Virus record (IMG/VR): IMGVR_UViG_3300029650_000167
DNA length: 38,587 nt
Origin: a virus
Lineage: Duplodnaviria; Heunggongvirae; Uroviricota; Caudoviricetes
Reading direction: 5' to 3' (one strand)
The notes beneath the pieces were generated by a model. That model was given only the letters and a program-made list of their open reading frames with translations, had not been told where the DNA came from and did not search any database. How positions within the stretch are numbered: the first letter of the stretch is position 1; the number at the start of each line of letters is the position of its first letter. Positions 1 through 38,587 of the stretch are shown here, one piece after another. The position numbers and the translations under genes were made by a program.

Positions 1-483
1 CTATCTGGTCAGGGTGTCGTACTGTTTTTCACAGACTCTTCCGGCTTCGGCTGCCCGGTCAGCATACTCTGCCAGTTGTCTGTTTCTCTCGAGAGATTTA
101 CTGAGCACGTCGGCAAGCAAAACTCCGGTGTCTGCGGCTGACGTCCCAGCGCCGACAATGGCGTTATACTGCCTGAGCTGCTCACGGATGGCAACGAGCT
201 GTTGCTGCAACCTGCCAGCGCGAGCGGCAGCATCAAGAGCATCATTGCGCGCCTGGTCGATCCTCTGCTGCGCTTCACGTTCATTGATCGCTTTCTCCTG
301 TTCGTAGTGCTGACGAATTCTCTCATCTTCGGTTTTGCGGTCTTCTTTCGCCTGCGCATACCCGGCGTCGTACTGACGACTGCCGTGTACACTCCAGGCA
401 ACAACTCCTGATATGACCAGAACAGCAAGCACCGCCATGATAATCAACTGTTTCCGGTATGCTTTTACGAATGCCAAGATCAT
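1..483 (-). CDS. i-spanin (Rz-like) lysis protein
   Basis: 160 aa with N-terminal TM segment then charged coiled-coil; start ATG overlaps endolysin stop (ATGA); a lipoprotein ORF is embedded in another frame. Confidence 0.6.
9..245 (-). CDS. o-spanin (Rz1-like) outer-membrane lipoprotein, embedded in Rz
   Basis: Internal start [13 protein letters not shown] gives a signal peptide with lipobox LAGC, followed by a Pro/Ser-rich short mature region; entirely inside the Rz ORF. Confidence 0.5.
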   Translation of the reverse strand: MMLLMLPLALAGCSNSSLPSVSSSGSITPLSALGRQPQTPEFCLPTCSVNLSRETDNWQSMLTGQPKPEESVKNSTTP

Positions 484-1109
484 ACCGCCAGCACCTTACT
501 GGCATTGATGTATCGCGCGCGCCGGTCGTCGATGCCGTTCCGGCCACCATTGATAATCAGAGTTACACGTGCAATATCGCCGGTATACTTCATGCATCCT
601 TTGCTGGCAAAGAACCACGCCGCGCTACGAGCCGCGTATTCGTCCTGCGCCAGCAGTTCAGGACTCTCCAGCAGGTCAACCTTAAGACCGTTTCCACAGT
701 CACGATAGTTATTCAAACCGGTAACCTGGATAAGCCCGCGCCCACGGTAGTTCCAGCCATCACCAGGGGCATTGTTCCCCATGCGTTTGCTGTACACCAG
801 ATTGGCAATCGCTCTCTGGCGCTCAAGTGGCAATGGTGGTTCGCCTGCACGTCGCCCCAATGCGTTGGCCTGTCCCTGAGTGAGACGCCCAGCCCGAACA
901 AAGTTAGCCAGTCCGCTGACGCTGTAGTTGAAATTCTCCTGCAACCGGGTGAAGCCTCCAGACTCATGCCCGACCTGAGCAATAAACATAGCCTGATCTT
1001 CTGGTTTGCTGATACCAAACTCTTTCATCGCAGAAGTTATATGCGAGAACCAGCGTGCGGCCAGTGCCTCGCTGATACCAGCAGCTCGCTGGAATTGTTT
1101 AATCTCCAT
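480..1109 (-). CDS. endolysin, glycoside hydrolase family 19 (chitinase-like lysozyme)
   Basis: 209 aa with motifs [12 protein letters not shown] and [13 protein letters not shown] typical of GH19 phage endolysins; sits between holin-like and spanin genes. Confidence 0.8.
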
Positions 1110-1407
1110 GTTTAGACCTCGATACTTTGAAAATTTGAACGACGTTACCGCGCGTTTTAATAACCGCAGCTAGCATGACAGCGTTGATAATGACCTCAGA
1201 TAAATCCACAGCCATTGGCGTACGTAACCAGATTGCATAGGCGACACGAACAGGAATACTGGCCGCAGCAACAATCAGGAAATAAGCAAGCCATCCTCCC
1301 CACCTTCGGTGTTGAGAGCCGTTACGCCGGAATGTGACAACGCGAATTGCTATGCCAGTGCAAATAACTGCATTGGTGATAAGCAAAAAAAACTCATGCG
1401 TTACCAT
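1099..1407 (-). CDS. holin/antiholin-like small membrane protein
   Basis: 102 aa with two to three hydrophobic segments and a charged C-terminus, directly upstream of and overlapping the endolysin. Confidence 0.45.
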
Positions 1408-1798
1408 CGTCTTTTCTCCCCGGAATTAACTCGCGTGGATTATCGGAACGGTGATAGAGCCATATACCAATACGCACAGCGACAATTGCTGACACGAATG
1501 CGCCTGCAGAGAAAACAATCCCTTTTTCAAAAGAGTCCTGCGTGATGGTAGGGATCAGGCTGGCTATGCCGATAAGAATTGATGCTGCTGGTTTGTAAAA
1601 GAGAAGGCCGCAAAGAAAGCTGAGCATCGACAGGAGCACCCGGCGACGGATGGGGTACTCTACTGCAGAGGTAACAAAAATTACCGCTCCAGCCAAAGCA
1701 CCCAAAGCAACCTCAGGAGGAACTCCTGCTATCACCGCCGCCAGAGAACTCATGCTAAGCCACTGATTTAAAGTTTCACTGGTTAGTTGAGCTGACAT
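1394..1798 (-). CDS. holin-like membrane protein
   Basis: About 134 aa from ATG at 1798 (SD GGTGGA upstream); three predicted TM segments and charged C-terminal tail; first gene of the lysis cassette. Confidence 0.45.
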   Translation of the reverse strand: MSAQLTSETLNQWLSMSSLAAVIAGVPPEVALGALAGAVIFVTSAVEYPIRRRVLLSMLSFLCGLLFYKPAASILIGIASLIPTITQDSFEKGIVFSAGAFVSAIVAVRIGIWLYHRSDNPRELIPGRKDDGNA

Positions 1799-2000
1799 GT
1801 TTTCCACCGTTTATATGCATAACAACCTCCTGAACAGTAAAGCATTACGCATAATAAACCATTTATGGTTTTTTGTTACTTTAACATCGTCAATTCCCTG
1901 TTTTTCATGCCGAGAATAAAGCTCACCTTTTACATGACTCTGAAGAAACAAACAGTGAAGAGCAGGTTGAATACCGCACCATTTAATGGCGCGGTAGCAG

Positions 2001-2297
2001 TCAAATAGAGAAATAAACACAAAAACAAAAAACAACAGGAACAGCAAAATCCAACAGACTTCCCACATCCCACACGCGTGGATCAAAACCTCCCCACCAC
2101 GGCATGTTGATACGTTTCCCTTTCCCAAACTTTTCTATCCAGCGATATTCTGCCTGGGTGTGTTCACGCGCAATGAAGAACGTACAACCGGCTATCGCAC
2201 CGTAAGCCCAGTTTCCGGTAAAAATACCAACCAGTACCTGAGCCACAAAAGCGCAAAGCGAGTGAAGAAATGGAGTGACATCAATGCTCTTAATCAT
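2001..2297 (-). CDS. small membrane protein, translationally coupled to tailspike
   Basis: 98 aa hydrophobic protein; start ATG overlaps tailspike stop (ATGA); AT-rich; function not recognised. Confidence 0.4.
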   Translation of the reverse strand: MIKSIDVTPFLHSLCAFVAQVLVGIFTGNWAYGAIAGCTFFIAREHTQAEYRWIEKFGKGKRINMPWWGGFDPRVWDVGSLLDFAVPVVFCFCVYFSI

Positions 2298-4483
2298 GAA
2301 ACTTCCCCATTGGTTGAAAATATGGCTCCTCCAACGCCAAGTGTATTTCGTGTTGTGCTCAACCTCAGAGGGCTGGAGTCAGAATTAGAATATCCTGTAG
2401 CAGAAATAAAAGATCCTCCACTAATAGTCAACTGCGGAACATCGGCTATATCTGAATAAGTTCTGTCAGCAACAGTATTATTTATAGCCACATATGATCC
2501 AAAAAAACTTCTTATTGTTTGGTTTTTAACTTTACTTCCTTCAATGGTTATCCTACTACCACAGTCGGCAATAAATCCTGAATCTGCATCCAGCGTTGCA
2601 TTCATAAAAGAAGCTTCAGATCTCTCTACATCAATCCATCTAATATCTTTTGTGGGATTTGCACCAAATACATGACAAATATTAGAGTTAAACCTTACAC
2701 CATCTTGGAGGTGCATTAATTTTTTTATATCTGTACCCCATAGCCTTGGAAAATTAACAGATGCTCCTGCATGGCAATCAAATCCCAGCTCAGCCCCTGA
2801 GATATCTACAGCCTTTCCTGAAATAACAGCACCAGTGTCTGCATTAACGGCTGTTCCACAATTGCGCATATCATTACCAGCAACATCAACGCAACCCGCA
2901 CCATCAATACGCACACCAAGTGCACATCCATAAAAACCTTTTTCAATATTTGGTTCAAGGACTTTACCACTTGTTTCTGCATCACTTTCTTCAACGTCAT
3001 GTCGTCTTGCATCAACATATGCTGTATGAATGCAGGTTAATCCACGATATGAGCAATGTATAGTTTTATGGTCGCGTATATTAACATTTGAACCATCTCT
3101 TACATTCCATCCTATATAACAATAGCTTGCACTTGACCCCTGAAAATCTGCTTTAACATTATAAATACAATTAACTGACGCAACCGTACTCTCTGTGCAC
3201 CGTTCAAACTTGCTTACAGGCATTGATGCCTTGACATTATTTACCAGTTGCAGGGAAGAGTATCTGCTATAAGAAAAATCACATACGTAATACCCTTCTG
3301 GCATATATGCAGCAACACTTTCCTCATCAGGAGCACATCCGGTATGATATGCACTAATTTTTGCACCAAAACTACCATGAATTCCAACGTAGAACTTTCG
3401 AGCACCTGAATACGGATAGAAATTAAGTTCAGCTTTTTGAGTTACAATAAATGCACAAACATCGCTATCATCTCTATTTTCTTCGATCTGAATAGCAAAT
3501 ACAGGACTTTTTGCTGCATCGCAAATGTAAAATAAATACTTGTATTCGTAATACGTTCTAACGATTTTAGTAAACAAACGAGTGTCAGAGAAAACCACTG
3601 AGTCTTCTGATGTTATTTTAATCCAAGACAAATCAACACCTGAACTGAATTCAATTTGATAGTTGATAATATGCCCGGTCTTAATTCTTATTTCGCAGAA
3701 AGCATTACCACCATCCCACATAGGTCTCATTGACTGGGCTGCAATGATTGCATCTTTGAGTGTAGGGTAATCACCCCATTCGCCAACAGTAATAACAAAA
3801 GTATAATATGAGTTAAAAACAGCGGCATTTTTGCCTTTGGATATCAACTCCTTAATCATAAAAATATTATCTTCGTAATCACAAGGAGAAATTATATCCC
3901 TCATTTTGCTTTGAAATGTTCGTTGTCTTGCCCCGCTTCCTGACGGTATAAACCAACCAAAACCACCAACAACCCCGGCGATTGCAGCATCGACATAATT
4001 ACGCATTGAGCGATTATTTACAGCGTCCTGCTCAAATGATGGATCTGCAAGGTTAGAAATTTTGTTTTGCTTTGCATCGTAATATTTTGCAAGCAAAGAT
4101 GGTTTCATCAATGCACGTCTGAACCACCCAAAACATCGCTGGATCAGCATCGTCAGGTAGTCAAATGCATCTTCATGAACTTCGGGGAAAAATTTTCCCT
4201 GATTGCGAAGATCAGTCTCCTGCACCACATCAAGCACACGCTCTATCGTAATTCGCCAGCCAGCAGCAAGCGGCGACGGGAGAACCACAGAACCGCCACT
4301 ATAAGTGCCCGCCCCAGTTACCGTATAACCGGTATCCAGAACCAATTCTGTTACGTTCCCGTTCAGGTCAGACACCTGAACAACCAGGTCTGATTTTTTG
4401 AAAATACGGAAGGTATACGGAAACGATGTCGTAACGCCGTTACCGGTGTATTCGTTGTGGTCAACTTCGGTTGAGACCGTCAT
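2294..4483 (-). CDS. tailspike / receptor-binding protein with beta-helix-like C-terminal region
   Basis: 729 aa; SD GGAG 8 nt before ATG; N-terminal about 110 aa in typical GC composition, remainder AT-rich with Gly/Asn/Ser/Thr-rich repeats suggesting a beta-helix depolymerase-type domain. Confidence 0.7.
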   Translation of the reverse strand: MTVSTEVDHNEYTGNGVTTSFPYTFRIFKKSDLVVQVSDLNGNVTELVLDTGYTVTGAGTYSGGSVVLPSPLAAGWRITIERVLDVVQETDLRNQGKFFPEVHEDAFDYLTMLIQRCFGWFRRALMKPSLLAKYYDAKQNKISNLADPSFEQDAVNNRSMRNYVDAAIAGVVGGFGWFIPSGSGARQRTFQSKMRDIISPCDYEDNIFMIKELISKGKNAAVFNSYYTFVITVGEWGDYPTLKDAIIAAQSMRPMWDGGNAFCEIRIKTGHIINYQIEFSSGVDLSWIKITSEDSVVFSDTRLFTKIVRTYYEYKYLFYICDAAKSPVFAIQIEENRDDSDVCAFIVTQKAELNFYPYSGARKFYVGIHGSFGAKISAYHTGCAPDEESVAAYMPEGYYVCDFSYSRYSSLQLVNNVKASMPVSKFERCTESTVASVNCIYNVKADFQGSSASYCYIGWNVRDGSNVNIRDHKTIHCSYRGLTCIHTAYVDARRHDVEESDAETSGKVLEPNIEKGFYGCALGVRIDGAGCVDVAGNDMRNCGTAVNADTGAVISGKAVDISGAELGFDCHAGASVNFPRLWGTDIKKLMHLQDGVRFNSNICHVFGANPTKDIRWIDVERSEASFMNATLDADSGFIADCGSRITIEGSKVKNQTIRSFFGSYVAINNTVADRTYSDIADVPQLTISGGSFISATGYSNSDSSPLRLSTTRNTLGVGGAIFSTNGEVS

Positions 4484-4587
4484 GTTAAATCTCCAGATAG
4501 TCGCAGCACCCGTTGCGCCGCATATCTGGTTATTCTATTACCTGAAAAACCACATATGGATAGAAAGACTGTGAATACGAATAGATA

Positions 4588-4602
4588 TTACCTTTCAGGT
4601 AA
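4588..4602. promoter_or_regulatory. operator-like palindrome TTACC-TTTCA-GGTAA
   Basis: Perfect 15-bp inverted repeat in the divergent region between tailspike and the LexA-box gene; on minus strand flanked by TTGCAA and TATCTA at -35/-10 spacing. Confidence 0.6.
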
Positions 4603-4641
4603 TTTGCAAAACGTGCTGGATAGCAAACAAATTATTTGCTA

Positions 4642-4657
4642 CTGTATAAATATACAG
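4642..4657 (+). promoter_or_regulatory. LexA box (SOS box) CTGT-N8-ACAG
   Basis: TACTGTATAAATATACAGTT at 4640-4659 matches the enterobacterial LexA consensus TACTGTATATATATACAGTA at 18 of 20 positions; overlaps an extended -10-like TGtATAAAT; 22 nt upstream of SD GGAG. Confidence 0.75.
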
Positions 4658-4678
4658 TTATTGCATGGAGAAGATAAG

Positions 4679-4936
4679 ATGCAGCAGTATCACTATCCAC
4701 TGGAAGACGGATTTACCGAAAGGATTCACACGCCGGGAGGCGTCAGGTCACTGGTGGAGGGATCGCATTTGATGAAATTACTCCGGGATCTCGATAAGGA
4801 TGGATTTAATGTCGATGGCCCACTTGCCGAACTGACTGCACTGATTAACTACGTCACCAGCTCACAGATGTCTATGCAGGATCTGCAAACACATCTCGAC
4901 TATTGTGCCGAACAATTACGAAAGCAAACCAGATAA
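4679..4936 (+). CDS. small LexA-controlled protein, antirepressor-like domain (paralog of Bro-N protein C-terminus)
   Basis: 85 aa; SD GGAG 8 nt upstream; residues HTPGGVRSLVEGSHLMKLL...DGFNVDGPLAELT...QTH align with the C-terminus of ORF 5252-5962. Confidence 0.5.
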   Translation: MQQYHYPLEDGFTERIHTPGGVRSLVEGSHLMKLLRDLDKDGFNVDGPLAELTALINYVTSSQMSMQDLQTHLDYCAEQLRKQTR

Positions 4937-4967
4937 GGTTTGCAATTACCAAGTGGAGTGCTTATAT

Positions 4968-4982
4968 TTACCTTTGCGGTAA
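4968..4982. promoter_or_regulatory. operator-like palindrome TTACC-TTTGC-GGTAA
   Basis: Perfect match to the dispersed 15-bp motif, between the small LexA-box gene and the Bro-N gene. Confidence 0.5.
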
Positions 4983-5062
4983 ATTTACATCGCACTCCTC
5001 TTGTGCCATAGTAATCAGGCACTGGCAAAATCCAGTGCCGGGATTGGCGTCCCGAGTTACTA

Positions 5063-5085
5063 AGTGGCGCATACCACGCCAGACG
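5063..5085 (+). terminator. rho-independent terminator-like hairpin
   Basis: Stem ACCACG/CGTGGT with 5-nt loop followed by seven T. Confidence 0.45.
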
Positions 5086-5251
5086 TGGTTTTTTTATGCG
5101 TTAAGCACAGCTATATCCGAATTATGGTGGGCTGGGCAGGGGTCCGAAAGGACGCCGGTACCACTTAGGCCGGTACGCCAACCTTGTCCAGTTCACCACC
5201 AGTAATTGGCGTTGCGGTGGTGATTAAAATCACTAAGTGGAGATAACCACC

Positions 5252-5962
5252 ATGGCTAATGCTCAAACTGCCATCTTCAAATTTGAATCTGTTAACCCTA
5301 TCCGTTCCATCATTATCGATGGCCAACCATGGTTTGTAGCCCAAGACGTTTGTAGTGCGCTGCGCATCCAAAACGTCACCCAAGCACTTGAAAAACTGGA
5401 TGATGATGAAAGGTCTATGTTCAACATAGGGCATGAACATCGTGCAATTTTTGACAGCCGAGTAAAAGAGATCAACATCATCTCCGAGTCAGGCCTCTAC
5501 ACACTGATCCTCCGCTGCCGCGACGCAGTGACACCAGGCACTATCCCCTACCGCTTTCGTAAATGGGTTACAGGTGAGGTTCTTCCTCAGATCCGCCGCA
5601 CCGGAAGTTACATTAAAAACTCGCTCCCGCAGGAAGAACGCATAAAGATGGTTGCCGACCAGGTAGCCAACGCCACGGCGTCAGCAGTAATGCAGGCGAT
5701 GAAGATAGAGAACAAAACCTACAGTGCCCCACTGAAGCCCGGCTACCGTAGCCTGATTCATTCGCCGTCTGGTGTTCTCGGCCTGACGGAGAACTCACTG
5801 CTGATGAATCTGCTGAACCAGTTACAGGAAGACGGGCACGACGTATCGGGCGCGGCGGCGGAGCTGACCACCATGTTCTGCTACATCGTCGGTGTGAGCA
5901 AATGCCTGCGTGATATCCAGACCCACGCGGAGTACATCAACGACAAGGCTGGGTTCTTCTGA
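5252..5962 (+). CDS. Bro-N domain protein, putative antirepressor
   Basis: 236 aa from ATG 5252 (SD GGAG 9 nt upstream; track shows GTG at 5237); N-terminal FKFE...IDGQPWFVAQDVCSAL...ESGLYTLILRC resembles Bro-N/KilA-N; C-terminal about 70 aa paralogous to ORF 4679-4936. Confidence 0.6.
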   Translation: MANAQTAIFKFESVNPIRSIIIDGQPWFVAQDVCSALRIQNVTQALEKLDDDERSMFNIGHEHRAIFDSRVKEINIISESGLYTLILRCRDAVTPGTIPYRFRKWVTGEVLPQIRRTGSYIKNSLPQEERIKMVADQVANATASAVMQAMKIENKTYSAPLKPGYRSLIHSPSGVLGLTENSLLMNLLNQLQEDGHDVSGAAAELTTMFCYIVGVSKCLRDIQTHAEYINDKAGFF

Positions 5963-5999
5963 CGGGCGGCGGCACAGGGATGTGCCTTTAAAATAATCA

Positions 6000-6029
6000 T
6001 TGGCGATGTGATGTAGATTCGCGTAATAT
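6000..6029 (+). promoter_or_regulatory. sigma70-like promoter (TTGGCG - 18 bp - TAATAT)
   Basis: -35 and -10 hexamers at canonical spacing immediately followed by the operator palindrome at 6029. Confidence 0.4.
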
Positions 6030-6043
6030 TACCTTAAAGGTAA
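6029..6043. promoter_or_regulatory. operator-like palindrome TTACC-TTAAA-GGTAA
   Basis: Perfect motif directly after the -10 and directly before SD AGGAGG of ORF 6056. Confidence 0.55.
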
Positions 6044-6055
6044 AGGAGGCGCGAT

Positions 6056-6223
6056 ATGACAGCGTTGAAAAATCGTACTCAGCACAATGAACAAGCCAAG
6101 CAATGCTGGGATGTCATTGGAAAAGTTATGCTTGGCCGCGCAAGCAAAGAGCGCGACAAGGATATGGTTTACCAGACAGGAACATCTTTCAGCGACTTCA
6201 AGGCGGCATTTCGCTCCAAATAG
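6056..6223 (+). CDS. small hypothetical protein (55 aa)
   Basis: Strong SD AGGAGG 6 nt before ATG; below the ORF-track size cutoff; basic, no TM segment. Confidence 0.4.
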   Translation: MTALKNRTQHNEQAKQCWDVIGKVMLGRASKERDKDMVYQTGTSFSDFKAAFRSK

Positions 6224-6243
6224 AAGCACATCAGGAGTTTTCC

Positions 6244-6684
6244 TTGAAGTTTAACATTAGAATATCTAATAGTTTTCTACATGGGGAAAGCAACACCCCT
6301 TTCGCTGTAGACGGACCTTTCCTTACTGATGATGAAATAAAAATCATACAAAGTTTTTTAGAGGATGTTGCCAATGGAAGGGCGCTTGTTGGAAAAAACA
6401 AGCCCTCATGGGTTGATGATAACCATGATAAAATTCCCGGCTCAGACAATTATGAGCAAGAGAATTATTGGCATTATCATTGTGGGCCAACATGGTATCC
6501 AAACACATTTAAGAATTATACCATTAACTTAAATTTCAACCCTAGCGGAAGGCATTCTAATGAATGCATTCATTATGCAAAAAATGATAATGAAATTGTC
6601 ATTGTTGGATTTTCAAGAGAACACATACCTTTCCTTTCATCAGATGGAAACAACAATCCGCTTTTTAATGATGAAGAAGAATAG
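6244..6684 (+). CDS. hypothetical protein, AT-rich moron (start uncertain, possibly TTG)
   Basis: Open frame from 6103 to 6684; no internal ATG after the upstream small ORF ends, TTG at 6244 is preceded by GGAG; about 33 percent GC versus about 52 percent for the phage; followed by a strong terminator. Confidence 0.4.
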   Translation: MKFNIRISNSFLHGESNTPFAVDGPFLTDDEIKIIQSFLEDVANGRALVGKNKPSWVDDNHDKIPGSDNYEQENYWHYHCGPTWYPNTFKNYTINLNFNPSGRHSNECIHYAKNDNEIVIVGFSREHIPFLSSDGNNNPLFNDEEE

Positions 6685-6704
6685 CCCGCGCTGCGGGCTT
6701 TTTT
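6683..6704 (+). terminator. rho-independent terminator
   Basis: AGCCCGC-GCT-GCGGGCT hairpin followed by TTTTTT. Confidence 0.7.
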
Positions 6705-6776
6705 GTGGACGAAACAAAAGTCAGTGCTACACTCATTGACGCCACATTGAGGTGGCTTATAGATGGAAATTTCACA

Positions 6777-6938
6777 ATGAAAAAAGCATTTGCTGCACTG
6801 TTCGTTTTGTTGTCTCTGGTAGCTTCAACTCAGGCCTTTGCCGGTCGTTGTCAGCACGACAGCGACACTGCCGCTGACGGCTCCCGCTGCGGTGGGCGTT
6901 CTGCGGATTCCCGCCCGGGCGGCGGTGGCATTCGTTAA
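6777..6938 (+). CDS. small secreted peptide (signal peptide plus about 31-aa Gly/Arg/Asp-rich mature region with two Cys)
   Basis: MKKAFAALFVLLSLVASTQAFA looks like a Sec signal peptide ending at an AxA site; internal ATG of the track ORF 6705-6938. Confidence 0.4.
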   Translation: MKKAFAALFVLLSLVASTQAFAGRCQHDSDTAADGSRCGGRSADSRPGGGGIR

Positions 6939-6960
6939 AAACAAGGCCGCGAAAGCGGCC
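6934..6960 (-). terminator. rho-independent terminator for the minus-strand membrane-protein gene
   Basis: GGCCGC-GAAA-GCGGCC hairpin; on the minus strand it is followed by TTGTTTTT. Confidence 0.5.
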
Positions 6961-6961
6961 T

Positions 6962-6973
6962 GTGACATGTCAC
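6962..6973. other. perfect 12-bp palindrome GTGACATGTCAC (copy 1 of 3)
   Basis: Identical 12-mer also at 24567 and 26832; overlaps the TGA stop of the minus-strand ORF 6970-7266. Confidence 0.5.
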
Positions 6974-7266
6974 GTCCCTTTTCTGAATGATAGCCATTCG
7001 AAAAATGATGACATTCCACCGCAGACAATAGCAAAGATGATCCCACCAAAGAAGAGAAGGCCAGCCTGCCACCACTCCCACCGCCATACATCCACAGCGC
7101 CAACCATACCAACAATCGCTCCAACAAATGGAATATAGCTCACGATGAAAGCAATGGGGGCTGCAATTATCCAGTGCAATCCCCACCATGATTCAAGCCC
7201 AGCCATAATTGCTGCCAACTGAAAAAGACCAACGACGATATAAACAATGAATCCTATAGCTTGCAT
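6970..7266 (-). CDS. small integral membrane protein
   Basis: 98 aa with three hydrophobic segments and several Trp; function unknown. Confidence 0.45.
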   Translation of the reverse strand: MQAIGFIVYIVVGLFQLAAIMAGLESWWGLHWIIAAPIAFIVSYIPFVGAIVGMVGAVDVWRWEWWQAGLLFFGGIIFAIVCGGMSSFFEWLSFRKGT

Positions 7267-7278
7267 GTAGTCACCTAT

Positions 7279-7458
7279 TTACCCAGTAAAAATAAGAGGC
7301 CTCCCCTCAATAAGGCTTGCAACAAGAACTACTCCCTGCACAACAAAGATGAACCAGCAAATAGCTTGAGTCTGAGGGTTAAGAAAATATTTGTAGCGGT
7401 CAATAAATAACAATCCACCAGAAATTATCACACTCAAAATAATTAAAAACACAACACT
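7279..7458 (-). CDS. possible small membrane protein (GTG/TTG start)
   Basis: 59-codon hydrophobic ORF in the same frame as, and immediately after, the stop of the 824-aa gene; no clear RBS. Confidence 0.2.
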   Translation of the reverse strand, partial: SVVFLIILSVIISGGLLFIDRYKYFLNPQTQAICWFIFVVQGVVLVASLIEGRPLIFTG

Positions 7459-7461
7459 TCC

Positions 7462-9936
7462 TTATTGCGGAGTGACATCCTGAGGTCGCCACCAGTATGT
7501 CTGGTTAAACTCTTTCTTCGAACGTTGCTCCATTTTACGCAAATAGCCTGGTGAAAAATACTCCTGCATCTGATTAAAGATCATGTGATCGAGAGCCGCC
7601 TTCAAGTACCAGAGATTCGCACCTGGCATCAAACCTTTCCCCAGCTTCACCAGATCACCACCAGTCTGCTCACTCTTCCCTTCCACAGCATTTAGCGGTA
7701 TGCCCTGAGCTATCTTCACTACGTCATCAACCAGACCAGCTACCGGGCCAAGCATCGACGCCAGCGCGCCGCTCCCGTACCTAGTGTGATCTGACAATAA
7801 AAAGTCACCGTAAAGGCCAAGACCACCACCTTTCAGTAGAGCACCAAGCCAAAATTTAGCAGCATCTTCTCCTGTCATCTCTCGAGGATTACGACCAGAC
7901 GCAAGGTCGTTAAGTTGTTGCGACAAAGCGCCAAGAATGGTCGTACTGGCAATAAACGTCGCAATATATGCCGCACGCCCACCAGCAGACGGCATACCCA
8001 TAGCGCGTGACCAGTGACGCATAACAACCGAGATAGGGAACGATTTAAACAGGAAAACACTTCTCGTTAATTCACCTTTCCATGTTCCACGCTGAATACC
8101 AGAACCGGTTATCAGTTGCTCACGTGCTCCCGGTGTAATAACAGCCATATCAACTTCTTCAGTTACGGCACCGAGCAGTTTACGCATTGCCTCAAATTTC
8201 ACGCGTTCAGGCTCACCAAGATGTTTAACTGCTGAATCAGGGATACGCATAATGCTTTCCGGTGTCAGCATCGTATTATTACCGTTCCCCCAGTCCTCCT
8301 GTTGCGCCAACTTCCATACGCTCCAGTCTGTGTCAGTAATCCCTTTGCTTTTCAGGATACGAAAATCAGAGTCATCGAGGCGACGAAGGTCTGGTGTCCG
8401 TGACACTACTTCTCCCAGGCTTCCCATCATGGTTACGCCATAGGCGCGCTTGTGCGCATCTGACCATGCTGTAAGCCCACTGGCACGCATTACCGCCGTT
8501 GCAGCCCAACGAGACACAGACGGCCCCATATTATCCATCGCCCAGCGGTTAACGCTGCCAAGTAGAGATTCCATCGCCAGACCAGCGCGGCGCGCCCGCG
8601 CAAGTTCTGTACGGTTCGTTGGGTCCATAGCTTCAAGCTGGTTGCGGAATAACTGGTTCATTGGAAGGTTGGTAACCTTCGCAGACAGATACATGGTTCC
8701 AAGATCAGAGAACGATGACAGCAACGCGGATCCGAGTCTGCTGGCAACCAGCCAGTTGCGGATATTGTCAGACCATCGCGCGATGTGCGGATTCGCTACA
8801 GGCTGTGTCTTTCCGGAAATAAAGTTGTACAGATTCTCTGTGTTGTTCGCCAGCCGCTCGACTTTACCGGTTTTACTCGGGTTAGCTGTTGCCGTTTCTG
8901 CCTTCACCTGATCAAGAAGAGAGCGGAAAACATGATCGGGGTTTGGACCATATGTTTCCACCAGTGCAATATCTTTACTGATACCTTCCAGGTGACCGAC
9001 CATGATTTCCCATAGAGAGCGATCGCCATAAAGTTGCTGATATTGCAGATAGGAATCTGCATCTTTGAAATGTATCTGTCGTGATGCATTACCACGGTTA
9101 GCACGTGCGCCGGAAATTCGCATTCCGGTATCAGTAAGCTTATTCAGCCCACCAGTAGCGATCGTGTTATAAGCCTCTCCAAGAAATGCAGACAACTCGG
9201 CATCGTTCATCAGTTGTCCATCGGCTCGGGTATAATATTTGCGATCCAGCTTACCTATAACATCGCTAACCCATTTATCTTTTGATACCGCCCCAACCTT
9301 TTCCATAGAATGATGTTGAGGGATCCCCCAGTTTTCGAGATAGCCAATGTCCCCACCAGCATCATTAAACCGGCGGCGCAGTAGCTCTGTCACTTCTCTC
9401 CACGCCTTAGCACCTTTTCTTGCTTTAGCATTGCCAGTATTTTGCCCCCGCATTTCATATACCAGGTCACGTACGCCAGCTTCATCTTCAAACAGACCAA
9501 AAAAGCGAGGATCAACTGCTTCGAATGCCTCCTGCAATTGACTCAATGCATAATCACGGGTGGCTTTTGTTCTGGATTCAACAGAGAGGAAATTCGATTT
9601 ACCGTCTGCATTAAAAGCAATAGTACGGTTAAGAGCGCCAAGTTTCCCATCAGCCCCTTGATAGCTATTGATAAATTTATCCAATCTCTGACGTGCGGCT
9701 ATAGTGAGGGCCACACGACGTTTCTTTAATGCCGCTTCTCGCTGTAATTCTTCAGATGCCAATTGTGCTGCACGATACAGCCGCTCTGATTCGGAAAGTT
9801 GTCGCCACGACATCGGGTCATCACGAGCAATGGAGCGCATATTTCGATAAATGCGGTCTTCAATGTTCTGTATTTCTCGCGCCGTTAACGTGCGCTGCGC
9901 CGCCTGCTGGACCGCTTGTATACATTCCTGTCTCAT
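7462..9936 (-). CDS. internal virion / ejection protein (large)
   Basis: 824 aa, last large gene of the core series before the moron island; assignment by size and synteny with T7 gp16-like proteins, no motif recognised. Confidence 0.5.
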   Translation of the reverse strand: MRQECIQAVQQAAQRTLTAREIQNIEDRIYRNMRSIARDDPMSWRQLSESERLYRAAQLASEELQREAALKKRRVALTIAARQRLDKFINSYQGADGKLGALNRTIAFNADGKSNFLSVESRTKATRDYALSQLQEAFEAVDPRFFGLFEDEAGVRDLVYEMRGQNTGNAKARKGAKAWREVTELLRRRFNDAGGDIGYLENWGIPQHHSMEKVGAVSKDKWVSDVIGKLDRKYYTRADGQLMNDAELSAFLGEAYNTIATGGLNKLTDTGMRISGARANRGNASRQIHFKDADSYLQYQQLYGDRSLWEIMVGHLEGISKDIALVETYGPNPDHVFRSLLDQVKAETATANPSKTGKVERLANNTENLYNFISGKTQPVANPHIARWSDNIRNWLVASRLGSALLSSFSDLGTMYLSAKVTNLPMNQLFRNQLEAMDPTNRTELARARRAGLAMESLLGSVNRWAMDNMGPSVSRWAATAVMRASGLTAWSDAHKRAYGVTMMGSLGEVVSRTPDLRRLDDSDFRILKSKGITDTDWSVWKLAQQEDWGNGNNTMLTPESIMRIPDSAVKHLGEPERVKFEAMRKLLGAVTEEVDMAVITPGAREQLITGSGIQRGTWKGELTRSVFLFKSFPISVVMRHWSRAMGMPSAGGRAAYIATFIASTTILGALSQQLNDLASGRNPREMTGEDAAKFWLGALLKGGGLGLYGDFLLSDHTRYGSGALASMLGPVAGLVDDVVKIAQGIPLNAVEGKSEQTGGDLVKLGKGLMPGANLWYLKAALDHMIFNQMQEYFSPGYLRKMEQRSKKEFNQTYWWRPQDVTPQ

Positions 9937-9941
9937 TTAAT

Positions 9942-11744
9942 TTAACCTCTCAAGAAACACGCCACAGCAACATCAAACAGGCTGGAATCCTGTATTGCCT
10001 GCTCACTTTCCCTGTTCGCTTCATCCAGTACTTCACGCGCACTGCGCGATTGTGGATTACCATCATCATCCAGCACGGTGATTATCATGTCAGGTGATTC
10101 AAGCAGCGAGTCTTCAGCTATACGCAGATCAATATCTCCTGCCGGATCTGCCATCATTTTTTGTTCTGTCTGTTGCAATATCTTACCGGGCTCAAAAGGA
10201 GCTACTTCTTCTGGCGTCCTGACCTCTGCTGTTTTATAGAATGAAACAGCCTGAGCATTAAGTTCACTTTCTGCCTGCTGTCGTCGTGCCAGTTCTGCTC
10301 GAGCTTCAAAAAACTGACCTCCAGGCTCGTGCGGCGCCAACGCGTTACGAGAAAATTCCAGGCGTTCTTGTGCCTGCCGGATTCGTTGGTCAATATCGCG
10401 AAGTCTGGCCTGTTTATCTGATCGAGCACGAGATAAAGCCTTACCGCTACCGGTTGGCTCTTCTGCAAGAATTTGTGCGCGCTGTTCAGTGAGATTTTCA
10501 ATAATTCGTTGGCTATTAGCGATTTCAGACTGGTAAACCTTTCTATCGCCACGCGACAAAAGCTGCGCGGCCTGTTCTTCAAGCAACCGATTTTCTATAG
10601 CGCGCGCCGTTACTCCATCATCTACAGATGACAGAGCCTCATTAACTGCCTGAGACAGCAGACTCTTGCGCCCAGGAATTTCACTGAAAGATGCAGACTC
10701 AACAATGCTGGCAACGTCTACAGGTCTCCCCTGGCTAACATCAGACATGGCTTTTCGCAGAGCCTGAATGTGCGAATTACGCGAAAGCACGTTGATCGGA
10801 ACGCCGGGAGCAATATCAATTTCAGCATGATGAGCGGCATTCGCCGCCAGTGCAGCATCAATATCAACTGGTGAAAAATTTGGTGCGCTTGTAGACTCGC
10901 CGCGAGAGTTAATAAATCTGCCGACACCACCAAACGCCACCCCAAGAACAGCATCAATAGCAATTGCCTGTCGATCCAACACATCATACTGGTTAGCCAT
11001 TTCGCTATAGCCACCATCACGAAGCGTTTTTGCAGTAAGCCCACGCTGTGCCATACCGAACGCAATATTTGTACCTGCGGCATAGGCAATATCTGGCGTT
11101 GCACGTACTGCTGTTGCTGCGGCGCGTCGCACTGAACTTTCACCCGTCCGCGCAAGCTGAGCCGCCACACCTTCCGCCAGCGCACCACCAGCACGTAACC
11201 CGAGGCTCATAGGGATCAGTGTTCCGGCACCAGCAGTAATACCCTGCACTAATCCCGCTTCCTGCGCCGTCCTGAAATCAACACCCTGTGCTGTCAACCG
11301 TTCAAACTCAGAAAAACCCTGTAGAGAAGTTACCGCCGCAGCACCTCCGACCGGACCACCGAGCGTTGTACCGACAACAGCCTGCCCGCCCATATCGAAC
11401 AACCCATAAAGGACCTGCCCGGCGGTTCCGGTTGTCGCGGCATCAGGCGTCAGCCGCTTAACCTGCTGCTCTGCTAGTTTTCTCTGCTCAGCAATGTATG
11501 AAACTGAAGTGTCATTGAGCGAGGTGTTTTCGTTAACAAGCTGAGCAATCGGGGATACGATTTTATCCATCCCTGCCCATAGCAACTGATCTGGCTTTGC
11601 CACCAGCCCGGAGTACAAACCAGACAATGCCGCTCCTACAGCATTGTCGAAAAAACCAACATCGCTGTTAAAGCCAACTGGATTTGATGCTGCTTCGTCA
11701 AGCTGCTGATTCTGGTTTACTGGATTAAGGCCAAAGTAACTCAT
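9942..11744 (-). CDS. internal virion / ejection protein
   Basis: 600 aa, Gly/Ala-rich N-terminal half and coiled-coil C-terminal half; synteny-based. Confidence 0.45.
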   Translation of the reverse strand: MSYFGLNPVNQNQQLDEAASNPVGFNSDVGFFDNAVGAALSGLYSGLVAKPDQLLWAGMDKIVSPIAQLVNENTSLNDTSVSYIAEQRKLAEQQVKRLTPDAATTGTAGQVLYGLFDMGGQAVVGTTLGGPVGGAAAVTSLQGFSEFERLTAQGVDFRTAQEAGLVQGITAGAGTLIPMSLGLRAGGALAEGVAAQLARTGESSVRRAAATAVRATPDIAYAAGTNIAFGMAQRGLTAKTLRDGGYSEMANQYDVLDRQAIAIDAVLGVAFGGVGRFINSRGESTSAPNFSPVDIDAALAANAAHHAEIDIAPGVPINVLSRNSHIQALRKAMSDVSQGRPVDVASIVESASFSEIPGRKSLLSQAVNEALSSVDDGVTARAIENRLLEEQAAQLLSRGDRKVYQSEIANSQRIIENLTEQRAQILAEEPTGSGKALSRARSDKQARLRDIDQRIRQAQERLEFSRNALAPHEPGGQFFEARAELARRQQAESELNAQAVSFYKTAEVRTPEEVAPFEPGKILQQTEQKMMADPAGDIDLRIAEDSLLESPDMIITVLDDDGNPQSRSAREVLDEANRESEQAIQDSSLFDVAVACFLRG

Positions 11745-14254
11745 TGCGGAATATCTCCGGAGAATCTCTGACGCTTCTGTGTCAGATCAAGAACAACGGG
11801 AGAACCATCATCTTTTAGCAGATAACCAGTACCAAGTTTCACCAGGTACTGACTATCGCCGTAACTTTGCAAACCATACTGACCAGGCGGTGTTTTTATC
11901 CCTGTGCCAACAACTTGTTCATTCCAAGCCTGATTAACCTGCTTATCGAATTGCTCTGCAGACATTCCCCACGGCAAAAGAACATTCCCCATTCCGTTAT
12001 AGTCATGCACGCCACCTGTAGCTACGTTAACAGCCTGTTTCCAGATATCATTGTCAATTTCGCCTGATACCACGCCTTTTTTCGCCATCACACCAGCGTA
12101 ATAGTCCTTTGCGATCTCGTATGCCATTGATGCCCCCTGAGCATCACCAGCAAATGCATTCTTCACCATGTCAGAAAACTCAAGGCGAAGATCAGCATCT
12201 TTAGGCATCGGAATACCTTTCGCGTCATCAGTACCTTTACGAGCCGCCGCGCCAGCAAGAATTGTCTGCGCAGCGGTTTCTGGAGACACGGAAACATCCG
12301 GATTAAACCAGTTTTTTTCTGCCAAAATACCACCTGGCTTATCCATCAGTATCCCGGCAACGGCAGCAGATGGAGCGTTGGCACTGATCTGCTGTAGTGC
12401 TGACATATACACCTGCCCACCACCAGTGCTCTGCCTGATGGTATCGAGATATGCTGCCTGTTGGGAAACGGGCGCATCACGAAAGAAAACACCGATCTGA
12501 TTGGCCTCGTCTTTGGAAAAGAACGTCAGTGGAGTGCCATATGACTTAGCAAGGTCACTGACCTGAGCAGCACGCAAGGCAACGCTCTGTCCAAAGTTAT
12601 CCTTATTGCTCATGTCGATAGGCTTTGCCTGTCCGGCGGCAAGAGAGAACTGTACAGGATCAGCCTGTCGCTGCTTTATCACCTGACTTGCAGCCGACAC
12701 AACGTTGTCATAAAGAGCGGCTCGTGCCGCATAACCCTCCCCTGTCTCACCAGTATCCGGGCGTAATTGCTCAACATATGCTGTAATGCTGCTTGTCGGC
12801 ATGTTGCGGAAAGAGCCTATATACTGTCCGGCGATTTGCGTATTTCTGAACTCGGTATATCGCAGGTTTCCTTCTCTTACTCCATAAGCTGCAATAAAAT
12901 CAGCCTCACCAGGTGGGTTAGGAAATTCAACGCCACGCATATACGCAGCTGTCGCATCGCGAACCTGGCTGTCAATCATCGTTTTATATTCAGCCTGCTG
13001 CTGCCGACGCAGTTGATCCGCCTGTCGCATAAAACTTGCCTGCGCCTCAGGAGATGCCGCATCGAATGCTGCATTACCGGTATAGCGTTTGGTGTTGGTT
13101 GGAATTGTTGATAAACCAAGTGCTGCACTGACACCAGCAGTTAACTGCTGATCACTGTATGGCTGGCTACCGTTCTCATGATGGATAATGGCTGCACAAA
13201 GCGCCTTCAGGGTATCAGGATTAGATGCATCGAGAGGCTCATCAGCAGAAACGCCAAGTTGTTCGCACACTGCTTTGATATACGACATAGTGTCATTTTT
13301 ATCAGCAGGCGGTGCCCAGCGATTAATTATCTCGCTGACGGTATCAATACCCTGCCTCTGATACGACATCAGGTTCCGCCCTAATGCACGAATCCCGTGT
13401 TCAGGTGTTTCGAATTTAGCAAATCGACCATCATCACCGGTCTGGCCTACCCACGGATTAGTTTTGCTGTATTCGAGATTTCCTGGGTTATTGTTGCGTA
13501 TGCCACGGGCACGCTCGGAAGAGTCACTATCTGCTACAGCACGGCGAGCTCCAGCAGCAGTATCACTTAACTCGCCATTACTTTGGATGAATGCGGTCGC
13601 ATTGTTTGCCGACCACTGGGACAATGCGGCATCAGCAACCTTCTCTTTAAACTCGATTTTCTTGGCCTGGATTTGCTCGTCGCTCCAGCCATGCGCAATG
13701 CCGTAATCCTCAATTTGCTGGAAAGTTTGCTTATTAGCCAATACGTATGCGGCGTTGTCGCCATACAATGCTGCGGCATTTTTACCATTGTTCAGCAGCG
13801 TCGCCTGAAACTGGCCTTCTTCGTAGGCATTTATTTGCCCTATCTCGTGCCGCCCGGCCTGCGTAGTGAACTGAATGCGCTGCTGCTGCGCCTGCTGCAT
13901 GAAAGCATTACGAGCCTGTTCATCCGGCAGCGACATAGCCAATTGTTCGACCTGAGCATCAAACTGCTGCGTATACTCATGGCCTTTTCCAATAGCATTT
14001 TTCCCTTTCAGGTTAAGCAATCCTGTTTCAGGATTATTCAGCAAATCACTGCTTATCTGACTGAGGTTAAGAGATGCCTCCTGAGCCAAGGCAATATTGA
14101 CACGCTGTTTTGCCTGCCCAAAAACATCAATTGCCTCTTCCCCTGCCAGAACAAAAGCATCACCAATACCTGGCTGAGAAAACGTCTGCAAGCCTGCTGA
14201 CTGAACTCCACGGCTCTCAACCTGACGTCCGGATACTGTTGGTACGACTGGCAT
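11741..14254 (-). CDS. internal virion protein (T7 gp15-like by position)
   Basis: About 837 aa from ATG at 14254, which overlaps the upstream stop as TAATG with SD GGAGG; the track ORF starts further upstream at 14329. Confidence 0.45.
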   Translation of the reverse strand: MPVVPTVSGRQVESRGVQSAGLQTFSQPGIGDAFVLAGEEAIDVFGQAKQRVNIALAQEASLNLSQISSDLLNNPETGLLNLKGKNAIGKGHEYTQQFDAQVEQLAMSLPDEQARNAFMQQAQQQRIQFTTQAGRHEIGQINAYEEGQFQATLLNNGKNAAALYGDNAAYVLANKQTFQQIEDYGIAHGWSDEQIQAKKIEFKEKVADAALSQWSANNATAFIQSNGELSDTAAGARRAVADSDSSERARGIRNNNPGNLEYSKTNPWVGQTGDDGRFAKFETPEHGIRALGRNLMSYQRQGIDTVSEIINRWAPPADKNDTMSYIKAVCEQLGVSADEPLDASNPDTLKALCAAIIHHENGSQPYSDQQLTAGVSAALGLSTIPTNTKRYTGNAAFDAASPEAQASFMRQADQLRRQQQAEYKTMIDSQVRDATAAYMRGVEFPNPPGEADFIAAYGVREGNLRYTEFRNTQIAGQYIGSFRNMPTSSITAYVEQLRPDTGETGEGYAARAALYDNVVSAASQVIKQRQADPVQFSLAAGQAKPIDMSNKDNFGQSVALRAAQVSDLAKSYGTPLTFFSKDEANQIGVFFRDAPVSQQAAYLDTIRQSTGGGQVYMSALQQISANAPSAAVAGILMDKPGGILAEKNWFNPDVSVSPETAAQTILAGAAARKGTDDAKGIPMPKDADLRLEFSDMVKNAFAGDAQGASMAYEIAKDYYAGVMAKKGVVSGEIDNDIWKQAVNVATGGVHDYNGMGNVLLPWGMSAEQFDKQVNQAWNEQVVGTGIKTPPGQYGLQSYGDSQYLVKLGTGYLLKDDGSPVVLDLTQKRQRFSGDIPQ

Positions 14255-14799
14255 TATAATCCTCCGGGTAATCTGGTTCCTGCTGCTGCCCCGATTGGCG
14301 CAGGAGTGCTTTGAGTAAACGGACTCCACGTCCCACCAAACATCTGGTACGCACCGTATGCCTTCAGAGGCGCAGTGAGCAATGTTGTTGCTGCTCCCAC
14401 ATTCCCCTGTTTACGGGCTGAACTGGCTTCTGCTTTATAGTTAGCAGCCTGCATCTGATAACCGTAAGCCTCGCGTTGCGCATTATTCACCGTCGTCAGA
14501 GAATCAAGAGCGCCAAACTGAGCTGTGTCGCCAAATATATCCAGCGCGTTACCGGTAGATAAATCGGCGCCGGTCGCCCCCATTGTCGCCGCCTGTGTAC
14601 CAAGCCGCTGTCGGGTCTCTCTGCGCCGTTGCTCAGCTTCAGCGTTACCTCTGTTTATTGCATCATTTGCCTGAGCTGTGGCTATATCTGCGTTCGCTTC
14701 TGCAACCTTCGAGGCATACTTTCCCTGTTGGTACTGGGTGTATGCCTGAATGCCACTCATGGCGAGCATTGCGCCACCAGCAATAACCGGATCGCACAT
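14254..14799 (-). CDS. internal virion protein (T7 gp14-like by position)
   Basis: 181 aa, Ala/Gln-rich; TAATG coupling to both neighbours. Confidence 0.4.
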   Translation of the reverse strand: MCDPVIAGGAMLAMSGIQAYTQYQQGKYASKVAEANADIATAQANDAINRGNAEAEQRRRETRQRLGTQAATMGATGADLSTGNALDIFGDTAQFGALDSLTTVNNAQREAYGYQMQAANYKAEASSARKQGNVGAATTLLTAPLKAYGAYQMFGGTWSPFTQSTPAPIGAAAGTRLPGGL

Positions 14800-15263
14800 T
14801 ATTTTCTCTCCATGTGAAATCTGTGGAAATTAAGACCAAGAGCACCATAAGGCGCGGCTTCTTCAAGCCTGAATCCAAGCCAGTGCAGCCATGCTTTGGC
14901 AACATGGTTTCGCTCGTCGACATAGTTTTCCAGGCGCGGATAAACTGCCAGCATCTGCTGCAATACAGGGCGGCAGTGGCGAAGAAATGTCTTCTGATAT
15001 TTTTCGATACGGCTGGTTCCGACCAGCCAGGGCGTACCATTGCCACCGATCATTGACGCCGGAGATACGCCAAACATGGTTACCAGTTCTCCGTTCGCAA
15101 ATCCTGACCAGGCCATAGTCGCAGTACGCAGACCAACACGCAGCGCATCTTCGGTAGTCATCAGTGATACCGCATACAGTTCGTCAATATCAGCCTGACG
15201 AACATCCGGCAAAATCATCTGAAGATGCTCTTCGGTTGCGGGAATAATTTGAACATCGATCAT
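14799..15263 (-). CDS. virion protein (T7 gp13-like by position)
   Basis: 154 aa; start overlaps the upstream stop (TGATG). Confidence 0.4.
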   Translation of the reverse strand: MIDVQIIPATEEHLQMILPDVRQADIDELYAVSLMTTEDALRVGLRTATMAWSGFANGELVTMFGVSPASMIGGNGTPWLVGTSRIEKYQKTFLRHCRPVLQQMLAVYPRLENYVDERNHVAKAWLHWLGFRLEEAAPYGALGLNFHRFHMERK

Positions 15264-17734
15264 CAGAATCCCCCAACAGTAAGGCGAGGAATAACGGCAA
15301 GAACAGACAGCGGCAACGGATCAAGCTGACGGATTTTTACACGTCCGTTTTTGCCCCAGTTACTGTCCAGTTTCACTTCTACTTTTCCGGTAGCATCATC
15401 AACAGGATCATCGTAGAACTCGAATTCACGCTGTGGATATTCGTACCATTTACCGCCGGGCGTAGTCGCCCAGATGCCGCGACTGGCATTCACAACCAGA
15501 GTAACGGAGGGGATCACCTGTTTTTTGTCCAGCAGCGTTTCCTGTCCGTTAATGTTGATATCCAGTGTTTCGAATTCAGCAGTTATTGGCAGGCCGATGT
15601 GCACTACAGCCCCCGGAGATTCCAGCGTGACGGCACCTCTGGAAACCACTTTCTGTGGTTCCACGTTCGCATCAGAGAGAATGTTTACGGTCTGGCCTTC
15701 AAGATGAGACAGGCCTCCAAATGTCCGGCGCGCCATCTGCCAGTTCGTGGTGGCCACATTCCTGAGGGATGGCGGGACGTTCCTGTTAGCACGAACCACT
15801 ACAGCGGTATTGCTGGTTACAGAAATAATGTCGCAACGTAATTCTTTTGACACTTCATCGCCAGTATCAGGATCAGTTCCGGTATAAGGGAACTGTAGTT
15901 GCGCGCCGACATCACTACTGGTGAAGTACGCACCACCAGAAACACTGATTGTATATTCCGCACGGTAATCCCATTCACCAGAACCACCAGTGATGGTCAT
16001 CGTTCTGTCAGACGTATTTCTTCCATCATAGCTAAGGCCAGAATCAACAAAGAAAGCATCTTCATCGCTGGTAAATAAACGGCTGGACAGTCTCTCGATG
16101 TATCTCACTGTTTGCCCGTTAACGGTTCTGTTAACGACGAAATACACCGCATCTTCATTGCCTTCGCTGATACTGCATGTGCTTTCATATTTTCCGGTAC
16201 TGGATTGTGGTGCCCATGCAAAAACCTGCTGATCACGCAAATAGGTCATCACCAGTAATTTACCGTCATCACGAATGCAGAAGGCACTGGAGTAAGGGAC
16301 AATCGAGAAGCACCAGTCAACAATGCTGTGCTTCTGAAAAAGATGATTGGCAAGGATAGTAAGGTCGTTCCCCTGATAGCCGTCAACATCGAATGAATAG
16401 GCCAGATCACGGACAACACTGCCTTTCTCCTGGACGAACAGAGCAATATTCGCCACGGCAATTGGTGGGACGTTGCTTGAGCCATTTGATCCCTGAGAGC
16501 TGAATGCAAATGATGATGGGGTTAACACTTTGTTCTGGTCGCCGGTGATGACGTACTCACCTCCGGAAGTCAGCGCCACCAGCGAACCAACATCAATCAG
16601 GTGGCGGATCTCATTAACCTGACGCCCGGCATAGGTGTAGATAATTCTATCGTCATCCTGCGTAGGATTGCTTTTGCCAAAATCCTTATAATCCCCAGTA
16701 CGGCTGGCCCAGATAGTCTGAGGGAACGCAGTCGATGCGGCGAAGTAAAGACGCTGTTGATAATAAACAACAGTGCCAGGATAACCATTAACACTGTTCC
16801 AGGCATATTTAGCCCATTTATAGCTGGCATTATCCTCGCCAACGACCTGCGAAGGGATATAGGAAATCACCTCAGCAGTTGCAGTAGTGCCATTTACAGC
16901 AGTTATACGGGCAATGCCAAAACCACTGTGCAGATACTCCCACTCAATGCCAGTATCATCATCACCGGAGCCGCCCCAGCCATCCCATGATGTGCCTTCT
17001 GTATGCGAAGGGCGCAAAGTGCCTGTTTTGCCTGCTGTAACGGCGCGATAGTAGTTACTGTCTGCACGGCGAATATCGCCAATCGACGTACTCTTACTGG
17101 TTTCCCATACCGGTACTGAATCCACTGCTGGCTGTTCCAGATAGAACAATTTGCCTACCTGCTCCGCGCCAAAAATAGAGGCGCTTGCCGTTAACGTAAT
17201 TGTCCCGATGCTGGCGCTGGCATAAACCGTCACTGACTCGTCAATATTGATATCTTCAAATGGCCCGTTCTTCGTTACCACATCAACCAGTTGCCAGTTG
17301 TCATGCGCATAGCGGCGCAACTCTTTCGGCGGGTATGCCGGATGAACCAGCGTAAGCACGTCTGCGCTTTGCGTGAATTTAATTCTGAACAGATCGGCTT
17401 CAGTATATGGCGTGGCAATTTCATAAATAACATTGCTGCTGTTCAGCACCAACGCACCATCTTTGATAACGCGCATGTACTGGTGTCCGAACTCCAGAGC
17501 ATAAGTCTGAACCGTCGAGAACTGGAACGGGATCAGGCGGCATTTCCGATTTGGGTATTTGGCGGCACCGACAAAACGCGTACCAGGTCGATTCTCAACG
17601 CCGCCATACTGCCGCACGATAAAGTTATCGCACTTGCGCAATGCCACCTGGTACTTCGCCATGTCGATACGACCGTACAACGACGGTCCAATCTCACCAC
17701 CGGCAAAGCTGGGCTGGATCCAACTGATAGCCAT
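15263..17734 (-). CDS. tail tube/hub protein (T7 gp12-like by size and position)
   Basis: 823 aa; translationally coupled to both neighbours. Confidence 0.5.
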   Translation of the reverse strand: MAISWIQPSFAGGEIGPSLYGRIDMAKYQVALRKCDNFIVRQYGGVENRPGTRFVGAAKYPNRKCRLIPFQFSTVQTYALEFGHQYMRVIKDGALVLNSSNVIYEIATPYTEADLFRIKFTQSADVLTLVHPAYPPKELRRYAHDNWQLVDVVTKNGPFEDINIDESVTVYASASIGTITLTASASIFGAEQVGKLFYLEQPAVDSVPVWETSKSTSIGDIRRADSNYYRAVTAGKTGTLRPSHTEGTSWDGWGGSGDDDTGIEWEYLHSGFGIARITAVNGTTATAEVISYIPSQVVGEDNASYKWAKYAWNSVNGYPGTVVYYQQRLYFAASTAFPQTIWASRTGDYKDFGKSNPTQDDDRIIYTYAGRQVNEIRHLIDVGSLVALTSGGEYVITGDQNKVLTPSSFAFSSQGSNGSSNVPPIAVANIALFVQEKGSVVRDLAYSFDVDGYQGNDLTILANHLFQKHSIVDWCFSIVPYSSAFCIRDDGKLLVMTYLRDQQVFAWAPQSSTGKYESTCSISEGNEDAVYFVVNRTVNGQTVRYIERLSSRLFTSDEDAFFVDSGLSYDGRNTSDRTMTITGGSGEWDYRAEYTISVSGGAYFTSSDVGAQLQFPYTGTDPDTGDEVSKELRCDIISVTSNTAVVVRANRNVPPSLRNVATTNWQMARRTFGGLSHLEGQTVNILSDANVEPQKVVSRGAVTLESPGAVVHIGLPITAEFETLDININGQETLLDKKQVIPSVTLVVNASRGIWATTPGGKWYEYPQREFEFYDDPVDDATGKVEVKLDSNWGKNGRVKIRQLDPLPLSVLAVIPRLTVGGF

Positions 17735-18339
17735 CAGGACAACCTCGCAATGGTAAACTCGTCAACCGGTGGCTGTGGTTCCTGTGATTCATTCTGGCTA
17801 TGCGAGCCAGCACTAAGAATCACGCGATTGTACATATTGAGGGCAAACGTACCGAGGTCTGCATTCCCAGTCAGCGCCATGTTAATGGCTGCCGCAAGAC
17901 GCCAGGCCAACGCCTCCATAAAAATGGCATCAAACATGTTCACATCTGTAACGCGAGAGACATACTTGAGCCATGCCTGAGGCTGGTCTGTGTAGATCAA
18001 CTTTCCTGTTCCGTTGGTGTCTGCACCAACTTCGTACTGAACGCGCATTGCTGCTGTTGGATTGCGTACACCAGGAAGCATAATTTCAGTAATGCGCAGA
18101 CAATCTGACGGGTACTGGTACGCGTATTCCCAGTCAGGCGGTGGATTGCTCGTATCTGCAAGCGCCACGCGTTTGGTAGCAAAGTTCCAGTCAAAATCAG
18201 AAAGAACAGCATCACGGCAGGCCTCAAAGTGCAGCGAACATTCCCCCGCTTCCTTGCTGGCTTCCGTCAGGCTGTTAATGCTGCGGCTGTTGCCAATATT
18301 GGACAACGCACGATTGCAGATCTCTACTACAGAGGCCAT
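17734..18339 (-). CDS. tail adaptor / tail tubular protein A-like
   Basis: 201 aa immediately upstream of the 823-aa tail protein; synteny-based. Confidence 0.4.
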   Translation of the reverse strand: MASVVEICNRALSNIGNSRSINSLTEASKEAGECSLHFEACRDAVLSDFDWNFATKRVALADTSNPPPDWEYAYQYPSDCLRITEIMLPGVRNPTAAMRVQYEVGADTNGTGKLIYTDQPQAWLKYVSRVTDVNMFDAIFMEALAWRLAAAINMALTGNADLGTFALNMYNRVILSAGSHSQNESQEPQPPVDEFTIARLS

Positions 18340-18662
18340 TACTCCCCCCCATTGCCGTACAGAGTTTCAGCCGCTGATTTTTCTACATCCCCGGAAACAG
18401 GAGCGATCGCCATATCAGTGATCTGCAGATCGGCGCTGCGATTAACACCATCGTCAGTTTCTCTGGCAGACAGGCCTCGAATAACAGCCTTTGCAGTTAT
18501 CATCACTTCTGTTCCGACGCCCTGAGGTTGCGCCTTCAGCTTATTCAATGTGTCGTTATTAAGAGTGATGCACAGCCCCCACGGGTATTCATCGCGAGTT
18601 CTGGTTTCTCCGCTCTCATCCTGGTAGCTGTCAGTGCCGGTTTTAAGGTTTACGAGTTCCAT
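18339..18662 (-). CDS. hypothetical virion-associated protein
   Basis: About 107 aa from ATG 18662 with SD GGAG; follows an intergenic hairpin. Confidence 0.4.
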   Translation of the reverse strand: MELVNLKTGTDSYQDESGETRTRDEYPWGLCITLNNDTLNKLKAQPQGVGTEVMITAKAVIRGLSARETDDGVNRSADLQITDMAIAPVSGDVEKSAAETLYGNGGE

Positions 18663-18678
18663 ATACACTCCTGCAATA

Positions 18679-18696
18679 AAGGGGCCGAAGCCCCTT
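18679..18696 (-). terminator. GC-rich hairpin with UUCG loop, terminator/attenuator-like
   Basis: Minus-strand transcript reads AAGGGGC-UUCG-GCCCCUU followed by UAUUG; lies between two structural genes. Confidence 0.4.
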
Positions 18697-18712
18697 GTCT
18701 GATTCGCGAGGC

Positions 18713-19048
18713 TTACACGCCCAGTTCTTTACGCTTATCTGCGATCTTCTCGCGGAGCGTTTCGGCTTTAGCGTTATGGTGTGGCTTCTCGTTAAAGAGC
18801 AATTCGTACTCTTCACGGAGCTTATCCAGTTCACCATCATCTGACACATCGTTGATGATTTTGGTGCTGGTTGCTGCCATTGACACCTTTCCTGCAACTT
18901 TTGCTTTTGCCTGTCTGGCTGCATCGTTAACAGGTTCCAGTGCGCTACCAGGCTCACCTTCGTATTCGATTTCTGCCCCCTCCGGCCACAGAGTGTTATG
19001 GATATGAGAGAGGCGCAGAACGCGGTATCTTGGTTTCTCACCTGACAT
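18713..19048 (-). CDS. small virion protein (possible capsid accessory)
   Basis: About 111 aa from ATG 19048 with SD AGGTGA; charged, coiled-coil-like C-terminus. Confidence 0.4.
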   Translation of the reverse strand: MSGEKPRYRVLRLSHIHNTLWPEGAEIEYEGEPGSALEPVNDAARQAKAKVAGKVSMAATSTKIINDVSDDGELDKLREEYELLFNEKPHHNAKAETLREKIADKRKELGV

Positions 19049-19058
19049 CGATATCACC

Positions 19059-19496
19059 TTAACCAGTTACTTTTGAGCGGATCGGATACGGCGTATTGGC
19101 ATCAACATCAAGACTGATACCAGCAGTGAATTCGCCAGCCGTTAGTGGGCCAGTTGCGACGGAGTAGTTAACACGCAGATATCGCTGAACACCGGCAGGC
19201 ACCTTTGCAGAAACAACTCGTTTACCTGCTGTCAGGGTAGCCTTTGCCAGTGCGCCACTATCATAAATAGTGGACCATGAGCTGTTATTCTCACTCGTCT
19301 GCAACTGGATGTTTACAGTTGCCTCACCACTTGCCGTGGCGGCTTCGTTAACCAGCACCCAAAACTCAAGCGGATAACCCACGCCGATATCGCGACGGTT
19401 TCCATCAATTGGACCGAGATCGATTACGTCAGTAGAAGCCGCGGTATTCGTAACCGCCTGAGCTTCGGAGAACATCAACAGTTTGTCGGTGATCAT
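19059..19496 (-). CDS. capsid decoration/auxiliary protein (putative)
   Basis: 145 aa, Thr/Ser/Ala-rich beta-like sequence directly after the major capsid gene; SD GGAG. Confidence 0.4.
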   Translation of the reverse strand: MITDKLLMFSEAQAVTNTAASTDVIDLGPIDGNRRDIGVGYPLEFWVLVNEAATASGEATVNIQLQTSENNSSWSTIYDSGALAKATLTAGKRVVSAKVPAGVQRYLRVNYSVATGPLTAGEFTAGISLDVDANTPYPIRSKVTG

Positions 19497-19511
19497 CTTC
19501 TTTCTCCATTA

Positions 19512-19531
19512 GTGGGTCTGTTACGACCCAC
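19512..19531 (-). other. intergenic stem-loop after major capsid gene
   Basis: GTGGGTC-N6-GACCCAC 7-bp stem between capsid stop and the next RBS. Confidence 0.35.
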
Positions 19532-19547
19532 AGGTTAATAACAGGCG

Positions 19548-20540
19548 TTACACCACGCGGGCTTCTGTTTCCAGAAGCGCATCAGTTTCACGGATTGGTA
19601 CACCACGGAATGACGTCCACCACTCGCCTTCAGTCTCTTTTACGCTAATCGCCAGAGATGTTTTCTCCAGAGACTGCAAATCAAGAGCCTGGCCTACAGT
19701 GCGGTTCATGTAGAACACCGGGCGACCCATGCCACGGTTTGGAATGCGATGCAGTGCTTTAACCATCAACTTCGCAATATTTGCGGCAGAGGAAGGTTCT
19801 GAAAGATTGCTGACATCGATGTTTGCAATGCGAACAACATAACGCCAGTCACGCAGAGCAAGTCCGTTGTCCCATTTGTAATGGGTACGGTAGCCTTCGT
19901 ACTTGCCGCCATTAGCATCTTCCAGTGTCACCTGGCCTTTATCTTCCATCTGAATGCCAGCCTTCTGCCCTTTCGGGAAGATGCCATGCACGGTGTTTTC
20001 GCCCCACACCACTAACCAGATTGAGGTGTTATCTGTACCCGTGCCACCAGCATCAATGATGTTCTGAGCATTACCTGCAGACAGGCTGGAATAGCGGGAG
20101 GACAGTCCCATAAACTGCTGAGGGTTAACGCTGGAATCACCATAAAACAGCGTCTGCGCCATCTGCTGATTCATCGCTTCAATAAATGCGCGGTCTTCAG
20201 ACAGGCGGAATTCGGCGGTATTGCCGTTCAGATCAGCCAGTGACTTATCGACTTCAGCATAGGTTTCCAGCATGCCAACGGAATCGGTTACCTGCACTGT
20301 GGTTGATTTGCTTGGCTGTACGCCATAGTTCAGCAAACGCCAGGTAGCTGAAGGTAAACCAGAACGAATGGTGGTTCGGTGTCCGGTAGGAAGGTTCCCT
20401 TCGACAAAAGGCATATCCTGAAGGATCGGGTTAGTTTGACCGAGAAGCTCGATAATCTTATCGACTTTCCCGTTTGGATCGACGCGCTTACCCCAGTCAG
20501 CCAGCGTTAGCGCAGTTAAGCCTTTAACAGCCATTGTCAT
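19548..20540 (-). CDS. major capsid protein
   Basis: 330 aa, directly after the scaffold gene and before decoration-like genes; size and position typical of a podovirus major capsid protein. Confidence 0.7.
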   Translation of the reverse strand: MTMAVKGLTALTLADWGKRVDPNGKVDKIIELLGQTNPILQDMPFVEGNLPTGHRTTIRSGLPSATWRLLNYGVQPSKSTTVQVTDSVGMLETYAEVDKSLADLNGNTAEFRLSEDRAFIEAMNQQMAQTLFYGDSSVNPQQFMGLSSRYSSLSAGNAQNIIDAGGTGTDNTSIWLVVWGENTVHGIFPKGQKAGIQMEDKGQVTLEDANGGKYEGYRTHYKWDNGLALRDWRYVVRIANIDVSNLSEPSSAANIAKLMVKALHRIPNRGMGRPVFYMNRTVGQALDLQSLEKTSLAISVKETEGEWWTSFRGVPIRETDALLETEARVV

Positions 20541-20548
20541 TTCCTCTC

Positions 20549-21244
20549 TTAGTTGCCATAGAGCACTTCGGCCGCACTACGCTGGCCTTCATTACCACCG
20601 GTGACCATGCCATCTTCAGACATCGCCTTTCCGATTTTCACGAACGTTTTGACCAGATCAGGGTGATTACCCAGCCCGGTGGTGTTCAGATATTCTTTGA
20701 GTTCAGGTGTCCCGAACTGGTCAAGCGCACGCTGTGCGGCGCTAAGGTTAGAAATCAACTTGTCGCCACCGATTTCTTTGTCAGCTTTTACATCCGCAGC
20801 CCACTGCTCGGTTGTTTTCTGCCAGGCTTCTACCTGGCGCTGCTGAACACCTGCCAGAATCTTCGGATAAGCATCAACCAGCTTTTGCGCTTGCTCGTTG
20901 GTCAGGTTTAGTTCTCGCGCCACCGGCTCGAATTCCTTCAACGCTTCTGTATCCAGCTCTACGCCTTCGGCAGCCTGAAACTCGTACTTCTCAGGCGCAC
21001 CCTCTGGTTTATCGCCGTCCTTTTTTTCATCCTGCTTATCGTTTTCAGGATTTTTGTCATCAGCAGGTTTATCGCCATCAGCAACAGGTTGTGACTTATC
21101 ACCTTCCGGTTGTGATGGATCACCAACTGGAGCATGGTTATCACCTGCAGGCGCTGACGGTTCTGACGCAGCCGGAGCTGCTCCACCATCGACTGGTTGC
21201 TCATTGCAAAGACGGCGATACAGCAAACGCTCAAATAAATTCAT
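20549..21244 (-). CDS. scaffolding protein
   Basis: About 231 aa from ATG 21244 with SD AGGAG; highly acidic low-complexity N-terminal half (Asp/Glu/Lys/Pro-rich), helical C-terminal half. Confidence 0.55.
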   Translation of the reverse strand: MNLFERLLYRRLCNEQPVDGGAAPAASEPSAPAGDNHAPVGDPSQPEGDKSQPVADGDKPADDKNPENDKQDEKKDGDKPEGAPEKYEFQAAEGVELDTEALKEFEPVARELNLTNEQAQKLVDAYPKILAGVQQRQVEAWQKTTEQWAADVKADKEIGGDKLISNLSAAQRALDQFGTPELKEYLNTTGLGNHPDLVKTFVKIGKAMSEDGMVTGGNEGQRSAAEVLYGN

Positions 21245-21246
21245 GA

Positions 21247-21543
21247 TCACTCCTGTTCACTGGCCTCTTTGGCCATCTTCAAATACTGTTCAGGGCAATG
21301 CGCCATAACGCGCTGAAACAGTTCCAGCGCCAGATTGCGTTGCCCCTCATTAAATGCCATTGCCATAGCGTCCATCGGTGAGATAGCGGAAAACACACGG
21401 CCTTTCTCCAGCACCGACCAGACAACGCGACGCCCCTGTTCACTGCTCATGACAAAGCGAATGTCATCAATTTCACGCTGCGCCATGTCACGTTGCTTAC
21501 GGGCGTTTTCTTCTTTCAGTTGATCGTCTTCGTAATCTGTCAT
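21247..21543 (-). CDS. hypothetical head-morphogenesis protein
   Basis: 98 aa, ATGA-coupled to the portal stop. Confidence 0.4.
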   Translation of the reverse strand: MTDYEDDQLKEENARKQRDMAQREIDDIRFVMSSEQGRRVVWSVLEKGRVFSAISPMDAMAMAFNEGQRNLALELFQRVMAHCPEQYLKMAKEASEQE

Positions 21544-23219
21544 TGTGATTGCCCACCCTGACCACTAACTGCATTCGCCATAGCTGACAACACACTCGGA
21601 TCCGAAGTTTTAGCTTCGCTTAGCGTCTTGGCCCCCTGTGCCGCCGCCATCCCCATCGCCATCATTTGTTGCTGCTGTTGTTGCTGTGCCCGTTGCTGGC
21701 GAGCCTGCTCAACCTGTTCCTGCGGAACAATGACGGTTGGAGACACTCCGGACATATCAGCGAATGCATCGATCGCCTGATCAACATTGAGTTTGTCGAG
21801 AGCTTCTGGTTTCGCTTGCGCAAGTTGACCAATGAAGTTGACCGTAGACGCCAGACTGGACAGGCCGATAGACTTCTGCGCCTGAGCCATGACAGAAATG
21901 TATTCGACCTTCAGGGGCATACCTTCCATCGCGTCAGGCGGTGGCGGCAGCATGTTTTTACGCACCATCATCGAGAAAGCGCGGTCAATGAGAGGATTAA
22001 GACATTCGTCGTTCAGACGCTCCAGAACCGGCCCCAACATCAGAAGTTTTTCTTCTTTCATTTCGATCACCGCTTCAACAGGCATCGAGCGGGTATTGAT
22101 GTTCTGCAACATCATGAACAGATCGACAAAGTAGGCGCTGTTAATGATTTGGCGGGTGTCCTGAATGTCTGCTACCAGATCTGCTGTACTGGGGTTAACC
22201 AGATAAGCAGGCCTGAAACCATCCTGACCAGTAATCTGATCGATATACGTGATGTCGCCAGGAAGAAGGGAGGCGCGCTGATTCTTGAGGGAAGTCGGAG
22301 CAACCATCGGCGGATTGGTGGCTTTATCAATCAACTGCGACTTGCGCTTCTGGAGAAGCTGCAATGCCTTAACAGGTCCAAGCGCCAGCATACCCGGGCA
22401 TGATGATCCATAAACATCTTCGCCGTTAACTTCCCAGCGCGGAGCCATAATTGGAAACTCATCGAATCCGGACTCACGCAACAACTTGTCGTTATCGCCA
22501 CCAACCTCGTAATAAACCGATTTGAATGGCTTGTTCTTGCTATCCAGCTTCGATGTATCGCGGTCAATGTTCGGGTAAACCGAATGCATCACTTCAATCC
22601 ACTTCTCGTAGGTGCCGCTTTCCCACATGCTTTTTACGGATTCGCTGACGTTATTTAGCCCGAACTCCTGAACAAGCTGACGAACAGTCATAGAGAACTT
22701 GCGAAAACAGGTGTCCACACTGCCACGAGGTGAGTTAGCTAGGTAGTAACTGCCTATCGGGAATGGCATTGTGCGAATGATGTCCTCGTCATCCTCCAGC
22801 ACTGCCATTGCACCAGTGCTGTATGTGCCGAGGCTTCCGTATAACTGCGGCAGAGACTGATAGAGATTCGACTTATTGAACATATCGTTCATGCGGTTCT
22901 GCACCGCCTCAAGCCACAACTTAACAGGGCCATAATCCATCATTTCAGGATCTGGCGTAGCCAGGCGAAACCACGGACGCGCGGGGCTTGTGATGCCTGA
23001 CATCATGCCGCTGGCGAGAGTGCGCGCCGCCATAGTCCCGGTCGAATCAATAATGCGTGTATTGCGTCGATCGTTACGGTTGACCTCAGAAGTCAGAAAG
23101 CGGGAACCACGTGGGTTGATGTAATCACTCAACTCGCGCCAGTGCGGCTCGAACGACTGACGCTCGCTTTCAAGTTGTGCGAACTGTTTGTTCAATCGCT
23201 CTTTAGTTGTTTCCGCCAT
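21540..23219 (-). CDS. portal protein
   Basis: 559 aa directly downstream of terminase in the late operon; Gln-rich C-terminal tail. Confidence 0.7.
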   Translation of the reverse strand: MAETTKERLNKQFAQLESERQSFEPHWRELSDYINPRGSRFLTSEVNRNDRRNTRIIDSTGTMAARTLASGMMSGITSPARPWFRLATPDPEMMDYGPVKLWLEAVQNRMNDMFNKSNLYQSLPQLYGSLGTYSTGAMAVLEDDEDIIRTMPFPIGSYYLANSPRGSVDTCFRKFSMTVRQLVQEFGLNNVSESVKSMWESGTYEKWIEVMHSVYPNIDRDTSKLDSKNKPFKSVYYEVGGDNDKLLRESGFDEFPIMAPRWEVNGEDVYGSSCPGMLALGPVKALQLLQKRKSQLIDKATNPPMVAPTSLKNQRASLLPGDITYIDQITGQDGFRPAYLVNPSTADLVADIQDTRQIINSAYFVDLFMMLQNINTRSMPVEAVIEMKEEKLLMLGPVLERLNDECLNPLIDRAFSMMVRKNMLPPPPDAMEGMPLKVEYISVMAQAQKSIGLSSLASTVNFIGQLAQAKPEALDKLNVDQAIDAFADMSGVSPTVIVPQEQVEQARQQRAQQQQQQQMMAMGMAAAQGAKTLSEAKTSDPSVLSAMANAVSGQGGQSQ

Positions 23220-23233
23220 TTCAATGACTCCGG

Positions 23234-23440
23234 TTACTGACCAAGCAGCGTTTTACCGCTGGTCTTAGCGGTTGATGTGTCGCCCTGAGAACCGGTAAGC
23301 AGCGTAGAACTACGACCAGCAGCAGCGCGACGGCGACGAGTTTCTTCGTCGCGGGCATCAACAACGGCGGCATCCTGCTCCTGTGGTGCTGCCTGAACTT
23401 CTGGTGTTGCAGGCACTGATGGTGAGCTACCCATGCACAT
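23234..23440 (-). CDS. small Ser/Thr/Ala-rich protein upstream of portal
   Basis: 68 aa with SD GGAG 8 nt upstream; low complexity. Confidence 0.3.
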   Translation of the reverse strand: MCMGSSPSVPATPEVQAAPQEQDAAVVDARDEETRRRRAAAGRSSTLLTGSQGDTSTAKTSGKTLLGQ

Positions 23441-23508
23441 ATCAATGACTCCGTACGCAATTAAATTATTACCAATTTAACCATATATGATTTATTTATC
23501 GTAGATAG

Positions 23509-23545
23509 TTGACATTTAACGCGCGAATTATTACCTTTCAGGTAA
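23509..23545 (+). promoter_or_regulatory. promoter (-35 TTGACA) with overlapping operator palindrome TTACC-TTTCA-GGTAA
   Basis: Consensus TTGACA at 23509-23514, 16 bp later the perfect operator motif (23531-23545) occupies the -10/+1 region; points toward the tRNA. Confidence 0.5.
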
Positions 23546-23867
23546 CTAAAGAGTTCATTCCGGTTACTAACCTGACTGGCCTGTCGTTAAATTGAACAGG
23601 TGGAGTGAGCTTTTATTTTGAGCAGTACGGCGTATGGCACATGCGACGATAGCGGTCTGGATACGTTTAAGTGGCACCCTCCCTTGCTCGGGCAAACGAA
23701 CCAGGTAGCCGGAATGTGCAAGTCGAGCGGTTTTATTCCGCGCACGGGGATTCACCATCCCGGCGATTCGGTGTGACGCCTCGGAAGAGACGAGGGTACA
23801 ACGATGAGAGCATTTATGGAGCCGCGACAAAGTGTGGCGCCTTAACAGGCTAAGTGCTCTCAGCGTT

Positions 23868-23944
23868 GTGGCATTAGCTCAGTTGGACAGAGCAACCGCC
23901 TTCTAAGCGGTTGGTCGCAGGTTCGAATCCTGCATGCCACGCCA
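23868..23944 (+). tRNA. tRNA-Arg (anticodon UCU, reads AGA)
   Basis: Hand-folded cloverleaf: acceptor GTGGCAT/ATGCCAC, D-arm GCTC/GAGC, anticodon stem ACCGC/GCGGT with loop CTTCTAA, T-arm GCAGG-TTCGAAT-CCTGC, discriminator G and encoded CCA. Confidence 0.85.
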
Positions 23945-23987
23945 GAATCACGCCTAAGGACCGTGATACCAGAAGTTCCAGGTGCTT

Positions 23988-24029
23988 GGCGGTGATAGTT
24001 TCCCTTGAAGGACTATCACCGCCCTTTTT
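23988..24029 (+). terminator. rho-independent terminator after tRNA
   Basis: 12-bp stem GGCGGTGATAGT/ACTATCACCGCC followed by CTTTTT. Confidence 0.75.
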
Positions 24030-24107
24030 ACAGCAGGACGCCATTGCGATGACTTCATGCTGTAAACCCGTACAGCCACGGAAGGCATAACTCATTGCTT
24101 CCAGTTC

Positions 24108-24131
24108 GCCCGGTTCGCCGGGCATTTTTTT
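24108..24131 (+). terminator. second rho-independent terminator/attenuator
   Basis: GCCCGG-TTCG-CCGGGC hairpin followed by seven T, ending 11 nt before the SD of ORF 24143. Confidence 0.65.
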
Positions 24132-24142
24132 AAGGTGAGATC

Positions 24143-24562
24143 ATGAAGACAATTGATATGTTGGCTAAGTATCTAAATGAATGGCCATTAAAATATTCTC
24201 GTATCGTTCAGGCTGAAGACTGCATTTTTTATGGCGTTTTTGCTGATAATGAAATGCATTACGAAGTAATTCAGAGTGAGGGACTGGCCGGGTTAACTCT
24301 TAGCGAAGACCATGGTACTAGCGTTACGTTCCATGACTGGATAACAGCACAACGTTCTGAAATGGAAAAAGGCGATGTGTTTGATATTTCTCGCGCTGTT
24401 TACGCTAAAGCAAAAAGTGATAATGATTACATGAGCGAACACTTATACAACATGAAGTTACAATGCCTGCATGCGGCGCTTATTCAGAATGGGCACTTCG
24501 ATAAAACAAGTGCCATCAATATTGCGGAAGCCATCAACGCTGGATTTAATGCCATTAAATAA
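24143..24562 (+). CDS. hypothetical protein, AT-rich orphan moron
   Basis: 139 aa with SD AAGGTGAG; opposite orientation to flanking terminase/portal genes; low GC. Confidence 0.5.
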   Translation: MKTIDMLAKYLNEWPLKYSRIVQAEDCIFYGVFADNEMHYEVIQSEGLAGLTLSEDHGTSVTFHDWITAQRSEMEKGDVFDISRAVYAKAKSDNDYMSEHLYNMKLQCLHAALIQNGHFDKTSAINIAEAINAGFNAIK

Positions 24563-24566
24563 CACC

Positions 24567-24578
24567 GTGACATGTCAC
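24567..24578. other. perfect 12-bp palindrome GTGACATGTCAC (copy 2 of 3)
   Basis: 5 nt after the stop of ORF 24143-24562 and before its terminator. Confidence 0.5.
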
Positions 24579-24582
24579 AAAC

Positions 24583-24609
24583 AGCCAGCCGATGAGCTGG
24601 CTTTGTTTT
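24583..24609 (+). terminator. rho-independent terminator
   Basis: AGCCAGC-N6-GCTGGCT hairpin followed by TTGTTTT. Confidence 0.65.
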
Positions 24610-24652
24610 ATCCTCATCAGAGGATATCAACGACATTATCCCCACCAGCGGA

Positions 24653-26128
24653 TTAAGCATAGGGATCGTAATCTGTGATGGCCTTGCCTTGCTGGTTCTG
24701 CTGCCCGGGAATTCGCAGACGCTTCGACACAGGGAAAGCAAACGTCAGCAGTAGCGCATCGCCTTTACCCGGCGAACGCCCAAGTCGTTCTTTGATATCT
24801 TCCTTCGGTTCGATAACGATTTTACCGTCCACGCGAACTTTGTACTCTGCCGCCGACAGATCGTCCGCTGTTTCCTGGTCATCCAGCATCCCGCCCAACC
24901 TCAGCCATGTCTTGCATGAGTTGAACATCTCCCCGCGCTTGTTGAGCATCTGAGGGTCAGTTGACGCACCACCGAACGGAACAAGTTGCCATGTGCGCCC
25001 CCAGCCGTCACCGATTGACTTCAGACCGGTTCCGTAACCGAAGTCGATGAACACCGCGTCAGCCTGATACTGGTCTTCAAAGTCAGCGATACGCTTCGCC
25101 ATAATCAGATCGTCAGTGGTCTTGTTGCCAGTCCATAGCACCTTACTATGCAACCCCTGCCGCAGGTATATCACCGCGTCATCAACGCCTGAATATGCCG
25201 GGTCAACACCGATTATCACCGGAGCATGAGCCACCTGCGCAGCGGTTACCACCCGTTTCATTGCCTCATCAGTAAGACCGGTAGGGATAAACTGCAATTC
25301 AGATGCATCAGGGAATATGCCGCGCACACGGATTTTAACGAAGTCGCTGTCTTCCCCGTAGTCATCAACCCATTTCTGCAACTGCTGTTTGTTAGTACCT
25401 TCCACCGTCCGGCTGTCAATCTGCGCAGTTTTCCAGCGGTGTTTGTATTTGCGGAAACATTCGCGAAAACGCCCGGTATTACGTGTAGGGTTTCCGAACG
25501 CCACCCAGATAATCTCAGTGTCTTCGTCCGTAAGCGCACCCTCAGCAACTTCCCACACCAGATCCGCAATGTTCGACGCTTCATCGAATACCACGATGAT
25601 GCGTTTGCGCTCGTTGTGTAGTCCGGCGAATGCCTCAGTGTTGTGCTCAGACCAGGGGATTGCGTCAGCTCGCCACCGCTTGTCGTGCCCAGGATCATTG
25701 CTGTACATCGCGGTAGCGGTACAGGTAAACCAGTCTTTCGTGATGGCAAGGTTCGACCACTTGATAATTTCCGGCCAGGTCTTCGTTCGTAGCTGGTTGT
25801 CGGTGTTGGCGGTCACCACAACCTTACAATCCTCGCAAGTGGACATGCCCCAGTTGATCAGCATTGAGATGAATGCGGATTTACCAATACCATGACCAGA
25901 AGCACGTGCCAGCATAAGCGGCTGATAGCGCGTCTCTGGATTCTGCAGGTGATCACGTATCTCTCGGAACGCATCAGCCTGCCACTTACGTGGACCGGTG
26001 GCATGTGCTAATTCAGTCCCCTCTTCCCCCCACGGGAACGCATAGAGGGCATAGCCAAGCGGATCGTGAGTGAACCCTGCAATATCCTCGATCAACTGCT
26101 CTTCAGGAGATAACGCTGTATCTGTCAC
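24653..26128 (-). CDS. terminase large subunit
   Basis: 491 aa with Walker A-like GHGIGKS near the N-terminus and acidic nuclease-like C-terminal region; GTG start overlapping the small-subunit stop. Confidence 0.85.
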   Translation of the reverse strand: MTDTALSPEEQLIEDIAGFTHDPLGYALYAFPWGEEGTELAHATGPRKWQADAFREIRDHLQNPETRYQPLMLARASGHGIGKSAFISMLINWGMSTCEDCKVVVTANTDNQLRTKTWPEIIKWSNLAITKDWFTCTATAMYSNDPGHDKRWRADAIPWSEHNTEAFAGLHNERKRIIVVFDEASNIADLVWEVAEGALTDEDTEIIWVAFGNPTRNTGRFRECFRKYKHRWKTAQIDSRTVEGTNKQQLQKWVDDYGEDSDFVKIRVRGIFPDASELQFIPTGLTDEAMKRVVTAAQVAHAPVIIGVDPAYSGVDDAVIYLRQGLHSKVLWTGNKTTDDLIMAKRIADFEDQYQADAVFIDFGYGTGLKSIGDGWGRTWQLVPFGGASTDPQMLNKRGEMFNSCKTWLRLGGMLDDQETADDLSAAEYKVRVDGKIVIEPKEDIKERLGRSPGKGDALLLTFAFPVSKRLRIPGQQNQQGKAITDYDPYA

Positions 26129-26721
26129 TGATTACCATCCTGACGTTCTTTGAGTCGCTTCCTGGCTGCTGCTATGCGATCAGCAATTGTCACATTCACA
26201 TTAACATCCAGACGTTCTTTGAACGCGTTGACATCAACATGCTTACCAATCAGTTCTAGGTTCTTCACCTTGTCAGGCCATTTAATTTTTTTGAGGATTG
26301 TCTCTATCGAATCCTCGTTCATGTTCATGATGGTCGATGACAGATCAAAGCCACTAAGCGTAGTGCGCCAGATTTTCGGCCACTCACGGATTGGTTTAAG
26401 GCTCCCATCGTCGTTGAGGATGTCGATCACGTCCATCTGGTCGATCTCCACCAGGCGCATGAGAACGTAATCAGCACTGACGCGCATTCGTTTGTTGCGC
26501 TCCTCCATCAACTCGGCAATCCGTTTTTGAATGCGTTCATCGCGCATCATGACGCTGGCTTTAACTGCCGCTGTATTTGGGGAGAATCCTGCGTTAATCG
26601 CAGCCTGAGTCTGGTTTTCAGGCGTTTTGATGTATGACTGGCAATAAGCCTCCTGCATTGCTGTGAGCGGCTTAAATTGCGTTGATTTGCGTTTATAGGT
26701 TTTAGGTTCAGCAGGCATCAT
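26125..26721 (-). CDS. terminase small subunit
   Basis: About 198 aa from ATG 26721 (SD GGTGG); basic N-terminal region; the track ORF start at 26799 would translate the operator and terminator region. Confidence 0.6.
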   Translation of the reverse strand: MMPAEPKTYKRKSTQFKPLTAMQEAYCQSYIKTPENQTQAAINAGFSPNTAAVKASVMMRDERIQKRIAELMEERNKRMRVSADYVLMRLVEIDQMDVIDILNDDGSLKPIREWPKIWRTTLSGFDLSSTIMNMNEDSIETILKKIKWPDKVKNLELIGKHVDVNAFKERLDVNVNVTIADRIAAARKRLKERQDGNQ

Positions 26722-26738
26722 AACCACCGTGGTAATTG

Positions 26739-26753
26739 TTACCGTTGTGGTAA
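26739..26753. promoter_or_regulatory. operator-like palindrome TTACC-GTTGT-GGTAA upstream of terS
   Basis: Perfect motif 18 bp upstream of the terS start, flanked by additional GGTAA/TACC half-sites. Confidence 0.5.
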
Positions 26754-26760
26754 TAATACC

Positions 26761-26790
26761 ATGCAAAATAAAGCCGCCATAGTTGGCGGC
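26761..26790 (-). terminator. rho-independent terminator between early-left operon and late operon
   Basis: On the minus strand GCCGCC-AACTAT-GGCGGC followed by TTTATTTTG. Confidence 0.55.
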
Positions 26791-26831
26791 AGTATTCAAA
26801 CCCCATCAAATTCATCATGCATAATCTACTC

Positions 26832-26843
26832 GTGACATGTCAC
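26832..26843. other. perfect 12-bp palindrome GTGACATGTCAC (copy 3 of 3)
   Basis: Overlaps the TGA stop of ORF 26840-27181, about 90 bp upstream of the late operon. Confidence 0.5.
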
Positions 26844-27181
26844 ACTATTAATTTCGTTTCATGCCAGCCTTTAGTCACCCAGCATTGCGAGTCACCATCA
26901 CACGGGCATGAATTCACAGGAACTCTCTCGCCGCACTTACCGCAACGTTTTCTGCTGATCGATTTTATACGCCCGTGCACGCGTGCATCATCCTGGCGGA
27001 TCAGTAACGCTATATACTCACCAAATTCGTAAGGCGCACGCCCGGGGCGACGCGTGGCACAGTTACGCTCCAGCATTTCAATTTCCTGAGCATCAAGCAC
27101 AATTTCCAGCTTACGCACACCAGATGCAGCTTGTCTGGCTCTCTGAGCGGCTTTGCGCTCTGCTGCTGATTTAGCCATCAA
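26840..27181 (-). CDS. zinc-ribbon protein at the Q-equivalent position (candidate late regulator)
   Basis: 113 aa, basic N-terminus, C-terminal CGKCGERVPVNSCPCDG cysteine cluster; last gene before the terminator and terS. Confidence 0.4.
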   Translation of the reverse strand: MMAKSAAERKAAQRARQAASGVRKLEIVLDAQEIEMLERNCATRRPGRAPYEFGEYIALLIRQDDARVHGRIKSISRKRCGKCGERVPVNSCPCDGDSQCWVTKGWHETKLIV

Positions 27182-27452
27182 TATTCACCTTTATCGCGAA
27201 CACCTTTACCGGTTTATCTCCGAAGTGCGGATGTGTGATTGTCTTGATTTCATACCCTTCATACGGGACGTCTATTCTGCGACTGGAGTCGTCGCGCTTC
27301 GGATATCCCTTTGTGATAATCAGGCGGTCATATTCCCGGAACATGATTCGCTTATTCCAGTAGTCATTACACAAGCGATACTCTTCCGTTTTCTCCCCGC
27401 GAATCATGGCATCGAAGTATTCACCTTTGACGGCAAGTTGCAGGTTAGCCAT
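27171..27452 (-). CDS. small beta-barrel protein (ASCH/DUF3850-like)
   Basis: 93 aa; pattern KGEYFDAM..GEKTEEYR resembles ASCH-like phage proteins; recalled from memory, not searched. Confidence 0.4.
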   Translation of the reverse strand: MANLQLAVKGEYFDAMIRGEKTEEYRLCNDYWNKRIMFREYDRLIITKGYPKRDDSSRRIDVPYEGYEIKTITHPHFGDKPVKVFAIKVNIDG

Positions 27453-27732
27453 TACCTTCCTCCTTTGGCTTGTGAATTTGTATCGTCATGCCGCTTTGAG
27501 TGGTGACTACAACGACAGAACCAGGCTGAAGACTGTTAAGATTGAATGCTTCGTAAAACGAAGCCAAGGCCAGCGCTTTTTTATTCTTTCGGTTCCACCA
27601 ACGCCATCCATTGCTACAGGCTACACTGACAATCCACTGTCCACTCCTGTAAGCCATATAAAACCAGATGAGCAAAACCTGAATGAATGCTATCCAGTCA
27701 ATAATCGTATATTTCGCGAAGGAGACCATCAA
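27445..27732 (-). CDS. hypothetical membrane-anchored protein
   Basis: 95 aa with one N-terminal hydrophobic segment. Confidence 0.4.
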   Translation of the reverse strand: MMVSFAKYTIIDWIAFIQVLLIWFYMAYRSGQWIVSVACSNGWRWWNRKNKKALALASFYEAFNLNSLQPGSVVVVTTQSGMTIQIHKPKEEGNG

Positions 27733-28457
27733 TTAACCTCCTGCGGCGGTTCTGGTAGAGGCATCCAGTGAGTTACATGTGCCCCGTAATGATTCCAGAA
27801 CGACGCAACTGGCGCACTGTCTCCATCAGGGACAACCCAGTAATCGTGATGAACTTTATTATTAAGCCCATCAAACACCAGATACTCTTTACAACTTCCG
27901 GGAATGTTCTCAGGCATTCGCTCACTACAGCTTATCCAACCATCCGGAGTTACCGGAAGCGAGAACGGCAGCACATCTCTGTGAACAAGTTTTTGCTGTG
28001 ACAGGTTATCCAGAACTTTCTGTACTGCTGCATCACCGAATACACCAAGCGCATCTGCCATAACTCCTACAACCTGATAAGCCTCAGCGCATACCGTGGA
28101 TAAACCATCCGGAATTACCGGAGAGTTGCCATTTACATCGAAGTTTGGCTCTGCGTCCTGAACCAGGAGGATGTAACCATTCTTGGCTGTATCAAGTTCT
28201 AACGCCTCGGTGACGGTGCCGAAATAGCGATTACCTAAATCAGCATCACAAGTGCTTACATCAATGGAAACTTCCATGCCCTCGATTAATTCTGGCAAGT
28301 TGTAAGTTTGGCTTACAGGCTCTGCTTCCAGCGATGCCAGAGCAATCCGTGCCAGTTCTTCCGCTTCTTCTGCTGGCAGTACAACGTTGCTACCAGGTCC
28401 GTATGTTTCGCGCCACTGCTTGATTGTCAGTAGTCGCTCTTTGGTTATAGTGGTCAT
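27729..28457 (-). CDS. hypothetical protein with DUF551-like C-terminal region
   Basis: 242 aa; C-terminal Trp/Pro-rich segment ending WMPLPEPP typical of a conserved enterobacterial prophage domain. Confidence 0.45.
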   Translation of the reverse strand: MTTITKERLLTIKQWRETYGPGSNVVLPAEEAEELARIALASLEAEPVSQTYNLPELIEGMEVSIDVSTCDADLGNRYFGTVTEALELDTAKNGYILLVQDAEPNFDVNGNSPVIPDGLSTVCAEAYQVVGVMADALGVFGDAAVQKVLDNLSQQKLVHRDVLPFSLPVTPDGWISCSERMPENIPGSCKEYLVFDGLNNKVHHDYWVVPDGDSAPVASFWNHYGAHVTHWMPLPEPPQEVN

Positions 28458-28969
28458 GCCGCGTTTCCTTCTTTCTTATTAACAATTACACCGTCATATA
28501 TTTCATTAAGGTGCCCTCTCAACTCCATGCGCCTTAATGCAGATAACATGTAATCGCATTCAACCTGCTTATTTCCAGTAAATGGCTTATCGTCAGGATT
28601 ACCCCAACAGCAATTACCCTTGGGCCACCCATGTACTTTCCGTACTCTTCCGTTAACAACGTGAAGTAATCCCCAGCCAGGTGGTAAATCCTCAATTGAA
28701 ATAATTCCCGGCTCACTAATAAAGAATCGCCAGTCGCCCATTCCAAGAGACGGATTTTTACGAAAACGCTTTTTTCTATCTGCTAACAAGTCAGCACGAG
28801 AACACTTCGCTTCTATCAGGCATGATGCTGAATTTCTGAATCCCATAGCATCTGGCTGTTCTCCGGTACTGGTTACAGCTATAAAGCGGTCATGAAAACA
28901 AACCTTGAACCCGTTGCGCTTAAGGAACTTGTACGCAATCTGACAGAGTTCGCGGTGTGTTAACGCCAT
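28454..28969 (-). CDS. putative PD-(D/E)xK-fold nuclease
   Basis: About 172 aa from ATG 28969 (MALTHREL); motifs QPDAMGF and LIEAKCS at the spacing expected for the D...ExK catalytic core. Confidence 0.4.
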   Translation of the reverse strand: MALTHRELCQIAYKFLKRNGFKVCFHDRFIAVTSTGEQPDAMGFRNSASCLIEAKCSRADLLADRKKRFRKNPSLGMGDWRFFISEPGIISIEDLPPGWGLLHVVNGRVRKVHGWPKGNCCWGNPDDKPFTGNKQVECDYMLSALRRMELRGHLNEIYDGVIVNKKEGNAA

Positions 28970-28970
28970 A

Positions 28971-29531
28971 TCACTCTCCTTTGATGCGAATGCCAGTGGC
29001 GCGTGGCACATTAACTTCCACGATGCGCACTGTTGGTTTGTACATCTCAATTGCTGTCAGCCAGTCAGCGCCGGTCATGCGCTTTTCCGCATCGCCATTA
29101 GTCCACTGAACCGGTACACCAATAGCCTTCATCGCGATTTCTATTTCCCCGGCAATGGCGCTTTTTCCGCAACCAGTAAAACCAGAAACAACGACAAGAA
29201 CTTCGCCTTTGGCTGGTTTTATTTCCCGTGCTTCCAGTTCTGCAATGCGCTTTTTTGCTGCTTCCAGCTCGTCCAGCAGTGTCAGCACGGTAGCCGGATT
29301 GGCTGCGGCGATGAATTCAGCATTGGCCTGCTGTTCCATTTGGAAATCTTCATCGAAACCGCTTTCAGGATGCGCTCCTTCAATTCTGCAAATGGGAAGA
29401 TATCCAACAACTTCACGATGAATTAGCGCATCACCAGCATCAAATCTCTCCTCTCCATATTCGAGCGACCACTCACCACACGTTGCTTTCTCTGCTGCCT
29501 CACGCAGAGCCTGATAGTTAATCTCGCTCAC
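28971..29531 (-). CDS. Ead/Ea22-like early protein
   Basis: 186 aa beginning MSEINYQALREAAEKAT..GEW, the characteristic N-terminus of lambdoid Ead/Ea22 proteins; GTG start overlapping the upstream stop. Confidence 0.5.
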   Translation of the reverse strand: MSEINYQALREAAEKATCGEWSLEYGEERFDAGDALIHREVVGYLPICRIEGAHPESGFDEDFQMEQQANAEFIAAANPATVLTLLDELEAAKKRIAELEAREIKPAKGEVLVVVSGFTGCGKSAIAGEIEIAMKAIGVPVQWTNGDAEKRMTGADWLTAIEMYKPTVRIVEVNVPRATGIRIKGE

Positions 29532-30049
29532 TGGTTGCCTCCTTTGCGAAGCTGGGCAGCAAAGTCAACTAACCACTCAGTCATTTCAACCTTCCCTACC
29601 AAGTCTGAACCAGGGTGCATACAGCAATCACTCTGCGCCGCTTTGAAATCCTTATACTCATATTCTTGGGCCACCAGATTTTTTGCAGCTTCTATAGCAG
29701 CATCCACCCCCTGCGCCCGCACTTCAGACAGGAAAGCATCGGTGTCTGTGGTTTCGATATCGTTAATTTCAGGAAGAATCTCTTCCCATGTAGCGATATC
29801 GCCATTCAAATGCCATCCGGCAATTCCACTGGAGTTATCCGCAACACTGCGAACAGCTTCAATAGTTTCATGCATTGCCGCATTCTCCGCCGCCAGCGCA
29901 TTAGCACGCGCCAGTTGCACTTCCAGTTGCGTTGCCAAATCGCTGATCAGCTTTGCCACACTGCGCATATCAACGGCACCACATTCTGCTTTCAGTTCCG
30001 AAGCCATCTCATGCCCGGCGGCAACTAACCATTTGATATTACTTTCCAT
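29528..30049 (-). CDS. hypothetical early protein with coiled-coil
   Basis: 173 aa, SD GAGGG 5 nt upstream. Confidence 0.45.
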   Translation of the reverse strand: MESNIKWLVAAGHEMASELKAECGAVDMRSVAKLISDLATQLEVQLARANALAAENAAMHETIEAVRSVADNSSGIAGWHLNGDIATWEEILPEINDIETTDTDAFLSEVRAQGVDAAIEAAKNLVAQEYEYKDFKAAQSDCCMHPGSDLVGKVEMTEWLVDFAAQLRKGGNQ

Positions 30050-30110
30050 CTTTACCCTCGCTTATCCACATAACTTATTGATAACATTGATAACTAAAAA
30101 GATCGTCGAT

Positions 30111-30455
30111 TCAGAACTCTTCGATGTTCCAGCCACCACCTGCTTTCTTTGGTTTAACCGTTACCCCGATGATTCGGAACGGATACTGATCTGCGGCGAC
30201 TTTGGTTTTCACTCTGGCGTCGTCGGTCCAGAAACCTTTCACTTCGTGCAGTTCCATCTCGCCGGTGGCGAGCATCACAGCAAAATCGGGCGTATAGAAC
30301 GTGTTGTCAGCTAACCGCAGCTTGATACCCTCGAATCGATACCAGGCGATTTCCCCTGCACGTTTACGCTGCTCAAGGTGCTGGCAATACGCAGATTCTG
30401 TTTTGTTCATCTGACCTGTTTTGAGTCGACCAAGAGCCTGTATCTGTTTTCTCAT
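30111..30455 (-). CDS. DUF1064-like protein (putative PD-(D/E)xK recombination nuclease)
   Basis: 114 aa with pattern YTPDF...GE.E.HEVKG...K.K....YP; first gene of the nin-like operon. Confidence 0.45.
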   Translation of the reverse strand: MRKQIQALGRLKTGQMNKTESAYCQHLEQRKRAGEIAWYRFEGIKLRLADNTFYTPDFAVMLATGEMELHEVKGFWTDDARVKTKVAADQYPFRIIGVTVKPKKAGGGWNIEEF

Positions 30456-30458
30456 GAT

Positions 30459-30473
30459 TTACCTCTGAGGTAA
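30459..30473. promoter_or_regulatory. operator-like palindrome TTACC-TCTGA-GGTAA
   Basis: Perfect motif overlapping the 5' UTR and SD of gene 30111-30455. Confidence 0.5.
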
Positions 30474-30520
30474 TTAAAAACCACATAAGACACGAAATCA
30501 ATAGATTTTAGAATATTTTA

Positions 30521-30535
30521 TTACCTAACAGGTAA
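30521..30535. promoter_or_regulatory. operator-like palindrome TTACC-TAACA-GGTAA inside a promoter spacer
   Basis: On the minus strand TCGACA - operator - TAAAAT, so the palindrome fills the 16-bp spacer between -35 and -10. Confidence 0.6.
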
Positions 30536-30572
30536 TTGTCGAGGCGTAAAAAAATGCGCTATCGCGCTGGTA

Positions 30573-31373
30573 TTACTTGATAAATCCTGCCGCCTTTCCC
30601 CGCCTGTATTCCTCCATCAGCCACTGCGCCGGTGTTATTCCCCCAAGGGTGGCGGCGTTAGGCATGCACCCGAAACTTCGCCCTGGTGGATGGTAAACGT
30701 CTCTCCCTGTGTCCGGAGGCGTACTCATGGGCTCTGGCTTTGCCTGTATGCTGATCACCGGATCGGGTATCTGCTGTCCGGAAGCCACCTTTTTCGCCCA
30801 ATCATCGAGCAGCCTGCGTGCGTGTTTCTCAACCTCAATCTCGCTAAGCTGGCGCTGATACATTGCACGGCGGGTATCACATACGACCCAGTACATAACC
30901 GGATGTCGCCACGGGAATCTTTCGGGACCACCAGGATATAAACTTTTTTCCTTGCTGTACCGGTGAAACTCCGCCATCACATCGTCAATGGTGACGCCAA
31001 GAACCATCTTGCTGTCTTTGCACCACTTGATAAATTGCCCTGGAGACGGCCAGAACGGAGATTCACTGGCGCGGGCGTGGCGCATACCAGCAGAAACCTG
31101 TTCACGGGTTCGGATCCCCCCTTCGGCAAACGCAGCAATCCACTGCTGTTTTGCAGCAACTTCCTGCTCTGGCGTCTTCAGGTTGGTTACCACTGCCGCC
31201 GGAAACAGTTGTTTCAGCTGTTTAAAAAGGGCATCAACAAGCCTCTCTGCTGACATGTTCACCACATTGTCATTGTTGACGTACTGATGCTCATAACCTG
31301 ACATGCGAGAAAGGGCTTCTCCGTCACGGTTTTGTATCGCGGTAAAAACGTTGTTCACAAGAAATCCTCCCAT
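30573..31373 (-). CDS. replication protein P-like (helicase loader)
   Basis: 266 aa; QWIAAFAEGGIRTREQVSAGMRHARASESPFWPSPGQFIKWCKD aligns with lambda P QWVLAFRENGITTMEQVNAGMRVARRQNRPFLPSPGQFVAWCRE (recalled). Confidence 0.75.
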   Translation of the reverse strand: MGGFLVNNVFTAIQNRDGEALSRMSGYEHQYVNNDNVVNMSAERLVDALFKQLKQLFPAAVVTNLKTPEQEVAAKQQWIAAFAEGGIRTREQVSAGMRHARASESPFWPSPGQFIKWCKDSKMVLGVTIDDVMAEFHRYSKEKSLYPGGPERFPWRHPVMYWVVCDTRRAMYQRQLSEIEVEKHARRLLDDWAKKVASGQQIPDPVISIQAKPEPMSTPPDTGRDVYHPPGRSFGCMPNAATLGGITPAQWLMEEYRRGKAAGFIK

Positions 31374-32152
31374 GCTTCAGGGCTGTTCCAGTGCGGAACG
31401 TTGTTATCAGGTAATGTTGATTGCTTCTGTCTGCTAATCTGCAGCCGCCTTGCCAGCTTCTGCTCCCACTGTGCCTGATGGTATGCCTTACCCTCAGCCA
31501 TCCAGTAAATTCTGAACTCTGCAAGTTCCTGTGCCGTTGGCAGACTGTCCAGGTAGATCCCCTGCAATGAGCTTTTCCGAAGAAAGTCATCTGATGGCTG
31601 CCATTGTTCATGCATGACAAATTTGCCTAATTGCCCTGGCCCACCAGGAGGAACAAAGTTATTCATCACGGCGTTGTTTGCTCCGGGGTCATGAGGCACA
31701 GAATCCCCGCTTTTTGTCCTGCTCTCCCTCTCTTGGTTAAATGACTGGTTATATGACTGGTTCTGGATCCCGTTTTTGGGATCATTCAACATCCCGTTTT
31801 TGGGATCATTCAACATCCCGTTTTTGGGTATATTCCCGTTTTCGGGTTCATTGCCCCCCTCCCGGTTGCCTTTAATGTTCCCGTTTTTGGTTATATTAAG
31901 AGAGAAAACCCGCACTCTTTTTGTCGCTCCCTTTCTCTCTCCGGTATCTGAAATAAGCCCCATTTTCATGAGCGATATAAGCCCGGCCTGCACGGTTTTT
32001 TTATTCAGGCAAGTGTCTTTAACGAGGCGTTCTATGCTGGGGTAGCAGAGGTTATATTCATCGGCTCTGTCAGCCATCGAGAGCAGTATGAGCTTTAATG
32101 ATGAGCTACCTGGATCTGTCTCCCAGGCCCAATCTGTTGCATGTCTGCTCAT
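31355..32152 (-). CDS. replication initiator (O-like) with N-terminal winged-HTH and internal origin repeats
   Basis: 265 aa; N-terminal DWAWE...LKLILLSMADRADE...CYPSIERL HTH; central repeats PKNGMLNDPKNG encoded by iterons; SD GGAG. Confidence 0.7.
   Translation of the reverse strand: MSRHATDWAWETDPGSSSLKLILLSMADRADEYNLCYPSIERLVKDTCLNKKTVQAGLISLMKMGLISDTGERKGATKRVRVFSLNITKNGNIKGNREGGNEPENGNIPKNGMLNDPKNGMLNDPKNGIQNQSYNQSFNQERESRTKSGDSVPHDPGANNAVMNNFVPPGGPGQLGKFVMHEQWQPSDDFLRKSSLQGIYLDSLPTAQELAEFRIYWMAEGKAYHQAQWEQKLARRLQISRQKQSTLPDNNVPHWNSPEAWEDFL
31768..31890. repeat. origin iterons, five copies of TCCCGTTTTTGGG-like repeat
   Basis: Copies at 31768, 31792, 31816 (24-bp period), 31834 and 31879; each is an imperfect inverted repeat; located inside the O-like gene. 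Confidence 0.65.
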
Positions 32153-32167
32153 GATTAATCTCCGCTA

Positions 32168-32368
32168 TCAGCTTGAATGTTGTGGGGAGGAATTAATCAT
32201 GATCTGCTTAATCTCTGCCCTGATACGACGGTTTGATTCCATGGTGCACTCAACACAGTGTCCGTTGTAAACCCAGCGTTCACTGTCATGTCCGTGCTTA
32301 CATGTTTTTCCGGTGTAGTAGCGTTTAAGTCCGCGCTTTGCGGCATCAATACGTGTAATGATTTCCAT
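32168..32368 (-). CDS. small zinc-finger protein
   Basis: About 66 aa from ATG 32368; CKHGH...HCVEC metal-binding pattern; occupies the cII-equivalent position. Confidence 0.35.
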   Translation of the reverse strand: MEIITRIDAAKRGLKRYYTGKTCKHGHDSERWVYNGHCVECTMESNRRIRAEIKQIMINSSPQHSS

Positions 32369-32448
32369 GGTAAGCCCTGTTATTAGTATTAGGATTACGG
32401 TTATTTTGTGCTGACACAAAAAAAAGATCAACCATATTTGGTTTTTTA

Positions 32449-32463
32449 TTACCTTTGAGGTAC
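32449..32463. promoter_or_regulatory. operator-like palindrome (imperfect) TTACC-TTTGA-GGTAC
   Basis: 9 of 10 match; between the cro-side terminator and the zinc-finger/O/P genes. Confidence 0.4.
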
Positions 32464-32470
32464 GAATAGA

Positions 32471-32497
32471 TATGAAAAGACCGCCGGATGGCGGTCT
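32471..32497 (-). terminator. rho-independent terminator downstream of cro-like gene (tR1-like)
   Basis: On the minus strand AGACCGCC-ATCC-GGCGGTCT followed by TTTTCAT. Confidence 0.55.
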
Positions 32498-32518
32498 ACA
32501 GAGGGTTGTGGCTGGATA

Positions 32519-32749
32519 TCATGAGTAGAAGAAGTATGCCAGTTCTGCTTTTGAGCGCAGCCATTGTCTTGATTTACAGGCTTTAAAAAGCCCATCCATC
32601 AATACCTTACCTGGCATTTTGCGCTTACCTGTTAAGTGAGTCTGGATATAGTGACTCGTCGTTCCGGCTTCCTGTGCGAAGGCTTCACGCTCATCCGGAG
32701 TAAGTGCAAGCCAGTGCTTTTTGAAATCGAAATGTCCGTTATCGCTCAT
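32519..32749 (-). CDS. Cro-like HTH regulator
   Basis: 76 aa, divergent from the repressor gene; HTH-like stretch EAFAQEAGTTSHYIQTHLTG. Confidence 0.5.
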   Translation of the reverse strand: MSDNGHFDFKKHWLALTPDEREAFAQEAGTTSHYIQTHLTGKRKMPGKVLMDGLFKACKSRQWLRSKAELAYFFYS

Positions 32750-32785
32750 AGCTATTGCCTGATATTTATTTCAGATAATAAATAT

Positions 32786-32800
32786 TCACCTATAAGGTAA
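32786..32800. promoter_or_regulatory. operator OR-like site A (TCACC-TATAA-GGTAA)
   Basis: 9 of 10 match; in the divergent cro/repressor region, inside the spacer of a minus-strand TTGATT...GAATAT promoter. Confidence 0.5.
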
Positions 32801-32816
32801 CAAAAATCAAGGATAG

Positions 32817-32831
32817 TTACCCACGAGGTGC
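32817..32831. promoter_or_regulatory. operator OR-like site B (TTACC-CACGA-GGTGC, weak)
   Basis: 8 of 10 match, 17 bp from site A and abutting site C. Confidence 0.3.
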
Positions 32832-32833
32832 AT

Positions 32834-32848
32834 TTACCTGTTGGGTAA
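32834..32848. promoter_or_regulatory. operator OR-like site C (TTACC-TGTTG-GGTAA)
   Basis: Perfect motif about 55 bp upstream of the repressor start. Confidence 0.55.
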
Positions 32849-32903
32849 TATTGCTTTAAATTGAATCATCTTCTGATTCAGATATGAGGCGATTTTCCAG
32901 AAA

Positions 32904-33488
32904 ATGAAAAGTATCCAGGACGTCCGCAGGCAAAATCTCAACGACTTGATCGACCGTGAATTCAATGGTGTTCAGACGCGGATGGCTGAAAAACTTGGAA
33001 CTCAGGCAAATCTGGTAAACCGCTGGGCTCTTGGCAAGAAGGTTATCGGCGACCAGGTTGCACGAAAAATTGAAGCTGCCGCCAATAAACCCCGTAACTG
33101 GCTTGATATCGATCGCTCGCTTTCTCAGGAAGGTTTTCAGCCTGTCGGCCCAAGCGACATTGGCCAGCTGGCGGCTCACAACCTGGAACGCTGGATGAGC
33201 GAAAGCCGCGACCTTTCAACACAGGGAAAACTTCACCGCGCATCCGGCGTAGCCCAGGTGACAATCAGCCGCCTGTTAAACAATGAGGTCAGCGTTTCCA
33301 TTTCCACCCTGGAGAATGTTGCATCCGCATTCGGGCGTCACGGCTATGAATTACTGATTCACCCGCACGACCCTGCGACCATCAACTATGATCGCTCGCG
33401 CTACGCATTGTTACCCGAAACCGAGAAAGCAAAGATCGAAAGTTACATTGAATTTGTCATCAACCAGAACGAAAAAAACAAACAATAA
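32904..33488 (+). CDS. prophage repressor with tandem XRE-type HTH domains, no peptidase domain
   Basis: 194 aa; two HTH-like segments (TRMAEKLGTQANLVNRWALGKK and ASGVAQVTISRLLNNEVSVSISTLENVA); no Ser/Lys S24 autocleavage motif; divergent from cro-like gene. Confidence 0.7.
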   Translation: MKSIQDVRRQNLNDLIDREFNGVQTRMAEKLGTQANLVNRWALGKKVIGDQVARKIEAAANKPRNWLDIDRSLSQEGFQPVGPSDIGQLAAHNLERWMSESRDLSTQGKLHRASGVAQVTISRLLNNEVSVSISTLENVASAFGRHGYELLIHPHDPATINYDRSRYALLPETEKAKIESYIEFVINQNEKNKQ

Positions 33489-33509
33489 AACCATATTTTT
33501 CAGTAAGTA

Positions 33510-33533
33510 AGCCGCCTTATGGCGGCTTTTTTA
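33510..33533 (+). terminator. rho-independent terminator after repressor gene
   Basis: AGCCGCC-TTAT-GGCGGCT hairpin followed by TTTTTT. Confidence 0.8.
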
Positions 33534-33545
33534 TTGCCTATTCGA

Positions 33546-33560
33546 TTACCTAACAGGTAA
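33546..33560. promoter_or_regulatory. operator OL-like site (TTACC-TAACA-GGTAA)
   Basis: Perfect motif 20 bp upstream of a TTGACA -35 hexamer. Confidence 0.55.
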
Positions 33561-33579
33561 TTTTTTTAACTCATATCTA

Positions 33580-33607
33580 TTGACATCAAACCATATACGC
33601 ATAATTA
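33580..33607 (+). promoter_or_regulatory. PL-like promoter (TTGACA - 16 bp - TAATTA)
   Basis: Consensus -35 and AT-rich -10 at canonical spacing, immediately followed by an operator palindrome. Confidence 0.5.
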
Positions 33608-33622
33608 TTACCTCAACGGTAA
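33608..33622. promoter_or_regulatory. operator OL-like site (TTACC-TCAAC-GGTAA)
   Basis: Perfect motif at the predicted transcription start of the plus-strand early operon. Confidence 0.55.
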
Positions 33623-33641
33623 CAGACCGAGGTAACAAGTT

Positions 33642-33794
33642 ATGCAGTGGAAAATCATCAACGGTTGGTACTGCGTTACTGCATGCGGATTCATGAGCTG
33701 GAAGTTCCGCACCTTACAGGAAGGCATTAAGTGGGCTTTCGTCAGCAAAGAAGCTCGCGATGTGGCCAACGATAACGAGATATGGGAGGGCTGA
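33642..33794 (+). CDS. small protein, possibly cIII-like
   Basis: 50 aa, SD GAGGT 9 nt upstream; MQWKIINGW..C and RTLQEGIKWAF loosely resemble lambda CIII (recalled); below the ORF-track cutoff. Confidence 0.3.
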   Translation: MQWKIINGWYCVTACGFMSWKFRTLQEGIKWAFVSKEARDVANDNEIWEG

Positions 33795-33796
33795 TA

Positions 33797-34096
33797 ATGA
33801 ACGTTAATCAGCAGAAAAATCTTCAAAAAATCATGCTGGCATTCGACAAGGACTACCGCCTGTCAGAACAGCTATATGACCGACAAGTTGAACTGATTGA
33901 GAGCATCCGACTTCATCAACTGTCCTCAACTTTCGACGTTGTAACAGGCAAAGGCGTTCGTCAGGAAGTACTGGAGGCTGCTAAAGACAGCCCTGAGTTC
34001 GAAGAACTGATGGATGCCTATCGGCGAGAGGCAATGGCAATTATCGCCCGCTGGGATCTGGCGGATCAGCTTGATGGACAGAGGGACGCGGCATGA
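33797..34096 (+). CDS. hypothetical early protein
   Basis: 99 aa from ATG 33797 with SD GGGAGGG; precedes the exonuclease gene. Confidence 0.4.
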   Translation: MNVNQQKNLQKIMLAFDKDYRLSEQLYDRQVELIESIRLHQLSSTFDVVTGKGVRQEVLEAAKDSPEFEELMDAYRREAMAIIARWDLADQLDGQRDAA

Positions 34097-34914
34097 AACC
34101 GGGAATTTATTTCGACATCAGCAACGAAGACTACCACGCCGGTGACGGAGTGAGTAAGTCGCAACTGGACATGGTTGCCAAGAATCCGGCGCTTCTTAAA
34201 TGGGTTCAGGCAGCACCAGAAGACGAAGAGAAAAAGTCTGCACTGGATATGGGAACCGCATTGCACTGTCTGCTTCTGGAGCCTGGAGAGTTCGACAAAC
34301 GCTTCATTGTTTCACCGAAATTCGATCGTCGGACGAAACAAGGTAAAGCTGACGAAGAGGCATTTCTTCGTGATGTGGCGGATATGGGGATTACGGTACT
34401 TGATGCCGAGCAGTGGCGGAAACTGGAGCTGATGCGTGATAGCGCAATGGCTCACCCGGCGGCACGCTGGATGCTGGAAGCCCCTGGTTACTGCGAAGCA
34501 TCAATGTACTGGAACGATGAAGATACTGGTGAGTTGTGCCGCATTCGTCCAGACAAATGGCTGAACGAGCACAACGTGATCGTCGACGTGAAAAAGGTTG
34601 CAGATATGGACCGTTTTGCACGCCACATCGAGGAATTCCGCTACCACGTGCAGGACGCAATGTACCGCGAAGGCGCAATGAGGGTTACTGGTCAGCCGCA
34701 TGGTTTTTTCTTTCTTGCCGTGAGCGAAAGCATTGATTGTGGTCGATATCCGGTACGCGTGTTCGAGCTGGATGCGCCGGATGTCGATGCCGGGCACGCT
34801 CTGTTCCGCCGGGATCTGAATACCTATCACGAATGCCGCATCAATGATGAATGGGGCGGCGTGGAAATTATTAAACGCCCTGACTGGGCACGTAAACAGG
34901 ATATGTACGTATGA
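34093..34914 (+). CDS. exodeoxyribonuclease VIII-like (RecE-type) recombination exonuclease
   Basis: 273 aa beginning MKPGIYFDISNEDYHAGDGVSKSQLD, characteristic of the short phage RecE-family nuclease; overlaps the RecT-like gene start. Confidence 0.75.
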   Translation: MKPGIYFDISNEDYHAGDGVSKSQLDMVAKNPALLKWVQAAPEDEEKKSALDMGTALHCLLLEPGEFDKRFIVSPKFDRRTKQGKADEEAFLRDVADMGITVLDAEQWRKLELMRDSAMAHPAARWMLEAPGYCEASMYWNDEDTGELCRIRPDKWLNEHNVIVDVKKVADMDRFARHIEEFRYHVQDAMYREGAMRVTGQPHGFFFLAVSESIDCGRYPVRVFELDAPDVDAGHALFRRDLNTYHECRINDEWGGVEIIKRPDWARKQDMYV

Positions 34915-35792
34915 GCAATGATATCGCAATCACATCACAACCAGGCGCAACTGTAGGTACTGCTGCGGCAATCTTCAGCCCGGAGGGCATGAATCAAATG
35001 GTGCGTTTCGCGGAGTTGATGTCACAAAGCAAAGCGACTGTACCGAAACATCTTGAAGGCAAACCTGCCGATTGTCTGGCGGTGACCATGCAGGCGGCAC
35101 AGTGGGGAATGAACCCTTTCGCCGTGGCGCAGAAAACGCATGTGGTAAACGGAACGTTAGGCTACGAAGCACAGTTGGTAAACGCGGTCGTATCCTCTTC
35201 CAGCCTGCTAGCGACACGCCTGAATTATCGCTGGAGCGGTGACTGGTCGAATGTTAACGGCAAAACAGATAAATCACCGAATCTGACGGTAACTGTGTCA
35301 GCAGTTCTTAAAGGAGAAGCAGAACCCCGTGAGCTTACCATCAGTATGGCGCAAGCCGGAGTGCGTAACTCTCCATTGTGGGAACAGGATCCGCGCCAGC
35401 AACTTGCCTATCTTTGCACGAAACGATGGGCTCGCCTGCACGCTCCTGATGTACTTCTCGGTGTTTACACCCCTGACGAATTACAGGAAACGGCACCGCG
35501 CGTTGAGCGAGACATTACTCCGCAAACGACCACTGCTGCGGGAATGAACAGTCTGATCAACGCTAAACCAGCGAAAAAGCCTGATGAGCAAACGCGTAAA
35601 GCGGATAGCCGTGATCCAGAACAAATGCTGATGGCCTTTACCAGCGCAGCGATGAATTACAGCACTGTCTCCGAACTGGATAAGGCTTACAAATACATTG
35701 CACAAAAACTTTCAGATGATGACGAACTGCTGGCAAAAGCCACCGACGTTTACAGCGTTCGTCGGGAAGAATTAAACGAAACATCTATGTAA
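34911..35792 (+). CDS. recT: RecT-family single-strand annealing recombinase
   Basis: 293 aa with LAVTMQAAQWGMNPFAVAQKTHVVNGTLGYEAQL region typical of RecT; coupled to the upstream exonuclease. Confidence 0.8.
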   Translation: MSNDIAITSQPGATVGTAAAIFSPEGMNQMVRFAELMSQSKATVPKHLEGKPADCLAVTMQAAQWGMNPFAVAQKTHVVNGTLGYEAQLVNAVVSSSSLLATRLNYRWSGDWSNVNGKTDKSPNLTVTVSAVLKGEAEPRELTISMAQAGVRNSPLWEQDPRQQLAYLCTKRWARLHAPDVLLGVYTPDELQETAPRVERDITPQTTTAAGMNSLINAKPAKKPDEQTRKADSRDPEQMLMAFTSAAMNYSTVSELDKAYKYIAQKLSDDDELLAKATDVYSVRREELNETSM

Positions 35793-35841
35793 CCACCACC
35801 GCGGCGCCACGCGCGCCGCACTGCAACCAAGAGAGGTATTT

Positions 35842-36090
35842 ATGAAAGGTGCATTAGGTAAGAAGGAACTCCTGGCGGTGGTGCCACTGTCATGGAGCAC
35901 TATCGACCGCATGGAGCGCGCAGGGGAATTTCCTAAACGCTGGTATATCACCGATAAACGCTGCGCATGGAACCGTGACGAAGTTGAGCGTTGGCTTGAT
36001 GAACGTCAGGCTGCAAGCCCGGCAGAGTTCCAGGGTAAAAAACCTCCTGTTCAGCAACGTGTATATCGTCCCGTGAGCAACGCTGCATGA
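35842..36090 (+). CDS. AlpA-family HTH regulator / excisionase-like
   Basis: 82 aa; LSWSTIDRMERAGEFPKRWYITDKRCAWNRDEVERW matches the AlpA/Xis pattern. Confidence 0.55.
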   Translation: MKGALGKKELLAVVPLSWSTIDRMERAGEFPKRWYITDKRCAWNRDEVERWLDERQAASPAEFQGKKPPVQQRVYRPVSNAA

Positions 36091-36199
36091 GTGTGCTGCT
36101 AAGGCACTGGAGCAAATGGTCAGGATGGTACTTATTCCTGGCCTCTGTTTCAGCATGGCTTTATCTGCTGGCATTAATTTTCAGAGAGGGTTGGATTAA

Positions 36200-36499
36200 G
36201 TGAGAAAGTTAAGCCGACTTGAAAAATATCACATGAACAAGGTTTCAATGCGCAGTCCGTCAAAGATTGTCGCCGTTACTCCTGCGGCGATAGAGATCGA
36301 AAAACGCGCGATTGAAAGAGAGAAAAAAGGGCAGTTCCGCATTGCTGCCCACCTTTGGCTTCAGTGTATGGATGTTGCTTCTGGTGATGTTGAGCGTGCA
36401 AGGATCGCGGTTCGCAGGGACCAATGTATCACAAAAGGTAACGGCCTTCGCCGTGGCGACTATAGCGGCATAGGATGTTGCGGGGTGGTTTATGACTAA
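36200..36499 (+). CDS. hypothetical protein
   Basis: 99 aa with GTG start and SD GAGGG; overlaps the methyltransferase start. Confidence 0.35.
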   Translation: MRKLSRLEKYHMNKVSMRSPSKIVAVTPAAIEIEKRAIEREKKGQFRIAAHLWLQCMDVASGDVERARIAVRRDQCITKGNGLRRGDYSGIGCCGVVYD

Positions 36500-37142
36500 G
36501 AAATACACGCTAATCTATGCAGATCCACCCTGGGCATACCGGGACAAAGCCACAGATGGTAATCGCGGTGCCGGTTTTAAATATCCGGTTATGAGTGTGC
36601 TGGATATCTGCCGCCTTCCTGTGTGGGATTTGGCCGGTGAAAACTGTCTGTTGGCCATGTGGTGGGTGCCAACACAACCACTCGAAGCACTAAAAGTTGT
36701 TGAAGCCTGGGGATTCCGTCTGATGACCATGAAGGGCTTCACGTGGATAAAATGTGGTAGTCGACAACCAGATAAACTGGTTATGGGGATGGGACACATG
36801 ACTCGCGCCAACAGTGAAGATTGCCTGTTTGCGGTAAAGGGAAAACTACCTCCGCGCATTAATGCAGGTATCGTTCAGTCATTTACCGCACCGCGGCTTG
36901 AGCATTCAAGAAAACCAGATGTCGTTCGTGAAAAACTTGTGCAATTGTTAGGCGATGTTTCTCGCATTGAACTGTTCGCCCGCCAGTCGTCTCATGGCTT
37001 CGATGTTTGGGGTAATCAGTGCGAAGACCCGGCAGTGCAACTACACCCAGGATACGCGTTGGATATTGCCGGATTAACAAATGCATTCAGCAATGCTCCG
37101 CTGTCACCAACAGACAACCAGGGGCGGGAGCGTGCAGCATGA
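36492..37142 (+). CDS. DNA N6-adenine methyltransferase, MT-A70 family
   Basis: 216 aa with catalytic DPPW motif (LIYADPPWAY). Confidence 0.8.
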   Translation: MTKKYTLIYADPPWAYRDKATDGNRGAGFKYPVMSVLDICRLPVWDLAGENCLLAMWWVPTQPLEALKVVEAWGFRLMTMKGFTWIKCGSRQPDKLVMGMGHMTRANSEDCLFAVKGKLPPRINAGIVQSFTAPRLEHSRKPDVVREKLVQLLGDVSRIELFARQSSHGFDVWGNQCEDPAVQLHPGYALDIAGLTNAFSNAPLSPTDNQGRERAA

Positions 37143-37333
37143 ACAGGGCATCACCAGCAGATTTAAGGAAATGCCTTGAAACTGCAAACATGCTTGCACA
37201 CAGCGGGATCAGGTTTGTTCCAATTCCCGCTGTCACTGATGCTGAATTTGCAACACTGTCAGCAATATTCGCAGACAAAATTGAATCACTGGCAGCAGAA
37301 GCCGAGATGGAAGAAAATCAGCAGAATAATTAA
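37140..37333 (+). CDS. small hypothetical protein coupled to methyltransferase
   Basis: 64 aa from ATG 37140 overlapping the methyltransferase stop (ATGA). Confidence 0.35.
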
Positions 37334-37336
37334 ACG

Positions 37337-38587
37337 TTATTCCCCCGCCATCCACTTCTCAAACTTCGACGGGGAGAACGGAATCAGATCCGTATGCTCC
37401 CCGTTAATCCAGGAATCAATCATATCGGCCCACTGCTGCAACATGTAGGCGCGCTGTCTGGCGTATTCCGCTTTGTTATATACGGCGCGCACACCTTTCT
37501 GCTCATGTGCCAGAGCCTTTTCAATCCAGTCTGAAGGATAACCAGCCTCATGCAACAACGTACTGGCTGTACGGCGCATATCATGTACAGTGAAGTCCTG
37601 AATATGCTCACCATCTTCATTTATTATTTTCACCGTTCTGTCGATCAGAGAGTTCAGCGCGGCATTAGATAATGGCTTCCGGAAATTGTAACGACCAGGA
37701 ACCAGATATTCACTTCCACCAGCGCACATCTGCAACCCGACCAATATATCCTGTGCCTGTTTAGGCAGGTAAATAACGTGCGCCCGGCTTCCCTTCATGC
37801 GGTCTGAAGGAATTGTCCATGTCCATTTTTTAAAATCTATTTCATCCCACGTTGCATTGGTGAATTCGCCTTTACGAACCATAGTGATAAGCACCAGCTT
37901 TAAAGCCATTTTCATAGTGCCCATAGCACCAATGGCATCCAACGTGTGGAAGAACAGGCCAATTTCTTCTGGTGTCAGTGTTCGCTCTCGTGGTTTAAAT
38001 ATGGCGATAGACGAAGGTTTAATGTCAGCCGCAGGATTAAACAAACCATGACCACGGTCATTGGCGTGACGGTATACGCTGCTGATGATCTCCCTGGCCT
38101 GCACTGCTGTTGCCCGGCCACCGCGTTCGACAATCCGGTCACACAAATCACGAACCATCGATGTGGTAATTTCGGCCATCATTTTGTTGCCAAGAACCGG
38201 AAGTATGTCACGGTCGATCACCGCCTGCTTCATTGCGCGGGTACTTTCAGCCAGGATGACGTGTTTCATATAACTGTCGGTATGTACCGCAAACGTCTCG
38301 GCACCACGAATCTTTTTGATACCGTCACGTTTAGCCGCAGCCGGCGACTGGCCTGCTTTAAGCAGCTTCTTTGCAGCAATCAGTTCTTCCCGCGCTTCTG
38401 CCAGGCTGATACCGTCACGCCCATACTGCCCGATTACCAGTGTTTCGCGGCGACCGTTGATACGGTAGTCATAGCGAAACGAGACCGTGCCTGACGTAAG
38501 CACAGCTACATACAGCCCGTCACGATCGGAGACCTTATACAGTTTGTCCTGCGGCTTGAGGTTTTTTATTTTTGTATCGGTAAGCAC
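37337..38587 (-). CDS. int: tyrosine integrase (P4-type)
   Basis: 416 aa beginning MLTDTKIKNLKP; C-terminal catalytic region with HxxR and conserved Tyr context; start codon coincides with the window edge. Confidence 0.85.
   Translation of the reverse strand: MLTDTKIKNLKPQDKLYKVSDRDGLYVAVLTSGTVSFRYDYRINGRRETLVIGQYGRDGISLAEAREELIAAKKLLKAGQSPAAAKRDGIKKIRGAETFAVHTDSYMKHVILAESTRAMKQAVIDRDILPVLGNKMMAEITTSMVRDLCDRIVERGGRATAVQAREIISSVYRHANDRGHGLFNPAADIKPSSIAIFKPRERTLTPEEIGLFFHTLDAIGAMGTMKMALKLVLITMVRKGEFTNATWDEIDFKKWTWTIPSDRMKGSRAHVIYLPKQAQDILVGLQMCAGGSEYLVPGRYNFRKPLSNAALNSLIDRTVKIINEDGEHIQDFTVHDMRRTASTLLHEAGYPSDWIEKALAHEQKGVRAVYNKAEYARQRAYMLQQWADMIDSWINGEHTDLIPFSPSKFEKWMAGE

Follow-up and report, generated by a model that had tools for sequence, protein, structure and literature searches.

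A mosaic Uetakevirus tailspike with a predicted beta-helix body, probably exchanged between unrelated phages, and a candidate 3' crossover site in the adjoining small membrane-protein gene

The range of bacterial surface sugars open to attack by a phage is set by its tailspike body, and a catalogue of exchangeable bodies and of their exact swap joints is therefore useful for the engineering of phages and tailocins. Genes that block or modify the receptor lie beside phage receptor-binding genes in several systems e.g. GtrABC of P22, Llp of T5 and Cor of phi80 and N15. The slot after the tailspike gene of Uetake- and Lederbergviruses otherwise holds O-antigen modification genes; in phiV10 the gene directly after the tailspike gene encodes the receptor-modifying O-acetyltransferase Oac, whereas in the locus described here the same slot holds the gene of a small membrane protein. 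The Uetakevirus tailspikes phiV10 gp25, epsilon15 gp20, PAS61 and phiv142-3 Orf6 resemble the present one in anchor, genomic position and modular principle, but their bodies are unrelated to its body. The P22-like phage JEP4 (QOC67869 and the downstream JEP4_21) shares with it amino acids (aa) 273-729, codons 1 to ~85 of the small gene and a 4-nt overlap between the two genes, and differs in having the P22 head-binding domain PF09008 in place of the Uetakevirus anchor, in its first ~100 body residues (42-51% identical) and in a distinct small-gene 3' end. Conserved anchors with horizontally exchanged receptor-binding domains have been established for Uetake- and Lederbergviruses (PMC10408124; PMC11522302), so tailspike modularity in these phages is already published; JEP4 and HZ41, which carry the body described here, are absent from the tables of Pas et al. 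2023/2024 (PMC10408124, PMC11522302).

The stretch of DNA that we analysed (38,587 nucleotides, hereafter the window) is a Uetakevirus genome (phiV10/epsilon15-like) with 99.8% identity to Escherichia phage HEMP4, and on the evidence of its sequence the tailspike belongs to a temperate member of this group. Synteny comparison gave the order virion genes, tailspike, lysis cassette, as in phiV10 and phiv142-3, i.e. the tailspike gene occupies the Uetakevirus slot after the virion structural genes and ahead of the lysis cassette; holins, a GH19 endolysin and Rz are encoded in window 1-1807. The open reading frame that a sequence-only reading had called a tailspike gene was confirmed from the list of open reading frames. 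The whole 729-aa product is covered by phrog_5662 ('tail fiber protein', E=0), and the gene is 99.6-99.8% identical to that in the unannotated HEMP4 record and present at >=99% identity in 11 complete E. coli genomes. The features of the locus are as follows.

2294..4483, minus strand: tailspike / receptor-binding protein gene, 729 aa (open reading frame list; phrog_5662 over the full length)
4139..4483, minus strand: anchor core, aa 1-115, particle-binding domain; GC 0.496, phage-typical
3932..4138, minus strand: anchor neck, aa 116-184, backbone-derived; GC intermediate, 0.435
3667..3931, minus strand: start of the receptor-binding body, aa 185-272, in a form specific to this allele; GC ~0.35
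2297..3666, minus strand: main part of the predicted beta-helix receptor-binding body, aa 273-729, like JEP4, HZ41 and 92CQ; GC 0.38
2294..2297, minus strand: ATGA stop/start overlap of the tailspike gene and the small gene (read from the sequence)
2001..2297, minus strand: gene of a small, predicted three-helix membrane protein, 98 aa (open reading frame list; phrog_1443, E=3e-55)
2046..2226, minus strand: conserved core of the small gene, putative 3' homology arm (three-way DNA alignment)

The N-terminal part of the tailspike is homologous to phiV10 gp25 and epsilon15 gp20. The DNA of the anchor core is conserved in all Uetakeviruses, and the matches to epsilon15, PAS61 and TL-2011b stop at window ~4138. 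The neck shows 95-97% DNA identity to phiv142-3 down to ~3950; at the protein level aa 1-203 are 92% identical to phiv142-3, where the similarity ends, and aa 1-166 are 68% identical to phiV10. Many PHROG tail families likewise match aa 1-166/206 only, and a PDB sequence search matched aa 1-202 to Dpo31/Dpo36 (28lx, 8ck1; E=5.5e-32). The module boundary had been placed at about aa 110, near the GC break described below; the conserved anchor extends instead to about aa 184-203. In the proposed mechanism aa 1 to ~184 would hold the spike on the tail, as an anchor specific to the lineage. No match to the P22-like head-binding domain PF09008 was found in the window tailspike, although relatives with the JEP4-type body carry it, and attachment of the tail-collar/fibre or T7 type was rejected because such N-termini occur only in relatives of the body.

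Beyond the anchor the homology changes abruptly. The shared motif RT.Q.K...DF (~window 3930) opens a segment, aa 185-272, that has 42-60% aa identity to every homologue beyond its own cluster, 55-60% DNA identity to JEP4 and less than 50% DNA identity to phiv142-3. From about aa 273-290 on the protein is ~100% identical to the JEP4 tailspike (89% over the whole of aa 185-729), and a sliding DNA identity profile gave 98-100% identity to JEP4 across aa 273-729 and codons 1-85 of the small gene. The sequence comparisons show that three parts or more make up the mosaic: aa 1-184, aa 185-272, and aa 273-729 together with downstream codons 1-85. The main body is near-identical in the P22-like phages JEP4 and HZ41, and most of the body is also present in the 130-kb myovirus 92CQ; further copies lie in an Aeromonas P2/HP1-like prophage and a siphovirus-like prophage. 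Besides the 11 complete E. coli genomes mentioned above, five others carry the body. The body belongs to a rare, unnamed receptor-binding family, with homologues in only 23 clusters among 5.8 billion proteins. Across these clusters it is joined to N-termini of the PF09008, PF18668, PF12571 or PF03906 type, some with an SGNH esterase domain. In IMG/VR prophages all four combinations of anchor and body occur: the Uetakevirus anchor is followed by the window body at five loci and by the phiv142-3 body at five, and the P22 head-binding domain by the window body at six and by the phiv142-3 body at three.

The composition break, breakpoints, shared segments and co-segregation that we observed are very probably accounted for by a modular Uetakevirus tailspike, in which the phage's own anchor is combined with a beta-helix body that unrelated phages exchange as a cassette through homologous recombination. 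The mechanism and the direction of transfer are what we infer from these patterns. The imported stretch would run from the RT.Q.K...DF junction to about codon 85 of the small gene (~window 2045), the 3' crossover falling in the ~180-bp core of that gene, which is placed directly after the tailspike gene in Uetakevirus and P22-like prophages. A second, more recent exchange would have made window 2040-3666 nearly identical to the P22-like JEP4 lineage. The mosaic of a phage-typical anchor and a horizontally exchanged body proposed by the sequence-only reading is therefore supported by the homology breakpoints and the predicted fold; the body had been exchanged as proposed, but it is itself a mosaic (aa 185-272 versus 273-729) and not a single swapped module. 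It is possible, if rather doubtful, that the more recent exchange ran the other way, with a Uetakevirus as donor of 2040-3666 and the P22-like (JEP4) and 92CQ lineages as recipients. Identity is symmetric and the direction of this exchange cannot be read from it alone, and the body has a higher AT content than either backbone. What points, weakly, against a Uetakevirus donor is that JEP4, HZ41, 92CQ and six P22-like IMG/VR loci share an aa 172-277 variant that aligns collinearly with the other family members, while the window variant of aa 185-272 is limited to one cluster.

The right-handed beta-helix that had been suggested for the body was predicted with high confidence: the AlphaFold2 (AF2) model of the monomer is a right-handed parallel beta-helix (pLDDT 93.6). 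The closest solved structure is gp15 of Staphylococcus phage Andhra (PDB 8egr), which has 17% sequence identity and differs in its Gram-positive host, its N-terminal attachment and in that sequence homology is undetectable. Searches of aa 204-729 against Pfam, NCBIfam and PDB sequences gave no match (PDB matched the anchor only), PADLOC returned nothing for the body, no Pfam domain was found on the body in any of the 23 homologous clusters, and at the sequence level the body matched neither a curated beta-helix or glycanase family (e.g. Pectate_lyase_3, Beta_helix, GH28) nor any family of enzymes, catalytic motif or homologue of solved structure. The term depolymerase used in the sequence-only reading is an inference at fold level only, as no catalytic family was matched. 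In the proposed mechanism aa ~185-729 would bind surface polysaccharide; binding of O-antigen or capsule is the most likely function, and the body probably also cleaves or modifies the polysaccharide. That it is instead a non-enzymatic adhesin, which like pertactin or Vag8 only binds its receptor, seems unlikely: its structural neighbours are mostly polysaccharide-active enzymes and tailspikes, some acidic and basic residues are invariant in the family (e.g. E334, E335, R337 and D341 in full-length numbering, and the further acidic residues D402, D463 and D538), and according to published work most tailspikes of Uetakeviruses degrade O-antigen (PMC11522302). A search of the literature on the host strains of 16 E. 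coli prophages for the receptor serogroup yielded nothing usable.

The downstream gene had been described as translationally coupled to the tailspike gene, and the two do overlap: the ATG of the small gene overlaps the TGA of the tailspike gene as ATGA, with GGGGAAG a few bases upstream. The same -4 overlap occurs in JEP4, in Aeromonas L006 and in 11 of 11 IMG/VR loci with the window body. A scan for promoters and terminators around the two genes found promoters in no more than background numbers, and neither the junction nor the stretch immediately behind the pair had a terminator. A three-way DNA alignment showed the window switching from JEP4-like to backbone-like sequence at ~2042-2048, beside a core of ~180 bp in which the Uetakevirus and P22-like lineages differ little or not at all. 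The first ~90 nt of the small gene tracked the body type in 26 of 26 typed loci, and its last ~45 nt with the downstream DNA tracked the backbone, also in 26 of 26, with 3'-end identity measured by fixed-register comparison; because prophage loci are not independent lineages, this perfect co-segregation overstates the number of events. The distance from the tailspike gene to the small gene, -4 or +79 nt, is characteristic of each body. The proposal that the small gene arrived with the body thus holds for the junction and the first ~85 codons; the last ~13 codons are of backbone type. Nor is the gene cargo specific to this body, as phages of both genera also carry it, with the ~180-bp core identical, behind unrelated bodies. 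Since it is not body-specific and has a backbone-type 3' end, the small gene is read here as the site of the 3' crossover, not simply as imported cargo, and its core as a putative recombination arm.

A different account of the pair is that the small gene is functionally tied to the body (e.g. through receptor-specific immunity or modification) and that selection, not a homology arm, keeps them together. The pair, 4-nt overlap included, does occur both in podoviruses of E. coli and in a myovirus prophage of Aeromonas, and the small gene lies near the body in the siphovirus-like prophage. However, the same small gene follows at least eight unrelated receptor-binding genes, its copies differ only in a few N-terminal residues and the backbone-linked C-terminus, and chromosomal members of its family adjoin ligA in sphingomonads, all of which makes such a tie quite improbable. 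The genes that it follows include those with the phiv142-3 body, four other Uetakevirus bodies, the Gally tailspike, lambdoid tail fibres (227-346 aa) and the 1H12 tail protein.

The GC break that had been claimed within the tailspike gene was found by a GC scan: the best single change-point lies at codon 123 (window 4113), with a GC content of 0.499 before and 0.382 after it, and its likelihood gain was reached by only two of 300 permutations. The AT-richness claimed for the body was confirmed as well: positions 2300-4200 are the lowest-GC 1.8 kb of the window (0.382 against a mean of 0.489, sd 0.029). The body was not, however, glycine-rich as had been stated (Gly 8.1%, compared with 8.2% in the other structural open reading frames); the residues enriched in it are Ser, Ile, Cys, Tyr and Phe. 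Body GC is below that of its flanks in all lineages examined, and is low also in the unrelated phiv142-3 body and in the 68%-identical Aeromonas copy, so composition alone neither dates nor proves transfer; in the proposed mechanism the low GC would reflect a foreign, shared pool of such bodies. That there was no transfer at all, the GC drop reflecting what a beta-helix protein that evolved in place requires in amino acids and codons, can be dismissed as extremely improbable: the unusual residue composition and the AT-rich unrelated bodies would suit it, but GC3 falls along the gene from about 0.5 to 0.10-0.38, so that the shift is not merely one of amino-acid choice, 1.6 kb is 98-100% identical to phages of another genus between flanks of 40-55%, and all four anchor and body combinations exist. 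Overall, the observation from which this analysis started was partly confirmed and its interpretation partly supported.

The window adds an uncharacterised body family that has no Pfam model or close solved structure, a natural two-by-two set of anchor and body chimeras whose breakpoints are located with a precision of tens of bases, and a candidate 3' recombination arm inside a small membrane-protein gene that occurs in about a third (34%) of complete E. coli genomes. The mosaic of anchor and body is expected biology, and the small gene, common and with the crossover point inside it, is the part worth following up. The downstream gene had been described as an AT-rich membrane gene: hydropathy and the AF2 model (pLDDT 90.8; helices 8-27, 30-57 and 78-97) predict three hydrophobic, presumably membrane-spanning helices in the 98-aa protein, but its AT-richness is weak (GC 0.451 against a window mean of 0.49). 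No family in Pfam, NCBIfam or PADLOC matched it, Foldseek against the PDB gave nothing below E=5, and it did not belong to the Acyl_transf_3, GtrA/GtrB or O-antigen polymerase/ligase families. A profile search of 1.84 billion representatives recovered only stand-alone proteins of about 60-146 aa, none of them fused to a known domain.

Several identities were considered for the small protein and rejected. A holin or other lysis membrane protein is contradicted by the lack of any holin-family match, while the two adjacent genes match Phage_holin_8 and Phage_holin_3_7, and by the position of the gene, which in JEP4, Gally, 1H12 and Aeromonas L006 is separate from the lysis genes. It has no sequence or fold similarity to Oac, GtrABC, Llp or Cor, and was accordingly rejected as an Oac, Gtr or Cor/Llp analogue by homology; unlike these genes, it shares the strand of the tailspike gene, overlaps it and is not specific to a receptor type. 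As it lies on the same strand and overlaps the tailspike gene, it looks like a late gene and not one expressed from the prophage. The 98-aa protein belongs to a large family that has no name, made up of stand-alone, predicted three-helix inner-membrane proteins that share the motif FIAREHTQAEYRWI...MPWWGGFD. In podo-, sipho- and myovirus prophages from several genera the gene of the family lies immediately behind that of the receptor-binding protein. We tentatively suggest that the protein might act as a generic late envelope factor, and that its gene might serve as a universal 3' landing pad. The envelope role may, for example, lie in excluding superinfecting phages or in masking or altering the receptor. 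No description of either role was found in the literature searched. If the landing-pad reading is correct, it is the highly conserved DNA core that allows receptor-binding cassettes to pass from one phage to an unrelated one. The gene is annotated as hypothetical everywhere.

The window (38.6 kb) is the complete genome of a temperate podovirus in the genus Uetakevirus (phiV10/epsilon15-like). Its first 8 kb are 99.8% identical to Escherichia phage HEMP4 (an unannotated record), and 74% of that length matches phiv142-3, a Uetakevirus whose tailspike body is unrelated, at 95.5% identity. The minus-strand order is virion protein, tailspike, small gene and lysis cassette, and the layout around the tailspike is the same in phiV10 and phiv142-3.

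Genes around the tailspike, with the source of each assignment
7462-9936, minus strand: virion protein (ORF list and family search)
2294-4483, minus strand: tailspike (ORF list)
2001-2297, minus strand: small gene, 98 aa (ORF list)
1394-1807, minus strand: holin 1 of the lysis cassette (family search)
1099-1407, minus strand: holin 2 of the lysis cassette (family search)
480-1109, minus strand: GH19 endolysin of the lysis cassette (family search)
1-483, minus strand: Rz of the lysis cassette (family search)

The sequence-only reading had proposed that the tailspike carries a swapped-in, AT-rich body behind a phage-typical anchor. What it described is largely correct and the anchor/body mosaic holds in outline, but the reading needs amending as to where the modules join, mosaicism within the body and what part the small gene plays. 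The composition break itself was recovered by a single change-point fit within the tailspike gene. It falls at codon 123 (window 4113): GC is 0.499 before and 0.382 after, and 2 of 300 permutations reached the same likelihood gain. GC3 falls from ∼0.5 to 0.10-0.38 across the break, and no other 1.8-kb stretch of the window is as poor in GC as 2300-4200 (0.382; window mean 0.489, sd 0.029).

Four segments can be told apart in this region, the anchor taking up residues 1 to ∼184. The tailspike protein is 92% identical to that of phiv142-3 over residues 1-203, with no match further on, and 68% identical to that of phiV10 over residues 1-166; the sole PDB sequence match, to the depolymerases Dpo31/Dpo36 (28lx, 8ck1), was likewise limited to residues 1-202. 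Residues 185-729, i.e. the body, are 89% identical to the tailspike of JEP4, a P22-like phage (Lederbergvirus), with 42-51% identity in the first ∼100 body residues and essentially 100% from about residue 290. We computed DNA identity in 60-nt blocks against phiv142-3 and JEP4: 3950-4700 is 95-100% identical to phiv142-3, 3620-3920 matches both poorly, 2040-3620 is 98-100% identical to JEP4, and phiv142-3-like DNA resumes below ∼2040. The body swap boundary lies ∼60-80 codons past the GC break, at an RT.Q.K...DF motif common to Uetakevirus- and P22-type spikes. The two positions are offset because the part of the anchor that is conserved in every Uetakevirus ends at codon ∼123; epsilon15, PAS61 and TL-2011b match the DNA only as far as window ∼4138.

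GC of the body and of its flank or backbone in the five lineages compared
This window: body 0.35-0.38; flank/backbone 0.50
JEP4: body 0.34-0.38; flank/backbone 0.44-0.45
Aeromonas prophage: body 0.47; flank/backbone 0.62
Siphovirus-like prophage: body 0.43; flank/backbone 0.52-0.53
phiv142-3 (unrelated body): body 0.36; flank/backbone 0.46

As the body was below its surroundings in GC in all of these lineages, low GC is a general mark of such exchangeable modules and not a clock for this event.

When residues 185-729 were searched against 5.8 billion proteins, only 23 clusters were found, with four or more types of N-terminus among them (P22 head-binding domain PF09008, Tail_spike_N PF18668, tail-collar fibre domain PF12571 and T7 fibre N-terminus PF03906). 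The body region has no Pfam domain in any of the 23; two of them additionally have an SGNH esterase domain. A P2/HP1-like prophage of Aeromonas media has a homologue of the body at 68% identity and a siphovirus-like prophage one at 49%; that of E. coli phage 92CQ, whose genome is 130 kb, is 97.5% identical in DNA. An AlphaFold2 model of the body, built from the 23-sequence alignment, was confident (pLDDT 93.6, pTM 0.89) and supports, by prediction, the beta-helix fold that had been claimed. Its closest solved structure is Andhra gp15, a receptor-binding protein of a Staphylococcus phage, which the structure's authors relate to alginate lyases and the P22 and Det7 spikes (PMC9710869). We infer a possible enzymatic activity of the body only from the company that its predicted fold keeps. 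The literature searched gave no receptor or serogroup for the body.

The body is not glycine-rich as had been described (8.1% Gly vs 8.2% in the other structural proteins), but is enriched in Ser, Ile and, unusually, Cys. It contains 17 cysteines (window 2297-3931; 3.1% vs 0.4% in other structural proteins), several of which (C79, C293, C336 and C358, alignment numbering) are invariant in the 23-member family. For a phage tailspike this content is out of the ordinary, and it could point to disulfides or metal sites.

The lead to follow in this mosaic is the small gene. Its GC of 0.451 is only slightly under average, so it is not the AT-rich gene that had been described. A core of ∼180 bp (window 2046-2226) is near-identical in the window, JEP4 and phiv142-3 in a three-way DNA alignment, with a single differing site in its first 147 bp. 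The window is JEP4-like upstream of this core and phiv142-3-like from about 2042-2048 (codon ∼85) on. Typed IMG/VR loci form a factorial anchor-by-body pattern.

Anchor and body combinations in typed IMG/VR loci
This body: 5 loci on a Uetakevirus anchor, 6 loci on a P22 head-binding domain
phiv142-3 body: 5 loci on a Uetakevirus anchor, 3 loci on a P22 head-binding domain

The spacing of the small gene is constant for each body (-4 or +79 nt). In 26/26 typed loci the junction tracks body type together with codons 1 to ∼25 of the small gene, and its last ∼15 codons and the downstream DNA track the phage backbone, again in 26/26; these loci are not independent lineages, and the co-segregation therefore shows a rule and not a count of events. 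The earlier proposal that body and small gene arrived together holds for the junction and the 5' part of the gene but fails for its 3' end, which is of backbone type. Body exchange is most simply read as two-armed homologous recombination, in which the 5' arm would be supplied by the anchor/body junction or by sequence within homologous bodies, and the 3' arm by the conserved small-gene core. Where the phiv142-3 body is concerned, the inter-genus 5' crossover is at a DFGAKGDGITDDT motif.

The small gene is not specific to this body, judging from its neighbours. Its phiv142-3 copy (87% identity) follows an unrelated body (GH28-related in RefSeq), and the copies in P22-like Gally and lambdoid 1H12 follow receptor-binding proteins without similarity to this body. 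Of 80 retrieved IMG/VR loci, 78 have a tailspike or the distal part of a tail fibre as the closest ORF upstream; one of the others has a 92-aa ORF, like one between the 1H12 tail protein and small gene, and the other a transposase. An ATGA overlap of tailspike stop and small-gene start was seen, with GGGGAAG directly upstream, and this same-strand overlap suggests co-expression with the late tail gene; the PGAP start is four codons downstream of the overlapping ATG, making the true start ambiguous. The position is similar to that of genes in other phages that modify or block a receptor and sit beside the receptor-binding gene, such as phiV10 oac, a positional likeness without homology.

The 98-aa protein has three predicted hydrophobic helices (8-27, 30-57 and 78-97; pLDDT 90.8), the last two of which are joined by a highly conserved loop of strongly basic character. 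It belongs to phrog_1443 ('unknown function'), with no Pfam, NCBIfam or PADLOC family and no structural neighbour. The family comprises 428 clusters at 90% identity, every one named 'hypothetical'; at 50% identity there are 446 representatives, each a stand-alone protein of ∼60-146 aa. It occurs on 434 IMG/VR contigs and in 1828/5426 complete E. coli genomes (median 2 copies, maximum 7). The E. coli copies, including those in E. coli B derivatives, are annotated 'hypothetical protein' throughout. In Chelativorans and a Desulfovibrio MAG the family again adjoins tail genes, and in sphingomonads it adjoins ligA and other housekeeping genes; the latter neighbours indicate that it also has chromosomal, apparently non-phage members. 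At loci of Sphingomonas/Sphingomicrobium and related MAGs (L062, L066, L067, L073 and other alphaproteobacterial loci) the neighbours are NAD-dependent DNA ligase, pirin and peptidase M3, not tail genes. The Desulfovibrio sp. MAG (L072) encodes a 935-aa tailspike (3112-5916) whose N-terminal anchor is of the Uetakevirus type, and the small-gene homologue comes directly after it without a gap; this reflects either an unexpectedly wide host range of this phage type or a mis-binned contig.

Receptor-binding proteins of Uetake- and Lederbergviruses have genus-conserved anchors (residues 1-205 of phiV10 and 1-124 of HK620 were used), their bodies pass horizontally between genera, and conserved DNA motifs flanking the body have been proposed as recombination hotspots in lytic genera (Pas et al. 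2023, PMC10408124). The mosaic tailspike is therefore a fresh instance of a known phenomenon. JEP4 and HZ41, P22-like phages that carry this body, are absent from the tables of Pas et al. 2023, so the body subtype is apparently uncatalogued there. The papers searched gave no description of the post-tailspike small membrane gene, its breadth or its proposed 3'-crossover role.

ORFs upstream of the tailspike
4556-4936, plus strand: 126-aa ORF, opposite in strand to the tailspike, matching the C-terminal part of anti-repressor family phrog_1760
5237-5962, plus strand: Bro-N protein, neighbour of the 126-aa ORF
6103-6684, plus strand: 193-aa ORF in a low-GC island, matching phrog_5954

The C-terminus of the 126-aa ORF is similar to that of the Bro-N protein ('...LRDLDKDGFNVDGPLAELT...' vs '...LQEDGHDVSGAAAELT...'), suggesting a duplicated or exchanged C-terminal module. 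A second low-GC island of the window (6100-6800, GC 0.36-0.40) holds the 193-aa ORF, which has no Pfam, NCBIfam or PADLOC match, is flanked by the Bro-N anti-repressor gene on one side and a membrane ORF of 98 aa (6970-7266, minus strand, phrog_3075) on the other, and looks like another inserted accessory gene. GC also dips to 0.43 at 32000-33000, coinciding with a change in the sign of GC skew, and this may mark the edge of the prophage's immunity or early region.

What the first reader, a model, noticed from the sequence alone, without database searches (positions are those of the whole stretch)
4588..33622. One 15-bp palindrome, TTACC-N5-GGTAA, sits at 13 promoter-proximal sites across every module of the prophage
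Ten perfect copies (4588, 4968, 6029, 23531, 26739, 30459, 30521, 32834, 33546, 33608) and three near-copies (32449, 32786, 32817) were found by eye. A 10-position motif is expected about 0.04 times by chance in 38.6 kb, and every copy is intergenic. Placement is consistent: the palindrome either fills the spacer between a -35 and -10 (30521, 4588 on the minus strand, 32786) or follows the -10 directly (6029, 33608, 23531). Three copies cluster between the divergent cro-like and repressor genes and two follow the repressor terminator, as lambda OR and OL would. The same site also precedes terS, the tailspike/antirepressor region, the moron promoter, the tRNA promoter and the nin-like and replication operons. 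That implies one regulator, most simply the tandem-HTH repressor (32904-33488), silences early, late, accessory and tRNA promoters directly rather than through a cascade, which is unusual for a lambdoid layout.
Basis: seen in the sequence. Interest (0 to 1): 0.8.

Follow-up and report, generated by a model that had tools for sequence, protein, structure and literature searches.

The report
Repressor operator sites across an epsilon15-like prophage
The repeated 15-bp palindrome is real and is most likely the binding site of the prophage's lysogeny repressor at nearly every transcription unit, but the same sites are already annotated in the type phage epsilon15.

Summary
TTACC-N5-GGTAA occurs 10 times perfectly at the stated coordinates, against 0.01 expected. 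All 14 lie in the 6.7% of the window that is non-coding.

The window is not lambdoid. It is a Uetakevirus (epsilon15/phiV10-like) prophage. The same palindrome is the top-ranked palindrome in six genus members and sits at the same positions in each. The epsilon15 GenBank record already marks seven of these sites as "protein_bind: repressor".

The 194-aa repressor is homologous to SPC32H Rep (PDB 5D50), a tetrameric, antirepressor-controlled repressor. Its recognition helix NLVNRW is invariant across Reps that are only 43% identical. Unrelated phages with a homologous HTH carry TTACC/GGTAA palindromes beside their own repressor genes. Among 60-80 prophages with identical Rep, half-sites vary in 4/100 columns and the N5 spacer in 26/50.

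- The real antirepressor is the 85-aa gene at 4679-4936, behind a perfect LexA box.
- Site 4968 heads an isrK-C4-BroN::Ant operon.
- terS starts at 26718.
- The central base is always A or T.
- Paired operators lie exactly 62 bp apart.

Direct repression of late promoters is plausible but unproven. Novelty is low.

The parts
4588..4602 (.). Operator, perfect (TTACCTTTCAGGTAA). It lies in the divergent region between the tail-fibre gene (start 4483, minus strand) and ant (4679, plus strand).
   Evidence: An orthologous site is present in phiV10, epsilon15 (annotated as repressor-binding, 19895-19911), SPC32H, Tyrion and Klebsiella phage BUCT711.
4642..4657 (.). Perfect LexA box (CTGTATAAATATACAG), 22 bp upstream of the ant start codon.
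   Evidence: That LexA controls ant in SPC32H is recalled from Kim & Ryu 2013, which could not be read here.
4679..4936 (+). ant: an 85-aa antirepressor, 88% identical to SPC32H Ant.
   Evidence: phrog_450.
4968..4982 (.). Operator, perfect. It starts at the last base of the -10 of the predicted promoter TTGCAA-17-TATATT (4940-4968).
   Evidence: Orthologous sites occur in phiV10 (20497), Tyrion (21393) and the Klebsiella phage (17377).
5019..5095 (+). isrK-family sRNA, downstream of operator 4968.
   Evidence: Rfam RF01394, 67.2 bits against a gathering score of 50.
5120..5203 (+). C4 antisense RNA, as in the P1 immI region, immediately upstream of the Bro-N gene.
   Evidence: Rfam RF01695, 66 bits against a gathering score of 45.
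5237..5962 (+). Protein with a Bro-N domain and a C-terminal Ant-like domain; a candidate second antirepressor.
   Evidence: Pfam Bro-N. The phrog_450 match covers residues 158-239. The region is 42% identical to the small Ant, E 9e-16.
6029..6043 (.). Operator, perfect. It abuts TAATAT and is followed by AAGGAGG-N6-ATG of a two-gene accessory operon (6056-6223 and 6244-6684).
23531..23545 (.). Operator, perfect. It lies between the head-operon gene (gp3-like, start 23440, minus strand) and the oppositely oriented tRNA-Arg/p03 unit. A TTGACA conserved across the genus lies 16 bp upstream on the plus strand.
   Evidence: The orthologous epsilon15 site at 2931-2947 is annotated as repressor-binding.
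23868..23944 (+). tRNA-Arg (UCU), downstream of operator 23531 on the plus strand.
26739..26753 (.). Operator, perfect. On the minus strand it directly follows an extended -10 (TGgTATTAT) that comes after terminator 26790-26773.
   Evidence: The orthologous epsilon15 site at 12-27 is annotated as repressor-binding.
26721..26735 (.). It ends 3 bp before the conserved terS start codon.
26125..26718 (-). terS, with its start corrected to the conserved ATG at 26718.
   Evidence: Alignment A3. epsilon15 terS is annotated at 47-643.
30521..30535 (.). Operator, perfect. It fills the spacer of TCGACA-16-TAAAAT on the minus strand, the nin-like operon promoter.
30459..30473 (.). Operator, perfect, 62 bp from 30521. 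It overlaps the ribosome-binding site of the DUF1064 gene (ATG 30455, minus strand).
32449..32463 (.). Operator with one mismatch, after the cro terminator (32497-32478, minus strand) and ahead of the replication operon. It is imperfect in the window and in three of the five relatives compared (phiV10, Tyrion, Klebsiella phage); epsilon15 and SPC32H have no match at one mismatch or fewer here.
32786..32800 (.). OR-like operator with one mismatch, in the spacer of TTGTTA-17-TATTAT pointing towards the cro-like gene.
32817..32831 (.). OR-like middle operator with two mismatches.
   Evidence: The orthologous middle site is perfect in epsilon15 and SPC32H.
32834..32848 (.). OR-like operator, perfect, on the side nearest rep.
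32519..32749 (-). Cro-like 76-aa gene; a possible second binder of the same sites.
   Evidence: phrog_35, transcriptional repressor, E 9e-13.
32904..33488 (+). rep: the 194-aa lysogeny repressor, proposed to bind the palindrome.
   Evidence: PDB 5D50 (SPC32H Rep), E 4e-42. It is 100% identical to ZX5 ORF21, the functionally tested repressor. The recognition helix is invariant in alignment A1.
33546..33560 (.). OL-like operator, perfect, after the rep terminator (33509-33528).
33608..33622 (.). OL-like operator, perfect, 62 bp from 33546. It starts at the last base of the -10 of TTGACA-17-AATTAT.
   Evidence: The orthologous epsilon15 sites at 32554-32570 and 32616-32632 are annotated as repressor-binding.

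Best explanation
The palindrome, refined to aTTACC-nnWnn-GGTAAt, is the operator of the prophage's own lysogeny repressor Rep (32904-33488). Rep is a homologue of SPC32H Rep.

Inferred mechanism. Pairs of N-terminal HTH domains each read one TTACC half-site, with half-site centres 10 bp apart. Because Rep is tetrameric, one tetramer can hold two operators. This would explain operator pairs spaced exactly 62 bp centre to centre at the early-left and nin-like promoters, and the tight cluster between rep and the cro-like gene.

Nearly every transcription unit starts after an intrinsic terminator, with its own promoter carrying an operator in the spacer, at the start site or over the ribosome-binding site. 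Operators sit at:
- the early-left operon
- the cro-like gene
- the replication operon
- the nin-like operon
- terS
- the head operon/tRNA region
- the tail-fibre/ant region
- the isrK-C4-BroN::Ant operon
- a two-gene accessory operon

Rep therefore holds the whole prophage silent site by site.

Induction does not go through Rep cleavage, since Rep has no S24 peptidase domain. It goes through the small antirepressor Ant (4679-4936), whose promoter carries a perfect LexA box. Derepression then also releases a second Ant-domain protein from the Rep-controlled promoter at 4968.

Shown here: the sites, their statistics, their conservation, the homologies, and selection on the half-sites. Shown elsewhere: Rep is the functional repressor (ZX5), and SPC32H Rep is a tetramer that binds palindromic DNA and is released by Ant. 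Inferred: physical binding of Rep to each site in this prophage, looping, and repression of late promoters.
For: 1. Statistics. There are 10 perfect sites against 0.01 expected, and 13 at one mismatch or fewer against 0.71. All lie in the 6.7% of non-coding DNA.
2. Genus conservation. The same palindrome is the top palindrome in phiV10, epsilon15, SPC32H, Tyrion and Klebsiella phage BUCT711, with 8-11 perfect copies each. It sits at orthologous positions and forms islands of identity in diverged intergenic alignments.
3. Prior annotation. The epsilon15 GenBank record marks seven of these sites 'protein_bind: repressor, lysogeny'.
4. Repressor identity. Rep matches PDB 5D50 (SPC32H Rep) at E 4e-42. 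Citing papers describe that protein as a tetramer binding palindromic DNA sites and dissociated by Ant.
5. Co-conservation. The recognition helix NLVNRW is invariant in Reps that share only 43-44% identity, matching the invariant half-site.
6. HTH-family association. Repressors in other phage types with a homologous N-terminal HTH have the same half-sites beside their own genes. PseuP_224 cI has TTACC-N4-GGTAA twice, CharmingMan has it three times, and pOW20-A has ATACC-N5-GGTAT three times. More divergent helices (H-19B cI, phiE125 gp52) have different half-sites.
7. Population constraint. In 60-80 IMG/VR contigs encoding the identical Rep, half-site columns vary in 4/100, the N5 spacer in 26/50 and flanks in 89/400. 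Fisher P is 1.5e-11 and 5e-6; the sequences are related, so these values are rough.
8. Conserved spacing. The 62-bp spacing holds in 11 of 12 operator pairs across six genomes, with one pair at 63.
9. Function. The identical protein in phage ZX5, when overexpressed, abolishes free phage and lowers holin and endolysin mRNA by 99.97-99.99%.
10. Induction module. There is a perfect LexA box upstream of an Ant that is 88% identical to SPC32H Ant.
Against: - No binding data exist for this Rep on these sites, and the primary SPC32H and epsilon15 papers could not be read. The experimentally used operator sequence is therefore not confirmed here.
- Consensus promoter hits are no more frequent than in shuffles, and only 4 of 14 sites coincide with a scanned promoter. 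The extended operator consensus (A before TTACC) itself produces a '-10-like' nAnnAT, so the '-10 then operator' geometry may be partly an artefact.
- At 23531 no good sigma-70 promoter is evident on either strand.
- The ZX5 data do not separate direct from indirect repression of late genes.
- The OL and nin regulatory cassettes look paralogous (shared CTATTGA...-10...operator layout). Part of the 62-bp regularity could therefore be shared ancestry.
- The lysis-cassette operator present in relatives is absent in this window.
Confidence: 0.82

Rival explanations
1. Rep binds all the sites, but the dispersed late and accessory sites are not promoter operators. They act as roadblocks, looping anchors or a repressor reservoir. 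Late genes would be switched on by a separate, still unidentified activator or antiterminator, so a cascade exists after all.
For: - Weak or absent sigma-70 promoters at 23531 and 4588.
- A strongly conserved 70-bp block downstream of the 23531 site, containing CATATGTGGTT-N5-GGTAATAAT, recurs upstream of the tail-fibre and lysis genes and could be an activator-dependent late promoter.
- A second conserved palindrome, GTGACATGTCAC, sits next to terminators at three operon ends.
- Candidate regulators are encoded: a gp49-like phrog_536 protein, and PerC-like and AlpA-like proteins in phiV10.
Against: - At terS the operator begins at the last base of a conserved extended -10 and a second operator abuts the start codon. 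This is classic occlusion geometry.
- At 4968 and 33608 a scanned promoter ends exactly where the operator starts.
Confidence: 0.12
2. The main binder at the dispersed sites is the 76-aa Cro-like protein (32519-32749) or another phage regulator, not Rep. Rep would use only the rep-cro and early-left clusters.
For: - The Cro-like protein belongs to a PHROG annotated as transcriptional repressor.
- In lambda-type switches, Cro and the repressor share operators (established knowledge).
Against: - The half-site tracks the Rep N-terminal HTH family in unrelated phages.
- The Rep recognition helix is invariant alongside the motif.
- Dispersed and clustered sites are indistinguishable in sequence.
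- epsilon15's annotators assigned the sites to the repressor.
- Shared use by a Cro-like protein is compatible with the main explanation; exclusive use is what this rival requires.
Confidence: 0.04
3. The palindrome is read by a host factor. One candidate is the antitoxin MqsA, whose site is AACCT-N3-AGGTT. The prophage would then be tied to host physiology rather than to its own repressor.
For: Seven of the ten perfect sites contain TACCT-N3-AGGTA. This is one base per half-site away from the MqsA palindrome given in the PMC4894380 abstract.
Against: - Position 6 is not conserved across the genus (T in 50%), whereas TTACC/GGTAA is invariant.
- The motif is kept in phages of Salmonella, Klebsiella and Enterobacter.
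- The sites form the classical pattern around the phage's own repressor gene.
Confidence: 0.02

Closest known systems
Putative repressor-binding sites of Salmonella phage epsilon15 (GenBank AY150271.2; Kropinski et al. 2007)
   Same: The core TTACC-N5-GGTAA is the same. The positions are the same: upstream of terS, upstream of gp3, between gp19 (ant) and the tailspike gene, downstream of the repressor gene, and upstream of the nin-like genes. Seven sites are annotated 'protein_bind: repressor'.
   Different: - The window's Rep is only 42% identical overall to epsilon15 Rep.
- The epsilon15 record does not annotate the rep-cro cluster or the second site of each pair.
- The window adds sites at the isrK-C4-BroN::Ant operon (4968) and at an accessory operon (6029).
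- The window lacks the lysis-cassette site and the third early-left site.
Rep-Ant-LexA lysis-lysogeny switch of Salmonella phage SPC32H (Kim & Ryu 2013; Kim et al. 2016; PDB 5D50/5D4Z)
   Same: - Homologous Rep (E 4e-42).
- Ant is 88% identical.
- A LexA box lies upstream of ant.
- The operator palindrome occurs 10 times perfectly in the SPC32H genome.
- Rep is a non-cleavable tetramer inactivated by Ant (details of the primary papers are from memory).
   Different: - E. coli host.
- A second protein with an Ant-like domain fused to Bro-N, preceded by isrK and C4 RNAs, which SPC32H lacks.
- Binding of Rep to the dispersed late sites has, as far as I could find, not been reported.
Bacteriophage P1 C1 repressor with operators dispersed over the genome, and its immI (c4-icd-ant) operon
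   Same: One repressor directly controls many scattered operons. A repressor-controlled promoter drives a C4 antisense RNA plus an antirepressor (C4 hit; P1 facts are from established knowledge).
   Different: P1 operators are asymmetric 17-mers, and C1 is unrelated to the HTH-XRE Rep. P1 late promoters are controlled indirectly through the activator Lpa. Here operators sit at late-gene starts.
Lambda OR/OL operators with CI and Cro
   Same: There are three operators between divergent repressor and cro-like genes and further operators at the leftward early promoter. The sites are palindromic with HTH-type half-sites one helical turn apart.
   Different: - Rep has no S24 autocleavage domain.
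- Operators also occur at late, replication, nin-like and accessory units.
- Each unit is bracketed by a terminator plus its own promoter, rather than being read through by N/Q antitermination.
- The virion is a podovirus of a different genus.
Mycobacteriophage L5/Bxb1 repressor 'stoperators'
   Same: Many copies of one repressor site are spread through the genome, restricted to short intergenic spaces (established knowledge).
   Different: Stoperators are asymmetric and orientation-dependent, and they block elongation. The sites here are symmetric and mostly overlap promoters or ribosome-binding sites.

Membership tests
Uetakevirus (epsilon15-like) Rep operator network | The genome belongs to the epsilon15/phiV10 group. 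| tested here: met
   About 97% nucleotide identity to phiV10, HEMP4 and phiv142-3 over most of the window. Gene order matches phiV10.
Uetakevirus (epsilon15-like) Rep operator network | A Rep homologue with an N-terminal HTH and a conserved recognition helix, and no peptidase domain. | tested here: met
   PDB 5D50 at E 4e-42. NLVNRW is invariant in alignment A1. Pfam finds HTH domains only.
Uetakevirus (epsilon15-like) Rep operator network | The palindrome ATTACC-N5-GGTAAT lies at positions orthologous to those annotated as repressor-binding in epsilon15. | tested here: met
Uetakevirus (epsilon15-like) Rep operator network | A small Ant antirepressor under LexA control. | tested here: met
   Ant is 88% identical to SPC32H Ant. 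A perfect LexA box lies at 4642-4657. Regulation itself was not tested.
Uetakevirus (epsilon15-like) Rep operator network | Physical binding of Rep to the palindrome and repression of the adjacent promoters. | not testable with these tools
   Only indirect support: co-conservation, the HTH-family association and the population constraint, plus ZX5 overexpression data.
Lambda-type CI/Cro immunity region | Three operators between divergent repressor and cro genes. | tested here: met
   32786, 32817 and 32834 lie between 32749 and 32904.
Lambda-type CI/Cro immunity region | A repressor with a RecA-stimulated S24 autocleavage domain. | tested here: not met
   Pfam finds no S24 peptidase domain. 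The C-terminus aligns with the SPC32H Rep tetramerisation domain.
Lambda-type CI/Cro immunity region | Delayed-early and late genes reached by N/Q antitermination rather than by their own repressor-controlled promoters. | tested here: inconclusive
   Terminator-promoter-operator units precede the replication, nin-like and terS genes. No N or Q homologue is annotated in phiV10, but absence was not searched for exhaustively.
P1-type global repressor (C1) with immI | Many operators dispersed over the genome, controlling separate operons. | tested here: met
   Fourteen sites in nine intergenic regions.
P1-type global repressor (C1) with immI | An asymmetric 17-bp operator and a C1-family repressor. 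| tested here: not met
   The operator is a perfect palindrome. Rep is an HTH-XRE protein homologous to SPC32H Rep.
P1-type global repressor (C1) with immI | A C4 antisense RNA plus an antirepressor transcribed from a repressor-controlled promoter. | tested here: met
   C4 (RF01695) lies at 5120-5203, between operator 4968 and the BroN::Ant gene. Regulation was not tested.
Mycobacteriophage stoperators | Asymmetric sites oriented with transcription that act within transcribed regions. | tested here: not met
   The sites are symmetric and lie at promoters or ribosome-binding sites.

The most novel reading that the evidence does not exclude
Uetakeviruses run a single-tier, cascade-free programme. 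Every transcription unit, including terS, the head and tail genes, a tRNA and accessory operons, has its own constitutive promoter shut directly by the Rep tetramer. Rep clamps operator pairs phased exactly 62 bp apart into small loops. Induction is made irreversible because the LexA-controlled Ant releases a second, Rep-repressed protein with an Ant-like domain (isrK-C4-BroN::Ant). No late activator or antiterminator would be needed.
Probability: 0.25. Interest if true: 0.5.

Novelty: already known. Interest (0 to 1): 0.25.

Why it matters
The value here is mainly in annotation. The phiV10-type prophage, whose Rep is identical in at least 80 IMG/VR contigs, can have its operators, its real antirepressor gene, its terS start and its immI-like RNA module annotated correctly.

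If direct repression of late and accessory promoters were shown experimentally, this genus would join P1 and the mycobacteriophages as an example of immunity exerted genome-wide by one repressor, this time through a tetramer with fixed 62-bp operator pairs. That would be a useful system for studying repressor looping and antirepressor-driven induction. It would not overturn current understanding.

Tried and rejected
- Primary papers. I tried to read Kropinski 2007 (PMC2698709 and its DOI), Kim & Ryu 2013 (PMC3807360) and Kim 2016 (PMC4983836). None is held. Statements about them rest on the GenBank features, on citing papers and on memory, and are marked as such.
- Literature search for the motif string found nothing relevant.
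- Covariation test with IMG/VR. The scan returned only contigs with 100% identical Rep. It was useless for covariation, so I reused those contigs for the population-constraint test.
- Greedy longest-ORF gene map. It placed 5 of the 14 sites in spurious or over-long ORFs. I replaced it with a homology-curated map.
- First ungapped population alignment. It was contaminated by misaligned loci. I repeated it with an identity filter.
- Promoter scans. Hits were not enriched over shuffles, so promoter assignments are treated as weak evidence.
- LexA as the binder of the palindrome: rejected, because the only good LexA box is the separate site at 4642-4657.
- MqsA-like host binding: considered and judged unlikely.
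- The Bro-N ORF as 'the' antirepressor: rejected in favour of the small Ant homologue, although Bro-N carries an Ant-like domain.

Full report
**1. Observation**

Dinucleotide-preserving shuffles expect 0.01, and mononucleotide shuffles give 0.04. With one mismatch allowed there are 13 matches against 0.71 expected. It is credible only through its position between two other sites, because two-mismatch hits as a class are near background (24 against 15).

An unbiased count of all 5+gap+5 palindromes puts this one first, with 10 copies. The only other high count is the nested TACCT-N3-AGGTA (7); unrelated palindromes reach 3 at most.

With a gene map curated by homology, 6.7% of the window is non-coding and all 14 sites lie there. 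A naive longest-ORF map wrongly places five of them in ORFs.

The phiV10 RefSeq terS start (TTG) also covers two sites. Alignment with epsilon15, SPC32H and Tyrion shows the conserved start is the ATG at 26718, immediately after the second site.

**2. What the window is**

It is not a lambdoid phage. It is about 97% identical to phiV10, HEMP4, phiv142-3 and PAS61, which are members of the genus Uetakevirus (epsilon15-like temperate podoviruses). Its gene order matches phiV10. The window runs from the spanin gene to the integrase start codon, so it is an almost complete prophage with the att-proximal ends trimmed.

**3. The motif is a genus feature and is already annotated**

TTACC-N5-GGTAA is the top palindrome in phiV10 (8 perfect copies), epsilon15 (11), SPC32H (10), Enterobacter phage Tyrion (9) and Klebsiella phage BUCT711 (9). 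The sites fall into the same positional classes in each genome:
- upstream of terS
- upstream of the head-operon gene gp3
- between ant and the tailspike gene
- downstream of ant, where an extra gene follows
- upstream of the lysis cassette (absent in this window)
- a one-mismatch site upstream of int (beyond the end of this window)
- a pair downstream of rep
- a cluster between rep and the cro-like gene
- a one-mismatch site between the cro terminator and the replication operon in the window, phiV10, Tyrion and the Klebsiella phage (none found in epsilon15 or SPC32H)
- a pair upstream of the nin-like genes

In alignments of these diverged intergenic regions the half-sites are islands of identity.

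The epsilon15 GenBank record AY150271.2 already carries seven 'protein_bind: repressor, lysogeny' features on exactly these sites. This decides the novelty question. The core of the finding is therefore public knowledge for the type phage, although I could not read the accompanying paper.

**4. Which protein binds**

The 194-aa protein at 32904-33488 matches the solved SPC32H repressor Rep (PDB 5D50) at E 4e-42. Citing papers describe that protein as having an N-terminal DNA-binding domain, a middle dimerisation domain and a C-terminal tetramerisation domain. They report that it binds palindromic DNA as a tetramer and is dissociated by the antirepressor Ant. The 'tandem HTH' is therefore one DNA-reading HTH plus an HTH-like dimerisation domain.

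Four independent lines link this protein to the palindrome.
- **Co-conservation.** Reps of the six phages share only 43-78% identity, yet the recognition helix NLVNRW is invariant, as is the half-site.
- **HTH-family association.** Repressors of unrelated phage types whose N-terminal HTH is homologous to Rep's have the same half-sites beside their own genes. Pseudomonas phage PseuP_224 cI has TTACC-N4-GGTAA twice. Escherichia phage CharmingMan has it three times. Psychrobacter phage pOW20-A has ATACC-N5-GGTAT three times. More divergent helices (H-19B cI, phiE125 gp52) go with different half-sites.
- **Population constraint.** Among 60-80 IMG/VR contigs encoding the identical Rep, half-site columns vary in 4 of 100, the N5 spacer in 26 of 50 and flanks in 89 of 400. 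The Fisher P values are rough because the sequences are related.
- **Function.** The identical protein in phage ZX5, when overexpressed, abolishes free phage and lowers holin and endolysin mRNA by 99.97-99.99%.

**5. Refinements of the anatomy**

- **Central base.** It is A or T in 51 of 52 unique perfect sites from the six genomes, and in all ten sites here. Position -1 is usually A. The operator is therefore aTTACC-nnWnn-GGTAAt.
- **Spacing.** Operator pairs are 62 bp apart centre to centre at both the early-left and nin-like promoters in every genome, in 11 of 12 pairs, with one at 63. This is about six helical turns and fits one Rep tetramer holding two operators. That reading is an inference, and the two cassettes look paralogous.
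- **Geometries.**
  - Operator in the promoter spacer: 30521, 32786.
  - Operator starting at the last base of the -10: 33608 and 4968; also 6029 and 26739 by eye.
  - Operator over the ribosome-binding site or start codon: 30459, 26721.
  - Sources for these.
- **Upstream terminators.** Four of the units are preceded by an intrinsic terminator: the early-left operon, the replication operon and terS, and the nin-like operon (by-eye hairpin plus T-run; phiV10 annotation).
- **Cautions.**
  - Scanned promoter hits are not enriched over shuffles.
  - The A before TTACC itself makes a -10-like hexamer.
  - At 23531 the claimed -10 is only 11 bp from the conserved TTGACA.

**6. The induction module**

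In SPC32H the gene named ant is the small ORF divergent from the tailspike gene. Its homologue here is 4679-4936, at 88% identity. A perfect LexA box, CTGTATAAATATACAG, lies at 4642-4657, 22 bp upstream.

Downstream, operator 4968 sits at a predicted promoter. That promoter leads through an isrK-family sRNA (5019-5095) and a C4 antisense RNA (5120-5203) into the Bro-N protein gene. The C-terminal third of that protein is an Ant-like domain. This resembles the repressor-controlled immI operon of P1. It suggests a feed-forward step: once Ant removes Rep, a second Ant-domain protein is made. This is an inference.

**7. Verdict on the interpretation**

'One regulator, the repressor, binds all sites' is well supported indirectly. 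'It silences late, accessory and tRNA promoters directly rather than through a cascade' is plausible, most convincingly at terS, but it is not demonstrated.

Conserved extra motifs near late-gene starts and at operon ends leave room for an additional late regulator. 'Unusual for a lambdoid layout' does not apply, because this is the normal and already annotated layout of epsilon15-like phages.

**8. Comparison and novelty**

The system is the epsilon15/SPC32H Rep-Ant-LexA switch with its dispersed operators. In logic it resembles P1 C1, which has many scattered operators and a C4-ant operon. It differs from P1 in protein family and operator symmetry. It differs from lambda in lacking repressor autocleavage and in giving each unit its own controlled promoter. 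It differs from mycobacteriophage stoperators in symmetry and position.

I rate the finding as already known and of low to moderate interest. It has some residual value in three points I could not find reported: the fixed 62-bp operator pairs, the Rep-controlled second Ant-domain operon, and the untested direct control of late promoters.

Noticed in passing
window 4642-4657: A perfect LexA box (CTGTATAAATATACAG) lies 22 bp upstream of the true antirepressor gene ant (4679-4936), which is 88% identical to SPC32H Ant.
   Followed up: yes
window 5019-5203: Rfam finds an isrK-family sRNA (5019-5095) and a C4 antisense RNA (5120-5203) between operator 4968 and the Bro-N gene. This is a P1 immI-like module under a putative Rep-controlled promoter.
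   Followed up: partly
window 5237-5962: The C-terminal residues 158-239 of the Bro-N protein are an Ant-like domain (phrog_450; 42% identical to the small Ant). The prophage therefore encodes two proteins with an Ant-type domain.
   Followed up: partly
window 6962-6973, 24567-24578, 26832-26843: A second exact palindrome, GTGACATGTCAC, occurs three times. Each copy follows a stop codon and sits next to an intrinsic terminator at an operon end. Its core TGACATGTCA (usually the full 12-mer) recurs at two or three of these orthologous operon ends in each of the other five Uetakevirus genomes checked. Its function is unknown; it could be a site for a termination or late regulator.
   Followed up: partly
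window 23469-23489, 4538-4558, 1861-1874, 32430-32443: The motif AACCA(C/T)ATAT(G) recurs near promoters. The composite TTACC-N5-AACCAYATATG lies upstream of both the head operon and the tail-fibre gene. At the head operon it sits within an almost invariant 70-bp block across the genus, and its centre there is 62 bp from operator 23531. It could be a hybrid operator or an element of a late promoter.
   Followed up: partly
window 26719-26799; L001 (phiV10) 41-120: The phiV10 RefSeq terS annotation (TTG start, 224 aa) runs over two operators and a terminator. The conserved start shared with epsilon15, SPC32H and Tyrion gives a protein of about 197 aa starting at window 26718.
   Followed up: yes
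L001 26870-26884; L002 26882-26896; L003 26960-26974; L005 28568-28582: A conserved one-mismatch operator (TTACCYTAAAGGTAT) lies about 45 bp upstream of int in relatives. The window ends at the int start codon, so this site cannot be seen here. It suggests that Rep also modulates int.
   Followed up: no
window 23874-24125 (minus strand): The ORF homologous to phiV10 p04 overlaps tRNA-Arg (23868-23944) on the opposite strand and also terminator-like hairpins. It is probably not a real gene.
   Followed up: no
window 6737-6938: A small secreted-protein gene (6777-6938; signal peptide MKKAFAALFVLLSLVASTQAFA) has its own TTGACG promoter and no operator. It is the only unit here that looks like a true moron expressed in the lysogen, unlike the operator-bearing 6029 operon.
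   Followed up: no
window 31734-31828: Perfect tandem repeats (24 bp x 2.6 and 12 bp x 2.4) lie inside the replication-initiator gene (31355-32152). They are probably origin iterons.
   Followed up: no
L006 11765-11822; L091 (upstream of 1474); L089 (upstream of 1483): Repressors of unrelated phages with a Rep-like N-terminal HTH (PseuP_224 cI, CharmingMan, pOW20-A) have TTACC-N4-GGTAA or ATACC-N5-GGTAT operators next to their own genes. This defines an HTH subfamily that reads a TACC half-site at variable spacing.
   Followed up: partly

Follow-up and report, generated by a model that had tools for sequence, protein, structure and literature searches.

The window analysed here, a 38,587-nt stretch of viral DNA (IMG/VR record IMGVR_UViG_3300029650_000167), is best read as an E. 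coli prophage of the phiV10/epsilon15-like (Uetakevirus) type, one that probably pairs the switch of phage SPC32H with a second antirepressor of the same repressor, Rep, carried on a Bro-N fusion protein and gated by a C4 antisense RNA. The first tier of this arrangement (LexA, Ant and Rep) we infer from orthology to SPC32H; for the second tier the anatomy was observed directly and the function is proposed. A LexA-controlled ant tier is already characterised in SPC32H, and the core of the reading is to that extent already known. The ant and leader region matches 533 of 5,426 complete E. coli genomes (~1 in 10), and the locus predicts prophages that are SOS-inducible through LexA and not by repressor cleavage. 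Its practical value lies mostly in annotation, with ant lacking a Pfam or NCBIfam model and the RNAs unannotated in the records examined.

The ant gene, its LexA box and the Rep repressor

The small antirepressor gene ant occupies positions 4679-4936 on the plus strand, between the tailspike and ejection-protein genes and divergent from the former. Its 85-aa product matches PDB 5D50_E ('Anti-repressor protein') over residues 2-84 (phmmer, E 4.1e-47), is 88% identical in BLASTP to this crystallised SPC32H Ant (85 vs 86 aa) and falls into phrog_450 of PHROG; such close homology makes the ORF a member of the SPC32H Ant family of antirepressors. The product has no matching model in Pfam or NCBIfam, Pfam finding neither a DinI/Tum-type domain nor any other significant match in the 85-aa protein, and searches of Pfam, NCBIfam and PADLOC returned nothing for ant, a 55-aa ORF, a 145-aa ORF or the cro-like ORF. 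Database records label ant 'hypothetical protein' and often extend it to a 126-aa ORF in which its own LexA box is included. This longer ORF, from the ATG at 4556, was rejected as the gene: it includes the promoter and the LexA box, and the crystallised protein has 86 aa.

The LexA (SOS) box in front of ant, TACTGTATAAATATACAGTT at 4640-4659, has two mismatches to the LexA consensus TACTGTATATATATACAGTA. The predicted match at 18 of 20 positions was thus borne out, and the box is the sole match with three or fewer mismatches in the 38.6-kb window, with none found in dinucleotide-preserving shuffles (0/100). CTGT-N8-ACAG occurs three times in the window; the two other copies, at 19518 and 24060, were rejected as LexA boxes on their G+C-rich spacers and more than three mismatches to the 20-mer. 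In eight phages the box stands at the same place before ant, with invariant CTGT and ACAG arms and a variable centre (phages named for this comparison: phiV10, phiv142-3, TL-2011b, EC.W1-9, Tyrion, SPNIS2 and SPC32H). Two differences separate SPC32N from SPC32H in the 601 nt compared, and one of them lies in the LexA box, where SPC32N has AAAG for ACAG. By homology, LexA would be expected to occupy 4640-4659.

The putative ant promoter (4617-4650, plus strand) was read directly from the sequence in two candidate forms, either TGGATA (4617-4622), a 17-nt spacer and TACTGT (4640-4645), or TAGCAA (4621-4626), an 18-nt spacer and TATAAA (4645-4650). Both place the -10 within the LexA box, and GCTGGATAG and its distance to the box are kept in relatives. 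The original prediction had a -10-like element overlapping the box; TATAAA does lie inside it, but a generic promoter scan called no ant promoter. The gap from the end of the box to the ATG is 19 nt and not the 22 nt first given, and GGAG (4667-4670) lies 8 nt 5' of the ATG. Homology supports the idea of SOS induction through a LexA-controlled antirepressor, given the 88% identical Ant, the Rep match and the conserved box. LexA-controlled antirepressors of the Ant type in Salmonella prophages are described in PMC7380047, which cites Kim and Ryu 2013, and according to PMC9638917 Ant forms a tetramer, which binds two dimers of Rep and breaks up the Rep tetramer.

Both antirepressors presumably target the product of rep (32904-33488, plus strand), a 194-aa repressor of SPC32H type that matches PDB 5D50_A ('Repressor') over its full length (E 4e-42). 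Pfam places HTH_3 at residues 106-147 and a weak N-terminal HTH-like match at 21-61, and it found no Peptidase_S24. A repressor with two HTH domains and no autocleavage domain had been foreseen, and judged by its sequence Rep is of the non-cleavable SPC32H type. Identity to SPC32H Rep is 42%, and across the listed E. coli phiV10-like members it is 98.5-100%, reaching 100% in phiV10, phiv142-3 and EC.W1-9 and in the phages of the C4 comparison. The Ant domain is found in 34 phage records and Rep in 37, and the two sets of phages are almost the same. By homology, either antirepressor would bind Rep.

A palindrome, TTACC-N5-GGTAA, occurs at 10 sites in the window against 0.01 expected, is present at every early promoter and abuts the -10 at six promoters. 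One copy, TTACCTTTCAGGTAA at 4588-4602, lies between the ant and tailspike genes, which diverge, about 57-62 nt 5' of the ant start site, and recurs at the same position in all eight relatives, including SPC32H. Another, TTACCTTTGCGGTAA at 4968-4982, abuts both the -10 and start site of leader promoter P1 and the -35 of leader promoter P2; its arms are invariant and its central 5 nt free in seven phages. Two copies 62 bp apart (33546-33622) flank an early promoter of sigma-70-like form (TTGACA), positions 30459-30535 hold a pair in mirror image, and the spacer separating rep from the divergent cro-like gene contains one more pair (32786-32848). The motif is also found in SPC32H, again with a 62-bp pair and with a site in the spacer between rep and cro. 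The palindrome is likely to be the Rep operator.

The leader RNAs and the Bro-N fusion gene

The promoter scan called two tandem plus-strand promoters downstream of ant. Leader promoter P1, TTGCAA-17-TATATT (4940-4968), begins 3 nt past the ant stop and keeps its -35 and -10 in seven phages, with differing spacer and upstream DNA. Leader promoter P2, TTTACA-17-(TG)cCATAGT (4984-5012), includes a TG and is nearly invariant in the same number of phages; its predicted start near 5019 is the first base of the isrK match. This IsrK-like RNA (5019-5095, plus strand; Rfam RF01394, 67.2 bits, gathering 50) forms two hairpins with target a1 TTGGCGT (5044-5050) and target b1 CTAAGTGG (5060-5067), and an intrinsic terminator called by the terminator scan (5073-5096) lies 3' of a1/b1. 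The same scan found no terminator between the ant stop codon and 5073. On the isrK stretch the c4-a1b1 model RF03163 scores 42.8 bits, just under its gathering score of 46.7.

Downstream lies a C4-type antisense RNA (5120-5203, plus strand; Rfam RF01695, 66.0 bits, gathering 45), with loop b' CCACTTAG at 5161-5168, single-stranded a' ACGCCAA at 5175-5181 and a consensus fold that has 22 pairs and shows covariation in its closing stem. Its targets recur on the plus strand at 5206-5242 as a2 TTGGCGT (5206-5212) and b2 CTAAGTGG (5233-5240). Here b2 overlaps GGAG (5239-5242), the Shine-Dalgarno sequence of the Bro-N gene, whose ATG is at 5252, and every b2 among the relatives overlaps a Shine-Dalgarno sequence. 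The leader folds with z = -4.9, and isrK and C4 are both present in 6/6 relatives carrying the Bro-N-type gene.

Loops and targets covary. In a duplex-energy matrix and in loops and targets extracted from 12 loci, five b and two a classes were found, and the C4 loops, upstream targets and downstream targets change together. Across relatives, cognate loop-target duplexes reach -8.6 to -14.4 kcal/mol vs -3.6 to -9.2 kcal/mol for non-matching ones. The cognate C4 duplexes of this phage stand at -12.6 and -10.3 kcal/mol, and non-matching C4s yield -3.8 to -8.5 kcal/mol (b-class on this b2) and -4.5 kcal/mol (a-class on this a2).

A third b-like copy, ACCAAGTGGAG at 4947-4957, was not accepted as a C4 target: phiV10 keeps it unchanged although the C4 loop of that phage differs, and the copy pairs instead with 4992-5003. 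A Trp_leader match at 6600-6706 (21.5 bits vs 41, E 0.28) was set aside as noise over a terminator. No small coupled ORF of icd or orf45 type was found between 5203 and 5252. E. coli strain 315 has a 168-aa ORF that overlaps the antirepressor gene by 8 nt. The isrK and C4 RNAs are unannotated in all records examined, and a search of the available literature found no account of an isrK/C4 module in Uetakeviruses.

The gene behind this leader (5252-5962, plus strand) encodes a 236-aa Bro-N/Ant-like fusion that matches PHROG anti-repressor families. Its Bro-N domain, PF02498, spans aa 17-112 (nt 5300-5587; 71.5 bits vs gathering 25.6) and is the only Pfam match at E<=0.1, the KilAC/ANT domain (PF03374) being absent. 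The C-terminal Ant-like domain spans aa 155-231 (nt 5714-5944) and matches 5D50_E with E 1.2e-13. That the 85-aa ORF aligns with the C-terminus of the Bro-N protein, as originally proposed, was confirmed pairwise: BLASTP aligns ant residues 2-75 with Bro-N protein residues 155-228 without gaps (31/74 identities, 42%, E 9e-16). The Bro-N protein is, as claimed, a second carrier of the ant domain, which is 37-42% identical to Ant and has with it the common core Y..P...IH.P.G..L..S..M.LL...DG..V.G..AE...Y......TH. The further claim of a different promoter stands in that the scan gives the Bro-N gene a promoter of its own, but the matter is not so simple, with the gene sitting behind the C4 module, which the original prediction had not included. 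An AlphaFold2 model of the Bro-N protein from a 26-row alignment was too poor for use (mean pLDDT 49, pTM 0.30).

In phage and genome records the constant Ant-like C-terminal domain follows one of three N-terminal fusion partners, Bro-N, AntA (phiv142-3) or ORF6N (E. coli strain 315), with C4 always upstream. A search for homologous proteins with the Bro-C domain returned mostly fragments and stand-alone forms and not the full-length fusions. Stand-alone 95-aa paralogues of Bro-C type occur (P0123, P0131 and P0135), one of them named anti-repressor by its source, and the whole family is small (129 representatives at E<=0.001 among 1.84 billion). The Bro-N gene of phiV10 is broken inside the Ant-like domain, and the isrK/C4/Bro-N module is missing from SPC32H and also from some of the relatives in E. 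coli; phages can therefore do without the second tier.

A proposed two-tier switch and its alternatives

In the first tier, LexA would sit on the box overlapping the ant -10 until DNA damage leads to its cleavage and the 85-aa Ant is made. Ant would then bind the non-cleavable Rep tetramer at its C-terminal domain, taking Rep off its operators and turning the lytic genes on. The second tier would begin with two tandem promoters around a Rep-type palindrome, followed by an IsrK-like RNA with a1/b1 decoys and a terminator. C4, made from read-through transcripts, would pair with a2/b2 and block translation of the Bro-N fusion, which would itself be a second antirepressor of the same Rep. In the lysogen the fusion would be silenced twice, by a palindrome-binding repressor (probably Rep) acting on leader promoter P1 and by C4 acting on the ribosome-binding site. 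Its release after Rep inactivation would serve commitment, and its release on infecting a cell with a non-matching resident C4 would give anti-immunity, like that of phage P1 vs P7. In phage P1 the c4-icd-ant operon is under C1 repression, and C4 is needed too (PMC8198154).

A more far-reaching reading, which we offer tentatively and regard as doubtful, is that immunity groups of phiV10-like prophages are set by RNA-RNA pairing and not by repressor-operator specificity, and that the SOS-induced ant transcript titrates C4. The specificity of C4 for its a and b targets would then gate an antirepressor built from swappable N-terminal modules (Bro-N, AntA or ORF6N) and one constant Ant-type Rep-binding domain. 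The ant transcript, having no terminator of its own, would run into the a1/b1 decoy and titrate C4, and this would unlock the second antirepressor in a feed-forward commitment.

Each link between the palindrome, Rep and the fusion can also be read otherwise. The palindrome might be a promoter element, or a binding site of either a host factor or the cro-like protein, and the Bro-N gene would then be controlled by C4 only, independently of Rep. The equivalent Gifsy-1 promoter is indeed active in lysogens (PMC7067206), but we consider this reading unlikely in view of the palindromes in the rep/cro spacer and the 62-bp pairs flanking both early promoters, likewise in SPC32H, the palindrome next to the -10 at six promoters, and a site layout that fits a Rep tetramer on palindromic sites as described in PMC9638917. 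Gifsy-1 lysogens express IsrK and the C4-like STnc1160 (PMC7067206), and Rep repression of the leader here would therefore be only partial, for example at leader promoter P1 and not at P2.

Another reading concerns the Ant-like domain, which could retain oligomerisation without Rep binding. The fusion would then co-assemble with Ant in mixed tetramers and damp, tether or localise it. Ant works as a tetramer (PMC9638917), the conserved core of the paralogues could equally be an oligomer interface, and ant and the Bro-N gene are adjacent and possibly co-transcribed, given the lack of a terminator from the ant stop to 5073. This we hold to be quite unlikely, in that the stand-alone 95-aa paralogues suggest a domain that is functional alone, and diversification of C4 classes with an identical Rep is expected of an immunity-breaking product and not of Ant tuning. 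Very improbable in our view is a fusion that spares its own Rep and hits the repressors of other resident prophages in inter-prophage cross-talk, or that acts in host take-over or by Bro-N DNA binding. It is true that antirepressors acting in trans on non-cognate repressors are documented, and that FsoA is regulated by its own prophage repressor and has no apparent role in the induction of that phage (PMC3121763). Relative to SPC32H, moreover, Ant is far more conserved than Rep (88% against 42%), which hints at broad specificity. However, the Ant domain is almost confined to phages that also encode a Rep of SPC32H type, and the smallness of the family argues for a dedicated partner.

The reading that we prefer, of an SPC32H switch with a C4-gated second antirepressor of Rep, would, if confirmed, mean that the SPC32H Rep/Ant switch has acquired a P1-style antisense-RNA immunity, with RNA classes diversified among identical repressors and N-terminal modules swapped. 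It would then offer a tractable system for studying how closely related prophages evade one another's immunity and what Bro-N, AntA and ORF6N add to antirepressors.

Comparison with known systems

The original prediction placed the LexA-controlled antirepressor with Gifsy-type prophages and coliphage 186 Tum. The correct family is SPC32H Ant/Rep; Tum is a functional analogue only, as the Gifsy antirepressors probably are too. The Ant/Rep switch of SPC32H, a Salmonella Uetakevirus, was reportedly described by Kim and Ryu in 2013 and by Kim et al. in 2016 (PDB 5D50 and 5D4Z). The two phages have in common an 88% identical Ant, a LexA box at the same place over the promoter, a Rep that is homologous over its full length and has no cleavage domain, the same locus beside the tailspike gene and TTACC-N5-GGTAA upstream of ant. 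SPC32H differs in having neither the Bro-N gene nor the isrK/C4 RNA, and its Rep is only 42% identical.

The immI region of P22 (mnt, arc, ant and sar RNA) is likewise an antirepressor-coding second immunity region in a temperate podovirus, directly next to the tailspike gene and with an antisense RNA involved. It differs in that control is exerted by two proteins, Mnt and Arc, and by the cis-antisense RNA sar, in place of LexA or C4; the Ant of P22 combines AntA with KilAC, and the C2 repressor of that phage can be cleaved. Mnt controls ant (PMC7380047). Coliphage 186 Tum and N15 AntC, antirepressors under LexA control, inactivate a repressor that is non-cleavable, and Tum (146 aa) joins a Tum-like N-terminal half to a DinI-like C-terminal half (PMC3121763). 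No sequence relation to Tum or AntC was detected here, and the DinI-like domain is absent by Pfam. No PHROG or structure match of ant pointed to GfoA/GftA. We know of no relation of the present antirepressors to AntQ.

The Gifsy-1 isrK-orf45-anrP locus and the LexA-controlled GfoA were reportedly described by Hershko-Shalev in 2016 and Lemire in 2011. As in Gifsy-1, an isrK leader scores above the gathering threshold, the transcript reading through the terminator holds an antirepressor-like gene, and the same prophage has a separate LexA-controlled small antirepressor. Unlike in Gifsy-1, the two antirepressors here are adjacent and paralogous, with one common domain, and there is no orf45. In the published IsrK model the emphasis is on short IsrK as an activator in trans, and the downstream RNA, STnc1160, is not presented as a C4 repressor.

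For the second tier the comparison is with the immI operon of phages P1 and P7 (c4 antisense RNA, icd and ant1/2), which is said to have been worked out by Citron and Schuster in 1990. The window differs from it in having no icd-like ORF, with b2 lying directly on the antirepressor's own Shine-Dalgarno sequence, in an IsrK-type terminator between a1/b1 and C4, and in an SPC32H-Ant-type C-terminus vs a KilAC/ANT domain. The carrier also differs, being an integrated podovirus here and a plasmid myovirus in P1/P7. In both systems, a C4 RNA (RF01695) has a1/b1 upstream and a2/b2 downstream, with b2 over a ribosome-binding site and an antirepressor gene next, and the promoter is overlapped by a type of site found at the phage's other early promoters. 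As in P1 and P7, specificity classes differ among phages with a common primary repressor.

Predicted SOS control by an orthologue of SPC32H Ant

The 38.6-kb window represents the genome of an E. coli phage of the epsilon15/phiV10-like group (Uetakevirus); its region 4400-6250 shares 99.2% identity with Escherichia phage HEMP4 and 92-95% with phiV10, phiv142-3, ZX5 and TL-2011b. Flanked by minus-strand genes for a tailspike (2294-4483) and a large ejection/structural protein (7462-9936), the locus carries an 85-aa ORF, ant (4679-4936, GGAG 8 nt ahead of the ATG), and a gene for a 236-aa Bro-N protein (5252-5962). The predicted LexA box ahead of ant, TACTGTATAAATATACAGTT (4640-4659), deviates from the consensus at 2 of 20 positions and is the sole site in the window with three mismatches or fewer (0 in 100 shuffles); it ends 19 nt before the ATG, not the 22 nt first proposed. 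Eight phages, from E. coli, Salmonella and Enterobacter, have the box at this position; its CTGT/ACAG arms never vary, whereas its centre does. Over 601 nt, Salmonella phage SPC32H and its variant SPC32N differ twice, once in the box arm (ACAG to AAAG); this change fits a mutation that is reported to make Ant constitutive (Kim and Ryu 2013). The second difference (C to T at position 20147 of the corresponding loci, L003/L009) lies in codon 5 of the tailspike gene, outside the regulatory elements.

In the PDB, the 85-aa product of ant matches 5D50 chain E, ‘Anti-repressor protein’ (E 4e-47), and is 88% identical to SPC32H Ant, whose gene (19676-19936) is preceded by TACTGTATGTTTATACAGTG and lies, as here, beside the tailspike gene. 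The 194-aa repressor, Rep (32904-33488), aligns from end to end with 5D50 chain A, ‘Repressor’ (E 4e-42). Its Pfam HTH_3 domain (residues 106-147), weak N-terminal HTH-like match and lack of a Pfam S24 peptidase domain agree with the anticipated two HTH domains and no recognisable autocleavage domain. PMC9638917 describes Rep as binding DNA as a tetramer, which tetrameric Ant breaks up by binding two Rep dimers, and PMC7380047, citing Kim and Ryu 2013, links LexA self-cleavage to antirepressor synthesis in several Salmonella prophages. The original prediction was correct in its observations (box, ORF, Bro-N paralogy and repressor domains). Its mechanism, SOS induction through a LexA-governed antirepressor, is right by orthology, given the 5D50 chain E match and the box conserved in eight phages, but it is not new: this core is already established for the orthologous SPC32H Ant/Rep system. 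The suggested likeness to Tum and Gifsy holds as analogy only: the family is that of SPC32H Ant, and Pfam finds no DinI-type domain in the 85-aa protein.

Among 5,426 complete E. coli genomes, 533 match the ant and leader region and label the gene hypothetical. Mis-annotation of ant is widespread (window 4556-4936; 2781-3041 and 3206-3499 in relatives' loci L007 and L002): many database entries, including one cluster of 833 members, use a 126/127-aa ORF starting upstream of the LexA box, the intact 86-aa ant of Tyrion is annotated as 54 aa, and in SPNIS2 an opposite-strand ORF is annotated in place of ant.

A paralogous Ant-like domain behind a predicted antisense RNA leader

Pairwise BLASTP bears out the proposed kinship between the 85-aa ORF and the C-terminus of the Bro-N protein (31/74 identities, no gaps, E 9e-16, Bro-N residues 155-228). 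Pfam matches in the larger protein only Bro-N, at residues 17-112, and its AlphaFold2 model has a pLDDT of 49, too low for use. Sequences of small Ant and of the Bro-N C-terminus fall into two paralogue clades (37-42% identity) with the common core Y..P...IH.P.G..L..S..M.LL...DG..V.G..AE...Y......TH. Different N-termini are joined to this constant C-terminal domain: Bro-N in the window, AntA (PF08346) in phiv142-3 and, in E. coli strain 315, ORF6N, whose gene is preceded and overlapped by a 168-aa ORF; stand-alone 95-aa forms also occur. Phage records with the domain number 34 and those with Rep 37, near-identical sets consisting entirely of enterobacterial epsilon15-like phages. Run against 1.84 billion representatives, a profile search returned only 129 matches at E ≤0.001, many covering only the Bro-N/linker part.

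An Rfam scan of 4400-6800 places isrK (RF01394, 5019-5095, 67.2 bits against a gathering score of 50) and C4 antisense RNA (RF01695, 5120-5203, 66 bits against 45) between the two genes, both also passing in gathering mode, and c4-a1b1 (5006-5058) below its gathering score (42.8 against 46.7 bits). The C4 hairpin loop b' CCACTTAG (5161-5168) is complementary to CTAAGTGG at b1 (5060-5067) and b2 (5233-5240), and the single-stranded a' ACGCCAA (5175-5181) to TTGGCGT at a1 (5044-5050) and a2 (5206-5212); b2 overlaps the GGAG (5239-5242) ahead of the Bro-N ATG (5252). Across 12 loci, b', b1 and b2 change jointly through five classes (CTAAGTGG, CTAAAAGG, CTACA(A/G)AGG, CTAAACGG and CTAGTAGG), as do a', a1 and a2 through two (TTGGCGT and TTGGTCT). 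Cognate duplexes have energies of -8.6 to -14.4 kcal/mol and those between non-matching classes -3.6 to -9.2 kcal/mol, the C4 closing stem carries compensatory changes, and the fold of leader 5019-5260 has z = -4.9. Taken together, these comparative data argue strongly for functional antisense pairing.

The isrK and C4 pair also occurs in phiV10, phiv142-3, TL-2011b, EC.W1-9, Tyrion and a Klebsiella phage. The module with the Bro-N gene is dispensable: it is missing from some E. coli relatives and from SPC32H, in which Rfam finds neither RNA, and the phiV10 copy is broken. There (L001, 3840-4519) the Bro-N gene is interrupted inside the Ant-like domain, so that phiV10 probably has no working second antirepressor; it is annotated as ORFs of 194 and 29 aa, with the missing stretch in a different reading frame. 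In E. coli BCE049 (L014, 967-2267) a C4 leader adjoins two truncated antirepressor pseudogenes and an endosialidase tailspike gene, and the C4 module therefore occurs in decayed or mosaic prophages too.

Dispersed palindromes and predicted leader promoters

The palindrome TTACC-N5-GGTAA has 10 exact copies in the window, versus 0.01 expected: at 4588 ahead of ant, 4968-4982 (TTACCTTTGCGGTAA) between the two leader promoters, 6029-6043 ahead of a 55-aa ORF, 23531-23545 ahead of the tRNA region, 26739, in pairs 62 bp apart (30459/30521 and 33546/33608) flanking both sigma-70-like early promoters, and at 32834, which with a one-mismatch partner (32786) lies between rep and the divergent cro-like gene. 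Another one-mismatch copy is at 32449. Several sites directly abut a -10 hexamer, and SPC32H has the motif in equivalent places. We infer that these are dispersed Rep operators, possibly shared with the cro-like protein, since Rep is a tetramer binding palindromic sites according to PMC9638917. The 4588 copy may serve the tailspike/lysis transcription unit instead of, or besides, ant. The tailspike upstream region (4484-4600, minus strand) resembles the leftward early promoter region, with common motifs ATGTGGTTTTT and ATCTATT, and has the palindrome and a half-site ATTACCTGAAA (4537-4547) but no good sigma-70 hexamers.

A promoter scan gives putative leader promoters P1 (TTGCAA-17-TATATT, 4940-4968), beginning 3 nt past the ant stop, and P2 (TTTACA-17-CATAGT with upstream TG, 4984-5012), predicted to start near 5019, where the isrK match begins. 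In 7/7 phages leader P1 keeps its -35 and -10, with differing spacer and upstream DNA. If the palindromes are Rep operators, leader P1 would be Rep-repressed, like the phage P1 immI promoter under C1, and leader P2, whose -35 abuts the palindrome, may remain on as a source of IsrK-like and C4 RNAs in the lysogen; Gifsy-1 lysogens contain the equivalent RNAs (PMC7067206). Past the ant stop codon (4936), the first terminator in the scan is that of isrK (5073-5096), so LexA-derepressed ant transcripts would extend at their 3' ends through a1/b1 and may run on into C4 and the Bro-N gene. SOS induction could thereby also relieve C4 repression, since in Gifsy-1 short IsrK activates anrP translation in trans (PMC4825925). 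A 12-nt inverted repeat, CAAGTGGAGTGC/GCACTCCTCTTG (4950-4961, 4992-5003), has the P1 -10, the 4968-4982 palindrome and the -35 of P2 between its arms, and its hairpin is expected solely in read-through transcripts from ant.

Neighbouring DNA looks like a variable cargo slot at 6000-6684: a TTGGCG-18-TAATAT promoter, overlapped by the 6029-6043 palindrome, precedes ORFs of 55 aa (6056-6223) and 145 aa (6247-6684) that have no Pfam, NCBIfam or PADLOC match and only PHROG families of unknown function, and TL-2011b and some E. coli prophages have a YafO-type toxin-antitoxin pair there. Two ORFs that lie between the antirepressor region and the gene for the ejection protein are probable lysogenic-conversion or membrane cargo: one of 53 aa whose N-terminus resembles a signal peptide (6777-6938, matching phrog_14503, membrane-associated, moron) and a hydrophobic one of 98 aa on the opposite strand (6970-7266, minus strand). 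The palindrome at 23531-23545 accompanies a TTGACA promoter ~320 nt upstream of tRNA-Arg (anticodon TCT, 23868-23944), a tRNA also present in SPC32H.

Comparison with known immunity systems

Rep is 100% identical in the window, phiV10, phiv142-3 and EC.W1-9, and the a/b combination differs in all four, as in phages P1 and P7, which combine a common primary repressor with differing immI specificity. By this analogy, we read the fusion as a putative anti-immunity and commitment antirepressor of Rep; alternatively, it may act in mixed tetramers with Ant, its paralogue, or serve a cross-talk role. What appears new beyond SPC32H, from the comparative data, is a paralogous antirepressor under C4/IsrK gating, with RNA specificities that differ between phages of identical Rep; the literature searched yielded no description of such an antirepressor in phiV10-like phages.

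This second-tier module is composed wholly of known kinds. Its C4/target layout is the arrangement of phage P1/P7 immI, and in phage P1 C1 represses the c4-icd-ant operon while C4 antisense RNA is also required for ant silence (PMC8198154). C1 operators are scattered over phage P1 much as the putative Rep operators are here, and Gifsy-1, with LexA-controlled GfoA and IsrK-controlled AnrP within one prophage, provides a precedent.

Follow-up and report, generated by a model that had tools for sequence, protein, structure and literature searches.

Background

Canonical type II toxin–antitoxin modules are transcribed from a self-repressed promoter. The toxins of DinJ–YafQ, YefM–YoeB and RelB–RelE are ribosome-dependent mRNA interferases of the RelE family, and YafN–YafO is an E. 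coli type II toxin–antitoxin system. Prophage-borne RelE-type modules, as well as cargo hot spots, are already well known. Pairs of the RelE/ParE superfamily carried by prophages are PaaA2–ParE2 of E. coli O157:H7, which stands under its own regulator PaaR2, and PfiT/PfiA of Pseudomonas. The RegB protein of bacteriophage T4 (about 150 aa), which uses histidines, is structurally related to RelE/YoeB. In YafO, YafQ and the ParE/RelE family the antitoxin gene comes before the toxin gene (PMC11980606).

Here we present a computational analysis of positions 5963-7461 of a 38,587-nucleotide stretch of phage DNA, the whole of which is referred to as the window. This segment contains a small two-gene cassette, orfA-orfB, the products of which were compared with the systems above at the level of sequence, predicted structure and gene order. 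In the literature on these proteins, their PHROG, TL-2011b and Uetakevirus toxin–antitoxin systems we found no description of the cassette.

Results

The window comprises nearly all of a temperate E. coli phage of the epsilon15-like group (Uetakevirus) and has a GC content of 49%. Part of this region is present in approximately 10% of complete E. coli genomes. A preliminary description, made from the sequence alone, had treated 5963-7461 as one moron island of horizontally acquired cargo. All the features it described exist and lie where it had put them (Table 1), but they do not make up one island: they are three separate units, i.e. a cassette in a cargo slot, a separately conserved moron for a secreted peptide, and two membrane-protein genes on the late strand. 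The notion of acquired cargo suits the plus-strand genes, which have their own control elements, but not the membrane-protein genes, which probably belong to the late operon.

Table 1 Features of the cargo slot and its surroundings (coordinates of the window)
Feature	Position	Strand	Remarks
Tail spike/fibre gene	2294-4483	-	
Promoter-like site TTGCAA-17-TATATT with operator copy TACCTTTGCGGTA directly 3'	4939..4981	+	Heads the immI-like antirepressor operon; operator copy at 4969-4981
isrK-family sRNA	5019..5095	+	Rfam RF01394, 67.2 bits (gathering score 50)
C4 antisense RNA	5120..5203	+	Rfam RF01695, 66 bits (gathering score 45)
Bro-N antirepressor gene	5237..5962	+	Pfam Bro-N, E=1e-19
Hairpin GGCACA-GGGA-TGTGCC, then TTTAAAA	5971..5986	+	Present in all slot variants
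Slot promoter P3: TTGGCG (6000-6005), 18-nt spacer, TAATAT (6024-6029)	6000..6029	+	
Operator palindrome TACCTTAAAGGTA	6030..6042	.	Directly 3' of the -10 element
orfA (55 aa)	6056..6223	+	ATG start; AGGAGG RBS 6044-6049; phrog_8607; homologues
orfB (146 aa)	6244..6684	+	TTG start; AGGAG 6233-6237; GC 35.1%
Cassette intrinsic terminator, 7-bp stem (6 GC pairs), then TTTTT	6683..6705 (stem 6683-6699)	+	Conserved right slot border
Promoter-like site TTGACG-16-TATAGA, without operator	6736..6763	+	Upstream of the peptide gene; read from the sequence, not called by the scan
Secreted peptide gene (53 aa)	6777..6938	+	phrog_14503
Bidirectional intrinsic terminator	6944..6961	.	Between converging units
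Membrane protein gene (98 aa, three hydrophobic segments)	6970..7266	-	phrog_3075; last late-strand gene
Membrane protein gene (57 aa, two hydrophobic segments)	7279..7452	-	Not PGAP-annotated
Virion/injection protein genes	from 7462 leftwards	-	

The cargo slot follows on from an antirepressor region of the P1-like immI type, composed of the isrK and C4 RNAs and the Bro-N gene, which the preliminary description did not mention. The C4 RNA lies upstream of the antirepressor gene and the promoter of the operon bears an operator, as in the P1-type immI module. The C4 antisense RNA is of the P1/P7 immI type of antirepressor-gene regulator, and the same isrK–C4–Bro-N module occurs in APSE phages (PMC7313666). 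The Bro-N gene is the conserved left border of the slot, being found left of the cargo in every variant, and the hairpin behind it is probably a weak terminator, as judged from its sequence.

As a promoter P3 agrees weakly with the consensus (8/12 positions), alone no better than chance, and was for this reason missed by the promoter scan; at the same position sister phages have TTGCAG-17-TACTAT. The abutting palindrome TACCTTAAAGGTA is the consensus of the dispersed predicted repressor sites of this phage. The operator motif TACCTNNNAGGTA (TACCT-N3-AGGTA) was found at 12 sites in the window with up to one mismatch, against 0.44 expected, a number reached in none of 100 shuffles. Copies flank the gene of the HTH repressor, a protein of 194 aa encoded at 32904-33488, at PR- and PL-like positions, and most of them, including those at the PL-, PR-, tRNA-promoter and P1-P3 sites, are located immediately 3' of a -10-like hexamer. 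The promoter abutting an operator copy, proposed earlier, is thus present, and motif statistics support the operator as real. We also considered the palindrome at 6030 as an autoregulatory operator of OrfA and rejected it, since it persists where the cargo is unrelated and agrees in sequence with the sites that surround the gene of the repressor. Promoter and operator belong to the slot whatever its cargo, and therefore expression of the cassette is expected when the repressor is absent.

The contents of the slot vary. In TL-2011b, a 59-aa gene and a YafO-family toxin gene are placed within the same promoter/operator leader and terminator, and in other E. coli prophages the slot contains DUF2335, DUF4760 or a pair of unknown proteins of 72 and 125 aa. 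Each cargo inherits the candidate repressor-controlled promoter, and none matches a PADLOC defence model. No similarity was detected between OrfB and the TL-2011b YafO-family toxin by BLASTP and hhalign, nor between OrfA and TL-2011b gp45. As expected of a moron, the cassette of the window has a promoter (P3), a terminator (6683-6705, the strong one noticed before, with its stem at 6683-6699 and a T run) and a deviating composition: the low GC content reported for orfB stands, but not the value of about 33%, which we measured as 35% against 49% for the window.

Gene orfA is real; its 55-aa frame, noted before for its strong ribosome-binding site, falls into phrog_8607 and has homologues. The OrfA model consists of a long helix and a short C-terminal one and is not globular (pTM 0.35). 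Its conserved part is the C-terminal segment, with an invariant R28 followed by …Y-x-x-G-x-S-F-x-D-F…A. OrfA has neither a Pfam nor an NCBIfam domain, nor a recognisable DNA-binding domain by which an antitoxin could repress its own promoter; for this reason, and because the operator is the phage's, canonical autoregulation appears to be absent. OrfA is predicted to be the antitoxin or partner of OrfB.

The orfB gene model is identical in PGAP annotations of E. coli genomes, and its TTG start recurs in 13 of 18 distinct relatives. A homologue search returned 34 clusters, and the family as a whole comprises 121 clusters at 50% identity. Its members, found in Enterobacterales, Pasteurellaceae, Neisseriaceae and Aeromonas, are for the most part carried by phages. 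OrfB gave no Pfam match at E<=1, and no NCBIfam or PADLOC match. Of its family, 94 members (OrfB and 93 relatives) were run against the 13 Pfam families of monodomain BECR toxins listed in PMC11980606, and none matched these RelE/ParE-superfamily families at E<=0.01; profile searches of PDB sequences with OrfB-family alignments likewise gave no meaningful match. The AlphaFold2 model, built from a 26-sequence alignment, has a pLDDT of 92.6 and a pTM of 0.87 and was reproduced in a second run. With this model Foldseek ranked toxins first (target-normalised TM 0.5-0.63), the same ones in the repeat; no match in PDB was statistically significant (best E 0.28) and none was obtained in BFVD. In the predicted structure OrfB has an alpha/beta fold of the RelE/ParE (BECR) type. 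The statement that the product could not be placed in any family therefore stands for Pfam, NCBIfam and PADLOC, but at the fold level the model does place it.

Three histidines, H77, H79 and H127, are invariant in the 94 family sequences, and each of G50, N52, K53, S55, Y78, Y111 and F130 is shared by at least 90% of them. Placed by the order of secondary-structure elements alone, the conserved histidines would fall on the RelE active site. OrfB is predicted to be an RNase toxin; a ParE-type gyrase poison was considered and is unlikely in view of the invariant histidines.

The closest candidate relative is YafO (PF13957). None of the 94 sequences reached the gathering score of PF13957, for which E. 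coli YafO (1e-39) and TL-2011b gp44 (8e-6) served as positive controls. Aligned by hhalign, the OrfB family and YafO gave a probability of 4% and P=0.01 over 51 columns, which falls short of conventional significance. Under relaxed settings the alignment ran end to end over 116-126 columns, pairing HxH with HxH, Y111 with Y88 and H127 with H109.

The two genes are adjacent, as in a two-gene operon, and in the window a gap of 20 nt separates them. Of 77 viral contigs, 74 have a frame bearing the OrfA C-terminal motif (E<1e-3) that stops 0-22 nt short of the orfB homologue, and such a frame occurs nowhere else among 2,947 frames. The partner motif was found directly upstream of the orfB homologue in approximately 20 genome loci as well. 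Clear OrfA homologues occupy this position in Pectobacterium, Serratia and Erwinia (E 1e-13 to 1e-26), and the corresponding gene of Pasteurellaceae and Neisseriaceae, with 160-215 aa, is longer but has an identical motif at its end. A profile of four Enterobacterales OrfA C-termini, run on 3,284 frames, matched no frame outside the position upstream of an orfB homologue; beyond close OrfA relatives, it matched only upstream frames of Haemophilus and Klebsiella (E 0.005-0.3). The pair also occurs in the lambdoid nin region, in P2/HP1-like late regions, between tape-measure and baseplate genes in Pasteurellaceae and, in Proteus, on small contigs that bear Rep. On the Erwinia chromosome it stands alone between the core genes accA and mtnA-like, which is a non-phage site.

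To the right of the slot terminator, the 53-aa peptide gene is a separate, conserved moron. An identical protein, WP_000708858.1, adjoins every cargo type. A signal peptide (MKK…AFA|G) is predicted, followed by a mature part of 31 aa with two Cys, as the preliminary description had it; the mature part is rich in Gly, Ser, Asp and Arg. A promoter-like site precedes the gene and the terminator at 6944-6961 follows it; no operator was seen at the gene. A stretch of about 59 bp around this terminator matches one annotated as terminator in the phiV10 record.

Of the one or two small convergent membrane proteins proposed before, both are supported: the 98-aa and 57-aa genes are open in Klebsiella phage BUCT711 and evolve in a coding-like manner, with differences at the three codon positions of 6/1/45 and 10/6/18, respectively. 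In a comparison of the five small proteins with Pfam, NCBIfam and PADLOC, the sole match was a sub-threshold holin-like one of the 98-aa protein. As the 57-aa gene starts 9 nt past the stop of the gene for an 824-aa virion protein, on the late strand, both genes are probably the last ones of the late (virion/ejection) operon. We rejected them as cargo, since they abut this operon and are conserved with it.

Discussion

With moderate confidence, we read 6000-6705, from its sequence and models, as a two-gene type II toxin–antitoxin-type cargo cassette of the RelE/ParE superfamily, possibly YafO-like. Of the three roles offered previously, the toxin–immunity pair is favored because of the fold and the invariant histidines of OrfB, its obligate partner upstream and the YafO-family cassette found in the slot of sister phages; classical lysogenic conversion is disfavored by the predicted repressor gating.

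The RNase activity and toxicity of OrfB, its neutralisation by OrfA, repressor binding and expression timing we infer as follows. OrfB would be a divergent RelE/ParE (BECR) member, most probably an mRNA-cleaving endoribonuclease that inhibits translation, with catalysis by H77, H79 and H127 together with H110/Y111, akin to the histidines of YafQ and YafO. OrfA would be its cognate neutraliser, binding through the conserved C-terminal segment and possibly made in excess, as orfA has an ATG start and a strong ribosome-binding site and orfB a TTG start. Self-regulation would be replaced by the slot promoter placed directly 5' of a copy of the phage repressor operator. In a stable lysogen the pair would then be largely silent, and it would be produced upon infection, upon induction or by leakage from the single operator. 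Its most likely role may be that of a toxin-based weapon or insurance around the lytic switch, for which candidate forms are translation shut-down, abortive infection against competing phages, and killing of cells in which repression fails or from which the prophage is lost.

The location of the cassette behind a copy of the phage repressor operator suits another explanation too, namely that OrfB is a lytic-cycle endoribonuclease that, like RegB of T4, cuts mRNAs of the host or the phage soon after derepression, with OrfA as a partner for timing or specificity. Homologues in the lambdoid nin region and the P2/HP1-like late tail region occupy lytically transcribed positions, and the fold and the His triad would suit such an RNase equally. 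An enzyme of the lytic cycle would account for repressor control and the nin/late-operon positions no less well than a module for addiction or defence. We regard this explanation as unlikely.

Still less probable, in our view, is that the RelE-like fold is coincidental or generic, OrfB being a non-toxic accessory protein (e.g. a regulator or a virion-associated one) with OrfA merely co-transcribed. It would explain the best Foldseek E value of 0.28 in PDB and the empty BFVD search, the lack of a match to any RelE/ParE-superfamily sequence model, and the Pasteurellaceae pair between tape-measure and baseplate genes. We give slightly less credence again to a counter-defence cargo, in which OrfA or the pair would neutralise a host toxin or immunity system early, OrfB acting as a decoy or as an enzyme destroying a host signal. 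Early expression under repressor control, in an accessory slot whose contents vary greatly, is characteristic of anti-defence genes, and the slot cargoes are without PADLOC defence matches; however, no similarity to known anti-defence proteins was found, the fold matches of OrfB are all toxins, and strict co-inheritance, also at a non-phage chromosomal site, better suits a self-contained toxin/antidote pair.

Returning to the toxin–antitoxin reading, its parts may be joined into one proposal, which as a whole is doubtful. The pair would represent a new toxin–antitoxin family of the RelE/ParE superfamily, with a His-triad toxin and an antitoxin made of a short C-terminal motif on 25-190 N-terminal residues. 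In epsilon15-like prophages it would have lost self-regulation; placed in a plug-in slot gated by the phage repressor, it may serve as a phage-timed weapon that shuts off translation of the host or of a competitor at induction or infection, not as a standing defence of the lysogen, and the slot would count as a cargo hot spot within the lytic-switch regulon, in contrast to the constitutive P2/P4 defence hot spots.

If the toxin–antitoxin assignment is true, the RelE/ParE toxin superfamily gains a family of about 120 clusters (50% identity), which escapes all current Pfam, NCBIfam and PADLOC models and is therefore missed by annotation pipelines for toxin–antitoxin and defence systems. A cargo hot spot would also be defined in epsilon15-like prophages, each cargo having a repressor-controlled promoter, and the slot offers a simple means of finding out if phages couple the timing of toxin production to the lysis–lysogeny switch. 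The advance is an incremental one, not a fundamental one.

Among described systems, the antirepressor region resembles P1/P7 immI, where a C4 antisense RNA, with isrK, precedes the antirepressor gene and the promoter carries a repressor operator. Phage P1 has dispersed C1 operators, and as in P1, copies of the main operator are scattered genome-wide before accessory genes; unlike P1/P7, the present phage is an epsilon15-group podovirus and its operator a 13-bp palindrome. The slot shares with P2/P4-like defence and cargo hot spots a fixed position between conserved genes and many unrelated cassettes across strains. It differs from them in that the cargo always receives a predicted repressor-controlled promoter and in that none matches PADLOC.

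The cassette itself comes closest to YafN–YafO (PF13957), in which the antitoxin gene also precedes that of a BECR-fold toxin (PMC11980606). YafO and OrfB appear to have the same order of conserved motifs, a helix with L-[ST]-x-x-E, then G-[KR]-[ND], HxH, TS..(I/L)xY and [SK]P-x-H, whereas OrfB has an additional insertion of 25-30 residues. Compared with the YafQ, YoeB and RelE toxins, OrfB is about 60 residues longer and without sequence similarity, and OrfA, in contrast to DinJ, YefM and RelB, is devoid of an RHH, Phd or other DNA-binding domain; unlike at DinJ–YafQ, YefM–YoeB and RelB–RelE, no autoregulatory operator is evident at the cassette. ParE toxins target gyrase and lack RNase catalytic residues, whereas OrfB has its invariant His triad, and in contrast to paaA2-parE2 the control element of the cassette is the main operator of the phage.

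Organization of the region

Over ~1.6 kb around the two-gene cassette orfA-orfB, the sequence matches Escherichia phage HEMP4 at 100% identity and phiv142-3, a Uetakevirus (epsilon15-like temperate podovirus), at 98%; TL-2011b and further E. coli phages share portions of it. The preliminary description had treated 5963-7461 as one island of horizontally acquired cargo. All elements that it listed were found at sequence level, among them the signal-peptide ORF with a two-Cys mature part and both small membrane proteins, while the idea of a single island did not hold: the cassette and the peptide gene are cargo-like, whereas the membrane-protein genes appear to end the late operon.

Features of the cassette region and of the related control elements
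Feature	Position	Strand	Remarks
Tail fibre/spike gene	2294-4483	-	left of region
85-aa ORF, phrog_450	4680-4936	+	like C-terminal half of neighbouring Bro-N antirepressor
Promoter and operator copy	4939-4981	+	5' of isrK and C4
isrK-family sRNA	5019-5095	+	Rfam
C4 antisense RNA	5120-5203	+	Rfam
Bro-N antirepressor gene	5237-5962	+	directly 3' of isrK/C4 pair
Weak hairpin	5971-5986
Slot promoter P3	6000-6029	+	TTGGCG-18-TAATAT, consensus match 8/12
Operator palindrome TACCTTAAAGGTA	6030-6042		directly 3' of P3 -10 element
orfA (55 aa)	6056-6223	+	strong RBS, ATG start; homologues found
orfB (146 aa)	6244-6684	+	TTG start behind AGGAG; same gene model in PGAP E. coli genomes
Cassette terminator	6683-6699		followed by T run; conserved right border
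Secreted peptide gene (53 aa)	6777-6938	+	MKK, hydrophobic core, AFA/G; mature part 31 aa, 2 Cys
Bidirectional terminator	6944-6961		between converging units
98-aa ORF		-	3 hydrophobic segments
57-aa ORF	7279-7452	-	2 hydrophobic segments
Hairpin and TTTTT	7293-7309	-	terminator-like
Large virion and injection proteins	from 7462 onward	-	right of region
tRNA-Arg(TCT)	23868-23944	+	in region 23500-23944
cro-like gene	32519-32749		divergent from repressor gene
HTH_3/Cro-C1-type repressor gene (194 aa)	32904-33488		immunity region, distant from cassette

An identical 53-aa peptide gene (WP_000708858.1) lies beside every cargo type, and the gene occurs only in epsilon15-like phages of E. coli and Klebsiella. 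It is preceded by a promoter-like TTGACG-16-TATAGA without operator, as read from the sequence, and followed by its own terminator, which fits the moron pattern. From the stop of the 824-aa virion protein gene it is 9 nt to the start of the 57-aa gene, which reads in the same direction; the 98-aa gene comes next. Both frames are open and of equal length in Klebsiella phage BUCT711, with substitutions concentrated at third codon positions (6/1/45 and 10/6/18 for the 98-aa and 57-aa genes, respectively), and the two genes most likely close the late operon. A holin-like Pfam match of the 98-aa protein was sub-threshold (E=0.027) and is no evidence. The 57-aa ORF has no PGAP annotation in identical E. 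coli prophages; since a frame of the same length is kept in BUCT711, it is probably a small membrane-protein gene that annotation has missed. The terminator-like hairpin overlaps its 3' end just before the 98-aa gene and may attenuate transcription between the two.

The slot and its operator

Some part of the region is carried by 541 of 5,426 complete E. coli genomes; orfA-orfB was found in only 77, always as both genes and always chromosomal. It occupies a slot where prophages carry alternative cargoes, with the conserved Bro-N gene and its hairpin on one side and the conserved terminator and 53-aa peptide gene on the other. Besides orfA/orfB, the slot holds a 59-aa gene with a YafO-family toxin, a 108-aa gene with a DUF2335 membrane protein, a DUF4760 protein on its own or a 72+125-aa pair, and no PADLOC defence model was matched by any of these cargoes. 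Alternative cargoes lie in E. coli prophage loci L039 (1915-2501), L037 (1712-2513) and L038 (1962-2501). The 72+125-aa cargo, two overlapping genes with no known domains, could be another uncharacterised two-gene module.

P3 was not called by a promoter scan of the window and alone is no evidence. The operator copy next to it, proposed in the preliminary description, proved to be a genuine repeat: the window has 12 copies of TACCTNNNAGGTA when no more than one mismatch is allowed, against 0.44 expected, and no shuffle reached 12. The TACCT-N3-AGGTA copies lie at 4589, 4969, 6030, 8982, 23532, 30460, 30522, 32450, 32787, 32835, 33547 and 33609, and the one at 6030-6042 is thereby confirmed at sequence level. 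Four copies flank the repressor gene at PR- and PL-like positions, and a -10-like hexamer stands directly 5' of the majority of copies, those at the PL, PR, tRNA-promoter and P1-P3 positions among them (at 33609, for example, TTGACA-17-AATTAT is followed directly by TACCTCAACGGTA). This arrangement suggests a single repressor controlling many scattered promoters, and the main repressor would naturally be expected to bind at 6030-6042. The copy at 8982, within the 824-aa gene, may be a chance occurrence. A good promoter, TTGACA-17-AATTAT, with an operator copy (23532-23544) immediately 3' of it, precedes the tRNA-Arg(TCT) gene, which may encode a repressor-controlled phage tRNA.

Every slot variant, also in Pectobacterium and Serratia prophages, has a -10-like element and then a TACC-N5-GGTA palindrome. 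Because they are kept with all cargoes, promoter and operator are part of the slot rather than of the cargo, and the palindrome at 6030 cannot be a site of OrfA autoregulation. The -35/spacer part of P3 (5990-6023) is locally replaced, with flanks identical on both sides; the window and HEMP4 have TTGGCG-18-TAATAT, phiv142-3 and TL-2011b TTGCAG-17-TACTAT. The 85-aa gene, preceded by its own operator copy at 4589, may encode an antirepressor domain that acts alone or a protein that competes with the antirepressor. As this unit and the isrK/C4/Bro-N unit, both operator-preceded, lie before the slot, the slot comes last in a plus-strand accessory block under probable repressor control.

Fold and relatives of OrfB

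The low GC content of orfB, estimated earlier at about 33%, was measured as 35.1% against 49% for the genome. Its product, which the preliminary description could place in no family, indeed matched nothing in Pfam, NCBIfam or PADLOC and falls in phrog_5954, a PHROG without assigned function. Homologues formed 34 clusters in a word-indexed search, all annotated "hypothetical", and 121 clusters at 50% identity in an exhaustive profile search. None of 94 family members matched any Pfam toxin family, and OrfB matched none of the 13 Pfam families of monodomain BECR toxins (the fold class of the RelE/ParE superfamily) in a 2025 survey (PMC11980606). Across these 94 sequences H77, H79 and H127 are invariant and G50, N52, K53, S55, Y78, Y111 and F130 nearly so, in the motifs GKNKPSW, WHYHCG, IHY and S-x-x-H-x-PF.

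Where profiles were blank, structure prediction pointed to a fold. The AlphaFold2 model (26-sequence alignment) reached pLDDT 92.6 and pTM 0.87, a second run agreed, and Foldseek ranked RelE-type toxins at the top with target-normalised TM of 0.5-0.63, at E-values that are not significant (best 0.28); BFVD gave no match. For these last two reasons we hold the RelE/BECR fold of the model to be probable, not certain. Within this superfamily a ParE-like gyrase poison could also be considered; the three invariant histidines argue against it and favour an RNase.

Since TL-2011b carries its 59-aa gene and YafO-family toxin (PF13957, E=8e-6) exactly at the slot position, a YafO alignment was built and the profiles compared. 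In this single planned comparison hhalign gave a weak score (P=0.01, probability 4%), pairing the L-T-x-x-E helix, G-K-N and W-H-Y-H of OrfB with L-[ST]-x-x-E-L, G-R-D and A-H-I-H of YafO. Relaxed settings gave an end-to-end alignment, with TS..IHY against TSD.HLVY and S-P-x-H against K-P-x-A-H. Together these alignments suggest that OrfB is distantly YafO-like, short of family membership.

OrfA and the mobility of the pair

OrfA has no known domain and was modelled as a single long helix with a short C-terminal helix, not globular (pTM 0.35). Immediately upstream of their orfB homologues, Pectobacterium, Serratia and Erwinia have clear homologues of it (E 1e-13 to 1e-26). A longer gene (62-215 aa) takes this place in Klebsiella lambdoid prophages, Proteus, Pasteurellaceae, Neisseriaceae and Aeromonas, and its product ends with the C-terminal segment of OrfA, R28 being invariant in the 15 aligned partners. 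When 3,284 open frames were searched with a profile of this segment from 4 Enterobacterales sequences, every frame that matched lay upstream of an orfB homologue; beyond close relatives of OrfA the profile reached only Haemophilus and Klebsiella upstream frames (E 0.005-0.3), and the reverse search had the same outcome. In 74 of 77 IMG/VR contigs a frame with the OrfA motif (E<1e-3) ends 0-22 nt before the orfB homologue, with none elsewhere among 2,947 frames. The orfB start is TTG in 13 of 18 distinct relatives; together with the strong RBS and ATG of orfA, it would fit an excess of partner over toxin.

In epsilon15-like prophages of E. coli, Pectobacterium and Serratia, the pair occupies the slot that follows the Bro-N antirepressor. 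Elsewhere it lies in the nin region of Klebsiella lambdoid prophages and between tape-measure and baseplate genes in P2/HP1-like prophages of Haemophilus and Actinobacillus, adjoins a polyvalent MuF protein, accompanies a replication gene on small Proteus contigs, and stands by itself in an Erwinia chromosome, where just these two genes are inserted between accA and an mtnA-like gene. In Pasteurellaceae loci (L019, L027 and related; ~2400-3440) the orfB homologue and a ~185-aa partner sit in the tape-measure to baseplate-spike interval, inside the late operon. Judged by these neighbourhoods, the two genes move together through unrelated settings, as do toxin–antitoxin modules and comparable selfish cassettes.

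Discussion

We consider it moderately probable that the cassette is a toxin–antitoxin-type module. With the repressor absent or leaky at its single site, on fresh infection or induction, orfA and orfB would be transcribed from P3, possibly with a further contribution from antirepressor-operon transcripts that run through the weak hairpin. OrfA in excess would keep OrfB inactive through its C-terminal segment; if OrfA then ran short, mRNA would be cut by OrfB at its histidine site and translation would stop. We infer these steps from the architecture, fold, conserved residues and pairing. Candidate purposes are abortive infection or phage competition in the lytic cycle, host shut-off, and punishing cells that lose repression or the prophage. 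Classical lysogenic conversion, also offered in the preliminary description, is the least likely of its options for the cassette because of the repressor gating.

The literature searched does not mention these proteins, which probably represent a new family of the RelE/ParE superfamily and a new partner family under an unusual mode of control. The result is useful for annotation and offers a tidy test case of repressor-timed toxin expression; cargo hot spots as such, and toxin–antitoxin modules in prophages, are already familiar. The suggested control of many scattered promoters by one repressor has a parallel in C1 of phage P1. The order of promoter-operator, isrK, C4 and Bro-N has the same layout as immI of P1/P7, here in an epsilon15-like podovirus, and APSE phages have been described with an immI-type layout too (PMC7313666).

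Follow-up and report, generated by a model that had tools for sequence, protein, structure and literature searches.

A 12-bp palindrome at three operon ends of an epsilon15/phiV10-type prophage is linked to one phage gene family and is a probable operator of its protein

Introduction

What is the function of a perfect 12-bp palindrome that occurs three times in one phage genome, each time at the 3' end of a gene? The window, that is, the whole 38,587-nt stretch of viral DNA analysed here, is an epsilon15/phiV10-type (Uetakevirus) prophage. Phages of this type serve as reporter and typing phages for O157 and Salmonella, and their late-gene control and operon insulation are poorly understood. 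An earlier note on this DNA had proposed a regulator site, an RNA processing or termination signal, or a recombination boundary as candidate roles of the palindrome.

Results

Three exact copies close transcription units

The palindrome GTGACATGTCAC is present as exact 12-bp copies at 6962-6973, 24567-24578, and 26832-26843 in the whole 38.6-kb window, where 0.002 copies of a given 12-mer are expected by chance, confirming that the copies are non-random. The expected number of palindromic 12-mers with three copies is approximately 8e-6, and GTGACATGTCAC is the only one of the 12 palindromic 12-mers in the window that repeats. Because the flanks of the copies are not conserved, the repeat is exactly 12 bp long. 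Two matches with two mismatches (at 21091 and 21480) were found in the window, which is the chance level. The sites and their neighbours are as follows:

26832..26843: site A (copy 3), GTGAC-AT-GTCAC, holding the TGA stop of the regulator gene 26840-27178(-)
24567..24578: site B (copy 2), flanked by the terL terminator and by the 3' end of an antisense accessory gene
6962..6973: site C (copy 1), where the morphogenesis operon ends, holding the TGA stop of ORF 6970-7266(-) and adjoining a terminator
26840..27178, minus strand: proposed site-binding protein gene (ORF 26840-27181(-)), 112 aa from the ATG at 27178
26773..26790, minus strand: intrinsic terminator closing the early-right operon
24583..24602, plus strand: terminator hairpin between site B and terL
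6944..6961, minus strand: intrinsic terminator of the morphogenesis operon, immediately adjacent to site C
6970..7266, minus strand: 98-aa ORF of PHROG 3075 (unknown function), final gene of the late structural operon
24143..24562, plus strand: 139-aa accessory ('moron') ORF of PHROG 4846, with 4 nt between its end and site B

All three copies are located at gene 3' ends, as the earlier note had stated. The regulator gene is the final gene of the early-right operon, and site A lies 41 nt upstream of the terminator preceding terS; 3' of this terminator (26773-26790) come a Rep-operator-like site (26739-26753) and then terS, whose true start is probably the ATG at 26721. Site B starts 5 nt past the last base of ORF 24143-24562(+), one cassette among the six or more that alternate at that position in relatives, and the U tract of the adjacent hairpin (24583-24602) is strong toward the accessory gene and weak toward terL. 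Relatives also carry different ORFs at the position of 6970-7266(-). The proposal that copies 1 and 2 mark insertion boundaries is borne out, with both standing where variable antisense cassettes begin. One of the intrinsic-terminator hairpins listed above adjoins every copy. Along the terminated transcript, all three copies show the order of stop codon, palindrome, hairpin, and U tract, and every site is on the side of the hairpin without the U tract. Rep-operator-like sites at 26739, 23531, and 4588 mark the starts of transcription units, and the palindromes mark unit ends.

The sites are conserved while their flanks change

Protein-based IMG/VR scans covered the 80 closest loci, and wider diversity was sampled by separate queries and a one-genome-per-species collection. 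Comparison with relatives revealed that Salmonella phage epsilon15 carries the identical 12-mer at the same three positions (site A at 39612, site B at 2142 after terL, and site C at 19517), despite a DNA identity of only ~78%. In phiV10, exact copies are located at 2262 (after terL) and 19493 (site C), and the third copy, with one mismatch, runs over the ends of the record. All three positions are also occupied in a Klebsiella relative, with other dinucleotides at the centre; its copy after terL reads GTGACACGTCAC. Among 78 close relatives, site B is exact in 57, carries one mismatch in 6, and is absent in 15, while site C is exact in 71 of the 78 informative relatives and carries one mismatch in the remaining 7. 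The 12-mer is invariant while both flanks change: at site C the upstream ORF and the downstream sequence both vary around it, and at site B the relatives' sequences diverge from the first base past the palindrome. We also sought an epsilon15-type relative without the regulator gene, as a case of correlated loss; the candidate, a Klebsiella phage, carries both gene and sites.

The motif travels with one gene family in unrelated phages

The general form of the motif is GTGAC-N2-GTCAC, and it travels with one gene family (PHROG 536), the members of which include the window ORF 26840-27178(-), epsilon15 gp49, phiV10 p55, N15 gp46, and ZF40 gp22. In a spacer control over 4.2 Mb of such loci, N2 gave 453 sites (139 unique contexts), whereas N0, N1, and N3-N8 gave 0–4 sites each, with ~4 expected. 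The random expectation per 4.6 Mb is ~0.3 exact 12-mers and ~4 N2 sites. The half-sites do not vary; the central 2 bp do, and they are often asymmetric, a signature of dimer-DNA recognition rather than of RNA pairing.

The gene has a site within ~370 nt in podo-, myo-, and siphoviruses, P2-like phages, and N15-like phages, and the TGA stop of the gene lies inside the site in ~250 of 273 gene-carrying loci. Of the 35 species genomes, 23 have the stop codon inside the site, and 34 have a site within 10 kb. The Pectobacterium myovirus ZF40 has three copies, one of which is 2 nt past the gp22 stop (counted as the 14-mer TGTGACATGTCACA). In N15 and 49 N15-like contigs the stop codon is inside GTGACTGGTCAC, and further conserved sites are present; Yersinia P2-like phages carry GTGACGCGTCAC at the gene stop, and Vibrio and Photobacterium phages also carry the motif with the gene. 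Judged from sequence, the gene-plus-site module recurs across many unrelated temperate phages, and the stop codon inside site A implies that gene and site are inherited as one unit. A literature search for the exact 12-mer and five clade variants returned nothing relevant and no description of the site, and the paper on the ZX5 regulatory proteins covers the repressor, antirepressor, and integrase, with the PHROG 536 gene not among them.

The linked protein is predicted to be a ribbon-helix-helix DNA binder

The family comprises ~1,000 sequence clusters in public data and all members seen belong to phages or prophages of Enterobacterales, Vibrionales, and Aeromonadales. The first AF2 model, built on a shallow alignment, was weak (pLDDT 71.8), and a Foldseek search of the PDB with it gave no significant match. 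A deeper alignment resolved the fold, and the protein models confidently as a ribbon-helix-helix (RHH) DNA binder with a Cys-rich tail. The predicted monomer contains the beta-strand, helix, helix core of the RHH (CopG/Arc/MetJ) fold, together with a basic helix at the N terminus, a long helix, and, at the C terminus, a Cys-rich tail resembling a zinc ribbon. In sequence searches, the window protein matched nothing in Pfam or NCBIfam, PADLOC gave no match, and no homology to MatP or any PDB chain was found. Divergent members reached 19.1 bits against RHH_1 (E = 0.0013, below the cut-off of 20.5) and, over the same region, E = 0.034 against RepB-RCR_reg. A Q homologue was rejected as a candidate, with no Q-family match for the window protein.

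Discussion

Proposed role of the sites

The three palindromes are probably GTGAC-N2-GTCAC operators of the phage's own 26840-27178(-) protein. Among the roles offered by the earlier note, the regulator site is the best reading. We infer that one dimer, or a pair of dimers, of the protein would bind the symmetric 12-bp site. The sites close three transcription units (early-right, terminase, and morphogenesis), and every late unit (terminase, morphogenesis, and the tailspike unit after site C) starts at a putative Rep-repressor operator. Since the sites stand at the 3' ends of these units beside terminators, on the hairpin side without the U tract, the likeliest action would be on RNA polymerase at operon borders, where the protein would act as a roadblock or insulator against transcription that converges or reads through, or would modulate read-through; bridging of the sites would be a second possibility.

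This reading was weighed against several others. Two observations may suggest that the palindrome serves chiefly as a recombination boundary or linker, that is, a cassette-exchange sequence or an insertion scar: at site B the sequences split immediately past it into six or more cassettes, of which several have only 4–7 nt in common, and at site C both flanks are mosaic. Consistent with this, a search for relatives lacking the site B accessory insertion found none, and the smallest gap from terL to portal was 1,045 nt. However, homologous exchange needs more than 12 bp, the sites have no associated recombinase, and conservation that is specific to the spacing but leaves the central dinucleotide free indicates recognition by a protein. 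The motif is also linked to the same gene in phages whose backbones lack these cassettes, in some cases within coding regions. A recombination role is quite unlikely: cassettes do begin at copies 1 and 2, as the scar idea holds, but the same site-gene linkage in unrelated backbones makes that idea secondary at most. The order of stop codon, palindrome, hairpin, and U tract in all three window copies would also suit a palindrome that works in RNA, as a hairpin or processing signal aiding termination or 3'-end stability. Against this, the 12-mer RNA folds with only -1.2 kcal/mol (z = -0.03), the invariant half-sites never covary, other phages have sites without terminators and inside genes, and Rfam has no family at the site positions, and the suggested processing or termination role is extremely unlikely.

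Site A invites a further comparison, with lambda pR'-tR'. Copy 3 would belong to a late promoter (GTGACA as the -35 element) that has a Q-like loading site and a terminator after it, and the adjacent gene would be an antiterminating Q analogue. The regulator gene is indeed the final early gene, directly upstream of terS, phiV10 and epsilon15 have no other annotated late regulator, and site A offers a 9/12 promoter-like match (GTGACA-18-CATGAT) ahead of the terminator. Such matches nevertheless occur at chance frequency (3 found, 4.0 expected), site B is downstream of a terminator in the late direction, and the Rep operator located between the terminator and terS suggests that this interval has its own promoter. 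These points make a late-promoter role very unlikely, and of the name 'Q-position gene' only the position stands: the gene is no Q homologue, and in both ZF40 and N15 it is present in addition to separate Q-like genes of their own. The suggested resemblance to CRP half-sites also fails, in that the conserved unit is GTGAC-N2-GTCAC and the flanking T/A of TGTGA/TCACA is unconserved in the window; a CRP/FNR-type site (TGTGA-N6-TCACA) was rejected on spacing, which is strictly 2 here. A different possibility is that host MatP or SlmA binds the sites and is recruited or titrated by the phage to unload MukBEF, tether the DNA to the divisome, or block division, with the linked phage protein a cofactor or unrelated. 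The phage site places the half-sites of matS (GTGAC-RNY-GTCAC) in the 12-bp frame of the SlmA site (GTGAGTACTCAC), the gene family has the restricted distribution given above, and PMC8669397 describes MatP as the sequence-specific MukBEF unloader. On the other side, the spacer is 2 throughout, as opposed to 3 in matS (two N3 sites in 4.2 Mb and none in the window, even with one mismatch), position 5 of each half-site is unlike the SlmA site, true matS is avoided in prophages (PMC3603311), and a host-factor site leaves the tight linkage to one phage gene family unexplained. We consider binding by these host factors unlikely.

The operator reading places a concrete, testable candidate protein-operator pair at three operon ends. 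The module also extends to N15-like, P2-like, ZF40-like, and marine Vibrio phages, and with ~1,000 clusters a single experiment could annotate a common 'hypothetical protein'.

Comparison with known systems

The closest known systems are RHH regulators with short repeat operators (Arc, CopG, AmrZ, pSK41 ArtA, and plasmid omega). In its model, the phage protein departs from these by an additional basic helix at the N terminus, whose arginines include invariant ones, by a long helix, and by a Cys-rich tail; in addition, no Pfam family matches it. Its putative operator lies outside its own promoter, usually overlapping the stop codon of the gene, with one to three further copies kilobases away. 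The N15 SopB centromeres IR1-IR4 are likewise genome-dispersed palindromes with a 2-bp centre, GTGCGACC-NN-GGTCGCAC (PMC7205306), but they have a different, longer sequence and are bound by a ParB-type protein. N15 Sop centromeres were rejected as a candidate, the three N15 GTGAC-NN-GTCAC sites being separate loci unlike the IR sequences of PMC7205306.

The sites bound by SlmA in nucleoid occlusion (SBS) are also 12-bp palindromes in the frame GTGA....TCAC (PMC3116907, PMC3020112). The outer 4 bp are the same, whereas positions 5 and 8 are C/G in the phage site and G/C in SBS; SlmA is a TetR-family helix-turn-helix protein, while the protein linked to the phage sites is RHH-like and nothing TetR-like is linked. 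Compared with MatP/matS, the organiser of the Ter macrodomain in E. coli and relatives, the phage site has a spacer of 2 bp instead of 3 bp, and the protein is phage-encoded with its gene linked to the site, lacks the four-helix bundle, and shows no sequence homology to MatP (hhalign probability 0.1). It is conceivable, though doubtful, that the gp49/gp46 protein and its sites form a phage counterpart or antagonist of MatP/matS and SlmA/SBS. The RHH protein would then bridge or mark one to four sites per phage genome, organising, pairing, or insulating phage DNA, or, alternatively, would interfere with MukBEF, the divisome, or nucleoid occlusion, and would do so in exactly those bacterial clades in which the two host systems are used; in that case the module would be no ordinary transcription factor but a novel class that organises phage genomes. 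The near-identity of the phage site to matS and the SlmA site raises the question of whether temperate phages copy or disturb host chromosome-organisation signals, a question sharpened by the avoidance of true matS in prophages.

Three identical palindromes in an epsilon15-type phage

The phage is a podovirus of the epsilon15/phiV10 type, genus Uetakevirus, and the window is opened at attP, with the phage plus strand corresponding to the window minus strand. Analysis of the window confirmed three identical copies of a palindrome reported in the earlier note, as GTGACATGTCAC has exactly three exact matches:

26832-26843, copy 3 (site A), holds the TGA stop of minus-strand ORF 26840-27181
24567-24578, copy 2 (site B), starts 5 nt past the end of ORF 24143-24562
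6962-6973, copy 1 (site C), holds the TGA stop of minus-strand ORF 6970-7266

By chance, a particular 12-mer should turn up 0.002 times in 38.6 kb, and any palindromic 12-mer in triplicate about 8e-6 times; the window has 12 palindromic 12-mers, of which this one alone recurs. The flanks of the copies differ, and the repeat is therefore exactly 12 bp. Each copy is adjoined by an intrinsic-terminator hairpin. In the phage orientation, the last early-right gene stops at site A, and a terminator, a Rep-operator-like site and terS follow. Site B lies after terL and its terminator, where it borders an antisense accessory gene at that gene's 3' end. The morphogenesis operon closes with site C, right next to a terminator, and an antisense antirepressor operon lies beyond that terminator.

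Comparison with Salmonella phage epsilon15 revealed the identical 12-mer at all three equivalent positions, although the conserved genes are only ~78% identical. Phage phiV10 carries two copies and a third with one mismatch, split across the record ends, and a Klebsiella relative has a site at each of the three positions, with AT, AC or GG as the central dinucleotide. Conservation was further counted among 78-80 close IMG/VR relatives:

Site B, 78 informative relatives: exact 57, one mismatch 6, absent 15
Site C, 78 informative relatives: exact 71, one mismatch 7, absent 0

At site B, the relatives part ways from the first base past the palindrome, where at least six different cassettes follow. 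At site C, both the upstream ORF and the downstream sequence are variable, and the terminator is missing in one relative.

Linkage of the site to one gene

Homologues of the product of ORF 26840-27178(-), a 112-aa protein of the epsilon15 gp49/N15 gp46/PHROG 536 family, were found by tblastn in quite different phages, with the motif beside the gene in each. Pectobacterium myovirus ZF40 (66% identity) has three copies of TGTGACATGTCACA, one of them 2 nt past the gene's stop. The stop codon of N15 gene 46 (36% identity) lies within GTGACTGGTCAC, which has two further copies, and N15-like contigs keep a site at each of the three positions. Yersinia P2-like phages carry GTGACGCGTCAC at the gene's stop, and Vibrio and Photobacterium phages carry GTGAC-(AC/GC/AG/AA/CC)-GTCAC at the gene or close to it and 10-19 nt ahead of terS. 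With one genome per species, a site is found within 10 kb in 34 of 35 loci, and the stop codon lies inside it in 23. The site is located within the 5' part of the gene in Aeromonas phage 59.1 and just upstream of it in a Morganella prophage; the general rule is therefore a gene and a site within ~370 nt, stop-codon overlap being the commonest form.

Several loci showed further features. In Serratia and Symbiopectobacterium prophages with the homologue, a LexA-box-like TACTGT-N8-ACAGT replaces the site after the gene's stop, and GTGACATGTCAC copies lie 5-9 kb off on both sides. Klebsiella phage ST11-OXA245phi3.2 has a UmuD-like gene and a LexA box (25140-25540) between the gp49 homologue with its site and terS, and a fourth site, GTGACGGGTCAC, in a tailspike-like gene. 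A 52-kb Limoniibacter endophyticus contig from an alphaproteobacterial assembly bears an N15-type gene with GTGACTGGTCAC at the stop; at this size it may be a plasmid prophage of the N15/phiKO2 type, or else a contaminant.

A probable DNA site and its predicted binding protein

In 4.2 Mb of gene-bearing loci, GTGAC-N2-GTCAC occurs 453 times in 139 unique contexts, whereas spacers of 0, 1 and 3-8 occur 0-4 times each against ~4 expected. The spacing is strictly 2 bp. The CRP-like reading of the half-sites in the earlier note fails, as this is the conserved unit and the T/A next to it is not conserved in the window. The half-sites never vary; the two central bases are free to do so and are often asymmetric. 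As an RNA element, the 12-mer would fold at -1.2 kcal/mol (z = -0.03), and Rfam has no family at the three positions, which argues against such an element. Such a pattern is typical of DNA recognition by a symmetric protein dimer.

We infer that its target-binding partner is the product of ORF 26840-27178. The family comprises ~1,000 sequence clusters, every one labelled hypothetical, and no Pfam family covers them. The AlphaFold model (119-sequence alignment, pLDDT 89.7) shows a basic helix (5-18), an extended segment (19-29), two helices (30-42, 52-74) and a Cys-rich tail; R8 and R13 in the basic helix and C79, C82 and C99 in the tail are invariant.

Proposed action and neighbouring elements

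Each palindrome lies where a unit ends (early-right, terminase or morphogenesis), and TTACC-N5-GGTAA, taken as Rep-operator-like from the epsilon15 record annotation, marks the starts of the terminase (26739), morphogenesis (23531) and tailspike (4588) units. At every window copy the order is site, hairpin and U tract, so that the site flanks the terminator side that is weak for polymerase from the opposite direction. This suggests that the predicted protein, when bound, may serve at operon borders as a roadblock or insulator, or may modulate read-through; bridging between sites is likewise a candidate. The action stays a proposal, because contexts vary in other phages and site B is lost in some relatives.

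The other elements in the window are as follows:

4588-4602, 4968-4982, 6029-6043, 23531-23545, 26739-26753, 30459-30473, 30521-30535, 32834-32848, 33546-33560, 33608-33622, TTACC-N5-GGTAA
4642-4657, LexA-box-like CTGTATAAATATACAG
5019-5095 (+), isrK Hfq-binding RNA, Rfam gathering-level match
5120-5203 (+), C4 antisense RNA, Rfam gathering-level match
23868-23944 (+), tRNA-Arg, anticodon TCT, between terL and the portal operon, where the sequence is variable

The ten TTACC-N5-GGTAA copies fit the 'repressor' binding sites ATTACC-N5-GGTAAT of the epsilon15 record. Copies precede terS, the tailspike gene and the gp3/portal operon as well as the ant and immunity regions, and the prophage repressor may therefore control each late unit directly. 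The isrK and C4 matches immediately precede the Bro-N/Ant gene (5237-5962); this is a P1 immI/N15 immA-style antirepressor operon under putative antisense-RNA control, which ends at copy 1. Past the tRNA-Arg are a terminator (24108-24123) and accessory ORF 24143-24562. The longest terS ORF, on the minus strand from a TTG at 26799 (phiV10 annotation), takes in the upstream terminator hairpin and Rep-operator-like site; ATGATGCC at 26721, in agreement with the epsilon15 annotation, is probably the real start. The reading of a 'Q-position' gene as Q-like did not hold.

Comparison with known systems

Two host chromosome-organising systems use related sites: MatP binds matS, the 13-bp GTGAC-RNY-GTCAC, and the SlmA site is the 12-bp GTGAGTACTCAC (PMC3603311, PMC6907758, PMC3116907). 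The phage site shares its half-sites with matS and its 12-bp frame with the SlmA site. It is neither, lacking the defining features of both: its spacer is 2 instead of the 3 of matS, and it departs from the SlmA site at positions 5 and 8. The protein has no sequence homology to MatP. Prophages avoid true matS (PMC3603311); Vibrio phage K308 carries one true matS-type 13-mer, GTGACACCGTCAC (19491-19503), besides three N2 sites. The N15 Sop centromeres have a palindrome of another sequence. A literature search found no paper with the motif in a relevant context. The palindrome and gene form a real, strongly conserved and apparently undescribed protein-operator module with predicted binding. Its general kind, a ribbon-helix-helix regulator with a palindromic operator as predicted from the model, is known; its architecture, with the operator in the gene's own stop codon and satellite sites at operon ends, is unusual, and the likeness of the site to host chromosome-organisation sites is intriguing.

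Follow-up and report, generated by a model that had tools for sequence, protein, structure and literature searches.

The window, a stretch of 38,587 nucleotides of viral DNA, carries on its minus strand, between positions 7462 and 19496, what we take at a probability of about 0.85 to be the distal half of the late operon of a phiV10-like temperate podovirus, encoding a T7-type tail and five proteins packaged inside the capsid. All seven open-reading frames singled out in a sequence-only reading of this DNA (201, 823, 154, 181, 837, 600, and 824 aa) were found on this strand and in the places given there, and the range also holds three genes absent from that reading, of 145, 111, and 107 aa (Table 1). 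The T7 protein sizes with which the series had been compared, 196, 794, 138, 196, 747, and 1318 aa, are correct. The proposed mirror of T7 gp11 to gp16 stood, as homology, for the 201-, 823-, 154-, 181-, and 824-aa proteins, while the equation of the 837-aa protein with gp15 and of the 600-aa protein with part of gp16 was not supported.

Table 1. Features of the late region and other genes of the window discussed in the text
Feature	Position	Strand	Basis or remark
Integrase	37337-38587		Present in window
HTH repressor-like gene	32904-33488		Present in window
145-aa Bbp16-family capsid cement protein (phiV10p11, epsilon15 gp8)	19059..19496	-	Pfam Bbp16 PF21190, E 5.5e-49
111-aa protein (phiV10p12, epsilon15 gp9)	18713..19048	-	ORF check; phiV10 annotation
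Intergenic gap, 50 nt	18663..18712	-	GC hairpin GGGGCTTCGGCCCC then TTTATT; read from sequence
107-aa gp10-like capsid staple/decoration protein	18339..18662	-	Pfam Gp10-like PF21628, E 1.2e-51
201-aa tail adaptor, T7 gp11 (tail tubular protein A) counterpart	17734..18339	-	
823-aa tail nozzle, T7 gp12 (tail tubular protein B) counterpart	15263..17734	-	
154-aa T7 gp13 homologue (internal virion protein A, assembly factor)	14799..15263	-	
181-aa T7 gp14 homologue (internal virion protein B)	14254..14799	-	
837-aa internal virion protein, gp15 position	11741..14254	-	phrog_992
Muralytic domain, 837-aa residues 249-398	13061..13510	-	Enc34 / PHA02564 lysozyme-fold family
600-aa all-helical protein (epsilon15 gp16 family)	9942..11744	-	
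824-aa homologue of T7 gp16 (internal virion protein D) C-terminal region	7462..9936	-	
gp16-aligning part, 824-aa residues 170-644 vs gp16 621-1122	8005..9429	-	hhalign -M first
57-aa ORF, two hydrophobic segments (phiV10p21, 'putative integral membrane protein')	7279..7452	-	Operon's last gene
Terminator-like hairpin and T run	7293..7309	-	Late operon end; consensus scan

Across all 12,035 bases, the region is 98.3-98.6% identical in nucleotide sequence to the Escherichia phages phiV10 and vB_EcoP_ZX5, 98.2% to phiv142-3, and 97.4% to HEMP4, members of the genus Uetakevirus with the same gene set in the same order. Every protein searched in the region matched a PHROG family at E <= 1e-58, and together with the 98.3-98.6% identity to annotated phages, this indicates that the open-reading frames are real genes and not chance. 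The phiV10 genes correspond one to one (98.3% over 100% of the region) and the arrangement is collinear with that of epsilon15, as found for members of Uetakevirus; the left arm of the window shares 99.7% identity with HEMP4. Compared to phiV10, there are a few per cent of nucleotide differences in the region, the tailspike region, which lies outside 7462-19496, differs, and the window is without the oac O-acetyltransferase gene. The region is carried by ~10% of complete E. coli genomes.

Genes gp8 to gp18 of epsilon15 match the window one to one in order, with protein identities of 85% for the adaptor, 88% for the nozzle, and 63%, 77%, and 59% for the gp13, gp14, and gp15 positions, whereas for the 600- and 824-aa proteins, identity to epsilon15 gp16 and gp17 falls to 33% and 28%. 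Hardies et al. 2016 made the same assignments for epsilon15 gp11-gp17 (PMC4819975), and these (T7 tail tubular proteins A and B, internal virion proteins A, B, and D) transfer directly to the window. The RefSeq records of phiV10 and epsilon15 already use the names 'tail protein' and 'internal virion protein'. The phage type, the T7-like tail, and the ejection-protein set are already documented, and their homology to T7 was previously published.

Translational coupling had been proposed at nearly every junction, and the junction sequences bear this out. One-base TAATG or TGATG overlaps join the 107- to the 201-aa gene, 201 to 823, 823 to 154, 154 to 181, and 181 to 837, an ATGA overlap joins 837 to 600, and a 5-nt gap separates 600 from 824. 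The 837-aa product is counted from an ATG; the mechanical open-reading frame begins at an upstream GTG and has 862 aa. The hairpin in the 50-nt gap may be a leaky terminator that separates the capsid genes from those for the staple and tail, as stem-loops annotated as terminators occupy the equivalent place in epsilon15; a terminator consensus scan made no call at this hairpin. At the end of the operon, the hairpin and T run coincide with the place of an annotated phiV10 terminator. Of the genes that precede the tail series, the 145-aa gene is a capsid accessory gene and not a tail gene, named 'Bbp16 family capsid cement protein' by PGAP, which also names the 107-aa gene 'capsid staple protein'. 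With GP7, Bbp16, and the gp10 staple, the capsid of the window is of the epsilon15/BPP-1 type, not the T7 type, while its portal belongs to Pfam Head-tail_con, the portal family also found in T7.

The relationship to T7 was assessed with a profile-profile (hhalign) matrix of 12 epsilon15-group phages against 8 Autographiviridae. Matches were confined to five same-slot pairs, gp11 (87%), gp12 (97%), gp13 (98%), gp14 (84%), and the 824-aa protein with gp16 (93%), and all 40 of the 40 completed cross-slot control pairs were negative (prob <= 1.1%, E >= 0.05). The five matches held up under hhalign -M first, and HMM-to-sequence matches were concordant. Functional calls that had rested on gene order are now accompanied by detected homology for the adaptor, nozzle, and gp13-, gp14-, and gp16-like proteins, that is, for five of the seven proteins compared to T7 gp11-gp16. 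The relationship is distant, at 13-23% identity between window proteins and their T7 counterparts. At E <= 0.01, Pfam Tube (PF17212), Phage_nozzle (PF25675), and Phage_T7_Gp13 (PF11090) matched no window protein, the 201-, 823-, and 154-aa proteins included, while T7 gp11 matches the first at 9e-69 and T7 gp12 scores 1274 bits with the second. Profile searches of PDB sequences likewise did not reach T7 gp11, gp14, or gp16, so that three of the five T7 links rest on profile-profile scores of 80-93%, obtained from small alignments and without secondary-structure scoring.

For the tail, the closest experimental templates come from phages of other hosts and genera, Cobetia phage Carin-1 (PDB 8ck1) and Legionella phage LME-1 (PDB 9efk), whose adaptor and nozzle are homologous in sequence to those of the window. 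The 201-aa adaptor matches 8ck1_E, the Carin-1 'Connector Protein', at E 4e-26, and in a profile search, it reaches 8ck1_E at 7.4e-50 and the LME-1 adaptor 9efk_T at 3.9e-14; phrog_394 lists it as 'tail protein'. Against the T7 gp11 family, hhalign gave a probability of 80-87% (E 4e-6 to 1.3e-5), with residues 3-186 aligned to gp11 12-180 over 166-178 columns. The 823-aa nozzle matches 8ck1_A, 'Tail Nozzle', at E 3e-217 over residues 2-822 and 9efk_M at 3.4e-15, and aligns with the gp12 family at 97% probability (E 4.5e-11; residues 21-599 against gp12 17-619, 527 columns); its group HMM matches T7 gp12 at 1.1e-5. The LME-1 tail is closely similar to that of T7, with a 12-mer adaptor and 6-mer nozzle, and Carin-1, another T7-like virus, provides the nearest structural matches to the LME-1 portal, adaptor, nozzle, and fiber (PMC12407071). 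By analogy with these tails, the window adaptor is expected to be a dodecamer below the portal and the nozzle a hexamer. The 8ck1 and 9efk entries hold tail proteins only and are thus uninformative on the ejection proteins.

Among the candidate ejection proteins, the 154-aa protein (phrog_308, 'internal virion protein') belongs to a group whose HMM matches T7 gp13 at 5.4e-9 and the P-SSP7 protein in the gp13 slot at 7.7e-23, and hhalign aligned the family to T7 gp13 with 97.5% probability (E 5e-12). On these profiles, it is a gp13 homologue lying beyond the boundary of the curated family. The 181-aa protein, named 'virion core protein, T7 gp14 family' by PGAP, scores 32.5 bits against Pfam T7_gp14 (PF24072; cut-off 27, E 1e-7, residues 1-163), its family aligns to T7 gp14 at 80-84% probability, and both proteins begin with an 'MC + hydrophobic helix' signature; by analogy, it is predicted to be an ejected component of an outer-membrane pore. 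The 824-aa protein (phrog_684, 'virion structural protein') aligns with gp16 at 89-93% probability (E 4.6e-7 to 2.5e-6) and shares with it an 'FKSF' motif. Its group HMM matches T7 gp16 at 7.4e-4, and an HMM of the T7-group gp16 proteins reaches, at 1.5e-8, the counterpart of 1129 aa from a Klebsiella relative. It is predicted, again from T7, to form the inner-membrane end of the ejection channel. This protein is nearer to those of Pseudomonas phage MPK9 (44%) and Burkholderia phage KL4 (31%) than to epsilon15 gp17 (28%), indicating exchange inside the module.

The 837-aa protein has helical regions at both its N- and C-terminal ends with a muralytic domain between them, and its AF2 model reaches a pLDDT of ~80 for residues 50-220 and 400-820. 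Its identification as gp15 found no sequence signal, even with a 56-sequence profile; profile-profile comparison related the family to neither gp15 nor gp16, and for both the 837- and the 600-aa family, the hhalign probability with T7 gp15 was <= 0.4%. In a Foldseek search of 350,542 PDB chains, the T7 gp15 chains 6yt5_A and 7k5c_A ranked 2 and 5, at non-significant values (E 0.11 and 0.20; TM 0.14-0.18). The central domain matches PDB 9vvp_L Gp29 at 5.1e-38 and the Enc34 endolysin 7q47_A at 2.7e-17, and its W313, Y325, and E360 occupy the alignment positions of Enc34 W79, Y95, and E131, the last of them catalytic. Judged from this alignment, the 837-aa protein carries an Enc34-type peptidoglycan hydrolase domain that keeps the predicted active residues. 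The Enc34 endolysin (PDB 7q47, PHA02564), from a lysozyme family with characterised enzymatic activity, is a lysis enzyme with a C-terminal membrane anchor, whereas the window domain sits between two helical regions of a predicted virion protein. Gp29 of 9vvp carries the same kind of domain at its N-terminus; it is orthologous to gp16 and comes from a T7-like phage in which the adjacent Gp28 matches T7 gp15 at 3e-211. The Enc34-type domain thus serves elsewhere as a virion-borne wall-cutting module. The SLT domain of T7 gp16 (residues 15-127) had no Pfam match in any window protein. By sequence, the 837-aa protein appears to hold the muralytic function of the gp16 N-terminus through a different lysozyme-fold family.

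The suggestion that the 600- and 824-aa proteins together represent a split gp16 fails, as gp16 is matched by the 824-aa protein only and the 600-aa protein shows no match to gp16 or gp15, with no profile-profile signal to either even with an alignment of 110 sequences. Its family has 1355 representatives at E <= 1e-3, with a conserved core at residues 1-390 and a conserved C-terminal motif, ..AAVxCFLR. Long homologues of 1000-1740 aa share the N-terminal ~390 residues and this motif with the 600-aa protein and carry ddrB-ParB, ART-PolyVal, Zeta_toxin, and DUF3990 domains. The AF2 model (pLDDT 77.9) had no fold match in the PDB, and its BFVD matches bear the names polyvalent, DdrB-like, or internal virion protein. 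Neither Pfam nor NCBIfam gave a domain for the 600-aa protein, whose middle is a coiled coil and in which no effector domain could be recognised. For the polyvalent proteins of phages and conjugative elements (Iyer, Burroughs, Anand, de Souza and Aravind 2017), packaging and injection together with the DNA have been argued (PMC5512222). The window protein shares their frame only and falls outside the definition, since this needs at least two disparate domains and none was recognised here. From the segments shared, it appears to be a version, standing alone, of the frame that podoviral polyvalent (injected) proteins have at their N- and C-terminal ends.

In order and approximate size, the series follows T7 gp11-gp16 (tail tubular proteins A and B and internal virion proteins A-D), and both phages would have muralytic activity among their ejected proteins, that of the window being predicted. 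The window differs from T7 in placing an Enc34-type domain mid-protein in the gp15 slot instead of an SLT domain at the gp16 N-terminus, in having the extra 600-aa gene and no detectable gp15 homologue, and in belonging to a temperate phage with an epsilon15-type capsid. A course of infection can be proposed in which stoichiometries, packaging in the capsid core, ejection order, membrane locations, and the role of the 600-aa protein are inferred from T7 and epsilon15 work. In a Uetakevirus integrated in, or infecting, E. coli, the late genes would be expressed as one long, translationally coupled minus-strand transcription unit ending at the terminator near 7293-7309. The 201-aa adaptor would dock as a 12-mer on the T7-type portal, the 823-aa nozzle would form a 6-fold gated tube, and the 154-, 181-, 837-, 600-, and 824-aa proteins would be packaged inside the capsid, the gp13-like protein acting as an assembly factor. 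Upon infection, the gp14-like protein would leave first and form an outer-membrane pore, the 837-aa protein would digest peptidoglycan via its Enc34-type domain and probably make up the periplasmic part of the conduit, the 600-aa helical protein, a polyvalent frame lacking an effector, would presumably be co-ejected, and the gp16-like protein would complete the channel at the inner membrane. This is consistent with work on epsilon15, as cited in PMC8954989 and PMC12391199, according to which the internal core exits the capsid and builds a tube spanning the periplasm.

A different placement of the last three proteins, as an external tail hub and tube with gp15 and gp17 forming the central tube and gp16 its plug, seems to us improbable. 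It draws on the older genetic 'adsorption apparatus' model for epsilon15 of Guichard et al. 2013, who, as summarised in a 2025 epsilon15 paper (PMC12391199), put gp4, gp20, gp15, and gp17/16 in a tail packaging/injection device, and no structure yet ties the epsilon15 core densities to specific proteins, a 2026 preprint on a related Xanthomonas phage likewise making no such assignment. However, adaptor and nozzle suffice to explain the tails solved for Carin-1 and LME-1, the 824-aa protein has a homologue in gp16, which in T7 is a core and ejection protein, the muralytic domain of the 837-aa protein is also found at the N-terminus of the gp16 orthologue Gp29 of 9vvp, the 600-aa family is fused to injected-effector domains, and an internal core is visible in epsilon15. 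A more serious contender, which we rate at somewhat less than an even chance, is that the likeness to T7 in the gp15/gp16 part is positional only, the 837- and 600-aa proteins being unrelated replacements (non-orthologous displacement) for the periplasmic-tunnel function. The missing profile-profile signal to gp15 and gp16, with alignments of 56 and 110 sequences, and the missing PDB fold match of the 600-aa model favour it, as does the variation among relatives, in which these slots hold either a single giant protein (1900-2480 aa) or a pair of proteins, muralytic domains of different families occupy different slots, and the nearest relative outside Uetakevirus, Klebsiella ST512-KPC3phi13.3, is without any 600-like gene. 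On the other hand, gp15 diverges too fast for sequence methods, and for Hardies et al. even the link from P-SSP7 gp15 to T7 gp15 was out of reach (PMC4819975); the size, helicity, and position of the 837-aa protein fit gp15, and T7 gp15 chains have the top 'prob' among the first 50 listed Foldseek matches, although these are not significant.

The genome had also been described as strongly mosaic, but an integrase and immunity region combined with a T7-type tail is the standard Uetakevirus layout, as in phiV10 and epsilon15. A recent chimera, in which a lambdoid temperate backbone captured a T7-family structural module, is very unlikely. The integrase and the HTH repressor-like gene do stand alongside T7-type portal, tail, and core genes, and local mosaic joints are evident, but identities to T7 proteins of 13-23% point to ancient divergence and argue against a recent event. 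The gene order is, moreover, common to epsilon15, BPP-1, and Pseudomonas, Xanthomonas, Vibrio, Pelagibacter, Nostoc, and Caulobacter phages, the capsid is not of the T7 type, and the layout is that of a recognised genus. Mosaicism does exist at a finer scale, inside the ejection-protein genes.

With the phage type, tail, and ejection set documented and the element present in about one in ten complete E. coli genomes, the discovery value of the assignments is small. Seven of the ten region genes are annotated as 'hypothetical protein' by PGAP/NCBI in bacterial genomes, and the names for the adaptor, nozzle, gp13-like protein, muralytic internal protein, and gp16-like protein could pass to hundreds of genomes. 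We tentatively suggest, at rather worse than even odds, that phages of the epsilon15 supergroup use the gene position that follows the muralytic internal protein and precedes the gp16-like one as a cargo slot, in which the 600-aa protein is a bare delivery frame made up of the conserved N-terminal ~390 residues and the C-terminal ..CFLR motif; with the same reserve, related podoviruses may equip this frame with anti-host effectors (a ParB-like nuclease, an ADP-ribosyltransferase, or a zeta toxin) that are co-injected with the DNA. If this reading is true, the signals for core packaging and tail passage would lie in the frame alone, and a common E. coli prophage would provide a candidate vehicle for the delivery of engineered proteins.

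The region 7462-19496 contains ten consecutive minus-strand genes, running from 19496 down to 7462 by ORF and sequence check, and the seven proteins listed by the sequence-only reading (201, 823, 154, 181, 837, 600 and 824 aa, in gene order and named here by length) are all present on that strand. The length of 837 aa presupposes a start at the ATG of 14254, where the gene overlaps the 181-aa gene's stop; read mechanically, the ORF begins at a GTG further upstream, within the preceding gene, and is 862 aa long. The translational coupling that had been read from the gene junctions was borne out as five one-base TAATG/TGATG overlaps, one ATGA overlap and one 5-nt gap. Internal promoters were looked for in the operon, with no convincing candidate. 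Its sole sizeable intergenic gap (18663-18712) holds a GC hairpin, and at the equivalent position stem-loops are annotated as terminators in epsilon15, while in T7 the T-phi terminator likewise sits between the capsid gene and gene 11. A 57-aa ORF, which comes after the 824-aa gene and ahead of the operon terminator, may be part of the ejection set.

Features in and around the tail and ejection operon
Feature	Position	Strand	Remark
145-aa Bbp16-type cement protein	within 7462-19496	-	capsid-accessory gene
111-aa protein, function unassigned	within 7462-19496	-	small capsid-accessory gene
107-aa gp10-type staple	within 7462-19496	-	capsid-accessory gene
GC hairpin, GGGGCTTCGGCCCC then TTTATT	18663-18712	-	intergenic, separating the 111-aa and capsid staple genes
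57-aa membrane ORF, two hydrophobic helices	7279-7452	-	phiV10p21; position of epsilon15 gp18
Terminator-like hairpin closing the unit	7293-7309	-	terminator scan
Putative tailspike, 729 aa	2294-4483	-	no Pfam match; in a low-GC stretch (37-41%)

Over its full length, the 12,035-base region is 98.6% identical in nucleotide sequence to vB_EcoP_ZX5 and 98.3% to phiV10, both Escherichia phages, and it is collinear gene by gene with phiV10 and Salmonella phage epsilon15, both of the genus Uetakevirus. The region was matched in 566 of 5,426 complete E. coli genomes, indicating a common prophage, and 300 of these 566 hold at least 80% of it. Elsewhere in the window are genes for an integrase and an HTH repressor-like product, for a major capsid protein of the epsilon15 type (Pfam GP7) and for a portal of the T7 type (Pfam Head-tail_con). 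In the left arm (1-7461), identity to phage HEMP4 is 99.7%, suggestive of an O-antigen specificity unlike that of phiV10; unlike the window with its shorter putative tailspike, phiV10 carries an 875-aa spike and the oac O-acetyltransferase. In most PGAP-annotated E. coli genomes, the adaptor, nozzle, gp13-like and three large internal proteins are recorded as 'hypothetical protein', and PGAP gives names to only three of the ten genes (T7 gp14 family, Bbp16 cement and gp10 staple); NZ_CP121153.1 (1372031-1384065) is an example.

The sequence relationships of the tail and ejection proteins were demonstrated by comparison with solved tails and with T7 gp11-gp16 (adaptor, nozzle and internal virion proteins A-D). 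Against the solved Carin-1 tail (8ck1), the 201-aa protein matches the 'Connector Protein' chain (4e-26) and the 823-aa protein the 'Tail Nozzle' chain (3e-217), and the pair likewise matches the adaptor and nozzle chains in the tail of LME-1, a Legionella phage (9efk). The LME-1 tail, a dodecameric adaptor with a hexameric nozzle, closely resembles that of T7, and its closest structural matches are the tail proteins of Carin-1, another T7-like virus (PMC12407071).

For the comparison with T7, an epsilon15-supergroup set (n = 12: the window, epsilon15, a Klebsiella prophage-type phage, Pseudomonas MPK9 and UFJF_PfDIW6, BPP-1, Burkholderia KL4, Xanthomonas CP2, Vibrio MZH0603, Pelagibacter Skadi-3, Nostoc Nsp-JY18 and Caulobacter BL94) and an Autographiviridae set (n = 8: T7, four T7 relatives, phiKMV, SP6 and P-SSP7) were aligned slot by slot, a slot being a gene position in the module, and all slots were compared by hhalign. 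The diverse genomes were taken singly from a phage collection, as locus searches with the window nozzle or T7 gp12 gave close relatives only. This HMM search, which the sequence-only reading had proposed, returned five scoring pairs among 45 completed comparisons of the window-slot profiles and a giant-protein profile with the T7 slots, and all five were the expected same-slot partners: 201 aa with gp11 (probability 87%, E 4e-6), 823 aa with gp12 (97%, 8e-11), 154 aa with gp13 (98%, 1.5e-12), 181 aa with gp14 (84%, 8e-6) and 824 aa with gp16 (93%, 5e-7). The remaining completed pairs had probabilities of at most 1.1% and E-values of at least 0.05, and a rerun in window and T7 residue numbering left the outcome unchanged. 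Residues 170-644 of the 824-aa protein align to gp16 621-1122, with an FKSF motif common to both. HMM-to-sequence searches reached T7 gp13 from the gp13-slot model (5e-9), T7 gp12 from the nozzle model (1e-5) and T7 gp16 from the 824-aa family model (7e-4), and the T7-group gp16 model reached the 1129-aa counterpart in the Klebsiella relative (1.5e-8).

The 181-aa protein scores above Pfam's own threshold for T7_gp14 and has in common with T7 gp14 an N-terminal 'MC + hydrophobic helix'. This N-terminal signature is conserved: in both phage groups, most proteins of the gp14 slot open with Met-Cys and continue into a hydrophobic helix rich in Ala and Gly (MCDPVIAGGAML.. in the window, 14254-14799; MCWAAAIPIAIS.. 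in T7). Of the curated Pfam models, Tube, Phage_nozzle and Phage_T7_Gp13 had no match to window proteins, NCBIfam gave no meaningful match for any of the seven, and profile-to-sequence PDB searches with the adaptor, gp14-like and 824-aa alignments reached no T7 chain, whereas profile-profile comparison did. The proteins concerned are remote homologues and not members of the families as curated.

The 837-aa protein had been assigned to gp15 from its place in the series, and this was not upheld in sequence: outside its enzyme domain, no relation to gp15 or gp16 was detected, even when the profile was built from 56 sequences. The AlphaFold2 model reaches pLDDT ~80 at residues 50-220 and 400-820; its enzyme domain is poorly predicted, since half of the alignment used does not contain that domain. 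In a Foldseek search of the PDB with this model, two T7 gp15 chains came second (6yt5_A, E 0.11) and fifth (7k5c_A, E 0.20) among 350,542, with TM-scores of 0.14-0.18, a non-significant hint of a gp15-like fold. [quoted passage not shown] The same residues match more strongly the N-terminus of Gp29 (9vvp, 5e-38), a gp16 orthologue of a T7-like phage, since its neighbour Gp28 matches T7 gp15 (3e-211). Thus, a wall-cutting module that sits at the N-terminus of a gp16 in another phage lies in the middle of the gp15-slot protein in the window. The gp15 slot of relatives has SLT-like 'ESG' motifs or is without a muralytic domain, and in KL4 a transglycosylase is in the gene after the gp15-slot gene. 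The enzyme domain shifts between ejection proteins, a mobility noted before for K1E and phiKMV (PMC8954989).

The 600-aa protein, which had been paired with the 824-aa protein as gp16, had no match in Pfam, NCBIfam or the PDB. A single-protein homologue search returned only matches of at least 99% identity, so a search of 1.84 billion representatives was used instead, giving 1,355 relatives at E ≤1e-3. The family has a conserved core at residues 1-390 and a second conserved part, a C-terminal ~60-residue motif ending ..AAVxCFLR, in which Cys596 is nearly invariant. Among the best 150 representatives, 16 are longer forms of 980-1740 aa in which both ends are retained; the stretch between the ends carries ddrB-ParB in five, ART-PolyVal in four, Zeta_toxin in two and DUF3990 in two. 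Such a repertoire is that of 'polyvalent proteins', for which Iyer et al. argued packaging in the virion and injection with the DNA (PMC5512222). The AlphaFold2 model is all helical (pLDDT 77.9); it had no Foldseek match in the PDB below E 0.4, and the BFVD matches carry the names DdrB-like, large polyvalent protein and putative internal virion protein. Two database entries call the protein 'M3 family metallopeptidase', a name for which no support was found.

An 824-like or gp16-like C-terminus was sought in the long homologues and rejected, with no matches in any long form. As the 600-aa family also has no detected relation to gp15 or gp16, and the nearest non-Uetakevirus relative is without the gene, the 600 + 824 pair is unsupported as a split gp16. 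BPP-1, PfDIW6, CP2, MZH0603 and BL94 have one giant protein of 1900-2480 aa in place of the pair, and in Nostoc phage Nsp-JY18 the gene in that place is ~12 kb. Fission of such giants into the pair, or their origin by fusion, is possible but was not supported by sequence comparison, in which the 600-aa family against the giants' N-terminus (E 0.007) and the 824-aa family against their C-terminus (E 0.36) gave weak, non-significant, collinear hints; a 110-sequence HMM of the 600-aa family had no match to any giant. The 600-aa protein is best regarded as an additional member of the set that is probably co-ejected, a cargo frame in its effector-less form.

The T7-like series described by the sequence-only reading is therefore real and right in outline, is already known, and was wrong in two details. 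Hardies et al. (2016) applied the same kind of HMM-HMM analysis to epsilon15, assigning tubular tail A to gp11, tubular tail B to gp12, IVP-A to gp13, IVP-B to gp14 and IVP-D to gp17; gp15 and gp16 were IVP-C candidates by position only, a homologue of T7 gp15 being undetected (PMC4819975). Homologues of gp14, gp15 and gp16 in epsilon15 are listed in a 2022 review, which also points to the T7-like core stack of this phage (PMC8954989), and the phiV10 and epsilon15 RefSeq records carry the labels 'tail protein' and 'internal virion protein' with HHpred notes. The published epsilon15 assignments are reproduced independently here, and two points are added: the family to which the muralytic domain belongs, and the connection of the 600-aa family with polyvalent proteins.

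The genome had also been called strongly mosaic. As a recent lambda/T7 chimera this does not hold, with T7 identities of 13-23% and a layout common to the genus and a wide supergroup. Mosaicism at a finer scale is nevertheless real: the 824-aa protein is 44% identical to that of Pseudomonas MPK9 versus 28% to that of epsilon15, and the nozzle is 88% identical to epsilon15 versus 43-55% to MPK9. Phage TL-2011b has in common only 14208-19496, from the capsid genes to gp14, and the 837-aa protein has many variants in E. coli (935 aa) in which an identity of 98-99% extends over just 70% of its length. The ejection-protein genes (7462-14254) are a recombination hot spot.

Locations and order of action of these proteins may be proposed from T7 and from the imaging of epsilon15, as cited in PMC8954989 and PMC12391199. 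Late transcription of a single coupled operon would yield tail and core proteins in fixed ratios, the adaptor (12-mer) and nozzle (6-mer) would assemble on the portal, the tailspikes being the product of another locus (2294-4483), and the procapsid core would take in the gp14-like, 837-, 600- and 824-aa proteins, assisted by the gp13-like protein. On adsorption, the nozzle would open and those four proteins would be ejected, the gp14-like protein forming the outer-membrane pore, the 837-aa protein cutting peptidoglycan and lining the periplasmic conduit, and the 824-aa protein completing that conduit at the inner membrane.
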